Source of the DNA: Pristiophorus japonicus
Taxonomy: Eukaryota
Length of the DNA stretch: 64,000 bases
Reading direction: 5' to 3'
Assembly (NCBI RefSeq): GCF_044704955.1
Contig: NC_091989.1
Span: 84,692,001 to 84,756,000 of the forward strand
A program made the position numbers and the translations under genes. Shown here piece after piece: positions 1 through 64,000 of the stretch (the first letter of the stretch is position 1; every line of letters starts with the position of its first letter). The notes under the pieces were generated by a model. The model worked only from the letters and a program-made list of their open reading frames with translations, searched no databases and was not told the DNA's origin.

Positions 1-158
1 GACAGATTTTTGAGCAATAAGGAAGTAAAGGGTTATGGGGAGCAGGTAGGGACGTGGAACTGAGTCCTCAATCAGATCAGCCATGATCTTATTGAATGGC
101 GGAGCAGACTCGAGGGGCCAGATGGCCGACTCCTGCTCCTATTTCTAATGTTCTTATG
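1..158 (+). mobile_element. CR1 LINE 3' end
   Basis: End of ORF2 plus the 3' UTR GATCAGCCATGATCTTATTGAATGGCGGAGCAG...CTCCTGCTCCTATTTCT...TGTTCTTATG, seen at the end of other CR1 copies in the window. Confidence 0.85.
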
Positions 159-1129
159 ATGGCCCCTGTCCCTTTAATTATCGGGGTGGGGGTGGATGGC
201 CCCTGTGCCTTTAATAAACGTGGGGGGAGGTGGGGGCAGAGGGGTCAAGATGGCCCTGTCGCTTTAATTATCGTGGAGGATGGGAGAGGATGGCCCTTGC
301 CATTTTAATTATCTGGGGGCAGTGGTGGGAAGATGGCAACTGTCTCTTTCATCAGCACGGAGGGAAATGGCCCATGTCTCTTTATTTTACGGGGGAGGGG
401 GGGGGGGCGGAAATGAGAGCGGACGGCCCCTGTCCCTTTAATTAATGGGGGTGGGGATAGAAGAGAGAATGGCCCCTGTACCTTCAATTATACAGAGCGG
501 CGGAGGATGGCCTGTCACAATTATCGGGGGATCGGAGGGGGGGGGGAGATAGTGTCTGTCACTTTAATTATCGGGGGTGTGGAAAGGGAGATAGGATTGC
601 CCCTGCTCCTTTAATTATCGGTGGGGGGAGGATAGCCCGTGCCTTTAATTATCGTGGAAGAGGAAAGGATGACCCCTGCCCATTTAATTATCGGGGGGGA
701 AGATGGCGTCTGCCCCCTTAATTATTCAGAGGTGGCGGGATGGAGGGAGGTAAGAGGTCCCCTGTCCCTTTAATTACCGGGGGGGGGGGGGGGATAAGGA
801 TGACCCTGCCCCTTTAATTATCCGAGGTGCGGGTGTGGGAAAGTGGCCCACTGTCCCTTTAATTATTGGGACGAGTATGGTCTCTGTCCCTCTAATTGTC
901 CGCGGTGGGGGGAGGGGGGGGGGGGGAGAAGGCGGGGAGGGTGAAGGATGGCCCGTCTCTTTAATTACTGGGGGAAGGAGGATGGCGCCTGTCCCTTTAA
1001 TTAACGGGGGCAGGAGGGGGGGGGTGGCGGGGAGAGATAGCCCCTATCCCTTTAATTATCGAGCGGGGGTGGGAGATAGGATGGCCACTGTCATTTAAAT
1101 ATCGGAGGTGGAGGAGAATGGGGGAATGG

Positions 1130-1685
1130 ACATTAAATGGTAGAACACTAAAAAGTGCAGAGGAACAAAGGGACCTTGGAGTGCAGGTCTACAGAGCCCT
1201 GAAGGTAGCAGGCCAGGTAGATAAGGTGGTTTAGAAGGTATATGGAATGCTTACCTTTATTAGTCAAGGCATAGAATACAAGAGCAGGGAGGTTATGCTT
1301 GAACTGTATAACACACTGGTTAGGCCGCAGCTAAAGTACTGCGTGCAGTTCTGGTCACCACATTACAGGAAAGATGTGATTGCACTGGAGAGGGTGCAGA
1401 GGAGATTTACCTGGACTGGAGAATTTTGGCTATGAGGAAAGATTGGAGATGTTGGGTCTGTTTTCTTTGTAACAGAGGAGGCTGAGGTGAGACCTGATTG
1501 AGGTGTGTAAAATTATGAGGGGCCTGGATAGAGTGGATAGAAAGGACCTGTTTCCCGTGGCAGAGGGGTCAACAACCACGGAGCATAGACTTAATGCAAT
1601 TGGGGGGGGGGGCGGTGTATAGAGGAGATACAAGGGGACATTTCTTTCCCCACATGGTGGTGGGGATCTGCAACTCTTCTGATGG
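1130..1685 (+). mobile_element. CR1 LINE ORF2 C-terminal fragment
   Basis: ORF 1247-1435 encodes IEYKSREVMLELYNTLVRPQLKYCVQFWSPHYRKDVIALERVQRRFT, the CR1 ORF2 C-terminal signature. Confidence 0.9.
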
Positions 1686-2101
1686 GGCTATCTTCTCACC
1701 CTCCAAACCATGATTAAAGGGACTTGCCAATCCTCCACCACCCCGGATAATTAAAAGGGACAGGAGCCACCCTATCTCCCCCTGCCCCCTCCAGCTCCCC
1801 ATTAATTAAAGGGACAGGGACCATCCACTCCCGCTCCATCCCTGAAAAATAAAGGGACATGGGTCATTTGCCCTCCTGATAATTAAAGATAGAGGCTATC
1901 TTGACCCCTTTCCCCACACCCCCCCCCCACCCAGTGTAATTAAAGGGACAGGGGTTATCTTTTCTCTCTCCCCCCCCCCACACCTCAGGATAATTAAGGT
2001 GAAAGGCGCTATCCTTCCCCTCCACCCCCGGTTATTAAAGGAACGGGTGCCATCTCCACCCCCCCCCCCCACCCAATAATTAAAGGGACAGGTGCCATCC
2101 T

Positions 2102-2275
2102 CATAGAATCATAGAAATTTACAGCACGGAAAGAGGCCATTTCAGCCCATCGTGTCCGCACTGACCGACCAAGAGTTATCCAGCCGAATCCCACTTTCCA
2201 GCTCTTGGTCCATAGCCCTGTAAGTTACGGCACTTTAAATACACATCCAATTACTTTTAAATGTGGTGAGGCTTT
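2102..2275 (-). mobile_element. CR1 3' end, inverted relative to its body
   Basis: CATAGAATCATAGAAATTTACAGCACGG tail on the minus strand; same subfamily as 11417-12910. Confidence 0.8.
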
Positions 2276-2769
2276 CGGGGGGGGTGGGGGGGGTGCGGGT
2301 GGAGAGGAGTAGGAGGATGGCCCTGTCCCTTTAATTATCAGTGGGTGAAGGATAGCCCCTGTCCCTTTAATTCTATGGGGTGGGCAGTATGGCTCCTGTC
2401 CCTTTAATTATCATGGGGGAGTGGGGGAATGGGCCCTAACCCTTTAATTGTACAGGGTGGGGGAGGATTACCCGTGTCCCTTTAATTATTGGGATGAGTA
2501 TGGCCTCTGTCCCTTTAATTATCGGGAAGGTGCAGGAGGGCGGGGGGAGGGCGCATGGCCCCTGTCTCTTTAATTATCGTGGGGGGGGCAGGCGGGATGT
2601 GGGGGAAGAAGATAGCCTCTATCCCTTTAATTATCGAGGTTTGGGAGGATGGTCGCTTTAATTATCTGGCGGGGTGGGGAGGGGGAGAGCATGGCCCCTG
2701 CGCCTTTAATTTTTGAGCGGGGGTGGGAGATAGGATGGCCCCGTTCCTTTAGTTATCCGGCCGGGATGG

Positions 2770-3300
2770 GGGAATACACATTAAATGATAGGACACTAAA
2801 AAGTGCAGAGGAACAAAGGGACCTTGGGTGCAGGTCCACAGATCCCTGAAGGTAGCAGGCCACGTATATAAGGTGGTTAAGAAGGCATACGGAATATTTG
2901 CCTTTATTAGTCAAGGCATGGACGACAAGAGCAAGGAGGTTATGCTTGAACTGTATAACACACTGGTTAGGCTGTAGCTGGAGTACTGCGTGCAGTTCTG
3001 GTCACCACATTATAGGAAAGATGTGATTGCACTGGAAAGGGTGCAGAGGAGATTTACACAAATGTTGCCTGGACTGGAGAATTTTGGCTATGAGGAAAGA
3101 TTGGAGATGCTGGGTCTGTTTTCTTTGGAACAGAGGAGGCTGAGGGGAGACCTGATTGAGGTGTATAAAATTATGAGGGGCCTGGATAGAGTGGACAGGA
3201 AGGACCTGTTTCCCTTGGCAGAGGGGTCAGCAACCAGAAGATATGAGGAGATATTTTATTACCCACAGGGTGGTAAGGTTATGGAACTTTTCTGATGGGG
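2770..3300 (+). mobile_element. CR1 LINE ORF2 C-terminal fragment (duplicate of 1130-1685)
   Basis: ORF 2990-3295 QFWSPHYRKDVIALERVQRRFTQMLPGL...RRLRGDLIEVYKIM; has the same 3' junction as the first copy. Confidence 0.9.
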
Positions 3301-3484
3301 CTAGCGTCTCACCCCGCAAACCAGGATAATTAAAGGGGCCATCTCCTCCGATATTTAAAAAGGGACAGGTGCTATCCTCCTTCCCTCCAATAATTAAAGG
3401 GATGGGGCCATACTCATCCTCCTGCCCAACGCCCTGTCGATAATTAAAGGAACAGGGGCCAACACCACCCGCATTTTGGCGCAT

Positions 3485-3615
3485 TGTGTCCGCACTGGCT
3501 GACAGCACTGACTGACCAAGAGTTATCCAGCCGAATCCCACTTTCCAGCTCTTGGTCCGTAGCCCTGTAAGTTATGCACATCCAAGTACCTTTTAGATGT
3601 GGTGATGGTTTCTGC
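3485..3615 (-). mobile_element. CR1 3' end fragment (duplicate of 2102-2275)
   Basis: CTGACCAAGAGTTATCCAGCCGAATCCCACTTTCCAGCTCTTGGTCC is shared with ~2165-2210. Confidence 0.8.
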
Positions 3616-3859
3616 CAGGGGCGGGGAGGCGGCTGGAGGGAGGGAGGGAGAGTGCAAGAAGGCTGGTGTCTGCCCCCATTATTATCTGTGGGGGGGGGGG
3701 GGGGGGTGGGGGGAGAAAAAAAGAGAGGATTGCCCCTTGTCTCTTCAATTATAGGGGATCGGGGAGATAGGTGGCCCCTGTCCCTTTAATTACTGGGGGG
3801 AGGGAATCATGGCCTGAGCGACCAACAGCCGCATCCACAAAGCGACACTTCACTCACTG

Positions 3860-4100
3860 TGCTCGGCACTCTCCCATCCTGCAGGGGGGGGGGCAAGGGG
3901 AAGAGGTGAGCAGGGGAAGATGGGAGGGGGTGGGTGGGGAGGGGAGGGAGGAGAGAGAGATGAGGACCGGGGGGGGGGAAAGAGAGGGGGTGGCCGAGGG
4001 AGCCAGGGTGGGAGTGGGGAGGGAGGAGGGGGAGGGGAGGGGAGGGCCGGGGAGGAGGGTCGGGGAAGAGGAGAGAGGGGAGGGCCAGGGGAGAGGGGTC
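3860..4100. repeat. Purine/G-rich low-complexity tract
   Basis: Almost entirely G/A on the + strand; produces spurious Gly/Pro-rich ORFs. Confidence 0.85.
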
Positions 4101-4571
4101 CGAATGACTGCCCGCTTTCCATGTTGCATGCAATGAAATCAATCCAGTGAGGGCGGGGCTTCAGGCCTTGAATCAGATCAGCAGCTGCCGGCTGGCTGGC
4201 TCAGTCCCCAGTCGCTGCAGGAAAAGTGGCCGCTATTGAGACAGGAGCATGTATCCCCATCTTGGTACAGCGACGATGAAGGTGGTAGAGGTCATGGCGG
4301 AGGTGCGGCGTACATTATATGGCGGAGGAGCGGCGAATGAGGGTACGGGGCCCAGAAGAGCGGAGGGCGATATGTGTGTGCACTAGATCCGTGCAGCAGT
4401 GCAGATCCCCAGTCGTCCTGGTTAACCCTTGCCATTGGATAAAGACCTAGCTCTGTCAAGCCCGGGTGGTGGCTGATGTGCAACAGTTACCGCACGTTAA
4501 AAAAATCCATGCACCGGTGCATGCATCGACCATCTTGTGGAGCAGGAGCATGTATCCCCATTTTTGTACAG

Positions 4572-6290
4572 AGTTCAATGTTTTATAAAAGTTCATCATA
4601 ACTTCCTTGCTTTTGTACTCTATGCCTCTATTTATAAAGCCCAGTATCCCGTATACTTTTTTAACCGCTTTCTCAACCTGCCCTGCCATATTCAACGATT
4701 TGTGCACATATACCCCCAGGTCTCTCTGTTCCTGCACCGCCTTTAGAATTGTGCCCTTTACTTTATATTGCATCTCCCCGTTCTTGCTACCAAAATGTAT
4801 CACTTCGCACTTATTTGCATTAAATTTCATCTGCCACGTGTCCGCCCATTCCACCAGCCTATGTCTTCTTGAAGTCCATCACTCTGCCTCCAAGTCTTGG
4901 GTCATCTGCAAATTTTGAAATTGTGCCCTGTACACCAAAGTCTGAGTCATTAATATATATCAAGAAAAGCAGTGGTCCCAGTACCGAGCCCTGGGGAATA
5001 CCACTGTATACCTTTCCCCAGTCTGATAAACAACCGTTCACCACTACTCTGTCACTGAGCCAATTCCGTATCCATGCTGCCACTGTCCCTTTTATTCCAT
5101 GGGCTTCAACTTTGCTGCAACCCTGTTATGTGGCACTTTATCAAACGCCTTTTGGAAGCCCATGTACACCACATCAAGTGCAGTGCCCTCGTCAACAATC
5201 TCTGTTAGCTCACCAAAAAACTCTAGCAAGTTAAATTGCAAAGTGCTGCATTACAGAAGGACCTGGGGGTGCTTGTGCATGAAACACAAAAAGTTAGTAT
5301 GCAGGTACAGCAAGTAATCAGGAAGACAAATGGAATGTTGGCCTTTATTGCAAGGGGGATAGAGTATAAAAGCAGAGAAGTCCTGCTGCAACTGTGCAGG
5401 GTGTTGGTGAGGCCACACCTGGAGTACTGCGTACAATTTTGGTCTCCGTATTCAAGGAAGGATATAATTGCATTGGAGACTGTTCAGAGAAGGATCACTA
5501 GGTTGATTCCGGAGATGAGGGGGTTGACTTATGAAGATAGGTTGAGCGTATACTCATTGCAGTTCAGAAGAATGAGAGGTGATCTTATTGAAACATGTAA
5601 GATAATGAGGGGGCTCGACAAGGTTGATGCAGAGAGGATATTTCCACTCATAGGGAAAGCTAAAACTAGGGGACATAGTCTCAGAATAAGCGGCCGCCCA
5701 TTTAAAACTGAGATGAGGAGGAATTTCTTCTCAGAGGGTTGTAAATCTATGAAATTCTCTGCCCCAGAGACCTGTGAGGCTGGGTCATTGAATATATTTA
5801 AGGCGGAGATAGACAGATTTTTGAGTGATAAGGGAATAATGAGTTATTGGGAGCGAGCAGGGAAGTGGAGCTGAGCCCAAGATCAGATCAGCCATGATCT
5901 TATAGAATGGTGGAGTAGGCTCCAGGGGTAGGTGGCCTACTCCTGCGCCTATTTCTTATGTTCTTATGTAGTTAAGTTGAACACTATTTGCCTTTAACAA
6001 ATCCGTGCTCACTTTTCTTAATTAATCCACACTTGCCCAAGTGATTGTTAGTTTGGTGCCGGATTATCTTTTCTGAAAACTTCCCCACTACCAAGGTTAA
6101 ACTGACTGGCCTGCAGCTGATGGGTTTATCCTTACACCCCTTTTTGAACAAGGGTGTAACATTTGCAATTCTCCAGACCTCTGGCACCAGCCCCATGTCC
6201 AAGGAGGATTGAAAGATTATAGCCAGTACCTCTGCAATTTCCACCCTTATCTCCCTCCGAGGATGTATCCCATTGGTCCTGGTGACTTAG
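4572..6290 (-). mobile_element. Decayed CR1 RT region, interrupted by a + strand CR1 (5232-5968)
   Basis: Minus-strand ORFs with [43 protein letters not shown] and WRIANVTPLFKKG. Confidence 0.9.
5232..5968 (+). mobile_element. 5'-truncated CR1 LINE with 3' UTR
   Basis: ORF 5236-5874 is CR1 ORF2 C-terminus; tail TTCTTATGTTCTTATG. Confidence 0.92.
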
Positions 6291-7440
6291 GAATATAGGA
6301 AATAGGAGCAGGAGTAGGCCATTCGGCCCCTCAAGCTTGCTCCGCTATTCTATAAGGTCATGGCTGATCTGATCTTGGGCTCAGCTCCACTTCCCTGTCC
6401 ACTCCCCATAACCCCTTATTGTTTAAGAAACTGTCTATTTCTGTCTTAAATTTATTCCATGTCCCAGCTTCCACAGCTCTCTGAGGCAGCAAATTCCACA
6501 GATTTACAACCCTCGGGGAAGAAATTTCTCCCCTCTCAGTTTTAAAAGGGCTGCCCCTTATTCTAAGATCATGCACTCTAGTTCTTGTCCCTCCCATCAG
6601 TGGAAACATCCTCCCTGCATCCACCTTGTCAAGCCCCCTCACAATCTTATACATTTCGATAAGATCACCTCTCATTTTTCTGAATTCCAATGAATAGAGG
6701 CCCAACCTACTTAACCTTTCCTCATAAGTCAACCCCCTCATCCCCAGAATCAACCGAGTGAACCTTCTCTGAACTGCCTCCAAAGCAAGTACATCCTTTC
6801 GTAAATATGGAAACCGAAACTGCACACAGTTTTCCAGGTGTGGCCTCACCAATACCCTGTATAGCTGTAGCAAGATTTCTCTGCTTTTATACACCATCCC
6901 CTTTGCAATAAAGGCCAAGATTCCATTGGCCTTCCTGATCACTTGCTGTACATGTATACTATCCTTTTGTGTTTCATGCACAAGGACCCCCAGCTCCCGC
7001 TGTACTGCAGCACTTTGCAATCTTTCTCCATTTAAATAATAACTTGCTCTTTGATTTTTTTCTGCCAAAGTGTATGACCTCACACTTTCCAACATTATAC
7101 TCCATCTGCCAAATGTTTTCCCACTCACTTAGCCTGTTGCATTGCTTTTCCTCTCATCTTTGTATCATCAGCAAACTTGGCTACGTTACACTCAGTCCCT
7201 TATTCCAAGTTGTTACTATGGATTCTAAATGGGGTCCCATACTGATCCCTGCTGCACCGCACTAGTTACTGATCGCCAATCAGAGAATGAACCATTTATC
7301 CCGACTCTATTTTCTGTTAGTTAGCGAATCCTCTATCCATGCTAACATATTACCCCCAACCCAGTGAACTTTTATCTTGTGCAGTAACCTTTTCATGTGG
7401 CACCTTGTCAAATGCCTTCTGGAAGTCCAAATACACCACC
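6290..7440 (-). mobile_element. 5'-truncated CR1 LINE
   Basis: 256-aa ORF 6358-7128 is CR1 ORF2 C-terminus; VYLDFQKAFDKVPH near 7400; 3' UTR at 6290-6380. Confidence 0.92.
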
Positions 7441-7840
7441 ATCTTACGCTCCATCTCTTCCCTCATCCAGCGAGCTCTGGCTTTAGTTGCCCTACGTTTC
7501 CCCCTCGTGGGAATGTATCTCAACTGTACCCGAACCATCTCCTTTTTAAAGGCAGCCCATTGTTCGATTACATAGTTATGCCTGCCAATCTTTGATTCCA
7601 ATTTACCCGGGCTAGATCCATTCTCAACCCACTGAAACTGGCCTTCCACCAATTAAGTATGTTAACTCTAGATTGCTCCCAGTCTTTTTCCATAGCTGGT
7701 CTGAACTTTATGATACTGTGATCACTGTTCCCTCAATGTTCACCTACTGACAATTCCTCTACTTGACCCACCTCATTCCCCAGAACCAAATCCAGCAACA
7801 CCTGCTTCCTCGTTGGGCCGAAAACATTCTGATCAAGGAG
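7441..7840 (-). mobile_element. CR1 endonuclease/linker fragment
   Basis: EQWAAFKKEMVRVQLRYIP...ARWM linker; endonuclease-end sequence upstream on the minus strand. Confidence 0.75.
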
Positions 7841-7861
7841 CAAAGGTACTGATCAATATAA

Positions 7862-8008
7862 GCACTGGAATTCCCTCCCTAAACTTCCCTGCCTCTTTTT
7901 TTTCCTTTCAGACACTCCTTAAAACCTACCTCTTTGACCACCTACCCTAATCTCTCATGAGGCTCAGTGACAAATTTTGTTGAATAACATTCCTGTGAAG
8001 CGCCTTGG
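7862..8008 (+). mobile_element. L2-like LINE 3' tail fragment
   Basis: TGGAATTCCCTCCCTAAAC...CTCCTTAAAACCTACCTCTTTGACC...CCTGTGAAGCGCCTTGG resembles L2-clade 3' ends (recalled, not searched). Confidence 0.5.
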
Positions 8009-8009
8009 A

Positions 8010-10645
8010 ACAGAAGTTGTACTCCATGTCCGAATCAACGACATAAGGAGGAAGAGGTTTGAGGTCCTGCAATCAGAATTTAAGGAGCTAGGGACGAAGT
8101 TAAAAAGCAGGACTGCAAAGGTAGTAATCTCTGGATTACTCCCAGTGCCACACGATAGTGAGAGTAGAAATAGGAGGATATGGCAGGTTAATGCATGGCT
8201 AGACACATTGTGCAGGAGAGAGGGCTGCAGATTCCTGGGCCATTGGACCAGTTGTGTGGCAGAATGGACCTGTTCAAGATGGACGAGTTGCACTTGAACA
8301 GAGCTGGGACCAATATCCTCGCGGGCAGATTAACTAGTGCTGTGGGAGTGGGTTTAAACTAGTTCAGGAGAGGGTTGGCACAAAGATGTAGTATTAAAAA
8401 GTAGAAACAAGGTGTACAGAGGATTGGGAGAAATAGTTAGAGTTAGAAATAATACAGAAATAGGTGGGATCACAGAAAATACAAAGAGGACTAAGTTAGG
8501 TTTGGAGTGCATGTGTGTAAATGCACAAAGTCTGGTTAATAAGGTTGGTGAGCTGCAGGAGGAAATAGCCACATGGAAATATGATCCACTAGAACTAGAG
8601 GGCATGATCTTAGAATAAGGGCTGCCCACTTAGAACTGAGACGAGGAGAAATTTCTTCTCTCAGAGGATTGTGAATCTGTGGAATTCGCTGTCTCAGAGA
8701 GCTGTGGAAGCTGAGACAGTAAATAAATTTAAGACAGAAAGAGACAGTTTCTTAAACGATAAGGGGATAAGAGGTTATGGGGAGGGGTGGGGGGCGGCCG
8801 GGGAAGTGGAGTTGAGTCCATGATATCAGCCGTGATTTTATTGAATGGCGGAGCAGGCTCAAGGGGCCGTATGGCCTATTCCCGCTCCTATTTCTTATGT
8901 TCTTATGTTTTTATGATGTAGTGGCGATAACAGAGACCTGGATCAAAAAACTGAAAACTGCAGGATTGGATGCTTAATAGATAGGGAAGGAAAAAAAGGA
9001 GGGATAGCAGTTTTGGTTAAGGAAACTATTGCAATGCTAGAAAGAGAGAATGCCCTTGAGGAATCAAAGACAGAATCTATTTGGATAAGTTGAGACACAA
9101 TAAAGGAGGTTTAAGCTACGTTGTGCATTCCAAAGGCCAAATAGTGGGGAGGAGATAAAGGAGAAGATTTGCAAAGAAATTACTGAGAGGTGCAAGATAA
9201 TGATAATGGGAGACTTTCACTACCCAAACATTGAATGGGGCACATTGTATTAAGGGCAGAGTAGGAGGAATTTCTGAAATGTGTCCAGGAGAATTTCATT
9301 GATCTATATGTTTCCAGCCCTATGAGGAAGGAGGCATTGCTGGATCTGGTCCTGGAGAATGACATGGGTCAAATGGAGAATGTCACAGTTGCAGAGCATC
9401 TCGGGAACAGTGACGACAGTATTATAAAAATTAGATTCGTCATGGAGAAGGACAAGGAGCAATCTAGAATAAAAATACTTAACTGGAGGAGGGTTAATTT
9501 CAGCGAATTGAAGGGGGAATCTGGCCGGGTAAATTGTAAATCAAAGACTGGCAGGCAAAAAATGTAATGGAACAGTGGGTGGCCTTTTTCTGACGGGAGG
9601 GAGGTATACAATGGCATTCTCTAGGGTTCAGTACTAGAACCACTGCTGTTTTTGCTATACATTAATGACTTTGTCTTGTGCGTACAAAGCACAACTTCAA
9701 ATTTTGCAGGACATGAAATTTGAAAGTGTAATAAACAATGAGGAAGACAGTAATAAACTTCTTGAAGACATAGAGAGGTTGGTGGAATGGGTGGACACAC
9801 GACAGATAAAATTCAAAGCAGAGAAGTGTGAGGTAATACATTTTGGTAGGAAGAATGAGGAGAGACCATACACACTAAATGGTACAATTTTAAAGGGGGT
9901 GCAAGAACAGAGACACCTGGGGGTGCTTGTGCACAAATCTTTGACGGTGGCAGGTCAGATTAACAAAGCAGTTCATAAAGCATTTGGGATCCTGAGTTTT
10001 ATAAATAGAGGCATAGTATAAAAAGCCAGGAAGTTATACTAAACCTATTTAAAACATTTATTCAACCCCATCTGGAGTATTGCGTCCAATTCTGGGCACC
10101 ACACTTTAGATTAGTTATGGAGAAGGGTGTGGAGGCATTGGAGAGGGTACAGAAGAAATTTACTACATTGGTTCCAGGGATGAGGAAATACAGCTTCGTT
10201 GGTAGACTGGAGAAAAAAGACTTGGAATTATATAGCGCCTTTCATGACCACCGGACATCTCAAAGCGCTTTACAGCCAATGAAGTACTTTTGGAGCCTAG
10301 TCACTGTTGTAATGTGGGAAACGCGGCAGCCAATTTGCACACAGCAAGCTTAAACAAACAGCAATGTGATAATGACCAGATAATCTGTTTTTGTTTTGTT
10401 GATTGAGGGATAAATATTGGCCAGGACAGACACTGGGACTGTTCCCCTTGGAGCAGAGAAGATTAAGAGGAGATTTGATAGAGATGTTTAAAATCACGAA
10501 GGATTTTGAGTGTAAATAAAGAGAAATTGTTTCCAATGCCTGAAGAGTCGATAATCAAAGGGCACAGATTTAAGGCAATTCGCAAAAGAACCAGAGGCGA
10601 TATGAGGTAAACTTTTTTTAAACGGAACAAGTGGTTAGGATTTAA
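8010..10645 (+). mobile_element. Old decayed CR1 (ORF1 esterase-like end, endonuclease, RT) with nested CR1 3' piece (8586-8910) and SINE
   Basis: VVLHVRINDI...VVISGLLPVP (ORF1 SGNH-like), VNAQSLVNK, EALLDLVL, HLGNSD, KFKAEKCEVIHFG. Confidence 0.85.
10215..10428 (-). mobile_element. DeuSINE/SacSINE-type SINE 3' fragment inserted in CR1
   Basis: Reverse complement of the 3' part of the SINEs at 33157-33815 and 33957-34443 (GAAAGGCGCTATATAA...AAGTCTTT). Confidence 0.8.
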
Positions 10646-11105
10646 GAACATAAGAACCTAAGAAATAGGAGCAGGAGTAGGCCTTTTGGTCCCTCGAGCC
10701 TGCTCGGCCAGTCTATAAGATCATGGCTGATCTGATCTTGGATTCAGCTCCACTCCCCTGCCTGCTCCCCATAACACTTCAGCCCATACTCGTTCAAAAA
10801 TCTGTCTATCTCCACTGTAAATATATTCAGTGACCCAGCCTCCACAGCTCTCTGGGACAGAGAATTCCACAGATTTACCACCCTCAGGAAGAAATTCCTC
10901 ATCATCTCAGTTCTAAATGGACGACCCATTTATTCTGAAACTATGTCCCCTAGTTCTAGATTCCCCCATGAGGGCAAATTTTCTGCATCTACCTTGTCGA
11001 CCCCCCTCAGTATCTTATATGTTTCAATAAGATCACCTCTCATTCTTCTAAACTCCAATGAGTACAGGACCAACCTGCTCAACCTTACTTCATAAGTCAA
11101 CCCCT
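10645..11105 (-). mobile_element. CR1 3' fragment
   Basis: ORFs 10930-11163 and 10744-10929 (YSLEFRRMRGDLIETYKIL, RVVNLWNSL) plus 3' UTR. Confidence 0.9.
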
Positions 11106-11416
11106 TTATGTGCAATGCACTGCCCGATAGGATTGTGGATACAGATCCAATAGTAGCTTTCAAAAGGGATTTGCATTAAAAGTGAAGGAGAAAAAATTGC
11201 AGGAATAGGGGGAAAGAGCGGGGGAGTGGAACTAACTGGATTGTTCTTCAAAAGAATCGCTGGCTGAATGGCCTCCTTCTGTGCTGTACTGTTTGATGTT
11301 ACTACATTAAAACACTATGTAAATAAAAGTTGTTGTTATTTCTCTCTCTCTCCTTGTGCCAGACATCATCAGCACCTATCATTTCATTATCCCCTGTCCT
11401 CCACCCAATCACACCT

Positions 11417-12910
11417 CATAGAATCATAGAAATTTACAGCACGGAAGGAAGCCATTTCAGCCCAGCGTGTCCACGCCGGTCGACCAAGACCTATCCAGCC
11501 TAATCCCACTTTCCAGCTCTTGGTCCGTAGCCCTGTAGGTTCAAATGCACATCCAATTATTTTTTAAATGTGGTGAGGCTTTCTGCCTCTACAACCCTTT
11601 CAGGCAGCGAGTTCCAGACCCCCACCACCCTCTGGGTAAAGACATTTCCCCTCATCTCTCACTCTATACCGTTTTCCCAATTACTTTAAATCTATGCCCC
11701 CCTAGATGTTGACACCTCTGCTAAGTGAAATAGGTCCTTCCTATCCACTCTACCCAGGCCCCTCATAATTTTATACACCTCAATCAGGTCTCCACTCAGC
11801 CTCCTCCATTCCAAAGAAAACAGACCCAGCATCTCCAATCTTTCCTCATGATCAAAATTTTCCAGTCCAGGCAATATTCTTGTAAATCTCCTCTGCACTC
11901 TTTCCAGTGCACTCACATCTTTCCTGTAATGTGGTGACCGGAACTGCACACAATACTCCAGCTGTGAACTAACCAGTGTTTTATACAGTTCAAGCATAAC
12001 CTCCTTGCACTTGTATTCTAGGCCTCGACTAATAAAGGCAAGTATTCCATGTCTTCTTAACCACCTTATGTGCCTGGCCTGATACCTTCTGGGATCTGTG
12101 AACATGCACTCCAAGGTCCCTTTGTTCCTCTTCACTTTTCAGTGTCATACCATTTAATGTGTATTCCCTTGCCTTGTTAGACCTCCCAAATGCATTACCT
12201 CACACTTATCCAGATGGACTTCCATTTGCCACTGTTTTGCCCACCTGACCAGTACATAGATATCTTCCTGCAGTCTGCATTTTTCTTCTTCATTATCAAC
12301 CACACAGCCCATTTTAGTATCAGCTGCAAACTTCTTAATCATACCCCCAACATTCAAGTCATTCCACAAAAAGCAAGGGACCTAGTACTGAGCCCTGCGG
12401 AACCCCACTAGATACAGCCTTCCACTGACAAAAACACCCAACGACCATTACTCTTTGCTTCCTGCCAATTTTGGATCCAACTTGCCACTTTGACCTGGAT
12501 CCCATGGGCTTTTACTTTAGTGATCAGTCTGCCATGTGGGACCTTATCAAAAGCTTTGCTAAGATCCAAATACACTACATCCGTATGCATTACCCTCATC
12601 GACCCCCCTGGTTGCCTCCTCGAAAAATTCAATCACATTAGTCAGATACGGCCTTCCCTTAACAAATCCGTGCTGACTATCCTTGATTAATCCATGTCTT
12701 TCCAAATGAAGATTTATCCTGTCCCCTCAGGATTTTTTCCAATAATTTTCCCACCACCAAGGTTAGGCTGACTGGGCTGTAATTACTCGGTCTATCCCTT
12801 TCTCCCTTTTTAAGCAAAGGTACCACATTAGCAGTGCTCCAGTCCTCTAGCACCTCACCTGCAGCCAGAGAGGATTGGAAAACGCTGGTCAGAGCCTGAG
12901 CTATTACCTC
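11417..12910 (-). mobile_element. 5'-truncated decayed CR1
   Basis: DVVYLDLSKAFDKVPH, KKFAADTK, QLEYCVQF; tail CATAGAATCATAG. Confidence 0.9.
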
Positions 12911-13049
12911 TCCCTTCCCTGTGCCCTTTCACCCACCCCCAGTTCTTTACCTGTTTCAAGGCTGTTCAATCTGTAAGATGTTCCATTGCTGACAGCAGGG
13001 CCTGGAGCTGACCTGTGAACCATTTCTGTGTGTGGTGTGTGTGTGCACA

Positions 13050-13700
13050 GTGCCCGCCCCTCGCCTGTCACTCACACCAGGCCGCGCCACGTGACGCGCC
13101 TCCATCTTGCGGCACCGGCCGCACTCCCGTTGCCGCTCGCAGCCTCGTCCGCTTCAGGCGCGTCGACAAAGCCCAAGCCCGGTGACCATCATTCGGGCAA
13201 TCGCTTCCACCCCGAACCTGAAGTGCTTCAGTTGACGTGCCCGAGGTATTTTGGTGCCGGCTAGCGGCCCGCGCCGCCGGCCTGAGCTCCCATTGTTCTG
13301 ACCGCTCGGGAGGGACGCGCATGCGCCGAGTGGGGCAGCGCGAATAGAGAGGTTTCCGAGCCGCGGGGCAGTGTGGGTAGGCAGCGCCGCCATTCTCCGG
13401 CGCCACAGCCAGCAGTTTTTTTAAACCGCGCATCCCGAGGAAGTAATATTCTCGGGTTCGAGCGCTTTCCACCAGCATTTGTATAATAGTTGTGGGAACA
13501 TGTTGCGAAATTGAACTGTAGCACGGACGGAGAGCCACTCCGAATTCTCTTCCCCCCCCCAAATCTGCTTTAAACATTGACGCGTGCGCACACGGTGCTG
13601 CTAACACAGCCTGGTGGGCTGGCCTGCGCGCATGAGCAGGGCCGCAGCTCTGCCGAGGCCGCCATTGTGGAGGAGTTGCTGAGAGAGAGACAGCTACCTG
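13050..13700. promoter_or_regulatory. CpG island / candidate housekeeping-type promoter
   Basis: Non-repetitive CpG-dense stretch with E-box/CLEAR-like CACGTGAC at 13088-13095, YY1-like CCATCTTG at ~13102 and NRF1-type GCGCATGCGC at 13317-13326. Confidence 0.7.
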
Positions 13701-13847
13701 GGACTGGCTGCTGCAGCCTCCACTGCCTTTCACTTTAGATTTAGCCAACTGATCTTCTTCACTGCTGAATGGGCTTTTCTATCAGGAGGACTCCTCGAAG
13801 GAAAAGTCTATGAGTTCCTGATTCCAGACTGCTCTAATGATTGTCTA

Positions 13848-14100
13848 ATGATTGAAATGTTCAAGACTCAGTTCTCAGGAGTGGATTGTGTATGCAAGAG
13901 GGTGGGTGGAGATATTAACTGCACTAGCAAGTTGTTTTTTGTACAGCACTGTGGGGCATTTCTTAAGAGACGTGGAAGGGCACAAAGTAATTGCACTCTG
14001 TTACTACTTTCAGTTGTCTGCAGAACAGAACCGACAGGATTCAGTTGTGTGAAAAATCCTAAGGAGAAGTTTACGGAAAGAATCTTGTGGGGAAATCCAG
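13848..14100 (+). CDS. Candidate first coding exon of the C2H2 zinc-finger gene
   Basis: ATG at 13848, open to a consensus donor CAG|GTAAGT at 14100/14101 (phase 1). This matches the phase-1 acceptor at 27704/27705. No recognisable domain in the 84 aa. Confidence 0.35.
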
Positions 14101-15754
14101 GTAAGTGCAAGTGTTTCAAGCTATAATATCCAGTCACAGCCCCATGGGTTGTGGACCACAGCTGTGCAGTAAGAACTTGGCTCATTGTTGAATAGATACT
14201 GCTGGTGACAGTTCATTGCTGAATCTCTAGTGTAAGGCTGCATCTCGTGCTGCGAGTGGGGATCTCTGCAGCAGGCCAAGTCTGACCGTGGGTTACCCCT
14301 GTGATTGAGCAATTCACTGCACAGAATGTGCCGGGAATTCTCTGCATCTGTATTCCGAGTGAAAAGGGAATGGCAAAGGCTTCTCTTTGTGCCGGTCTCC
14401 AGTTTCCCAGAGGTTTTACCAGTTCACATGGGGCTGCCTACGTCTCTGGAAGTCATTGGATTATCTGCTTGCACCCAATCTCTCTCCCCTTCTCAGTTTT
14501 GAGAATCTGCAGCTATTTGCTTGTAATTAGAACTGTAAATTTATACATCATTGTCAATTTTTGTCTGATTCTGCTCCTGAGAAGTGGCTTGGGATGTTTT
14601 ACTACATTAACGGGGCTATATTAATGTAGTTGTACAAACATACATTCTACATTACACAGCAACTGAGCTGTCAACGGAAAGTGCCCTGGAGAACTATTTT
14701 GAGCCAAAGAAAAGCATCATGATGGAGAGATAACAATTTTGTAAAAGGGGGAACGGCGAACCAATCAAACAATACATAATTTCATTAACTGAACTGGCTG
14801 CTACATGTAACTTTGGAGCACTTGCAGAGGAAATGATCAGGGATCAACTGATTGAGAAAACAATGATCCCGCGCATTCGGGAATGCTTGCTAATGGAGGA
14901 TGACAAAATAGAATTGGATCAAGCAACTAATTTGGCCATCCAAATCGAATCAGCGTTTCCTATTCAAAAGAGATCAGATCCTCTGCTCCCCCTGTGCAGC
15001 AGACTTCAGCTACAGCCCATGTGCAAGGCGTTCGTCCAAAGCGGAAATCACAGCAGAGACCCAGGGCTAGTAATAAGCCACCCACTATGGATCGCGGGCC
15101 TAACTTCCACTGCTTTTACCGTGGTGTCAAATCACACTCAGCAAAGAGTCCTAACTGCACTGCAAGTGGGAAGAAATGCTCTGCATTGTGGTAAAATGAA
15201 CCATTTTGCTAGTATCTGTCGCTCATCACAGCATATTTGACATGTGGACAACCCAGATAGTGAAGAACCCAATATGGTTTACACCGTTAGTGACATTTTG
15301 CACATTGGTTTAGGCAAATTCAAGGACTGAGGTAAACATTGACGGCATGCCCTGCTGCCTCCTCATTGACCTTGGAGCCAAAGTCTCCATATTGAGCGAG
15401 GTTGTGTACAAAACCCACTTCACGCACTGTTAACTGCAGCTCGCAACTTCTGTTCTACATGCGTACTCCGGCTCTAAAATTGAGGTACTTGGCGTCATAT
15501 CTGTCCCAATATACTACAAGGACATAACATTGGAGAACTTTTCCTTTCATGTCGCGAAGGGACGAAGCCTCATGAGTGTTAACCTTTTTGACAAGCTTGG
15601 GTTCAAAGTTTACAACCCAACATGCACACCTGTGTACATGGTGAACTTTGACAAGCAGTATCCCTCAATCTTCACAGGGTTTGGAGTGACAACAAAATTC
15701 TGCCATCGTCCTTGCTTTGACCCTTCCATCAAACTGGTTACGCAGCGACTTTGC

Positions 15755-16580
15755 TGATGTCGTTTTTAACGACTTTGCAGTTTTTTGCCACTTTGCTATT
15801 TATAGCAATTCAACTATTCCCAGGGTTTATATTTAATTCAAATCAGATTATAACACATGCTTTTAATACAGGTATATTGAGTAAAAAAAGCAGAGATTTA
15901 TCAAGTACATTACATTTTGTTACAAAAAGTAATACTCAACAAATGATAGTCACAGCCTGTTCCCGATAGCGTCCTCTCGAGAGACCGTGGTGTCGACTCC
16001 TTATCTTCTGTTGTCTTAATTTGCACTGCCTTCCTGGTAGAAGAGCTGTTACTTTATACCCTTTTTCTCCCATTCAAATGCTGTGAAACACTGCAGCTGT
16101 TTCAGCCTCACAATAGATCATATTGAGTCTACTGTTTTTGACCTTCTATGTTATCTCTATAGCCCCTCCCTCTCTGTTGCAGGAATCACTTCTCAGAACA
16201 ATTGCACAGACCATGTCACACAGAATTATACCGAGCTTGACTTTACAAAATGATAAGAAATGGTACATGCTGCATACCTTTATCTTATTGATAATTTTGG
16301 CCTTGATCGTTCTAGTTCTAAATGAAGCTGTATCAGCAGTACAAAAATGGTTAATATAATAATGGCTCAATTTACCATGATGCTTTGCTTCTGAGCTTTT
16401 GGCCATTTTAAAACCCATTTTATGTTATATAGTCCATTTTCTATCATTTATAAGTGAGTTTTACATACAATCAATGCATATAAAGAAAGTTACAAATATA
16501 CAGGTTATTCATTAATTAAAGACGTTTAACATAAACTTCTTAATTCTAACTTCTAACACCTGTCAATAGGCGATATCTAA
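15755..16580 (-). repeat. 3' LTR of mini-element
   Basis: Colinear, high-identity copy of 17842-18668. Confidence 0.9.
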
Positions 16581-16787
16581 CTTGAGGTGGAGGAACTTTC
16601 GACTCTTCATTACCTCCTAATACTGATCAGCCCTTTGAATCTGGACCATTTTATGTGTTGGATCAATTCACTACCTTCAGTACCCACTCTGATGACCATC
16701 GGTCTGTATTTTCCTTTAAAGTCTTGAATATCTAAAGTTTTCATTTTTACTCTTTTCTAATAGACTTTATGCGGTTATAAAATTAAG

Positions 16788-17279
16788 TCATGTTTTTGTT
16801 TGGCGTATTAGGTGCTTTAAATAGCAGGTGTACACTATTAAACATATTAACACTGTGAGTTGAACTATTACCAATAAATGTGAAATTATTCTAATCCAGG
16901 GAGAAATTTCTATATTAATCCCTATAATTTTTGGTTCCCTACCTTGTGGTATTCGGGCTTGACTGGATATATTTTAATCAAACTTCTAATTTTACACTGT
17001 TCCACATCGTCATAGTAATGAGACAGTCCTGACAAAATATGCATTTGTTACCCACGTAGGCAGACGTCCCTTGTTAATACTTTCTAGATTTTCCCTGGAT
17101 TGTTCCACTAACCAGTTCCCATACATGACACAGGCGTAATTAATGGCAGCCTGACCCGAGGCATTTCTGCTTTCTCTAATGATATAGTTAATCTTGCATA
17201 CATGACTTTCTGTTATGTGCACGATATCCCTTAGGTGTATAATCATTATTTGATCTTCTCTCAACTCTTCCCTTTCCAT
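16788..17279 (-). pseudogene. env remnant (ectodomain piece plus transmembrane anchor)
   Basis: INYACVMYGNWLVEQSRENLESINKGRLPTWVTN aligns by eye with TLCSVYGDWDLNQLRKL..NQAKVATWINN of the 59-60 kb env. TM segment PWIRIISHLLVIVQLTVLICLIVYTCYLK at 16901-16815. Confidence 0.7.
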
Positions 17280-17604
17280 GTTGTTTGTCTGAATTTACTT
17301 TCTGCAATTCTTCATTCTTAGCCGAATTTTGTATTTCCAATTCTGATATTTTATCCTCTAGTTCTGTCTTCACCTGTGATTCACGTTCTGCGAAGTATGA
17401 AGCTGCATTGGTGACGAGACTCATTACCTTATCCAGCTTCCACTTCTTAGCTTTAATTTGTTCATCAATAAAAGTGACCGCATCCTTAGAGGATACATTC
17501 GGGTTTTTCCCTCGGCAATCTACCAACACTGTCTGCACTTGCGTTTCCTCACATCCTTTTTCTAACTTTTTCTGATGCTCTTCCCAGAAACACTCCTCTG
17601 GCAT
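17188..17604 (-). pseudogene. Gag-like N-terminal coiled-coil ORF of mini-element
   Basis: First ORF after the PBS; heptad-rich ESQVKTELEDKISELEIQNSAKNEELQKV; same position as the coiled-coil ORF of the 54-kb element. Confidence 0.5.
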
Positions 17605-17823
17605 CTTAAAAAAATGTTTAAGCTTCCTTAAAGAAGATAATTATCACTGTCGGTTGACGTAAATCAACCTACCACATGGTTCGATCGGTGACCAAACGAT
17701 CTGCCTTGCGTCTGCTGTTTACACACAACAACCTGTTTTCAAATGAAGAATAAAAAATTACAGGAGTCCCCACTGAACTTGTTTAATGAGTATATTGTAT
17801 TTTGTGCAATAACTCTTTGTTTT

Positions 17824-17841
17824 GTCCCTCCGTGGTCATCA
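17824..17841 (-). promoter_or_regulatory. Primer-binding site, tRNA-Arg-like
   Basis: Minus strand TGATGACCACGGAGGGAC, a 15/18 match to TGGCGACCACGAAGGGAC (complement of a vertebrate tRNA-Arg 3' end, from memory), directly after the 5' LTR. Confidence 0.7.
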
Positions 17842-18668
17842 GATGCAGTTTTTAACGACTTAGCAGTTTTTTGCCGCTTTGCTAATTATAGCAATTCAAC
17901 TATTCCCAGGGTTTATATTTAATTCAAACTAGGAGACTCTTGTTCAGATTATAGCACATGCTTTTAATACAGGTATATTGAGTAAAAACAACAGAGATTT
18001 ATCAAGTACATTACGTTCTGTTACAAAAAGTAATACTCAACAAATGATAGTCACAGCCTGTTAAGATAGTGTCCCCTCGAGAGACCCCTTATCTTCTCTT
18101 GTCTCAATTCACACTGCCTTCCTGGTAGAAGAGCTGTTACTTTATACCCTTTTCTTCCCATTCAAATGCTGTGAAACACTGCAGCAATTTCAGCCTCACA
18201 ATAGATCATATTGAGTCGACTGATTTTGACTTTCTATGTTATATCTATCTCCCCTCCCTCTCTGTGGCAGGAATCATTTCTCTAAGAACAATTATACAGA
18301 CCATGTCACACAGAATTATAATGAGCTTGGCTTTACAAAATTATGATAACTGGTACATGCTGCATACCTTTACCTTGTTGATAATTTTGGCCTTGATCAT
18401 TCAAGTTCTAAATGAAACTAGCAGCAGTTACAAAAATGTTGAACATAATAGTGGCTCAATTTACCATGATGCTTTGCTTGTCAGCCTTTGGCCATTTTAA
18501 AACCCATTTTATGTTATACAGCCATTTTCTATCGTTTATAAGTGAGTTACATACAATCAATACATAGAAAGGAAGTTACAAACATACAGATTATTCATTA
18601 ATTAAAGACGTTTAAAATTAACTTCTTAATTCTAACTTCTAACACCAGTCAATAGGCGATATCTTACA
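17842..18668 (-). repeat. 5' LTR of mini-element
   Basis: Starts TGTAAG on the minus strand; TATAAA (minus) at 18141-18146; followed by the PBS. Confidence 0.9.
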
Positions 18669-18914
18669 CACTCTCCCATTCGCGGTTTGCGACCAAGTAT
18701 CCACAGAATTAATGCGACTTGAATCTCAGGGAATCATTGAGAGCATCGACTCCTCACGCTGGATCTCGAACTTAGTCATTGCTTGACGTAAAAATGGGGA
18801 GATCCATCTATGCATCGACTTGAAAGAGGTGAACAAGGCCATCATCCCCGACAAGTACCCTCTTCCTACCATCGACGAAATGTCTTCAGAATTCCACGGC
18901 TCAGTAGTCTTTAT

Positions 18915-20015
18915 GGGCCCAAGTTTCCACACGAAAAAAAATGGGCGCCCCTCTGAGCTGGGCGTCTGTTTTTCACGCCTAAAACGGCGCCTAAAAAAAA
19001 CCGCGCTATTCTCGAGCGCCCTGCAGCTCTTTGTCTGCCTGGCGCAGCGTGGAGGGGGGCGGAGCCTACACTCGCGCAGATTTTGTAAGTGGGAGGGGGC
19101 GGGTACTATTTAAATTTGTTTTTTTTCCTGTCGGCAACGCTGCGCGTTGGAGCGTTCGCGCACGCGCAGTGTGAAGCAAACATTGACAGTCGGCCATTTT
19201 TGTAGTTCTTTATAGCTGTTCAATTTTTGAACATTTTTTAATAAAAGCACATTGCCATCAGCACTGAGGCTTCCTGCAGCAGTGATAAAGCCTCAAAGTT
19301 GAGGCAGCCGTTTCCCTCCCCACCCCTGCCCGCCGTCGGGAACGCACTGAACGGCTCCCTCCCGCCCCCCCCCCCGCCCCGGCAGGAACGCACTGAAAGG
19401 CTCTCCCCCCCCCGCCCCCGCGGGAACGCACTGAACGGCCCTCCCGCCCTGGCGGGAACGCACTGAAAGGCTGGGCTCTCCCCCCCCCCCCCCCGGCCCC
19501 GGCGGGAACGCACGGAACGGCTCCCGCCCCCGCGGGAACGAACGATGGCTGAAGCACTTTCACACAGGTAGGAAGATGGTTTATTTAATCTTTTCTTTGC
19601 TTATAAATGTTTATTCAGGTTGGATTTATTGGTATAATATTTGTAGAAGTATAAATAAGAATTTATTGTAGAATTTAGTGACTTCCCTCCCCCCCCACTT
19701 TGTTCTGGACGCCTAATTTGTAACCTGCGCCTGATTTTTTAATGTGTAGAACAGGTTTTTTCAGTTCTACAAAAATCTTCACTTGCTCCATTCTACTTTT
19801 GTTTGGAGTACGTTTTCACTGTGGAAACTTTGAAATCAGGCGTCAGTGGCCGGACACGCCCCCTTTTGAAGAAAAAATTCTGTTCCAAATTAGAACTGTT
19901 CTCCCTCACTAGAACTGCAGAAAAAAAAATGTGGAGAATTGTGATTTCTAAGATAGTTCGTTCTCCACCAGTTGCTCCTAAAAATCAGGCACAAATCATG
20001 TGGAAACTTGGGCCC
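18915..20015. mobile_element. Non-autonomous PIF/Harbinger-type DNA transposon (MITE) in the Gypsy RT
   Basis: 20-bp TIRs GGGCCCAAGTTTCCACAYGA (one mismatch); 3-bp TSD TAT/TAC; removing it restores RT ...GSVVFTKLDL; no transposase. Confidence 0.9.
19330..19550. repeat. Internal tandem repeat of MITE (CGGGAACGCACTGAACGGCTCC + C-run)
   Basis: About six visible copies. Confidence 0.85.
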
Positions 20016-22075
20016 TACGAAACTAGACTTGCGCTGCAGTTACCTGCAAATACCCCTAGCCGAGGATAGCAAACCGCTCACAGTATTCACGACACATGAT
20101 GGTGTGTATCAGTATTGACGCATGCCCTACGGACTATCTTCTGCACCAAGTGCATTTCAGAAGATTGTCACTACTATGCTAGCAGGCATAGAGGGAATCC
20201 GCAATCTGCTTGATATCGTCGTCCATGGACGGACAATGGCAGAACTTGACCAGCGACTTCATGCTGTTATGGCTAGACTTGCTACACATAACATAACACT
20301 TAAGTGTATATTCGCTGCTGGAGAAATAAACTTTCTGGGCTACAAAGTCACAGCACAGACAACATTGACGCGATCCAGCAAAAGCAGGAGGTTACCAACG
20401 TGAAAGAACTTTCATCATTCCACAGCACTTGCAACTTCGATCTGACATTCGTCCCGCATTACGCACACATTGCTGAGCCTCTTCGCAAGTTGCTGCGCAA
20501 GGACGTCTCTTGGGAATGGACAGATTCCCAGGCTCAGGCATTCACCACGCTTCAGGAGAAAATCACATCCCCTCCTATCCTCACGCACCTTGATCCAAAT
20601 ACCACTACATACGTCACCACGGATGCATCAGGCACCGCCATGGGTGCTGTGCTCTCGCAATGGATTGACGGCCTGGAACGCCCAGTCGCCTTCGCCTCTT
20701 GCACGCTCTCGTCTGCAGAATGTAAATAGTCTACAGGGGAACGCAAAGCACTCGCATCTATGCATGTGAACGCTGGCACATCTACCTCTATGGCAGGAAA
20801 TTTACTCTCCGTACGGATCACCAAGCATTAGCTACGCTACTCGCTACAACTGGATCTGGGCACAGACCACTACGAATCAACCGATGGTCAGATTGCCTTC
20901 ATCAGTATAACTTTGATGTACAGTACATCGCGGGCAGTCGCAATCATGTAGCTGACATGCTCAGCCGCTCGACACCTGCTTCGGACTCTGGTGCTGACTT
21001 GTTCACGGATGACGACATATGTCACGTCGATCATCACTCAGTCCATCAGAAACCTTGTCTCCTGTGACGAACACAAAACCGAATCAATTAAAGCGTGATG
21101 CTAAGCTCCAGCACATGTGCCACTTCCTCCAGACTGAGTGGCCTAAGCAAATTCCGGAAGAGCTGTAAACCTTCCACAGACTTCACGATGAATTTTCAGT
21201 TTGGAACGATGGCTGCCTAGCTCGTGGTGATAGAGCAATAATTCCCAAGTCACTTCAACAGCGCGTTCTCTCATTGGCACACAATGGAGACCCTGGCATT
21301 GTCCGCATGAAGCAGAGATGTCGCGATTCAGTATGGTGGCCTGGGATTGACGCATCGAGGAGTTTGTCTCACACGGTGAAGCATGCAGTCTGAGCAAAAA
21401 GGCCACAAACATCTGACCAGTGCCAATGAAGTCCATTCTATGGCCACAAAGACCATGGCAACAACTTCAGTTGGATATCTTCGGTCCAGTTGAAGCAGCT
21501 CCACAGTACCAGCGTTTCCTTGTTGTAGTACATGACCTGCATTCCAAATGGCCTGAAATCGCTACAAGAAGTTCAGTGACCTCATCAATGATCGTCACTA
21601 TTCTGCAGCCTATGTAGGGCATCCCAGAAGTCATAATCACTGATAATGGACCACAGATTGTATCCGACCAGTTTGCGGATTTCCTCATTCGTCATGCTAT
21701 CGAGCATTGCCTTACTGCTCAGTTCAATCCTCAAAGCAACAGAGGTGTTTAGCGATTTAACTGTATCATCAAAGAAGGTTTGAAAGCCAACCTCGCAGCA
21801 GGCCAAACATTCTCTACACATACCATTCAACAAAGCACTCGCTAACGGGGAAGACACCCGCTGAGCTCATGATTGGGTGGAATCTTCACTGGCTACTGGA
21901 CATTCTCAAACCCCCAGCCAAAGCTAGCGCGAAGAGACCAGCAGGATGAAACAGAGGCACTGTTGTGTTTCCCAACCAAAACCTCGAGCAAACACCACAA
22001 GCTCCACTCCGATCTCAGCATATCAGATCACGACCTGGCTATCTCAAGGACTTTGTCTGTACATAGACTGGTTTT

Positions 22076-22300
22076 AAAAGGGTGGGGTGGGGGAAATATG
22101 TTGTGTTCATACTATCTTTATTTGTTACAGCTCACTGTACGGCATTAGGACCCTGCGGGAGCTATTCACCTTTGCTGTATTCATTCTGGTTCATGCTGAT
22201 TTGAGTCTCAATTTCTGGGTTGTATAAAAGCAGTTAAGTTAAGTTACTTTACTCCTGGCACAATTTGTCAGTTATATACGTGTACACACTATGGATAATC
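22076..22300 (+). repeat. Polypurine tract and probable 3' LTR of the Gypsy element
   Basis: AAAAGGGTGGGGTGGGGGAAA followed by TGTTGTG at 22099. The LTR right end is uncertain and no 5' partner is visible. Confidence 0.6.
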
Positions 22301-22632
22301 ACAGAACTCACAGGCAGTACCTCGAGGCTCGGGGTCAGGCCTGTAACAGGCCTGAAGAATGAGCCTGTGGGACGCAATTTAAAAGAACGCCTGCGTGCTC
22401 CTCACCGGCGGGGCTGCCAGGCCTGCAACACGCGGTGTGCAGTGGCGCAAGGTCACCGTGCAGATTATGGGGAACAGTGCTGCAGGGCGGTGCTGTATAT
22501 GGGCCTCAACTCATTGGGATTCAGAAGAGGGGTACTGAGGTGAAGGATCAGCCATGATCTTATTGAATGGTGGTGCAGGCTTGAAGGGCCGAATGGCCTA
22601 CTCCTGCACCTATTTTCTATGTTTCTTATCTT

Positions 22633-23043
22633 TTAAGAAACTGTCTATTTCTGTCTTAAATTTATTCAATGTCCCAGCTTCCACAGCTCTCTGAGGCAGC
22701 GAATTCCACAGATTCACAACCGTCAGAAGAAATTTCTCCTCATATCAGTTTTAAATGGGTGGCCCCTTATTCTAAGATTATGCACCTGAGTTTCAATAAG
22801 ATCTTATTGAAACAAAAGATTATGAGGGGGCTCGACGAGGTGGACGCAGAGAGGGATGTTTCCACTGATGGGGGAGACGAGAACTAGGGTGCATAATCTT
22901 AGAATAAGGAGCCGCCCATTTAAGACTGAGATGAGGAGAAATTTCTTCTCTGAGGGTTGTGAATCTGCGGAATTCTCTGCCTCAGAGAGATGTGGAAGCT
23001 GGGACATTGAATAAATTGAAGACACAAATAGACAGTTTCTTAA
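22633..23043. repeat. Fold-back inverted repeat of CR1 3' coding sequence
   Basis: 22633-22787 is the reverse complement of 22888-23043; perfect 24-bp palindrome at 22790-22813. Confidence 0.85.
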
Positions 23044-23054
23044 AGGAACTGAAA

Positions 23055-26000
23055 TATACAAAATAGGTGCAGGAGTAGGCCATTCGGCCCTTCGAGCCTT
23101 CACCACCATTCAATAAGATCATGGCTGATCCTTCACCTCAGTACCCCTTTCCCGCTTTCTATCCATACCCCTTGATCCCTTTAGCCATAAGGGCCATATC
23201 TAACTCCCTCTTGAATACATCCAATGAACTGGTATCAACAACTCTCTGCGGCAGGGAATTCCACAGGTTAACAACTCTGAGTGAAGAAGTTTCTCCTCAT
23301 CTCAGTCCTAAATGGCCTACCCCTTATCCTAAGTGTCCCCTGGTTCTGGACTTCCCCCAACATCGGGAACATTCTTCCCGCATCTAACCTGTCCCGTCCC
23401 GTCAGAATCTTATTCGTTTCTATGAGATTCCCTCTCATCCTTCTAAACTCCAGTGTATAAAGGCCCAGTTGATCCAGTCTCTCCTCATATGTCAGTCCAG
23501 CCATCCTTGGAACCAGTCTGGTGAACCTTCGCTGCACTCCCTCAATAGCAAGGATATCCTTCCTCAGATTAGGAGACCAAAACTGAACACAATATTCCAG
23601 GTGAGGCCTCACCAAGGCCCTGTACAATTGCAGTAAGACTCCCTGCTCCTATACTCAAAATACCCTAGATATGAAGGCCAACATGCCATTTGCCTTCTTC
23701 ACCGCCTGCCTTACCTGCATGCCAACTTTCAATGACTGATGAACCATGACACCCAGGTCTCTTTGCACCTCCTCTTTTCCTAATCTGCCGCCATTCAGAT
23801 AATATTCTGCCTTTGTTTTTTTGCCACCAAAGTGGATAACCTCACATTTATCCAAGTCACCCTGCAGCCTCTTAGCATCCTCCTCACAGCTCACACCGCC
23901 ACCCAGTTTAGTGTCATCTGCAAACTTGGATATATTACACTCAATTCCTTCATCCACATCATTGATGTATATTGTAAAGAGCTGGGGTCCCAGCACTGAG
24001 CCCTGCGGCACTCCACTAGTCACTGCCTCCCATTCCGAAAAGGACCGTTTATCCCGACTCACTGCTTCCTGTCTACCAACCAATTCTCTATCCACGCAAG
24101 TACATTACCCTCAATACCATGTGCTTTGATTTTGCACACCAATCTCTTATGTGGGACCTTGTCAAAGGCCTTTTGAAAGTCAAAATACACCACATCCACT
24201 GGCTCGCCCTTGTCCACTTTACTAGTTACATCCTCAAAAAATTCCAGAAAATTTGTCAAGCATGATTTCTCTTTCATAAATCCATGCTGACTTGGACCAA
24301 TCCTGTCACTGCTTTCCAAATGCGCTGCTATTCCATCCTTAATAATTTATTCCAACATTTTCCCCACTACTGATGTCAGACTAACCGGTCTATAATTACC
24401 TATTTTCTCTCTCCCTCCTTTTTCAAAAGTGGTGTTACATTAGCTACCCTCCAGTCCACAGGAACTGATCCAGAGTCAATAGACTGTTGGAAAATGATCT
24501 CCAATGCATTCACTATTTCCACGGCCACTTCCTTAAGTACTCTTGGATGCAAACAATGAGGCCCCGGGGATTTATCGGCCTTCAATCTCATCAATTTCCC
24601 GCCTAATTAGGATATCCTTCTATTCCTCCTTCTCACTAGACCCTCGGTCCCCTAGTACTTTCGGAAAGTTATTTGTGTCTTCCTTCATGAAGACAGAACC
24701 GAAGTATTTGCTCAATTGGTCTGCCATTTCTTTGTTCCCCATTATAAATTCACCCAAGTCCGACTGCAAGGGACCTACGTTTATCTTCACTACTCTCTTT
24801 CTCTTCACATATCTATAGAAGCTTTTGCAGTCAGTTTTTATGTTCCCGGCAAGCTTCCTCGCGTACTCTATTTCCCCCCTCCTAATTAAACCCTTTGTCC
24901 TCTTCTGCTGAATTCTAAATTTCTCCCAGTCCTCTGGTTTGCTACTTTTTCTGGCCAATTTATATGCCTCTTCCTTGGATCTAACACTATCCTTAATTTC
25001 CCTTGTTAGCCACGGTTGAGCCACCTTCCCTGTTTTATTTTTACTCCAGACAGGAATGTACAATTGTTGAAGTTCATCCATGTGATCTATAAATGTTTAT
25101 CATTGCCTACCCACCATCAACGCTCTAAATATCACTTGCCAGTCTATTCTAGCCAATTCACGCCTCATGCCGTCGAAGTTAGCTTTCCTTAAGTTCAGGG
25201 CCCTAGTTTCTGATTGAGCTGTGTCACTCTCCATCTTAATAAAGAATTATACCATATTATGGTCACTGTTCCCCAAGGGGCCTCGCACAACAAGATTGCT
25301 AATTAGTCCCTTCTCATTACACATCACCCAGTCTAGGATGGCCAGCTCTCTAGTTGGTTCCTCGACATATTGGTCAAGAAAACCATCCATAATACACTCC
25401 AGGAAATCCTCCTCCACCGCATTGCTACCAATTTGGTTAGCCCAATCTATATGTAAATTAAAGTCGCCCATGATAACTGCTGTACCTTTATTGCACACAT
25501 TCCTTATTTCTTGTTTGATGCTGTCCCCAACCTCACTACTACTGTTTGGTGGTCTGTACACAACTCCCACCAGCGTTTTCTGCCCTTTGCTTTTCCGTAG
25601 CTCCACCCATACCGATTCCACATCATCCAAATGTCCTTCCTTATTATTGCATTAATTTCCTCTTTAACCAGCAATGCCACCCCGCCTCCTTTTCCTTTCT
25701 GTCTATCCGTCATAAATGTTGAATACCCCTGGATGTTGAGTTCCCAGCCTTGGTCATCCTGGAGCCATGTCTCCGTGATGCCAACTACATCATATCCATT
25801 AATTGCTATCTGCGCAGTTAATTCGTCCACCTTATTCCGAATACTCCTCGTATTGAGGCACAGAGCCTTCAGGCTTGTCTTTTCAACACACTTTGCCCCT
25901 TTAGAATTTTGCTGTAATGTGGCCCTTTGTTTTTTGCCTTGGTTTTGTCTGCCCTCCACTTTTACTATTCTCCTTTTTATCTTTTGCCTCTGTCTCCCTT

Positions 26001-27510
26001 TTATTTCCCTCTGCCTCCCTTCATAGGTTCCCATCCCCCTGCCATCTTAGTTTAACTCCTCCCCAACAGCACTAGCAAACACTGCAGAAGATAAAGGTAC
26101 GCGGAGTCAGAGGAAATGTATTAGCATGGATAGAGAATTGGCCGGCTAACAGAAAGCAGAGAGTCGGGATAAATGGGTCCTTTTCGAGTTGGAAATCGGT
26201 GGTTAGTGGTGTGCCACAGGGATCAGTGCTGGGACCACAACTGTTTACAATATACATAGATGACCTGGAAGAGGGGACAGAGTGTAGTGTAACAAAATTT
26301 GCAGATGACACAAAGATTAGTGGGAAAGCGGGTTGTGTAAGGACACAGAGAGCCTGCAAAGAGATTTAGAAAGGTTAAGCGAATGAGCTAAAGTTTGGCA
26401 GATGGAATACAATGTCAGAAAATGTGAGGTTATCCACCTTGGGGGGGGGGGGTGGGGAACAGCAAAAGGGAATATTATTTGAATCGGGAGAAATTACAAC
26501 ATGCTGCGGTGCAGAGGGACCTGGGGGTCCTTGTGCATAAATCCCAAAAAGTTAGTTTGCAGGTGTAGCAGGTAATAAGGAAGGCGAATGGAATGTTGGC
26601 CTTCATTGTGAGAGGGATGGAGTACAAAAGCAGGGAGGTGCTGCTGCAACTGTATAGGGTATTGGTAAGGCCGCACCTGGAGTACTGCGTGCAGTTTTGG
26701 TCACCTGACTTAAGGAAGGATATACTGGCTTTGGAGGGGGTACAGAGACGATTCACTAGGATGATTCCGGAGATGAGGGGGTTACCTTATGATGATAGAT
26801 TGAGTAGACTGGGTCTTTACTCGTTGGAGTTCAGAAGGATGAGGGGTGATCTTATAGAAACATTTAAAATAATGAAAGGGATAGACAAGATAGAGACAGA
26901 GAGGTTGTTTCCACTGGTCGGGGAGACTAGAACTAGGGGGCACAGCCTCAAAATACGGGGGAGCCAATTTAAAACCGAGTGGAGAAGGAATTTCTTCTTC
27001 CAGAGGGTTGTGAATCTGTGGAATTCTCTGCCCAGGGAAGCAGTTGAGGCTAGCTCATTGAATGTATTCAAATCACAGATAGATAGATTTTTAACCAATA
27101 AGGGAATTAAGGGTTATGGGGAGCGGGCGGGTAAGTGGAGCTGAGTCCTTGATCTTGTTGAGTGGCGGAGCAGGCTCGAGGGGCTAGATGGTCCAATCCT
27201 GTTCCTAATTCTTATGTTCTTATGGGTTCCATTCCTGCCCAGGTGCAGACTGTCCGGTTTGTACTGGTCCCACCTCCCCCAGAACCGGTTCCAATGTCCC
27301 AGGAATTTGAATCCCTCCCTTCTGCACCGCTTCTCAAGCCACGTATTCATCTGAGCTATCCTGCGATTCCTACTCTGACTAGCACGTGGCACTGGTCGCA
27401 ATCCTGAGATTACTATTTTTGAGGTCCTACTTTTTAATTTAGCTCCTAGCTCCATAAATTTGTCTCATAGGACCTCATCCCGTTTTTTTACCTATATTGT
27501 TGGTACCTAT
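23055..27510 (-). mobile_element. Near full-length decayed CR1 (ORF1 end + ORF2), split by nested CR1 26085-27223
   Basis: ORF1 SKIVISGL...WDQYKPDSLHL (27224-27510); endonuclease GITETWL, GVVYRPPN, MGDFN, SDHNMV; [20 protein letters not shown]. Confidence 0.95.
26085..27223 (+). mobile_element. 5'-truncated CR1 nested in the opposite orientation
   Basis: ORF 26593-27144 is CR1 ORF2 C-terminus; 3' UTR and tail at ~27150-27223. Confidence 0.93.
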
Positions 27511-27704
27511 ATGGGGATAAGGGGTTATGGGGAGTGGGCAGGGAAGTGGATCTGAGTCCTATTTCTTCTGTTCTTATTATGATAGAGCAATGCCTGAATA
27601 AATGTATTGTGATCTGCACTAACGGCAGCAAAACAGCCCGGGGATATTTGCAGCTGAGGGGAACCCACAGGGTGTTTACTGATTCCTGTGTTCTGTGTGT
27701 TCAG

Positions 27705-28186
27705 GTTTGCTAGACGGAGATTGCCAACATACTCTGGAACCAAGAGCCGAGATGGAAATACTGAAAGAAGCAGAAATGTTGGTGAAGGATCAGCCTGGAG
27801 CCGTGGAGACTCCTGGTCCCAGCCAGCAGGGACCGGCCCTTCAGGACACCGACAGCTTTCAGTGTTTTGTTTGTGGGAAGCGTTTTCGGTGGCCCTGCCT
27901 GTTGAAAAAGCACCTGCGTGTTCACACAGGGGAGAAACCGTTTGAGTGTGCAGAGTGCAAGAAGCGATTTAGTAAATCCAGTAACTTGATAAGACATCAG
28001 CGATTCCACAGAGGAGAGAAGCCGTTTGAGTGCAACGTTTGCACAAAGCGGTTTTCCACCTGCAACGACTTGAAAGTGCACCAGCGCATTCACACTGGAG
28101 AGAGACCGTTCGAATGTAGGGTGTGTATGAAGCGATTTTACACATCCGGTCACTTGATACGGCATCTGCAAATCCACACTGACTAG
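27705..28186 (+). CDS. C2H2 zinc-finger protein, terminal coding exon (4 tandem Kruppel-type fingers)
   Basis: Four intact C-x2-C-x12-H-x3-H fingers with TGEKP/RGEKP/TGERP linkers; pyrimidine-rich acceptor ...TGTGTGTTCAG at 27704; stop TAG at 28184-28186. Confidence 0.9.
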
Positions 28187-28238
28187 AAACTGCCTGATTT
28201 GCACTGCGTAAAAAAAGGTTTAACACATTCTGTCAATT

Positions 28239-28358
28239 AAGAACATAAGAAATAGGACCAGGAGTAGGCCATACGGCCCCTCAAGCCTGCTCCGCCATTT
28301 AATACGATCATGGTTGATCCGATCATGGACTCAGATCCACTTCACTGCCCGCTCCCCA
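28239..28358 (-). mobile_element. CR1 3' UTR fragment
   Basis: AAGAACATAAGAAATAGGA...GATCATGG, reverse complement of the CR1 tail. Confidence 0.8.
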
Positions 28359-29049
28359 TTGCGAGGTTTACGAAGATTGTCACACTGGAGAGATATTGTT
28401 GGAGGCACTGGAGGTCCATTACACTTGTGACTCCACTGTGTGCAGCTATGTCTCTGGTTTTTAGTGTTTAAAGATTTAGAATGGCTTCTTTTGCCATGGT
28501 AACTATGTTAGCAACACTTGTACAATGAAATGGATGATCTCTCGAACAGCTGTCTGGTCGCCTCTGTTTCCAATCCCAGGGTATCCAGTCATGCACGTTC
28601 CTCAGGCCAATTTCTCAATGAAGTGTTAACTGAAAGCACAGGGATTATCTGCAAAAGACGGAGCACGGTCATAGTGCTAACACATTAGATCACAGGTTTA
28701 TGTCCATTACACTTTCCATCCTACCCCATTCTGCCATGATCTGTGTCTGAAACACTTCACAATCGCTAATTAATCCCTCCGGTTTTAGTGATCTACTTCG
28801 TCAGTGAATCACTTGACAAGATTTGATAGAGTTGGCCACGTTTTCAAAATTAAAGAGCAATAAATTGTCTATCGGAGAATAGAAAATATTCTAAATATCG
28901 TACATCAGTGTGAGTACTCACTGAAGTTACAATACCATGCAGGATGGTTTATATCTTTTTTTTTCTTTCTCATCATTTTCTTTCTTTCTCCCTCTCATTC
29001 TCTTTCTTTCTCTCTCTCTAATTTTCTTTGTCCCTGACTCTTTCATGCA

Positions 29050-29560
29050 AGGAAAATTGAAAAATCTGTAAAGAAAGTTTGGTAGATTAGTGGAATGGGA
29101 AGCTAGGTGGCAGATGCAGTTTCATATGGAGAGTGAAGTCATACATTATGGGAGGATAATCAAGGAATGGGAGTATACGCTTAATGGAGAGACACTGAAG
29201 GGTGTGGCTTGACTGAGCTGGGATCAGTTTGGGGCTTTCCACTCTGCACTCATCACCCTAGGATCCTCATACCGCTGAAGTGAACGAGGAATTGTGAGAT
29301 GGCACGTGTACAAGCAGAAAACACTGCTCACAATGACCTGGCAGTGAGAGTGATAGTGGATAAAGGCCAAAGGCACTTTGGATTTTATAAATGGGCATGG
29401 AGTACAGGAATACTGAAGTCATTGGTTTGGCCACAGTTGGAGTACTGGGTGCAGTTTTCGGTGCCTCGAATTGTAGAAAGGCCATTAAAGCCATAGTGTT
29501 GATTCATCTGGGAGATGCCAGAGATGGAAACTATAGTTATGAGGAGAAACTTGAAGAGAT
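29050..29560 (+). mobile_element. Old CR1 fragment
   Basis: Degenerate WQMQF, KSLVWPQLEYWVQFS and YSYEEKLE. Confidence 0.7.
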
Positions 29561-29756
29561 AGTGAGTTTACTGTCTGGCAGGTGTATCACTGGATCCTTG
29601 GTTATGATCTGTGCTCTTGTTCCTGAACAGTACTTGTCTCACCTCGCTACTGCTTGCTAAAGTAAACAAGCTGAGCAGGTTTGTACAGTGACCAGTCCAG
29701 TTATGCGGCCAGCCCTGATCTGGCTACTTGTCCTTTGAACAAGCACCGATTGTAAA

Positions 29757-31472
29757 CAATGATTTGGATGAAGGGACTGAGCATAATGCAGCCAAGGTTT
29801 CTGATCATACAAAGATGGGTGGGAAAGCAAATTGCGAGGGGAGCACAAAAAATCTTCAAAGGGATATAGACAGGCTAAGTGAGTGGGAAAATGTGAGGTT
29901 ATCCACTTTGGCAGAAATAATCGAAAAGCAAATTATTATTTAAACGGAGAAAAATTGCAAAGTGCTGCAGTATAGAGAGACCTGGGGGTTCTTCTGCTTG
30001 AAACACAAAAAGTTAGTATGCAGGTACAGCAAGTAATCAGGAAGGCAAATGGAACGTTGGCCTTTATTGCAAGGGGTATAGAGTATAAAAGCAGAGAAGT
30101 CCTGCTACAACTGTACAGGGTATTGGTGAGGCCACACCTGGAGTACTGCGTACAGTTTTGATCTCCGTATTTAAGGAAGGATATACATGCATTGGAGGCT
30201 GTTCAGAGAAGATTCACTAGGTTGATTCCAGAGATGAGGGGGTTGACTTATGAGGATAGGTTGAGTAGGTTGGACCTATAAACATTGGAGTTCAGAAGAA
30301 TGAGAGTTGATCTTATCGAAACATGTAAGATAATAAGGGGGCCCGAGAAGGTGGATGCAGAGAGGATATTTCCACTCATAGGGGAAACTAAAACTAGGGG
30401 ACATAGTCTTAGAATAAGGGGCCACCCATTTAAGACTGAGATGAGGAGGAATTTCTTCTTTCAGAGGGTTGTAAATCTGTGGAATTCTCTGCCCCAGAGA
30501 GCTGTGGAGGCTGGGTCATTGAATGGCCCAGAAATCCCGTTTTCTCCTTCCCGCGGGTGTTCGACTAGATTTTAGAGAAAAAATGCGCACCTACCTGAAG
30601 CTGCTGCACCGGCTCGAGATCCCGGTCCACAGGCCTCCTCTCCCTGCGCATCGGAGTGCGTGCTCGTTGGGATGTCCGTAAGCTGGAGCTGCAGTCACAT
30701 GGCTCTGGGCAGCCAATCAAGATACAGTATTTTCTCATTCATAATAATGGGAACTCCATAAGTTGGAGTTCTCAATGTAATGAATGAGAAACCCCCCCCC
30801 CCTCCCAAACACCCAAAACACTAATAAAAAATAGAAAATGTACACTACATATTTAAAATTTATTTAAATTAGTTATTAATGTCATTAAAAAATATATTTT
30901 CACGATTTAAAAAAAAAAGTTTTTAAAATTATGCCTTAAAATAAACTTACCGTAGTGGGGAGGGTTTTTAACGATAAAATATGTTTTCATAACTTTATTT
31001 TAATATGTTTGTGTGTGTTAAAACACTTGGACCTGTAAAAGTACGCTATGCGCCTGCTTTTATCAGACGCAAGACTTTTGAGGACATTTGCTGGGCAGGA
31101 TATGCATAAATCCCGCAATCTTGTCCAAGCAAATGTCCTCGCTCCCAATCTGGCTACGATCTGTCAAGCTCCAGCTTAACAGATCGGAAAAGCCGGCTTT
31201 CACCGCATGCGCATTGCGCACTGGAAACTGGCTTTTCCGATGCCTTCCCGGGTCTGTAGAAACTTCGTACATGGCCGGGACGTTGGAATTTCTACCCCAA
31301 TATATTTAAGGCGGAGATTCACAGATATTTGAGCGATAAGGGAATAACAAGTTATAGGGAGGGGGCAGAGAAGTGGAGCTGAGTCCATGATCAGATCAGC
31401 CATGATCTTATTAAATGGTGGAGCAGGCTCGAGGGGTCAAATGGCCGACTCCCTGCTCCTATTATGTTCTTA
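29757..31472 (+). mobile_element. 5'-truncated CR1 carrying a MITE
   Basis: RT end to 3' UTR; GGGTCATTGAAT|ATATTTAAGGCGGAG is split by the MITE. Confidence 0.9.
30525..31298. mobile_element. Harbinger-type MITE
   Basis: 3-bp TSD AAT (30522-30524 and 31299-31301); imperfect TIRs GGCCCAGAAATCCC / GGGGTAGAAATTCC; non-coding. Confidence 0.85.
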
Positions 31473-31739
31473 GCTCCCTTTACATCAACTGTCAGCAAAA
31501 TAATAATAAGAGAATAAAGTCCAAGTTTCAGTTAGAAGGCCAGCCCTAATCTGGCTACTTGTCCTCTGAATATGCTCCGATTGTAAAGCTCGCTCTTTCT
31601 GACAACAACTCCAATTTTTTCCCAAAGGGTCGACAATACCCATTCACAGCGGCTGCAAGTCGGTGGTTCCGAGCATTGTAGTTTAGCGACGCTTCACATC
31701 CAGTTACTTTGGCACTTTAGTCGCTATTGTTACTAACTC

Positions 31740-31856
31740 TCTAAAGTTAACTTTTCCTACATTAGAATAGGGACTACACTTCAAAAATATTTCATTGGCT
31801 GCAAAGCACTTTGGACGTCCTGAGGTCATGAAAGGCATATGTAAATGCAAGTTTTG
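31740..31856 (+). mobile_element. SINE 3' fragment
   Basis: TTCATTGGCTGCAAAGCACTTTGGACGTCCTGAGGTCATGAAAGGC... matches the SINE 3' ends at 33.7 and 34.4 kb. Confidence 0.7.
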
Positions 31857-33156
31857 TTCCTCTGCAAGTCCTAACGATTCGATCATTTTACAAAGTGTGT
31901 CCTTTCCTACAGCTGCAAACAGTTTATGTAACCCGGCTGAAGTTCAGGAAACAGTGGATCATATCAGAAGATAGAATATTGGGACTTTAATACCGTATTT
32001 AACACTAAGGGACAAAGGGAATATTTACTACAGATGTGCATTCTGTCCAATAACAGCACACAGACATATATAGGATTTGATGAAGAGGAGTGGGAGAAGG
32101 CTCATGTGGAGCATAAACGCTGGCATGGACCTATTGGACTGAAGGTCCTGCTTTTCTGCTGTAGACTCTAACTCTACGCATTCTCAATTTGGTTGAGGGG
32201 TTCGTAGAATGTAACATGCCATTTTAAAGTTCTACTGAGAATGGTTTAAACCATGAACTCTGACCCGAGGAAGTCATGATGATGTCTCGATGCAGGCAGC
32301 CCTGACCTCTAACTTGTAGTGAAAGGGTCAGACAGATTTCCTTAGTATTGTTCAAGCACCATCATGATCTCCGGGGATCCAACTGAGCAGGAGCTGTGCA
32401 AGGCTAGACTCCAACCCACACTTTTTTGTGTACCGACCGTCCTGAAACCACTGTCCCTTCCCTCCTTGGAGACAAGAAAGCATCGGGTGGTGGGTGGGGA
32501 GGCCTTTTTGTTCCAATCTCTGTGCTTCTGATCATATCCTGCCCAGCATTCTCACAATCGAGAGCACACAGAGGGATGGAGAAGTCAGCACGAAGAGTCC
32601 TCCCCCTTCACAGGCAGTAGATATCTCCACTGCTGACTTTCCAGCTTTGTGCCCATTTCCTGCTTCCATCAAATCGTTTAAGAGCGAGTGACTTTTAATG
32701 CAGTTTGTTTGTTGATGGTGATTGGAGCCATGATTTGTTTCAACTGATGCAGTCTAATGGCCCTCATTTCATTATTAGACTTTTAATCAGCTATTATGTT
32801 TTATTGCAAATAAAGTGCTCTTTATATGGTGTGTATGTAAATGCTATCGATTAAGTATTCATTTCTTCACCGTTTGGAGGCTTTATCACATTGGGCATCG
32901 AGTGGTTGTCTGCATTAAAGGAATGGAAGGAGTGTCGTGAGCAGGTTGGCCATTCATAACACCGACTAATCTTTGGTGCAGGGTAGATTCACTGAGACAT
33001 TCCCTGGGATGAAGGTGCAGTATAGATGCACTGGGATGTTTTCCAGGTTGAGGGGGCAGTGTAGATTCACTGGGATGTTTCCTGGGAGGAGGGGGCAGTG
33101 TAGATTCACTGGGATGTTTCCTGGGATGAGGGTGCAATGTCGGTTCACTGCGATCA

Positions 33157-33815
33157 GTGTCAGCTGTGGCTCAGTGGGTAGCACTCTCGTCTGAGACAGA
33201 AGAATGTGGGTTCAAGTACCATTCCAGAGCACACAAAAATCTAAGCTGACGCTCCAATGCAGTACTGAGAGAGCACTGCAATGTTGGAGGAACAGTACTG
33301 AGGGAGTACGGTGCTGTCAAAGGGACAGTACTGATGGAGTGCGGTGCTGTCAGAGGGACAGTACTGAGGGTGTGCGGTGCTGTCAGAGGGACAGTACTGA
33401 GGGAGCACTGCACTGTCGGAGGGGCATTACTAAGGGAGCACTGCACTGTCGGATGGGCAGTACTGAGAGAGTGGTGCTTTCGCAGGGTCAGTGCTGCACT
33501 GGCGGATGAGACGTTGAACCGAGGCTCCATCTACTCTCAAGTGGATGTCAAAGATCCCATGGCACTATTTTGAAGAGCAGGGGAGTTATCGCCGGTTTCC
33601 TGGCCTTTGTTTTAAATGTTGAGTGAGGGATAAATGAACAGATTATCTGGTCATTATCACGTTGCTGTTTGTGGGAGCTTGCTGTGTGCAAATTGGCTGT
33701 TGTGTTTCCTACATTACTACAGTGACCATGCTCCAAAAGTACTTCATTGGCTGTAAAGCGCATTAAGACGTCCGGTGGTAGTGAAAGGCGCTATATAAAT
33801 GCAAGTCTTTCTTTA
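33157..33815 (+). mobile_element. tRNA-derived DeuSINE/SacSINE-type SINE with internal tandem expansion
   Basis: Pol III box A (TGGCTCAGTGGG) and box B (GGTTCAAGTA); Deu-like core GCAGTACTGAGGGAG...GGATGAGACGTTGAACCGAGG; tail AAATGCAAGTCTTTCTTT. Confidence 0.85.
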
Positions 33816-33956
33816 TTACCTGGGATGAGGGTACAGTGTAGATTCATTGGGAAGTGGTCTGTGATGAGGGTTTAGTTTAGATTCATGGGATATTATGTGG
33901 GATGAGGATGCAGTGTAGATTCACTGGGATCAGTACCAGCTGATCTGGCACTTTAG

Positions 33957-33965
33957 TGTCAGCTC

Positions 33966-34006
<41 letters not shown>

Positions 34007-34443
34007 GTGGGTTCAAGTGCCACTCCAGGGACTTGAGCACAAAAAATCTAAGCTGACACTCCAGTGCAGTGCTGATGGAGCACTGCACTGTCGGAAGAGC
34101 AGTACTGAGGGAGTGCTGCACTGTCAGAGGTGCTGTTTTTCAGATGAGTCGTTAAACCGAAGCCAAGTCTGATCTCTCAAGTGGACGTAAAAGATCCCAT
34201 GGCACTATTTTGAAGAAGAGCAGGGGAGTTATTCCCAGTTTCCTGGCCTATATTTATCCCACAAGCAACATAACAAAAAAAAACATCTGGTCATTATGAC
34301 ACGTTGCTGTTTGTGTGCAAATTGGCTACTGCGTTTCCTCATTCCAACAGTGACCATGCTCCAAAAGTACTTCATAGGCTGTAAAGTGCTGTGAGACATC
34401 TGGTGGTCATGAAAGGCACTATATAAATGAAAGTCTTTCTTTA
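33957..34443 (+). mobile_element. tRNA-derived DeuSINE/SacSINE-type SINE
   Basis: Box A and box B, Deu-like core and tail as in the neighbouring copy. Confidence 0.88.
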
Positions 34444-34769
34444 TAATCGTGAATAAGGGTGCAGTGTAGATTCACTGGAATATTACCCGGGATGAGGATA
34501 GATATTACCTGGATGAGGATACTGTGTAGATTCACTGGGATATTACCCAGGATGAGGATACTGTGTAGATTCACTGGGATATTACCCAAGATGAGGGAAT
34601 AGTGTAGATTCACTGAGTTATTACACAGAATGGTGGTGCAGTGTAGATTCACTAGATATTACCCGGAATGAGGATACTGCGTAGATTCACTGGGATGAGG
34701 ATAATCTGTAGATTCTCTGGGATATTACCCGGATGAGGATACAGTGTAGATCCACTGGGATATTACCCG

Positions 34770-36943
34770 TGAATTGGCTAGAATAGACTGGCGAATGATA
34801 CTTAGAGTTGACGGTGGATAGGCAATGGCAAACATTTAAGGATCACATGGATGAACTTCAACAATTGTACATCCCTGTCTGGATTAAAAATAAAATAGGG
34901 AAGGTGGCTCAACCGTGGCTAACAAGGGAAATTAAGGAGCGTGCTAAATCTAAGTAAGAGGCATATAAATTGGCAAGAAAAAGCAGCAAACCTGAGGACT
35001 GGGAGAAATTTAGAATCCAGCGGAGGAGGGCAAAGTGTTTAATTAGGAGGGGGAAAACAGTATAAGAGGAAGCTTGCTGGGAACATAAAAACTGACTGCA
35101 AAAGCTTCCATAGATATATGGAGAAAAAGATTAGTGAAGACAAATGTAGGTCCCTTGCAGTCAGATTCAGATGAATTTATAATGGGGAACAAAGAAATGG
35201 CAGACCAGTTGAACAAATACTTTGGTTCTGTCTTCACGAATAAAGACACAAATAACCTTCTGGAAATACTAGGGGACCGAGGGTCTAGTGAGAAGAAGGA
35301 ACTGAATAAAATCCTTATTAAGTGGGAAATTGTGTTCGGGAAATTGGTGGGATTGAAGGCCGATAAATCCCCGGGGCCTGATAGGCTGCATCCCAGAGTA
35401 CTTAAGGAAGTGGCCCTAGAAATAGTGGATGCATTGGTGATCATTTTCCAACAGTCTATCAACTCCGGATCAGTTCCTATGGACTGGAGGGTAGCAAATG
35501 TAACGCCACTTTTAAAAAAAGAAGGGAGACAGAAAACGGCTAATTATAGACCGGTTAGCCTGACATCAGTAGTGGGGAAAATGTTGGAATCAATTATTAA
35601 AGTTGAAATAGCAGCGCATAAGGAAAGCAGTGACTGGATCGGTCCAAGACAGCATGTATTTATGAAAGGGAAATCATGCTTGACAAATCTAAATTTTTTG
35701 AGGATGTAACTAGTAGAGTGGACAAGGGAAAACCAGTGGATGTGGTGTATTTTGACTTTCAAAAGGCTTTTGACAAGGTCCCATACAAGAAATTGGTGTG
35801 CAAAATTAAAGCACATGGTATTGGGGGTACTGATGTGGATAGAGAACTGTTTGGCAGACAGGAAGCAGAGAGTCGGGATCAACGAGTCCTTTTCAGAATG
35901 GCAGGCAGTGACTAGTGGGGTGCCGCAGGCTCAGTGCTGGGACCCCAGCTATTTACAATGTACATCAATGATTTAGATGAATGAATTGAGTGTAATATCT
36001 CCAAGTTTGCAGATGATACTAAGCTGGGCGGCGGTGTGATCTGTGAGGAGGATGCTAAGAGACTGCAGGATGACTTGGACAGGTTAGGTGAGTGGGCAAA
36101 TGCATGGCAAATGCAGTATAATGTGGATAAATGTGAGGTTATCCACTTTGGTGGCAAAAACACGAAGACAGAATATTATCTGCATGGCGGAAGATTAGGA
36201 AAAGGGGAGGTGCAACGAGACCTGGGTGTCATGGTACATCAGTCATTCAAAGTTGGCATGCAGGTATAGCAGGCGGTGAAGAAGGAAAATGGTATGTTGG
36301 CCTTCATAGCTAGCGGATTTGAGTATAGGAGCAGGGATGTCTTACTGCAGTTGTAAAGGGTCTTGGTGAGGCCTCACCTGGAATATTGTGTTCATTTTTG
36401 GTCTCCTAATCTGAGGAAAGACGTTCTTGCTATTGAGGGAGCGCAGCGAAGATTCACCAGACTGATTCCATGGATGGCAGGACTGACATATGAGGAGAGA
36501 CTGGATCGATTAGGCGTGTATTCACTGGAGTTTAGAAGGATGAGAGGGCATCTCATTGAAACATATAAAATTCTGACCGGACTGGACAGGTTAGATGCAG
36601 GAAGAATGTTCCCAAATGTTGGGAAGTCCAGAACCAGGAGACACAGTCTAAGGATAAGGGGTAAGCCATTTAGGACTGAGACGAGGAGAAACTTCTTCAC
36701 TCAGAGAGTTGTTAACCTGTGGAATTCTCGACCGCAGAGAACTGTTGATGCCAGTTCATTGGATATATTCAAGAGGGAGTTGGATATGGCCTTTACGGCT
36801 AAAGGGATCAAGGGGTATGAAGAAAAAGCAGGAAAGGGATACTGCGGTGAATGATCAGCCATGATCTTACTGAATGGTGGTGCAGGCTTGAAGGGCTGAA
36901 TGGCCTACTCCTGCACCTATTTTCTATTTTTCTATGTTTCTAT
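34770..36943 (+). mobile_element. 5'-truncated decayed CR1 ORF2
   Basis: KSPGPDRLHPRVLKE, NYRPVSLTSVVGK, YFDFQKAFDKVP, HLEYCVHFWSP and 3' UTR. Confidence 0.95.
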
Positions 36944-36997
36944 GATGAGGATGCTGTGTAGATTCACTTGGATATTACCCAGAATGAGGATTACCCA

Positions 36998-37310
36998 GGG
37001 GGATGGGAACCTATGCAGGGAGACAGAGGGAAGTAGAATGGGGGCAGAAACAAAAGATAGAAAGAAGAAAAGTAAAAGTGGAGGGCAGTGAAACCCAAGA
37101 CAAAAAGCAAAAAGGGCCACATTACAGCAAAATCCTAAAGGGTCAAAGGGTGTTAAAAAGACAAGCCTGCAGGCTCTGTGCCTCAGTGCGAGGAGTATTC
37201 AGAATAAGGTGGACGAATTAACTGTGCAGATAGCAGTTAACGCACACGATTGATTCGCATCACGGAGACATGACTCCATGTTGACCAAGGCTGGGAACTC
37301 AACATCCAGG
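36998..37310 (+). mobile_element. CR1 ORF1/ORF2 junction fragment
   Basis: GGGGATGGGAACCTATGCAGGGAGACAG... through the endonuclease start; same as the junctions at 25.7-26.0 kb and 63.4-63.7 kb. Confidence 0.85.
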
Positions 37311-37630
37311 GCAGAGGATGACCTGCTTGAGGCGGTACTTTTAAAATTTTGAAAATTTAGAACTAGGCGCAAAGGATTCTGAACTTCTGCTAAATTGGGT
37401 TATATCGCCCCATGAAGGAAGGGGGCGGTACATCAAGCACTAATGAGCTCAGCGGGGCACTACAGGGGTGCTACCACCCAGAGCGCTACTGAATTTCAGG
37501 GGACTTTCATTCAGCAATCATCTTTTGAATCCTTCACACTGCCTCATTCCAGCTCTTAAAGGGGAGGTTCTATCAAGCTGCAGCTGCTCATTTTCATCAT
37601 TCCTACAACTGAGACCAACTGAAAGATTTC

Positions 37631-39460
37631 ATGGCTATGGCTGCTCCCAATCCAGATTGAAGGGTAAGATCTCATCGGTTTAATGATGCCGCATTGGTGG
37701 GGGCAGTGAAACCAAGGAGAGATGCGCTGTTCCTGACCAGTGGAAGGAGGCCATTGCCCCAGGTCTTCAGGGCAATGTGGAGTGAAGTGACACACAAGGT
37801 CTCGGCCAGTAGCGTGGTTGTCTGGAGCCTGACACGGTGCTATAAAAAGTTCAACGACCTCAGTTGAGTATTCAAAGTGAATACACGCCTCAACAGGTCC
37901 TACATACCACATCGGAACCTCTGTCTGTGCATACTGCGCTTTGCCCCACTCCCCCACCAAACATCTGCAACTATTCAAACTCACTTCCTCATCTCACGCA
38001 TTGCCCACATTCACTGCTATTCAACGACGGCAGACAAATCTCTCAGACACAAAGCTGGACTCTGACTCATACACATTACTTTCTTTTGCGGGTCAATAGG
38101 AGGGAGCAGCAGAGGACAGGTGATGTGCAGCTCCAGCAGCTCTCAGATTTGGAGGAGTGAATGCTGCGGCTCAATGGGCAGCAGGTGGTGGATGCCGTGA
38201 CCATTGATGACATCGACCCCGCTGGGGGCAACAACGATATCTTTATCCCCTCTCCTTCTCTCATCCCACTTCCCCCTCACACCAGAAGGCTTTATCAGTT
38301 TCCAGCTCCTGATACTGTCTGCATTCCTTTCTGCATTTCTGTCCCCCAGCCCTCACCTTAATGTGAGACTTGTGACACCAGTGCTTTCAGACAATCAGCC
38401 GGCAGATGACGAGCCTGTCCCTGAGCCTCCCAATGAGAGTGAGGAAGAAGAGGAGGAGGACCCAAGCACCGTGTCACTGTATCTCTCCCCGCAGGCACCA
38501 TCCCAGAGACTGGCACTACGTGATCATTAGAGGCAAGCTTAGTAGAGGGGTCTACACTGGGCAATGCACCGGGGACTAGAGGGCTGCAGCAAGGCCACGG
38601 GGAAAGGATAACTCGAGAGTCAGCTCCCCGGAGGGAGAGTTCGTGCTTGAGTTCTGCTGCACAGGACTCAGATGAGGACCTCGATGGGGAGGCGTTTACA
38701 GCAAGGTGATGGGCCATGCACTCCAAGATAATAGGTGCAATGGCAAGGTTGCCTGAGAGCCTCCGCACTATAGTACGGAGCATGGAGGAGTCTGCCTCCA
38801 ACATTGCACAGAGCTCTGCGCACACCACGGAGCCCATCATTCCCAGTCTGCAAAGGACGGTGGACTCCCAGAGAGACCGTGGCAACGCAGACCTCATGAT
38901 GTGTGTGATGGGCAATGAGGCAGTTTCCATTGCAGCACGGGCGGAAGCAACTCAACGTCTTGGTGCTGTGATGCAGAGCATGGTTGGTGCCATTGAGTCT
39001 CAGACTGCTCCCATGCAGTCCCAGCTGGATGCCACACAAGATCTGACTGCTGCCATCATTGCTGGGTCCACCACAGTCCATCAGGGATCTCACGGTGTCG
39101 CAGCTGACCAGCAATCTGTGCTCCAGGAGGAGTGGCAGTGGTTCAGTGGAGCAGGAATCTGCTGTCCTCGCTCAGGATCACATCACTGCCACTCCGCCAT
39201 TGCACTTGTCGCTGCCTGTCACCCTGCCAGCCCAGACTGACGCCGCCCAGTCTGAGGTGGTGCAGTCTACAGCTGGGTCTTCCAGGCCCAGAGCTGGTCG
39301 AGGGCATCCTACAAGGCCATCTGTAGTCTCTCACTTTGACACTCAGCAGCCTTCCACCAGCCGTGCTGCAGCCTCTGGGGAGACACTATGTAGAAGCAGT
39401 AGAATCGGTAAAGGTAGTGTTAAGCGAGGATATAAAGTTTTGCATAAGGGTGAATATTAA
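37631..39460 (+). pseudogene. Harbinger Myb/SANT-like DNA-binding protein gene, probably spliced, decayed
   Basis: RFNDAAL..VGAVKPRRDALF...WSEVTHKVSASSVVVWSLTRCYKKFNDL (37631-37860), then NRREQQRTG..LSDLEE, an acidic tract and a helical C-terminal part; contains stops. Confidence 0.75.
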
Positions 39461-39633
39461 ATGTAATTGTTGTATATATATATATATACGTGGTGAATGT
39501 TTTCTGGTAAAAAATTGATTGGAATGTTGCATATTTGATGCAGTCTCTCATTTCAGTTTTGGGGCTCTGGTATGGAATGAGAAGTTGATGTATTGATGAG
39601 GATGAGCAAACCAATCGACCATTGGAATGGAAT

Positions 39634-40620
39634 TCATTGGAACCGAAGTCTGATGAGACGCTCAAGGCCTACCCTTGCAGAAGGCCAATTGAGTGCCTGC
39701 CTCCTCCATCGCTGCTGTTGCTTCTGTTTCTCCTCCTGCTCCTCCTCCTGAGGTGGTGCGGCTATGCCTGGTGACAATGGCTGCATCCTCATGATGGCCA
39801 AGTTGTGCAGAAGATGAAGATGAAAAGGGGCACCCACTCAGCCGAGTACTGGAGGACTCCTCCCGAGCGGTCAAGGTGGCGGAACGGTTGCTTGAGCACT
39901 CTGATGGTCTTCTCAATGATGTTCCTGATGGCGGCATGGCTCTCATTGTATGAGTGCTGGGCAGGAGTGGTGGGGTTGCAAAGGGGAGGCATGAGCCAAG
40001 TGGAGAGTGGATAGCCCTTCTCTCTGAGCAGCTGGCCATGAGCTTGATGCGATGGCTGGAAGGGAACTGGCACACTGGTCTGGCGCAGGGTAGCGGGTAT
40101 TGACGGTGAGGATTCGCAGTGTGTGGTCACACACCAACCGCACAGTGAGTGGTAACCTTTGCGGTTATGGAATACCTCAGGATCATGATGCGGTGCCCAC
40201 AAAGTGACGTGGGTGCAGTAAGTGGCCGTCCTGCACCGTGGGGAAACCTGCTATCCTGGGAAAGCCACATGTACGCTCGAGCTGCTTCTCTCTGCTCATG
40301 GGGAAGGAGATGTAGTTCCTCCTCCTTCTGTACAGAGCATCTGTGACCTCACGGATGTAGCAATGGACGGCAAACTGGGAGATGTTGGACATGTTGGAGA
40401 TGTTTCCTGTTGCACACTGGAAGGATCCGCTGGCGTAGAAATTGAGTATGTTGATGACCTTGACTGCCACTGAGAGAGCGACCTTACCTTGGTCTGAGGC
40501 TCGAGGTGGCAGAGCTCTGTGAACATGTCCTTGCTGAAGCACAGCCTTCGCGCACACTGTTCCTCAGTGAAATTGGTGTTGGAGAACTGCCGCTAAAATA
40601 CCCTGGGAGGGTAATTCTTC
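39634..40620 (-). pseudogene. Harbinger (HARBI1-like, DDE_Tnp_4) transposase, frameshifted
   Basis: LNFYASGSFQ, IREVTDAL, GFPTVQ, FHNRKGYHSL, KGYPLSTWLM, YNESHAAIRNIIEKTIRVLK, LDRSGGVLQY, LHNLA. Confidence 0.92.
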
Positions 40621-41158
40621 CTGTTGACAGCCATGTGGTGCTCCCTGTGCGGTTGGTGACATGGAATGATATAAACTTGGACTTTCAAATCTGACCTCAA
40701 TGAAAGTCACAAATCATTAAGAGCCAGAACACTCCTTCATCTGCAAATCGCTCAAATTGGTCAAAACACCTGTCTGCCTATTGGAAATGAAGAAGGAAAC
40801 AGTATTGGACGGCTAAAACTTCACCGGATGCTGGCGTCTTTAAATAGTGCTCCTCCAGCCGATATCCGACTGAAACCCAATTGCTGAAGCTGTCGTCGTC
40901 AGCAGCAGGCGCGAAACCAGGGGCCGAGGTCTAATTTTTGTTCCGGGACACTAGCGAGGCATTGCGCACGGTGATGATGTCAGCATCGCTGGGTGCAGCA
41001 GAGCGGGGTGCTACATGTTACCGCTGCCGCAACGGCCCCCACTGGATTTAACGGTAGGTTCTGTTCTCACAGTGCCCGGTCACAAACTGATTTGCGCCCC
41101 ATTAACGCCCCTCACCAGGTCACAAACGGGATGTGCAAAGTAGCCCAATTTCTCCCCC

Positions 41159-41370
41159 ATAGAGTACAAAAGCCAGGAATGTATGGTAAATCTTTATAAA
41201 TCACTGGTTACGTCTCAGCCACAGTATTGTGTCAAATTCTGGACTCCACACTTCAGGAAAGAAGTCAAGGCCTGGAAGAGGGTGCAGAGGGGGTTTACTA
41301 GAATGGTATAAGGGATGACACAATGCAGTTATGTGGCGAGATTGGAGAAGCTGGGGTTGTTCTCCTTACT
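41159..41370 (+). mobile_element. Old CR1 fragment flanking the Harbinger end
   Basis: ATAGAGTACAAAAGC...GGGTGCAGAGGGGGTTTACTAGAATG. Confidence 0.7.
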
Positions 41371-41465
41371 CCTGGCTCAGTACTGCTCCTCTGGGCTAAT
41401 CTACTGGGACATGAGATTCATTATAAGATGGAACTTAATTTTAATGGTGAGAAAGCTTGTATTTT

Positions 41466-42358
41466 TCACTTTTTGATGGATCTAAGAATTACAGTGAAAG
41501 GATATTTCACAATCTTTTTCAGCTGCTCCCGGAACTGGCTCTGAGTCACGGTGTAAATGCATGTGTTTGTGCAGGAACTGAGGAGCTGGAGCAGGTATCC
41601 GATGGTACCTGCGGCAGGTGAAGGGGTATAGGAATTGGACATGAATGCGATTCGCTGATATATGAAACATGTAACATAGGTCATCCATAAAACAATAAAA
41701 CTGCCTGAGATAGTGAAGAGTAAAACAATGGATTTTCTGCGTTTGTCCATCTCTGGGTCACTGGGACTCTCCCCATCGCTGTCCTCCCGGAGTCTCCTGC
41801 GGGCTCTGCTCGCCAGCAAGATGTGTCTGACCGTCAGGGTGTTGAGGAGCAGAATCAAAAGGAACGGGACCAAAGGGGTTAGAAGCCGATGAAAAATCTC
41901 AAACGCTGCCCAGAAGATTGAAGAGTAATACTCTGGTTTTGTGATGCAAAACCATTCCAGGTTATTGAAGATGTACCGAGCTTCGAACTTGAAGAACCAG
42001 GGAGCACTTTCCAAACAGCTCAGCACAGTCACTGCTCCGACTACCACCGCCGCAGTTCTCCCAGTGCAATATTTCGTTTTCAGCTTCTGGCAACAAATGG
42101 CCACAAATCGATCAAAGGTGAAAGCGACTGTCAACCAGACAGAACTCACTGTGGCGACAAAAATGAACACCGTAACCAAACGACACACGGAAGTAATATC
42201 CAAAAAAGAGACTGGGAAATAAATAATGAGCCACCTCAGTATCACATCAGTGATGACAACCAGGAGGTCGGCCACTGCCATGGCCACCAGGTAACGAGTG
42301 ACACATTTGGAAAGACCGCACTTTCCCTGAGACAGGATCACAATCGCCAGCAAGTTAA
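41466..42358 (-). CDS. Class A GPCR, GPR139/GPR142-like, main coding exon (end of TM1 to C-terminus)
   Basis: Intact frame with NLLAIVILS, YLVAMAVADL, SVWLTVAFTFDRFVAICC, PFLLILLLN, SSCTNTCIY; acceptor TTGTTTTGTTTTCACAG (minus) just upstream; first exon not identified. Confidence 0.92.
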
Positions 42359-42594
42359 CTGTGAAAACAAAACAAGGTCAAATCACTGGCTCAGCTCAAA
42401 GCATCAGTTTACCAGGATGTTCTGTTGAATTTTCAGTATCCACTATTCAAATCTGTCTTCTGATTCCATCAGTATTTTTGGCAGGGGACCGGTTCAAAAA
42501 TAAAACTAATTGCTAATCAATTGTGAGAAATAAAAGCAACAACATCAATCTTAAAAACAAATTGAACAGGCATGATTTCTGGCCAAAAGACCAG

Positions 42595-43380
42595 GTGGAG
42601 AGTGAGGAGGGGAGGGGCCTGGTGTTAACCGATGGGTCAGGCGAGGGAAGAGGGCCTGGTGTTGATCGGGGTGGGGGAGGTGGGGGGGTGGATGGTCTAG
42701 TGTTAACCGGGGCGAGGCAGGGAGGGTGAGGGTGAGGGGGGAGTGGGAGGGGGGGGTGGTCTAGTGTTAACCGGAGCGAGGTGGGGAGGGGGAGGGTGAG
42801 GGGGAAGGGGGAGAGGGGGTGGTCTAGTGTTAACCGGGGCGAGGTGGGGAGGGGGTGAGTGGATAGTCTAGTGTTAATTGGGGCGAGGTGGGGAGGGTGA
42901 GGGGGGAGGGGGAGGGTGGATGGTCTACTGTTAACCGGGGCGAGGTGGGGAGGGTGAGGGTGAGGGGGGAGTGGGAGGGGGGGGTGGTCTAGTGTTAACC
43001 GGAGCGAGGTGGGGAGGGGGAGGGTGAGGGGGAAGGGGGAGAGGGGGTGGTCTAGTGTTAACCGGAGCCAGGTGGGGAGGGTGAGGGGGGAGGGGGAGAG
43101 GGGGTGGTCTAGTGTTAACCGGAGCCAGGTGGGGAGGGTGAGGGGGGAGGGGGTGAGTGGATGGTCTAGTGTTAATTGGGGCGAGGTGGGGAGGGGGAGG
43201 GTGGATGGTCTAGTGTTAATTGGGGCGAGGTGGGGAGGGTGAGGGGGGAGGGGGAGGGTGGATGGTCTACTGTTAACCGGGGCGAGGTGGGGAGGGTGAC
43301 GGGGGAGGGGGAGGGCAAGGTGGAAGGGTTAAGGAGGAAAGCCTAGTGTTAACCAATGGAGAGGGGTGAGGGAGGAGGGC
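42595..43380. repeat. G-rich minisatellite (core GGTCTAGTGTTAACCGGGGCGAGGTGGGGAGGG)
   Basis: Core recurs about every 45-65 bp with G/A-run spacers. Confidence 0.9.
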
Positions 43381-43914
43381 ATGTTGTCAACCAGGGAGGA
43401 AGGGAAAGGAGGAGGCCAGGCTCTCGACCAGGGAAGAGGGAGCCAATGGATTAAATGCAACGATGTGCATTAATGCAACTCTTTCAAGTAAGCTAACAGC
43501 ACAAGGAGGGAAGGAGGACCTTCTGTCACAGAGGTCCACATTTGGTATGCTATGTCCGGCAGTGTCATTAAAGTTAATAGATCTCATTTTGGGAGGAGAG
43601 TACATCAGAGATGTTCCATGACCAATCAACTGTATGTCATCTGCACATGCCTTTCCTGAGTTGCCGCTAGAGCAGGTTATTGGGGACTGGATCTGTGTGG
43701 GCCGGTTGGAGAGGTCTTGCTCCCGGCTTACTCTGATCTGTTGCTGGTGATGTTTACACACTGGGTGGGCAACTTACTGTCTGCAGACCCTGAAATGATA
43801 ATCTTACAGTTTACCATTATGGGCTGTCTTGACGAAGAAGCATTGCAATCGTGAGGCTGCTCCTCCACAATCCCTACCTTCATCTGCCTTTTGTCAATGC
43901 ACTGGAGGAATGGA

Positions 43915-45430
43915 GAACATAAGAACATAAAAAATAGGAACAGGAGTAGGCCATTCAGCCCCTCGAGCCTGCTCCACCATTTAATATGATCATGGCTGAT
44001 CCAATCATGGACTCAGCTCCACTTACCTGCCCGCTCCCCATAACCCGTTATTCCATTATCGGTTGAGAAACTGTCTATCTCTGTCTTAAATCTATTCAAT
44101 GTCCCGGCTTCCACAGCTCTGTGAGGCAGCGAAGTCCACAGATTTATAAGCCTCAGAGAAGAAATTCCTCCTCATCTCAGTTTTAAATGGGCGGCCCCTC
44201 ATTCTAAGATTATGCCCCCTGGTTCTAGTCTCCCCTATCAGTGGAAACATCCTCTCTGCATCCACCTTGTCAAGCCCCCTCATAATCTTAAACGTTTCTA
44301 TAAGATCACCTCTCATTCTTCCGAATTCCAATGAGTAGAGGCCCAATCTCCTCAACCTTTCCTCATAAGTCAACCCCTACATCTCCAGAATCAACCTAAT
44401 GAACCTTCTCTGAACTGCCTCCAAAGCAAGTATATCCTTTTGTAAATATGGAAGCCATAATGCACTCTATGAACACTTCCTCAAGGCTCCCCTGACCAAT
44501 TTAATTTGTCCAATCAATTTTGAGGTTAAAATCGCCCATGATTATTGCTGTTCCCTTTTTACAAGCCCCCACTATTTCCTGGTTTATACTCCGCCCAACA
44601 GAGTTGCTACTGTTAGGGGGCCTATAGATTATGCCCACCAGTGACTTTTTCCCCTTATTATTCCTTATCTCCACCCAAACTTTTTCAACACCCTGATTAT
44701 TTGAGCCAATATCGTTTCTCACTATTGCAGTGATTCCATCCTTTATCAATAGAGCTACCCCACCTCCTTTTCCTTTCTGTCTGTCCTTCCGGATTGTCAA
44801 ATACCCCTGAATATTTAATTCCCAGTCCTGGTCACCTTGCAACCACATCTCTGTAATGGCTATCAGATCATACGCATTTGTATCTATTTGTGCCGTCAAC
44901 TCATCTGTTTTGTTGTGAATGCTACGTGCATTTAAACAAGTGCATTTAAAAATTTTTTTACCCTTTTTCCCTGCTTATTTCTTCTCTCCTTCAAACTCAC
45001 TTTCTTTATTTTTGCTTTCTAATTCCAGCTTTACTCCCCTCCCTACTGAATCTATTTTTAGGTTCCCACCCCCCTGCCAAGCTAATTTAAACCCTCCCCA
45101 ACAGCACTAGCAAACCGCCCCGCGAGGATATTGGTCCTGGCTCTGTTGAGGTGCAATCCGTATGGCTTGTACAGGTCCCATCTCCCCCAGAAACGGTCCC
45201 AATGCCTCAGGAAACTAAAGCCCTCCCGCCTGCACTCTCTCTCCAGCTACATATTCATCTGCTCTATCCTCCTATTTCTTTACTCACTAGCTCATGGCAC
45301 TGGGAATAATCCGGAGATTACTACCTTTGAGGTCCTGCTTTTTAATCTCTCTCCTAGCTCCCTAAACTCTGCCTGCAGGACCTCATCCCTCTTTCTACCT
45401 ATGTCATTGGTCCTGATATGGACTACGACC
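43915..45430 (-). mobile_element. CR1 fragments: 3' end (43915-44455) joined to ORF1/endonuclease piece (44455-45430)
   Basis: YSLEFGRMRGDLIETFKIM; AITEMWLQG, GIIYRPPN, MGDFN; VHIRTNDIGRK...VVISGL. Confidence 0.9.
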
Positions 45431-45439
45431 ACTACGACC

Positions 45440-46330
45440 TCTCCCCCCAGAATGCCAAGAACAGAGATGCTGCAAAGATTACCAGAGTCAGGGACATGCT
45501 GCAGACTCAGCTGGATCTCCTCAGAGATATTCAGCACCTACTTGCCACCAAAGTCTTCTGCAGAATACAATCCAGACATGGCCCTGTGTCTCTCGAGTGC
45601 ATTGTGGCGGCTCCGATACTTGGAGCAGTTGTATCTGATCTCATCCCTATTCGGGAGGAACTGCTCATAGGCAAGAGACCCTTAACGCACACCCACCCAT
45701 AACTTTTCTTGTCTCTCAGGAATTCCCTGTGTGCTGTTCCACTCTACATGGAGGGATTTCCTCTAATATCTACTGGTTCAAACTCCACTTCCTCACCCTT
45801 TTCTTCCATCAGGACATATTCTGGTGGAGCATTGTACTATCTGGCTTGGGCAAGTGGATCAGTGGAAGACTCTCTACTTGACTATCTTTCCCCGCACCAC
45901 TGGAGTGCTGGGGTGGAAACTGTTGGACAGTGTGGTAGCCTCCAATCACCAACACAGCCACTTCACCAAGGCCTGGCTGCCCACCCTTTCTGGGTCCAGA
46001 ACAAAACCAACATTGACACATCCGAATCGTCATTGTTGTGTTACCTGAGGGAGCGCTCCTTTATTTTTGATTGCATTTTACCCCTACAATGCTATTCCTT
46101 GGTCATTCAGTGTGCTGTGCGAGCAGTTTGGAGGACATTCTGGGCCTGGCAAAAGCCACCCCTTCCAGGATGTGCAAGGTTGCTGGAAATGGTCTTGCTT
46201 CCTGCTTGCACAAGGCTGGGATTGAACTTGGGCCGTGAGATTTGGTACCACCCTATTTGGGGGAGGTAACAATAGCGAGGCGGGAATAGGTGAGCATGGC
46301 ACAGATGTCCCAGCCGGCGATCTATATTCA
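45440..46330 (+). mobile_element. Highly decayed Tx1-like (L1 clade) LINE ORF2 3' region
   Basis: WKTLYLTIFPRTTGVLGWKLLDSVVASN..SHFT and, across frameshifts, LHFTPTMLFLG resemble the Tx1 ORF2 C-terminal pattern W..LY....GDL.WR.LH..V..N...LHFSPTLLIFG (recalled). Confidence 0.55.
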
Positions 46331-47094
46331 GGTTGCTGCCCCCGAGGGGATTCCTCGCTGAGGTGAGCAGGGCGCAAAGCCAAGCGGTGTTCGCAGCAGA
46401 ACATGGTGGGACACGCAGCACTGGCGGGTAGACAGGGCCCTCCCCTTCATTAAAGGGGGGGAGCTATGCTGCCGACTCTGCGGGTGGTAAACGAGGCCAT
46501 CCCCGGACCACCAGGGAGCAGTGGCAGCAGCCTGGCACAGAAGCAGAGTGTCGGGCTGCAAGATGACCGCACGATCGAGCAACAAGAAGGCCGTGACTAG
46601 TAAGTCGGCCATTTTTTTTTCCTGCTGCTCCTCCCCTTTAATTTTCACCCCATGAGCGGCGTAAAGCCGACTGCGTGCCTACAACAGCTTCAGGGGGCCC
46701 TGCTGAATATTCACTCCGGGGCGAAAACCGGTCACTGTACATGGTGACGACGTCGCCGTCACAGCGGAGTGAGGCGCTCTCGGTTACCGCCACTGCTAAA
46801 CTCCCGCGCAGGTCGATAGTGGCGCCACGCCCGAACAAAGAGTCGCTTGCACCACGTTAGCGCCCACCGAGGGTGCTAACAGGAGGCTCAAACGCCCCGA
46901 TGTTGGGATTTTAGTCCTTTATGGTTCAGGCCCACATTGGTCAGTGAGTCGCCCCAATGTGATGAGAATTATTGATGAAACAAAAAAGCAAACTTTCAAA
47001 TAATATTGTCGCACTCTTACACTAGTTTCTTCTCACGTAACTTTCTTTTTAATCCAGCTGCAGTTGTGCTCATTTATTCCATTGAATATTCTTT

Positions 47095-47760
47095 CAAACA
47101 ATGACTTGTTTTTAGATAACACCTTTAACATAGAGAAATCTTCCAAAGCAAGATTAAAAAACAGACACTGGGCCAAGGTAGGAGATAATAAGAGGGGCGA
47201 TCAAAAGTTTGGTCAAAGAGGTGGGTTTTAATGAAGAAATAGCAAGGTCGGGGTGGGGAGTGAGGTGGTGTCGGGTTAGGGAGTGAATTCCAGAGTTTGA
47301 AGCTTAGGTACTGTCAATGGTGGAGTGAAGGTACGGGGTGTACAGTGGCCAGCATCAGAGGAATGAAGAGATCAGAGGGGGTTGTAGGGCTGGAGGAGTT
47401 TACAAAGATAAGGAGGGGTGAGGCGAATGAAGGATTTAAACAGGAGAATGATCATTTTAAATTGGAGACATTGGGGGACCTGGAGCTAATGAAGGTAATT
47501 TATTACAGGGTGATGGGTGAGACGGATTTTGTCCGAAATAGGATATAGACGGCAGAGATTTAGACGTGATGAGGTTTATGGAGGATGGAGGATGGGAGGC
47601 TGGCCAGGAGAGCATTGGAAGCATGGATGATGGTTTCAGCTGAAGATGGGCTGAGTTAGGGCTTGAGACCGGTGATGTTATGGGGGTAAAGGCAAGTGAT
47701 TATTGTGATGGAGGATATGGGGTCAGATTTTCAACTCAAGGTCAATTAGGATGCTGGGCA
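47095..47760 (-). mobile_element. Decayed L2-like LINE 3' region
   Basis: Purine-rich + strand; reverse complement resembles the L2-type tail at 7862-8008 (GAATTCCAGAG, TTGGTCAAAGAGGTGGGTTTT). Confidence 0.5.
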
Positions 47761-47766
47761 TTGGTT

Positions 47767-50700
47767 ACATAGAAACATAGAAACATAGAAAATAGGTGCA
47801 GGATTAGGCCATTTGGCCCTTTGAGCCTGCACCACCATTCAATAAGATCATAGCTGATCATTCCCTCAGTACCCCTTTCCTGCTTTCTCTCCATACCACT
47901 TGATCCTCTTAGCCGTAAGGGCCATATCTAACTCCCTCTTGAATATATTCAATGAACTGGCATCAACAACTCTCTGCAGCAGGGAATTCCACAGGTTAAC
48001 AACTCTCTAAGTGAAGAAGTTTCTCCTCATCTCAGTCTTAAATGGCCTACCCCTTAGCCTAAGACTGTGTCCCCTGGTTCTGGGCTTCCCCAACATCGGG
48101 AACATTCTACCCGCATCTAACCTGTCCCGTCCCGTTTCAATCTTATCTGCTTCTATGAGATCCTCACTCATCCTTCGAAACACCAATGTATAAAGGCCCA
48201 GTTGATCCAGTCTCTCCTCATATGTCAGTCCTGCCATCCCGGGAATCAGTCTGGTGAACCTTAGCTGCACTCCCTCAATAGCAAGAATGTCCTTCCTCAG
48301 ATTAGGAGACCAAAACTGAGCACAGTATTCCAGGTGAGGCCTCACCAAGGCCCTGTACAACTGCAGTAAGACCTCCCTGCTCCTATACTCAAATCCCCAA
48401 GCTATGAAGGCCAACATACCATTTGCCTTATTCACCGTCTGCTGTACCAGTATGGCAACTTTCAATGACTGATGAACCATGACACCCAGGTCTCATTGCA
48501 CCTCCCCTTTTCCTAATCTGCCGCCATTCAGATAATATTCTGTCTTCGCGTTTTTGCCCCCAAAGTGGATAACCTCACATTTATCCACATTATACTGCAT
48601 CTGCCATGCACTTGCCCACTCACCTAACCTGTCCAAGTCAGCCTGCAGCCTCCTAGTGTCCCCCTCACAGCTCACACTGCCACCCAGTTTAGTGTCATCT
48701 GCAAACTTGGAGATATTACACTTAATTCCTTCATCCAAATCATTGATGTATATTGTAAAGAGCTGGGGTCCCAGCACTGAGCCCTGCGGCACTCCACTAG
48801 TCACTGCCTGTCATTCTGAAAAGGATCCGTTTATCCCGACTCTCTGCTTCCTGTCTGCCAACCAGTTCTTTAACCACGTCAGTATATTACCTCCAATACC
48901 ATGTGCTTTGATTTTGCACACCAATCTCTTGTCTGGGGCTTTGTCAAAAGTCTTTTGAAATTCCAAATACACCACATCTACTGGTTCTCCCTTGTCCATT
49001 CTACTAGTTACATCCTCAAAAAATTCCAGAAGATTTGCCAAGCATGATTTCCCCTTCATAAATCCATGCTGACTTAGACCGATCCTGTCACTGCTTTCCA
49101 AATGCGCTGCTATTTCAATCCTTAATAATTGATTCCAACATTTTCCCCACGACTGATATCAGGCTAACTGCTCTATAATTACCCGCTTTCTCTCTCCCTC
49201 CCTTTTTAAAAAGTGGTGTTACATTAGCTACCCTCCAGTCCATAGGAACTGATCCGGAGTCGATAGACTGTTGGAAAGTGATCACCAATCCATCCACTAT
49301 TTCTAGGGCCACTTCCTTAAGTACTCTGGGATGCAGACTATCAGGTCCCGGGGATTTATCAGCCTTCAACCCTATCAATTTCCAAAACACAATTTCCCAC
49401 CTAATAAGGATATCCTTCAGTTCAGCCTTCTTGCTAGACCCACGGTCCATTTGTACTTCCGGACGGTTATTTGTATCTTCCTTCATGAAGACAGAACCAA
49501 AGTATTTGTTCAATTGGTCTGCCATTTCATTGTTCCCCATTGTAAATTCACCTGAATCCGACTACAAGGGACCGACGTTTGTCTTTACTAAGCTTTTTCT
49601 CTTCACATATCTATAGAAGCTTTTGCAGTCAGTTTTTATGTTCCTGGCAAGCTTCTTCTCGTATTCTATTTTCCCCCTCTTAATTAAACCCTTTGTCCTC
49701 CTCAGCTGAATTCTAAATTTCTCCCAGTCCTCAGGTTTGTTGCTTTTTCTGGCCAATTTATATGCCTCTTCCTTGGATTTAACACTATCCTTAATTTGCC
49801 TTGTTGGCCACGGTTGAGCCGCCTTCTCCGTTTTATTTTTACTCCAGACAGGGATGTACAATTGCTGAAGTTCATCCATGTGGTCTTTAAATGTTTGCCA
49901 TTGCCTATCCACCGTCAACCCTTTAGGTATCATTTGCCAGTCTATTCTAGCCAATTCACGCCTCAAACCATCGAAGTTACCTTTCCTTAAGTTCAGGAAC
50001 CTAGTTTCTGAATTAATTATGTCACTCTCCATCTTAATAAAGAATTCTACCATGTTATGGTCACTCTTCCTCAAGGGGCCTCGCACAACATGATTGCTAA
50101 TTAGTCCTTTCTCGTTACATCTCACCAGTCTAGGATGGCCAGCTCCCTAGTTGGTTCCTCGAAATATTGGTCTAGATAACCATATCTAATACCCTCCAGG
50201 AAATCCTCCTCCACCACATTGCTACCCGTTTGGTTAGCCCAATCAATATGTAGATTAAAGTCGCCCATGATAACTTCTGTACCTTTATTGCATGCATCCC
50301 TAATTTCTTGTTTGATGCTGTCCCCAACCTTACTACTATTGTTTGGTGGTCTGTACACAACTCCCACTAGCGTTTTCTGCCCCTTGGTATTCCGTATCTC
50401 CACCCATACCGATTCCACATCATCCAAGCTAATGTCCTTTCTTACTATTGCATTACTTTCCTCTTTAGCCAGCAATGCCATCCCACCTCCTTTTCCTTTC
50501 TGTCTATCCTTCCTAAATGTTGAATATCCCTGGATGTTGAGTTCCCAGCCTTGGTCACCCTGGAGCCATGTCTCCGTGAATGGCGGCAGATTAGGAAAAT
50601 GGGGAGGTGCAACGAGACCTGAGTGTCATGGTTCATCAGTCATTGAAGGTTGGCATGCAGGTACAGCAGGCGGTGAAGAAGGCAAATGGTATGGTGGCCT

Positions 50701-52052
50701 TCATAGCTAGGGGATTTGAGTATAGGAGCAGGGAGGCCTTACTGCTGTTGTACAGGGCCTTAGTGAAGCCTCACCTGGAATATTGTGTTCAGTTTTGATC
50801 TCCTAATCTGAGGAAGGACGTTCTTGCTATTGAGGGAGTGCAGCGAAGGTTCACCAGACTAATTCCAGGGATGGCTGGACTGTCATATGAGGAGCGACTG
50901 GATCGACTGGGCCTTTATTCACTGGAGTTTAAAAGGATGAGAGGAGATCTCATAGAAATGTATAAAATTCTGACAGGAATGGACAGGTTAGATGCGGGAA
51001 GAATGTTCCTGATATTGGGGGAGTCCAGAACTAGGAAACATAGTCTTAGGATAAGGGGTATGCCATTTACGACTGAGTTGAGGAGAAACTTCTTCACTCA
51101 GAGAGTTGTTAACCTGTGGAATTCCCTGCTGCAGAGAGTTGTTGACGCCAGTTCATTGGATATATTCAAGAGGGAGTTAGATATGGCCCTTACGGTTAAA
51201 GTGATCAAGGGGTATGGAGAGAAAGCAGGAAAGGGGTACTGAGGGAATGATCAGCCATGATCTTATTGAATGGCAGTGCAGGCTCGAAGGGCCAAATGGC
51301 CTACTCCTGCACCTATTTTCTATGTTTCTATGATTCTATGCCAATTACATCATACCCGTTAATTGCTATCTGCACAGTTAATGTGTCCACCTTATTCCGA
51401 ATACTCCTCGCATTGAGGCACAGAGCCTCCAGGCTTGTCTTTCTAACACACTTTGCCCCTTTGGAATTTTGGTGTAATGTGGCCGTTTTTGCGTTTTGCC
51501 TTAGGTTTCTCTGCCCTCCACTTTTACTTTTCTTCTTTCTATCTTTTGCTTCTGCCCCCATTCTACTTCCCTCTGTCTCCCTGCATAGGTTCCCATCCCC
51601 GTGGCATATTAGTTTAACTCCTCCCCAACAGCACTAGCAAACATTCCCCCTCCGACATTGGTTCCGGTCCTGCCCAGGTGCAGACCGTCCGGTTTGTACT
51701 GGTCCTACCTACCCAGAACCGGTTCCGATGGCCCAGGAATTTGAATCCCTCCCTTGTGAACCACTCCTCAAGCCACATATTCATCTGAGCTATCCTGCGA
51801 TTCCTACTCTGACTAGCACGTGGCACTGGTAGTAATCCTGAGATTACTACTTTTTAATTTAGCTCCTAGCTTCCTAAATTCATCTCATAGTACCTCATTC
51901 CATTTTTTACCTCTATTGTTGGTACCTATATGCACCACAACAACTGGCTGTTCACCCTCCCTTTTCAGAATGCCCTGCACCTGCTCCGAGACATCCTTGA
52001 CCCTTGCACCAGGGAGGCAACATAACATCCTGGAGTCTCGGTTGCGGCCGCA
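47767..52052 (-). mobile_element. Near full-length decayed CR1, split by nested CR1 50578-51335
   Basis: Series of minus-strand ORFs covering ORF1 end, endonuclease, RT and C-terminus; tail CATAGAAA repeats at 47767. Confidence 0.95.
50578..51335 (+). mobile_element. 5'-truncated CR1 nested in the opposite orientation
   Basis: ORFs 50607-50798 and 50838-51242; 3' UTR and TTCTATG tail. Confidence 0.92.
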
Positions 52053-52084
52053 GCATCAGGCAACGGTCAGAGTGTGGGATCAAT

Positions 52085-52367
52085 GCGGTCGCCCATTTAA
52101 AACGAAAATGAGGAAGAATTTCTTCTCTCAGAAAGTCGTGAATCTTTGGAATTCTCTGCATCAGAGAGCAGTAGAAGCTGGGTCTTTGAATATATTTAAG
52201 GTGGAGATAGACAGATTTTTGAAAGATAACGAAGTCAAAGCTTAAGGGGAAAGGGCAGGTAAGTGGAGTTGAGGCCAGGATCAGATCAGCCGTGATCTTA
52301 TTAAATGGCGGAGCAGGCTCGAGGGGCCGTATGGCCTACTCCTGATTCTATTTCTTATGTTCTTATG
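52085..52367 (+). mobile_element. CR1 3' fragment
   Basis: GRPFKTKMRKNFFSQKVVNLWNSL plus 3' UTR. Confidence 0.88.
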
Positions 52368-53729
52368 AAATGGGTGTCAAAATTGCAGAGTCTGTAATAG
52401 GGGCTGGAGAAGACGGCTTCAGTCATCAATAAATATAAACTTTTTCTTGATATGTTGAAAGTTGGAAACCTAAGCATACAATGCTCGCAATCTACATATT
52501 ATGTAGAGGGAAATGTACGCGATGACTATCGCCTGACATTGCCTGGAATACACAGGTCTTTACCTGATTTAGAAGGGGCTCCTTTGAATTGTGAAAGTCC
52601 ATTAAAGATGGTTATCAAGGCTCAAACATAAAAAATAGGCGAGGTAATAGGGAGCGAGCAGTGCCAAGGAACCTACTCCTGCAAACAGCCATCACTTTGA
52701 GGGAGGAGGGAATAACCTTGGCAGGAAATAGGTTTACATTTTCTGCTTTTTTGGAGTTTCATGACCATTCATCCCCATGTCCCATTCTGCATCCAATTCA
52801 CAAATGCAAACACTGAAATGTATCGACGATAAAGTTTGACACTTAATTTTCAGCTTTAACTTATTCATGTGTGTGGCGCTCCTTTGTCAGGGACGGGACT
52901 CGGACCCAAGCAGGGACTGGTAGAAGGGCAGGTCAAAGCATCTGAGAGAGGGAAGAAACAAAAGAGAGGAGAATTTCACAGAACAGGACAGAGACGGGCG
53001 AAGGCATGGTGAACAGTAGTGGAGGGTGGAAGGTGAGATTCAAAAGCTAAGGATCAGGGACTTTAAACAAGTATTTCAAATCAATGCATGGAGGATGGGG
53101 AGTCAGTAGATCTCAGTAATGGCAGGGGTGGTAGATGAATGGAACTTAGTATGGGAAGAAAGAAATTGCATTTAAATATCGCCTTTCAGGACCATGGGAC
53201 ATCTTATAGCACTTCTCAGCCAGATCTGGATCTCGGTCACAAAACAGAAAGATCATTTGATCCACCCTTCGTTCCAACATCAAGAAACATCCCATCATGT
53301 CTCCACACGGTCTTCAATAGTTTCTCACATGTTTCAGGGTTTCTGTTTCGGTATTCAGACAAAGTCCAGTCTTTACTTTGATCACTTTCTGTGATAAATC
53401 TTCCTGACATCTGATCTAAATTTGTTGATATCCAGTTTGAACCTGTGCCCCCTTGACCCACGACCATGGCGTGGTTTGAAGTATTGCTCAATATGTACCA
53501 GTTAATACATTCTTCAGTCATTCCTTTCAAGATTAAAACGTTTTTCCAGTTGTCTATTGGCTATTCGCTAAACTGGCTCATTATTTTACTCGGGATCAGA
53601 ACTCAATCTAGTGCTCGGTTTGAGCACTGCTCGCACCCATTTTGATTCTAATGTTGTCAATACATAATTCAACATTCTATTTATGTTGGTGAATATTGCT
53701 CCACAGTGATTCGACAAACTGACCACAGA

Positions 53730-53902
53730 GTCCTCTAGTTTCTCCAGTCTCTCTAAGTAACTGAAGTCCCTCATCCCTTGTACAATTCTAGTAAACCTCC
53801 TCTTCACCCTCTCCAAGGCCTCGACAACCTTGCTAAATTGCAGTATCCAGAATTGGCCATAATGCTGCACCTGAGGCCTAACCGGTGTTTTATAAAGGTT
53901 AA
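53730..53902 (-). mobile_element. Old CR1 fragment adjoining the ERV LTR
   Basis: QHYGQFW...ALERVKRRFTRIV..RLEKL. Confidence 0.75.
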
Positions 53903-54515
53903 TGTAGAAATATGCAGGCTATGGCAACATAAGATGGGAAGACCTGAGAATAAGGTTAAGGTGCCTTGAACATAGAAATGAATTACCAATTGAAACTGAA
54001 CTTTAGTCAATCCTTCCTTAGCATAGCCAGTAACAATTATAAACTAATCATGGAAAATAAAGTTTAGAATAAACTAATCATCAGGACAGACAAATGTGTA
54101 AGCAAAGAGATGGGACAAATTAGAGAATAGTATGTACCAGGAGGGGAAACCCCACCAAGGCAGTGAGAACCTAGAACCCACCCTCGAGAGAAGCTGGACC
54201 TTAAGCAGGGAGCTTAAAGCAGGACACGAGAGAAGCCGGACCTTAAGCTAGGAGCTTAAAGCAAGACACCAGTGGCAGAGATTGATCACCTCTGTTAACG
54301 GGTAATATAAGCACAAGTAGTGAGGCTTATGTGCTATTTTATACATTGTTTGTACTTTAATTCTAATTTGAGAAATAAAGTTTATTTGGCTTAAACGTAA
54401 CATTTGTCAACGACTTTCTTTCAATACTCGAAGTCCCACCAAATTGTTGCGACTGTAGTAACTAAATACCCACCGAGTAAACTGTCTACAAACCTACAGT
54501 GAGTTTTGGGCAACA
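53903..54515 (+). repeat. 5' LTR of ERV-like element
   Basis: Starts TGTAG, ends CAACA; two ~43-bp tandem repeats (~54185-54270); TATAA at 54306-54310; AATAAA at 54374-54379. Confidence 0.85.
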
Positions 54516-54518
54516 AAC

Positions 54519-54536
54519 TGGCGACCCAGATGGGAC
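54519..54536 (+). promoter_or_regulatory. Primer-binding site, tRNA-Arg(CCG)
   Basis: TGGCGACCCAGATGGGAC is the complement of the vertebrate tRNA-Arg(CCG) 3' end GUCCCAUCUGGGUCG-CCA (from memory), 3 nt after the LTR end. Confidence 0.9.
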
Positions 54537-54612
54537 TGTGAATTTAAAGAGTATTGGAAGAAAGAAAGTCAGTATTTGAACTGGTCAGGGACCAGGACTA
54601 AGGACAGTCAGT

Positions 54613-55770
54613 ATGGAGACACAAAGGGAAAAAAAATAAGGAAATTACCTCCCATGATTGGGAAGAGCAGTTTAACCGAGTAATGATTCAGAAATTTCAG
54701 TTGGATGTCGACAATGTCCATGTTATGGCCAACTGAAAGTACAGGCCAAAAAATTTTAGAAACTACTTTAACAGGCGCCAGTAAAACCCTAAAAGGTAAA
54801 AATTACAAATATGTACAAATGGGAGCCTGGTATCACGAGTTACGGAATGAACGAACCCAACTCCAGGAGCAAACGCGCGAATTGGAAAGGGTCAAAAGGG
54901 AAATAGAGGAATTAAGGAGAGAAAATACCCAACTCAAGTACGAAAAATAATTACGGCTAGTCTGCGAACCATAGATTCAAGTGTATTTGCGACTAATAGG
55001 TGAAAGAAAGAATTGAGGGCATCGGGATTGGCCCAAGATCGCCTGGCAACCGGATGCCAGGACTTGAAGTTAGCCCTTAGATAATGCAGCAGTTTCACCA
55101 AAGGGAGAAGTATGATAAATCAGACCATACTCCCTGCCATAAAGAAATTGATAAATTAAAAGCACAATTATCCTCCCACAGAGGAATGATTTGCCTTTTC
55201 TCTGACCAAGGGGGTTCCGAAATTAACTATGCTGATTTGGCTGAGGCAGCCTATGAGTATGAACATGACCCAGAATTAGAGGAATAGAGAAAGCCCCCAC
55301 CTTATGCCCCTGACCCCCCAGCATGTCAGGCCACCATGAATCCCATGATAACTACTAGGGGTGGGGGTATCAAGGGTGACGTACCCGTACGTTACTCCAC
55401 CCCCTTGAATGTTTCCCAACTAAGTAAAATTTCCAAAGGTATTTCTAAATATGAAGGGGAAAAATAGTTTTGAATTACGGAAAGCATCAGTCAAACAGGC
55501 CTCTTAGACCCACGGATTAGATGAAGCAGAACAAAGGAAATTGGTAACTTTGTGTCTGGGACCGGTTATTTTTGGGGCCATGCCGCAAACACAAAGTATG
55601 GGAGGAGGAACCTTGGCGGAATTGTGGATCGCTATACAGGATGTTCAGGGGTCAACAGTAAGGACCCTGTTATGGAATTGGCTAACTTTAGACAGTCCCT
55701 GGAACAACACCCCTGTACCTATGCAGAGCGATTATGGGTATTTTACTGTGCGGTAATGGGTCACCGGGCT
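54613..55770 (+). pseudogene. gag-like gene (coiled-coil N-terminus, PPPY late-domain motif, capsid-like helical region), disrupted
   Basis: ORF pieces 54705-54950, 55084-55287, 55541-55756 and 55552-55830; PPPY at 55294-55305 is in frame past a stop; QHPCTYAERLW. Confidence 0.7.
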
Positions 55771-55885
55771 AGGGAGCATAGAGCTCCAAGACAAATCCAC
55801 AGAAAAGGGGTCTCAAGGTGGCCAGGATAATTCAGATGCTCATGGAGCAAGTTGAGCGTTTGGAAAAAGAGAAACACGATTCAAA

Positions 55886-57908
55886 AACATAGAAACATAG
55901 AAAATAGGTGCAGGAGCAGGCCATTCGGCCCTTCGAGCCTGCACCGCCATTCAATATGATCATGGCTGATCATGCAACTTTAGTACCCCCACTCCCACTT
56001 TCTCTCCATACCCCCTGATCACCTTAGCCATAAGGGCCACATCTAACTCACTTTTGAAAATATCCAACGAACTGGACTCCACAACTTTCTGTGGTAGAGA
56101 ATTCCACAGGTTCACCACTCTCTGGATGAAAAAGTTTCTTGTCATCTCGGTCCTATATGGCTTACATTTTATCCTTAGACTGTGACCCCTGGTTCTGTAC
56201 TTCCCCAACATCGGGAACATTCTTCCTGCATCTAAACTGTCCAGTCCCATCATAATTTTATATGTTTCTATGAGATCGCCTCTCCTTCATCTAAATTCCA
56301 GTGAGTATAAGCCTAGCCGATCCAGTCGTTCTTCATATATCAGTCCTGCCATCCCGGTAAACCTTCGCTGGACTCCCTTAATAGCAAGCATGTCCTTCCT
56401 CAGATTAGGAGACCAAAACTGCACACAATACTCAAAGCCCTGTACAACTGCAGTAAGACCTCCCTGCTCCTATACTCAAATCCTCTCGCTATGAAGGCCA
56501 ATGTGCTATTTGCTTTCTTTACTGCCTGATGTACATGCCTGCCCACCTTCAGTGACTGATGTACCATGACACCCAGGTCTCTTTGCACCTAGCCTTTTAC
56601 TATTCTGTCCCATTCAGATAATAATCTGCCTTCCTGTTTTTGCCACCAAAGTGGATAAACTCACATTTATCCACATTATGCTGCATCTGCCATGCATCTG
56701 CCAAGTCACCCTGCAGTCTCTTAGCATCCTCTTCACAACTCACACTGCCACCCAGCTTAGTGTCATCTGCGAACTTGGAGATATTACATTCAATTCCTTC
56801 ATCCAAATCATTAATGTATATTGTAAATAGCGGGGTCCCAGCACTGAACCTTGCAGCACCCCACTAGTCACTGACTGCCATTCTGAAAAGGACCCGTTTA
56901 TTCCCACTCTTTGCTTCCTGTCTGCCAACCAGTTCTCTATCCATGTCAATACATTACCCCCAATATCATGTTCCTTAATTTTGTACACTAATCTCTTATG
57001 TGGGACCTTTTCAAAAGCCTTTTGAAAGTCCAAATACACCACATCCATTGGTTCTCCCTTATCCACTCTACAAGTTACATCCTCAAAAACGCTAGAAGAT
57101 TTGTCAAGCATGATTTCCCTTTCATAAATCCATGCTGACTTGGACTAATCCTGTCACTGCTTTCCAAATGCGCTGCTATTACATCTTTAATAATTGATTC
57201 CAGCATTTTCCCCACCACTGATGTCAGGCTAACCGATCTATAATTCCCATTTTCTCTCTCCCTCCTTTTTTAAAAAGTGGTGTTACATTCGCTACCCTCT
57301 AATCTATAGGTAGTGATCCAGAGTCCATGGAATTTTGGAAAATGACTACAAATGCATCTAATATTTCTAGGGCCACTTCCTTAAGTACTCTGGGATGCAG
57401 ACTATCAGGCCCTGGAGATTTATCGGCCTTCAGTCCCATCAGTTTCCCTAACACCATTTCCTGACTAATGAGGATTTCCCTCAGTTCCTCCTTCCCGCTA
57501 GACCCTCGGTTCACTAGTATTTTCGGGAGGTTATCCGTGTCTTTCTTAGTGAAGACAGAACCAAAGTATTTATTCAATTGGTCTGCCATTTCTTTGTTCC
57601 CCATTATAAATTCACCTGCTTCTGACTGCAAGGGACCTACGTTTGTCTTCGCTAATCTTTTTCTCTTCATATGTTTATAGAAGTTTTTGCAGTCAGTTTT
57701 TATGTTCCGTGCAAGCTTACTCCCATATTCTATTTTCCCCCTCCTAATTAAACCCTTTGTCCTCCTCTGCTGAATTTAAAATTTCTCCCAGTCCTCAGGT
57801 TTGCTGCTTTTTCTGGCCAATTTATATACCTCTTCCTTGAATTTAACACTATCCCTAATTTCCCTTGTTAGCCACGGTTGAGCCACCTTTCCTGTTTTAT
57901 TTTTATGC
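55886..57908 (-). mobile_element. 5'-truncated CR1 inserted in the ERV
   Basis: KSPGPDSLHPRVLKE, YLDFQKAFEKVPH, SKFADDTK; tail CATAGAAACATAGAAA at 55888. Confidence 0.95.
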
Positions 57909-58260
57909 CAGAAAGTAGGGCAGGAGAGAGAGAGGCCGTCATGAACCGGCTGACAGAAGTTTTGAGCAATGAAAGGCAGGAGAGAAAAGCGCAGGAAGAA
58001 ACGGCTAGAAACAAGATAGAGTATCTGCAATTTCAGGCCACCAAAAGTAGAAGGCAGTGTCAGGCTCAGCGAGAGGAAATAAATAGGAACTCAGAGAGAG
58101 CTGACAAGGCTGAGGGTCAGTTAAAAGATATAAAGGTGGCAGACAGGGGAGTTCTAAATCCAGTATATGAAGAGGCCAATCACGGGCCCTAAAATGAAAA
58201 AAATCAATAAGTTGACCCTAGCATTATCCGGGGCCAGGGATATGGCTTGTCTTATGACAC
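57909..58260 (+). pseudogene. Second coiled-coil ORF of the ERV, paralogous to its Gag N-terminus
   Basis: Heptad-rich ORF ending NHGP*NEK/INKLTLALSGARDMACLM, versus Gag DHTPCHKEIDKLKAQLSSHRGMICLF. Probably continues IQMLMEQVERLEKEK (55830-55885) across the CR1. Confidence 0.65.
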
Positions 58261-59269
58261 CGGGGGTGAAAAGTCATGAAATGTCTCTGTAAGCCTGTCT
58301 GTGTAAAAACCTTTGATGTTTTCAGGGAGAATGTTTAAAGTTGTTTACCATTGTTATGTGTTTGTCAAATTTTAAAAATGCGGAAAAAAAGAAAGATAAC
58401 TCTGCACCAGGCTTCAGAAAGCAACATCTTTTTGCAGAGTTGAATGTAAATATTTTGAGCATTTTAAAATTTTAAGAACATTTTTAAAGTTTTGAATTTG
58501 AGTAGATGTGTCCCTCAGTGACAGAAAAGGGATCAGAATTGATGAATGAATCCAGTGGAATGGCAGGAAAACCACAATAGAGTTTCTGTTTTTTTCTTCT
58601 AAGCAGGACTACTGATGGTGCAAGATTACCAAGAGGGGTTGTTTAATATGGAAGTGACTTCAAGGTGTTACCAAACTTGAACTTTTGCTGGAACAAAGGA
58701 GAAAAGCCCCAGTAATGTTCAAGAGTTTGAACTTCTTATCTGCAATGATGGATTTCAAATGTCGCAGCATGGTGACAAAATTGAACTTAAGACTGCTTTA
58801 AAAAAAAATGCCTGGAATGCATGATTTGGAATCATGTGTTATCTTCCACGATACTCGATAGCGAAGATAAAGTGCCTTTGTTTTTGTTTTGTTAAATCAC
58901 AAAGGCTGGACATAGCTTATTGTGAAATTAAAGTTAACTAGCTAAATTGATACGAGTTGCTGCTCCAGCACTCGGGAAGGGAAATTTATCTTAAATTTAA
59001 GGGGATAATTCAATCTTATCTTTTGAAAAGGTCCAGTCAATGTGGTTCTATTTAAACTGTGTTTAAAAGGATATTTTTTTTTTTCGGTGGGGGGGGGGGG
59101 GGAGGGGAGGGGGTTGGGGTGTTCTTGCAGACTGGACTGCTCTCTGGAGTGACAATTTTTTAAGAAGGTTTATTAAGAGCTTATCAGCTGTCCAACTGTA
59201 AGAAACATAATCAGTAACCCACGGAAGAGCTTAAAACCAACGTGCTCATGTAAACACCAAGGGAAGATA

Positions 59270-60674
59270 GTGGTTCAGGTATTACAGACACCTACTACCC
59301 CCGAACCAACTACCCCACTTGCTACGACCTCACTTCCGGTTTGGGACTGCACCAAACACAAGCCAGGTCCAAGGGGAGGCGTTGTTATAAGACCGGCAAG
59401 AAAGGTTGTGTATGACAATGTACAGTGCAAAGTAGTACCCGTTGTGCTAAATATGTTAAATATGAAATTGTCCGACTGGTGTCCAAAGGAGCAGAAACAG
59501 ATCTACGCGAATTTGGTGAAGGTGTTGCTCAAGCAAGAGGTAGGAGACAGTATCACAGAGGGAAAAATGAGAAGGAAGAGAGGATTAATAAACGATGTAG
59601 GCACCATATATGGCGTCAGTATGGCTACTGTGAATACCCTGGATATATAGCAAGTTTGAACGATAAGATTAAAACTTTGACTAATCAGATCAAGGGAGTC
59701 CTAAAGGATTTGAACGACAATCAGTGAACTCATCACAGGCAGGAAAGGAAGATGCTCAGACACAGGAAGGGATAGTAAGAGTTTTAGAAGGACATGCTCA
59801 AACCATCAATAAAATAATTTGGGTAACTAAGAGACAGGACAATATAACCCAAAGCCAAACGTTATGTAGTGTTTACGGGGACTGGGATTTGAATCAACTG
59901 AGAAAACTTGATGTTAGCTAACCAGGCAAAAGTAGCAACCTGGATAAACAATACCCAACTGTTTAGACTAGTCAGAAGCAAGGATTGTGATGATGGTCAC
60001 ATTAACAATTATGAACTGAGGAAACTTAGTAAAGTTTGATTCAACAAGGACTGCAAGGGCAGTAGCAGTAATAGCTCCTTGGGTCTAGTTATTGGTATAC
60101 CGATTATGGTAGAGCAAGGAAAGATGGATTTGCTGGAGGTCCAGAATATAGGGAGAATACAGGGAGGAGTCTAGGTAAGGTATGACCATCTGTTGCCATA
60201 TGCTGTATCACAGAACGATACCTTGGTCGGCACCAGACTTGATCAATGCGAACAAACAGAACAAGTGGTGATATGTTCATACAAAATCTATTCCACCAAC
60301 ACCGCCAGGTGTGGGTTCAAAGTAAACCCACCCGTAAATTGCACCATGATGATTGAAGCAACTACGAAATCAATCATAAGAACCAATTACCAAGGAAACG
60401 GGGCTTACCACATCACCACGAATGAAAAAACTTACCATTATGAGAATAGAGTATGCCCCATAAAAGATTCCACCTTCTGTCTACATCCCCAAATACCAAT
60501 GAGACTGGGGAATGAAGAAATCATCAATATAGATAGAAGGCCAGCCGTGGAGATCAACATGAGCGTCAAACTAAAGGGACATCTGAGAGACTACTTTGCC
60601 AAATATGATAATGATATTGCGCTGGAAAAGGAACATTTGTTTAGGATCCACAGCCAGCCGGAATTAGTATATAA
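59270..60674 (+). pseudogene. env gene, F-type class I fusion glycoprotein-like, disrupted and cut by CR1
   Basis: Thr/Pro-rich start; furin site RRKR (59570-59581); fusion-peptide-like GLINDVGTIYGVSMATVN; heptad repeat; Cys-rich region CEQTEQVVIC...CGF...C; N-glycosylation sequons (NIT, NNT, NDT, NCT, NMS). Confidence 0.85.
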
Positions 60675-63600
60675 AACATAGAAACATGGAAACATAGAAA
60701 ATAGGTGCAGGAGTAGGCCATTCGGCCCTTCAAGCCTGCACCGCCATTCAATGAGTTCATGGCTGAACATGCAACTTCAGTACCCTATTCCTGCTTTCTT
60801 GCCATACCCCTTGATCCCCCTAGTAGTAAGGACTTCATCTAACTCCTTTTTGAATATATTTAGTGAATTGGCCTCAACAACTTTCTGTGGTAGAGAATTC
60901 CACAGGTTCACCACTCTTTGGGTGAAGAAGTTCCTCCTCATCTCGGTCCTAAATGGCTTACCCCTTATCCTAAGACTGCGTCCCCTGGTTCTGGACTTCC
61001 CATACATTGGGAAAATTCTTCCTGCATCTAACATGTCTAACCCCGTCAGAATTTGAAACGTTTCTATGAGGTCCCCTCTCATTCTTCTGAACTCCAGTGA
61101 ATACAAGCCCAGTTGATCCAGTCTTTCTTGATAGGTCAGTCCCGCCATCCCGGGAATCAGTCTGGTGAACCTTCGCTGCATTCCCTCAATAGCAAGAATG
61201 TCCTTCCTCAGGTTAGGAGACCAAAACTGTACACAATACTCCAGGTGTGGCCTCACCAAGGTCCTGTACAACTGCAGCAACACCTCCCTGCCCCTGTACT
61301 CAAATCCCCTCGCTATGAAGGCCAACATGCCATTTGCTTTCTTAACCGCCTGCTGTACCTGCATGCTAACCTTCAATGACTGATGTTCCATGACACCCAG
61401 GTCTCTTTGCACCTCCCCTTTTCCTAATCTGTCACCATTCAGATAATAGTCTGTCTCTCTGTTTTTACCACCAAAGTGGATTACCTCACATTTATCCACA
61501 TTATACTTCATCTGCCATGCATTTGCCCACTCACCTAACCTATCCAAGTCACTCTGCAGCCTCATAGCATCCTCCTCGCAGCTCACACTGCAACCCAACT
61601 TAGTGTCATCCGCAAATTTGGAGATACTACATTTAATCCCATCGTCTAAATCATTAATGTACAGTGTAAATAGCTGGGGCCCCAGCACAGAACCTTGCGG
61701 TACCCCACTAGTCACTGCCTGCCATTCTGAAAAGTACCCATTTACTCCTACTCTTTGCTTCCTGTCTGACAACCAGTTCTCAATCCATGTCAGCACACTA
61801 CCCCCAATCCGATATGCTTTAACTTTGCACATTAATCTCTTGTGTGGGACCTTGTCGAACGCCTTCTGAAAGTCCAAATATACCACATCAACTGGTTCTC
61901 CCTTGTCCACTCTACTGGAAACATCCTCAAAAAATTCCAGAAGATTTGTCAAGCATGACTTCCCTTTCACAAATCTATGCTGACTTGGACCTATCATGTC
62001 ACCATTTTCCAAATGCGCTGCTATGACATTCTTAATAATTGATTCCATCATTTTACCCACTACCGATGTCAGGCTGACCGGTCTATAATTCCCTTTTATC
62101 TCTCTCCCTCCTTTTTTAAAAAGTGGGGTTACATTGGCTACCCTCCACTCCATAGGAACTGATCCAGAGTCAATGGAATGTTGGAAAATGACTGTCAATG
62201 CATCCACTATTTCCAAGGCCACCTCCTTAAGTACTCTGGGATGTAGTCCATCAGGCCCTGGGGATTTATCGGCCTTCAATCCCATCAATTTCCCCAACAC
62301 AATTTCCCGACTAATAAGGATTTCCCTCAGTTCCTCCTCCTTACTAGACCCTCCGACCCCTTTTATATCCGGAAGGTTGTTTGTGTCCTCCTTAGTGAAT
62401 ACCGAACCAAAGTACTTGTTCAATTGATCTGCCATTTCTTTGTTCCCCGTTATGACTTCCCCTGATTCTGACTGCAGGGGACCAACGTTTGTCTTTACTA
62501 ACCTTTTTCTCTTTACATATCTATAGAAACTTTTGCTTCTTAATGTACTCCATTTTCCTTGCCCTAATCAAACCCTTTGTCCTCCTCTGCTGAGTTCTAA
62601 ATTTCTCCCGGTCCCCGGGTTCTCTGCTATTTCTGGCCAATTTGTATGCCACTTCCTTGGCTTTAATACTATCCCTGATTTCCCTTGATAGCCACGGTTG
62701 AGCCACCTTCCCTTTTTTATTTTTACGCCAGACAGGAATATACAATTGTTGTAGTTCATCCATGCGGTCTCTAAATGTCTGCCATTGCCCATCCACAGTC
62801 AACCCCTTAAGTATCATTCGCCAATCTATCCTAGCCAATTCACGCCTCATACCTTCAAAGTTAGCCTTCTTTAAGTTCCGGACCATGGTCTCTGAATTAA
62901 CTGTTTCATTCTCCATCCTAATGCAGAATTCCACCATATTATGGTCACTCTTTCCCAAGGGGCCTCGCACAACGAGATTGCTAATTAATCCTCTCTCATT
63001 ACACAACATCCAGTCTAAGATGGCCTCCCCCCTAGTTGGTTCCTCGACATATTGGTCTAAAAAAAACATCCCTTATGCACTCCAGGAAATCCTCCTCCAC
63101 CGTGTTGCTTCCAGTTTGGCTAGCCCAATCTATGTGTATATTAAAGTCACCCATTATAACTGCTGTACCTTTATTGCATGCACCCCTGATTTCCTGTTTG
63201 ATGCCCTCCCCAACATCACTACTACTGTTTGGAGGTCTGTACACAATTCCCACTAACGTTTTTTGCCCTTTGGTGTTCTGCAGCTCTACCCATTTAGATT
63301 CCACATCATCCAAGCTACTGTCCTTCCTAACTATTGCCTTAATCTCCTCCTTAACCAGCAATGCTACCCCACCTCCTTTTCCTTTTATTCTATCCTTCCT
63401 GAATGTTGAATACCCCTGGATGTTGAGTTCCCAGCCCTGATCATCCTGGAGCCACGTCTCCGTAATCCCAATCACATCATATTTGTTAACATCTATTTGC
63501 ACAGTTAATTCATCCACCTTATTGCGGGTACTCCTTGCATTAAGACACAAAGCCTTCAGGCTTGTTTTTTTAACATTCTTTGTCCTTTTAGAATTTTGCT

Positions 63601-64000
63601 GTACAATGGCCCTTTTTGTTCTTTGCCTTGGGTTTCTCTGCCCTCCACTTTTCCTCATCTCCTTTCTGTCTTTTGCTTTTGCCTCCTTTTTGTTTCCCTC
63701 TGTCTCCCTGCATTGGTTCCCATCCCCCTGCCATATTAGTTTAACTCCTCCCCAACAGCACTAGCAAACACTCCCCCTAGGACATTGGTTCCGGTCCTGC
63801 CCAGGTGCAGACCGTCCGGTTTGTACTGATCCCACTTCCCCCAGAACCGGTTCCAATGCCCTAGGAATTTGAATCTCTCCCTGCTGCACCACTGCTCAAG
63901 CCACATATTCATCTGCGCTATCCTGCGATTCCTACTCTGACTAGCACGTGGCACTGGTAGCAATCCCGAGATTACTACTTTTGAGGTCCTACTTTTTAAG
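60675..64000 (-). mobile_element. Young, near full-length CR1 LINE (runs off the window)
   Basis: Uninterrupted 552-aa ORF 60777-62435 with the complete RT (SKFADDTK); endonuclease ORFs 62521-63658; ORF1 end 63736-64000; only two visible frameshifts in ORF2. Confidence 0.97.

Follow-up and report, generated by a model that had tools for sequence, protein, structure and literature searches.

Old pol-less proviruses from two separate, likely SnRV-like retrovirus families in the genome of Pristiophorus japonicus carry an Env predicted to be an F-type fusogen

SnRV-like endogenous retroviruses (ERVs; clade Huo, class III) have already been reported from a cartilaginous fish, as CmiERV lineage I of the elephant shark in PMC4422223 and PMC6001957. 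Retroviral copies that have lost pol are also known. According to PMC10924933, ETn/MusD, RecKoRV/KoRV-A and the cattle ERVK[2-1-LTR] D/C pairs are beta-/gamma-type mammalian ERVs in which a central segment is replaced, flanking gag and env pieces and the LTRs are kept, non-autonomous copies outnumber their helpers, and mobilisation has been shown or is strongly supported. BHIKHARI elements (10.1101/2024.03.25.586437) have an intact gag and no env.

The DNA analysed here (the window) is a 64-kb, repeat-dense part of the 5.9-Gb genome of Pristiophorus japonicus. It contains two LTR proviruses, A (15758-18668, minus strand) and B (from 53903 to ~880 bp beyond the window end; Table 1). We are confident of the following joint reading: both elements are old proviruses without pol, each from an ERV family of its own; the two families have pol-bearing copies elsewhere in the genome and likely belong to the SnRV-like clade; B represents a recombinant form that is present in many copies and was likely propagated by helper enzymes; A likely lost pol in one deletion event; and for the Env of both, a fusogen of the paramyxovirus F type is predicted.

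According to the original prediction, both elements are primed by different tRNA-Arg isoacceptors, start with a coiled-coil ORF, lack pol and share an Env motif, with unrelated LTRs. All of these features were confirmed. The primer-binding sites (PBS) match two different tRNA-Arg genes of this genome (for A, TCG at 15/18 vs CCG at 12/18; for B, CCG at 18/18), and a crude heptad score, the only measure used, finds coiled-coil-like heptads at the start of both Gag remnants. A tblastx comparison with pol of the element's own family gave no match at E<=0.01 in the interior of either A or B, the Env motif is present in both (a frameshift splits B's copy), and the best match between the LTRs of A and B has E=0.22. 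The PBS of SnRV is of Arg type as well. The element that hosts A is labelled Gypsy-type from its motifs, and both LINE insertions in B are CR1-like.

Table 1. Features of proviruses A and B and of the element hosting A, in window coordinates
Feature	Position	Strand	Remark
Decayed Gypsy-type gag-pol element hosting the A insertion, not part of A	14734..21900	+	sequence motifs
A 3' LTR	15758..16581	-	
3' part of A env (TM, tail) plus 3' leader; a deletion removed the polypurine tract and the initial 3' LTR bases	16581..16926	-	
A env middle fragment (HR1 end, CxxYGxW, GxxPxW); ended by second deletion, 9-bp microhomology	16902..17286	-	
A gag N-terminal remnant, coiled coil; ended by deletion with 8-bp microhomology to env	17279..17640	-	
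A PBS, tRNA-Arg(TCG), 15/18	17824..17841	-	tRNA gene match
A 5' LTR (TG...CA)	17844..18668	-	K2P to 3' LTR 0.083
B 5' LTR; 5-bp target-site duplication, one mismatch	53903..54515	+	K2P to 3' LTR 0.074
B PBS, tRNA-Arg(CCG), 18/18	54519..54536	+	tRNA gene match
Decayed B gag, pol-bearing type (with coiled coil and part of capsid)	54614..55828	+	
Second, different gag fragment in B (coiled coil), split by LINE; switch point common to L061 and L062	55829..58266	+	
LINE inside B, CR1-like	55883..57915	-	
AT-rich non-coding spacer of B, at the place of pol in full copies	58334..59181	+	absent from pol-bearing copies
Frameshifted B env without first ~145 codons, with furin-type site, fusion peptide, HR1 and cysteine-rich domains	59182..60676	+	
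LINE inside B env, CR1-like	60677..63980	-	
Start of the rest of B env; TM and tail, then polypurine tract and 3' LTR, extend to ~880 bp beyond window (L021)	63981..64000	+	

Provirus A consists of direct repeats (15756-16581 and 17842-18667, 88% identical by BLAST) around a 1.26-kb minus-strand interior. No clear target-site duplication was found at its insertion, and an in-frame gag-env fusion was rejected because the gag and env frames differ. A family search with the interior gave 1316 candidates, of which 40 were scored. In the long copy L022, PR, RT, tether, RNase H and IN are present along with env and a gag that includes a zinc knuckle, and when 28 family A loci were mapped onto this copy, 18 retained pol pieces; most of the remaining ten are interrupted by insertions or end at the 10-kb fetch limit. 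Deletions in these 28 loci are varied and several are recurrent. The env-internal deletion of A is also seen in 6 of 27 other family A loci, and its gag-to-env junction is spanned by just 1 of 40 scored matches (157 candidates), which is A itself; several loci with the same junction, as in a trans-mobilised non-autonomous ERV, were thus not seen among those scored. The best reading of A is a dead copy that arose once. In a sub-lineage that already had the env deletion, a further microhomology-mediated deletion from gag to env would have produced this single copy. The expectation of repeatedly arising pol-less forms therefore does not hold for A with its unique deletion, and it does hold for the copied forms of family B and of a third family, C.

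Provirus B extends past 60674, where it had been thought to end; it is also interrupted by two LINEs, and two different gag genes make up its chimeric Gag. The 3' LTR lies just outside the window (L021:1330-1876, 83%). An env search returned 48 matches, and 20 of these loci were fetched. The pol-bearing and pol-less copies, whose count had been proposed as a check, number 5 with pol (PR, RT, tether, RNase H and IN), 12 with the spacer joined to env and 3 that are truncated and uninformative; 6 of 40 scored RT matches also belong to family B, at 84-100%. Absence of pol was seen across the whole LTR-to-env span in 5 of the 12 spacer loci and in the window copy, and from the leader on in 2 of the 12, whereas 5 of the 12 were judged by the junction only because the fetched 10 kb ended short of the leader. 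Ten pol-less loci and the window share an identical spacer-env junction, one of them with a small deletion (the comparison covered 10 of the 12 and left out L054 and L061, which have insertions near the junction).

The gag upstream of the spacer is a fragment 36% identical to the Gag of another family: in L056, the same ORF has that identity to the Gag of family D. The family's own gag 5' part is joined to this second gag at one point in the window, L061 and L062. At two loci the same spacer cassette stands with a different env (76%), showing further recombination. Comparison of the B spacer with the filler of family C gave no homology. The LTR distances of pol-bearing and pol-less B copies overlap (0.04-0.09), and the two kinds are interleaved in a star-like env DNA tree of little resolution (the 3 truncated loci were left out), as expected under joint spread; because the tree is star-like, a single founder for the pol-less copies cannot be shown.

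One recombinant junction at many loci, together with a helper that has the same LTR and PBS, is what trans-mobilised forms display and what family B shows, and pol-less B is likely a replicated recombinant form copied with helper enzymes. We infer trans-mobilisation from the common structure. A template switch between co-packaged RNAs would have exchanged the stretch from gag-3' through pro and pol to the 5' end of env for the foreign gag fragment and the AT-rich spacer, and a later second switch would have restored the family's own gag 5' part in front in the window copy, L061 and L062. Because the LTRs, PBS, leader and polypurine tract are retained, the RNA could still have been mobile with proteins from full copies, which would have allowed packaging, tRNA-Arg-primed reverse transcription and integration. 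Candidates for the predicted helper elements are present: the genome contains pol-bearing relatives of both A and B. B resembles the mammalian pairs introduced above in its replaced centre, its retained flanks and its excess of non-autonomous copies. It differs in that the swapped-in part includes a sister-family gag fragment and in that its mobilisation is inferred and ancient, and BHIKHARI differs from B and family C, which keep env and lose most of gag. A and B themselves are ordinary dead proviruses, and their loss of pol follows patterns known from mammals. Both have decayed since then, and with the two rates given in PMC4422223 (2.2e-9 and 2.2e-10 per site per year) their LTR distances (0.07-0.08) convert to roughly 17-190 million years; because the rates span this range, their age is loosely bounded as "old".

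Could the pol-less forms have retained env under selection, for example to supply Env to env-less or gag-less partners? The wider radiation offers some grounds for asking. A genome-wide Env search returned 15,147 first-look candidates, 150 of which were scored; this figure does not measure how many copies exist. Family C is young, its LTRs being mostly 94-100% identical, and comprises full copies, gag-less copies with pol and env, and env-only copies with a complete env, on a common A-rich filler; its pol has a dual RNase H. Of the top 40 matches to one env-only copy, 20 were examined, with no pol within the element in 20/20 and the filler in 19/20. Family D has gag-pol and gave no env match. 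Between env-only subfamilies dN/dS is 0.14-0.29 in copies chosen for open frames, whereas in 20 env-only copies not chosen in this way it is 0.39 (0.35-0.45 by group), with in-frame stops in 13/20, close to the 0.47-0.53 that the same method gives for the decayed family B. Against this control the apparent strong purifying selection on env-only copies is largely lost. Moreover, env can be refreshed through recombination with helpers. The statement that env sequence is kept holds for B insofar as env is retained, and fails for its first ~145 codons; because these include the signal peptide, the retained env probably made no working Env. Selection for env in the pol-less forms is therefore possible and, in our judgement, unlikely.

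The Env proteins of A and B are related to each other: tblastx gives E=1.2e-6 (31% identity over 45 aa and 38% over 24 aa), scores that shuffles reached in 0/2000 and 1/2000 cases, so that the pairwise comparison proposed as a check is significant. When A env was searched against the whole window, B env was the top non-self match (E 4.8e-4; next 2.0). Along their length, the Envs from A, B and C can be aligned with that of a fifth family through a basic cleavage site, fusion peptide, HR1, CxxYGxW, GxxPxW, cysteine-rich strands, HR2 and TM. An env profile found 82 proteins among 1.84 billion; those with a name come from sharks, one ray, frogs and cyprinids, and the best matches are from Mustelus, Chiloscyllium and Rhinoraja. 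More distant matches are lokiretrovirus (Loki)-type Envs, two of which match PF00523 below the cut-off. With a profile free of Loki sequences, Loki-type Envs scored 77-110 bits and SnRV Env 37 bits, and the best of 301 decoys 4 bits, whereas pairwise phmmer with SnRV Env gave no match; HHalign of the Env profile with Loki Env reached 98.5% (E 3.5e-15, 319 columns). On these sequence comparisons, the Env of A and B is homologous to lokiretrovirus Env and to SnRV Env. Three other searches with env were negative: the Pfam scan of own-genome env pieces found no F family (0/7 and 0/3 pieces) and no direct PF00523 match, the PDB sequence search with the env profile returned coiled-coil noise only, and the word-based homologue search found none among 995 candidates.

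The fold points in the same direction as the F-like Env that had been proposed, a proposal that the Loki-free profile and HHalign also favour. For a poor model of the Env of a family C relative (pLDDT 39, TM <=0.2), the top Foldseek match is RSV F (E 6e-5), followed by metapneumovirus, henipavirus, foamy Env (rank 9-11) and hPIV3 F; given the low confidence of the model, these matches by themselves would carry little weight. In a second, better model (pLDDT 75), strands and long helices follow an F-like order. The Atlas places the Env near Baculo_F and Fusion_gly clusters at 0.93-0.95, with low recognition value; the first query scored 0.86-0.87. The Env is thus predicted to be a paramyxovirus F-type fusogen, and the Foldseek matches suggest an F-type core in common with foamy Env and the class Ib fusogens of PMC11468914. 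The Env tree unites Mustelus and Rhinoraja with A, B and C (84/84) and puts Chiloscyllium elsewhere; its deep nodes are weak.

Reverse transcriptase (RT) also relates the families to known viruses. Full copies have the layout LTR-PBS-gag-PR-RT-tether-RH-IN-env-PPT-LTR with a 4-5 bp target-site duplication. RT identities of these families are 41-50% to SnRV, their nearest named relative, 27-38% to foamy, epsilon and gamma viruses and 22-28% to Gypsy rows, delta viruses likewise being more distant than SnRV, and a second RNase H is present, so that neither a Gypsy-type RT nor a single RNase H is found. An RT tree of 43 rows included some of the copies of each family, with mammalian foamy references and no lokiretrovirus, ERV-L or fish foamy-like RT. 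In it, A, B, C and D cluster with frog and coelacanth ERVs (96/98), away from the foamy, gamma, epsilon, delta and Gypsy rows. SnRV adjoins this clade without support (9.6/24), within an enclosing node of 87/67. The separation from foamy viruses, which also differ in that our Gag has a CCHC zinc knuckle, is 100/100 against the mammalian references, fish FLERVs having been compared by eye. B RT is most similar to "NYNRIN-like" pols of frog and coelacanth (55-62%), and P0007 follows at 52%; the RT of P0007 (genome 10,688 nt) corresponds to the row for SnRV in the PMC7947760 supplement. Likeness to SnRV extends to the P-Q-G motif, the coiled-coil Gag and the homologous Env. Differences are that A and B are distinct families nearer to frog and coelacanth ERVs, that their Env is only distantly similar, and that the RNase H-IN insert and extra 3' ORF of SnRV were not seen in the shark families. 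The A and B families are likely members of the SnRV-like clade Huo, and the retrovirus-like nature of the elements agrees with both the RT and the Env comparisons.

Our first guess was that A and B are lokiretroviruses with BHIKHARI-like non-autonomous forms, which would make them the first from chondrichthyans, the group having been absent from 6/6 chondrichthyan genomes screened. The homologous F-like Env, the dual RNase H (common to all retroviruses), the coiled-coil Gag, the pol-less lokiretroviruses known in zebrafish and the NYNRIN-like annotation of the best pol matches, Loki IN being near CGIN1, all fit this label. We dropped it on the RT motif rows: P-F-G stands at the conserved motif in all 24 lokiretrovirus rows read from the alignment published with PMC7947760, and P-Q-G, as in SnRV and foamy viruses, in the readable RTs of A, B and C (the diagnostic is our own). 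In addition, the coelacanth match P0003 is unlike the published pol start of Loki-Lch, and Loki Envs form a separate long branch (99.9/100) from A, B and C. No pol was found on the 4 contigs with Loki env. We consider a lokiretrovirus identity very improbable. We find it scarcely credible that A and B diverged as non-autonomous elements within a single pol-less chondrichthyan lineage, in spite of their common lack of pol, Arg priming, Env motifs and moderately supported Env group with Mustelus and Rhinoraja, because separate pol-bearing parents exist for the two, at 80-90% DNA identity, RT identity between A and B is only 40-47%, below that of either to frog and coelacanth ERVs (47-56%), their LTRs, deletions and junctions are unrelated, and the clade is of a known, SnRV-like kind not specific to chondrichthyans.

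What is new in these two separate, likely SnRV-like families with pol-less proviruses is the predicted F-type Env, which ties the SnRV-like clade, SnRV itself included, to lokiretrovirus Env, and which likely links these viruses to lokiretroviruses and foamy viruses. Our literature searches turned up no publication that describes an F-like Env for SnRV-like ERVs or for shark ERVs, although the 2024 Cell spumaretrovirus paper, cited in PMC12583693, may cover it. The homology explains why Pfam misses these Envs and why their shark and frog proteins are entered in databases as "uncharacterized". A broader reading, to which we would give somewhat less than an even chance, is that SnRV-like (Huo) retroviruses, whose RT is canonical, have an Env that escapes Pfam and shares homology with Loki Env, that this Env together with foamy Env would mark the F-type (class Ib) fusogen as ancestral in retroviruses and later replaced in orthoretroviruses, and that the genome holds a large radiation whose env-only and gag-less forms, on common AT-rich filler, may have spread by complementation. 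An SnRV-type RT and a Loki-homologous Env within one clade, with the Env of SnRV included, favour a common ancestor with an F-type Env, and the Envs of the A, B and C types provide alignable sequences with which an ancestral F-type Env can be tested.

Family D, a related gag-pol family of the same genome (L158, L160-L165), has LTRs of 1.5 kb and a tRNA-Arg(CCG)-type PBS, and a search of these loci returned no env match. The foreign gag fragment in the pol-less cassette of element B is similar to the Gag of this family. In family C, a young family related to those of A and B (L245-L264 and, in part, L178-L195), env-only copies are numerous and carry a 1.7-2.6-kb A-rich, non-coding filler in place of pol and the 3' part of gag. 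The filler is common to these and to gag-less copies with pol and env, and full copies are present too. Judged by eye, the family C PBS is of a non-Arg type.

On a single contig (G000:C23; L030, L033, L036-L038), the 5' half of family A recurs in dozens of near-identical copies, which look like segmental duplicates. A family-C-like insertion is nested inside them, and they adjoin a GPCR-like ORF, presumably GPR139-like. Family B features a 39-bp tandem repeat directly 3' of the PBS, ranging from 1-2 units in the window to about 30 elsewhere. Members of the two families are paired a second time, at most 30 kb apart, at 251.27-251.31 Mb of contig G000:C1 (L058, L071); this proximity, in repeat-rich DNA, is probably a coincidence.

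Positions of the 39-bp tandem repeat at family B loci
Locus	Position
L051	1090-1335
L056	3764-4961
L063	3578-4307

Upstream of element A in the window, at a distance of about 2 kb, a CpG-rich, island-like stretch (13050-13700) is possibly a host promoter. Positions 38300-40600 and 41469-42425 lie in a GC-rich region and contain several ORFs of 120-300 codons.

The N-terminal regions of the Envs differ widely between families, and some Envs of the clade (P0014, P0036, P0069) have an N-terminal Ig/V-set-like domain. In the library-wide search, the Env profile matched P0092, a hypothetical protein of 928 aa from Bufonid herpesvirus 1 (E 7e-4), which scores 62 bits against the wider Env profile; it may represent a retroviral F-type env captured by the toad herpesvirus. 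Other ERVs are nested within these proviruses at L068, L081 and L197. The last has an Env with Ebola-like HR1-HR2 (gamma-type), and thus two Env classes occur together in this genome.
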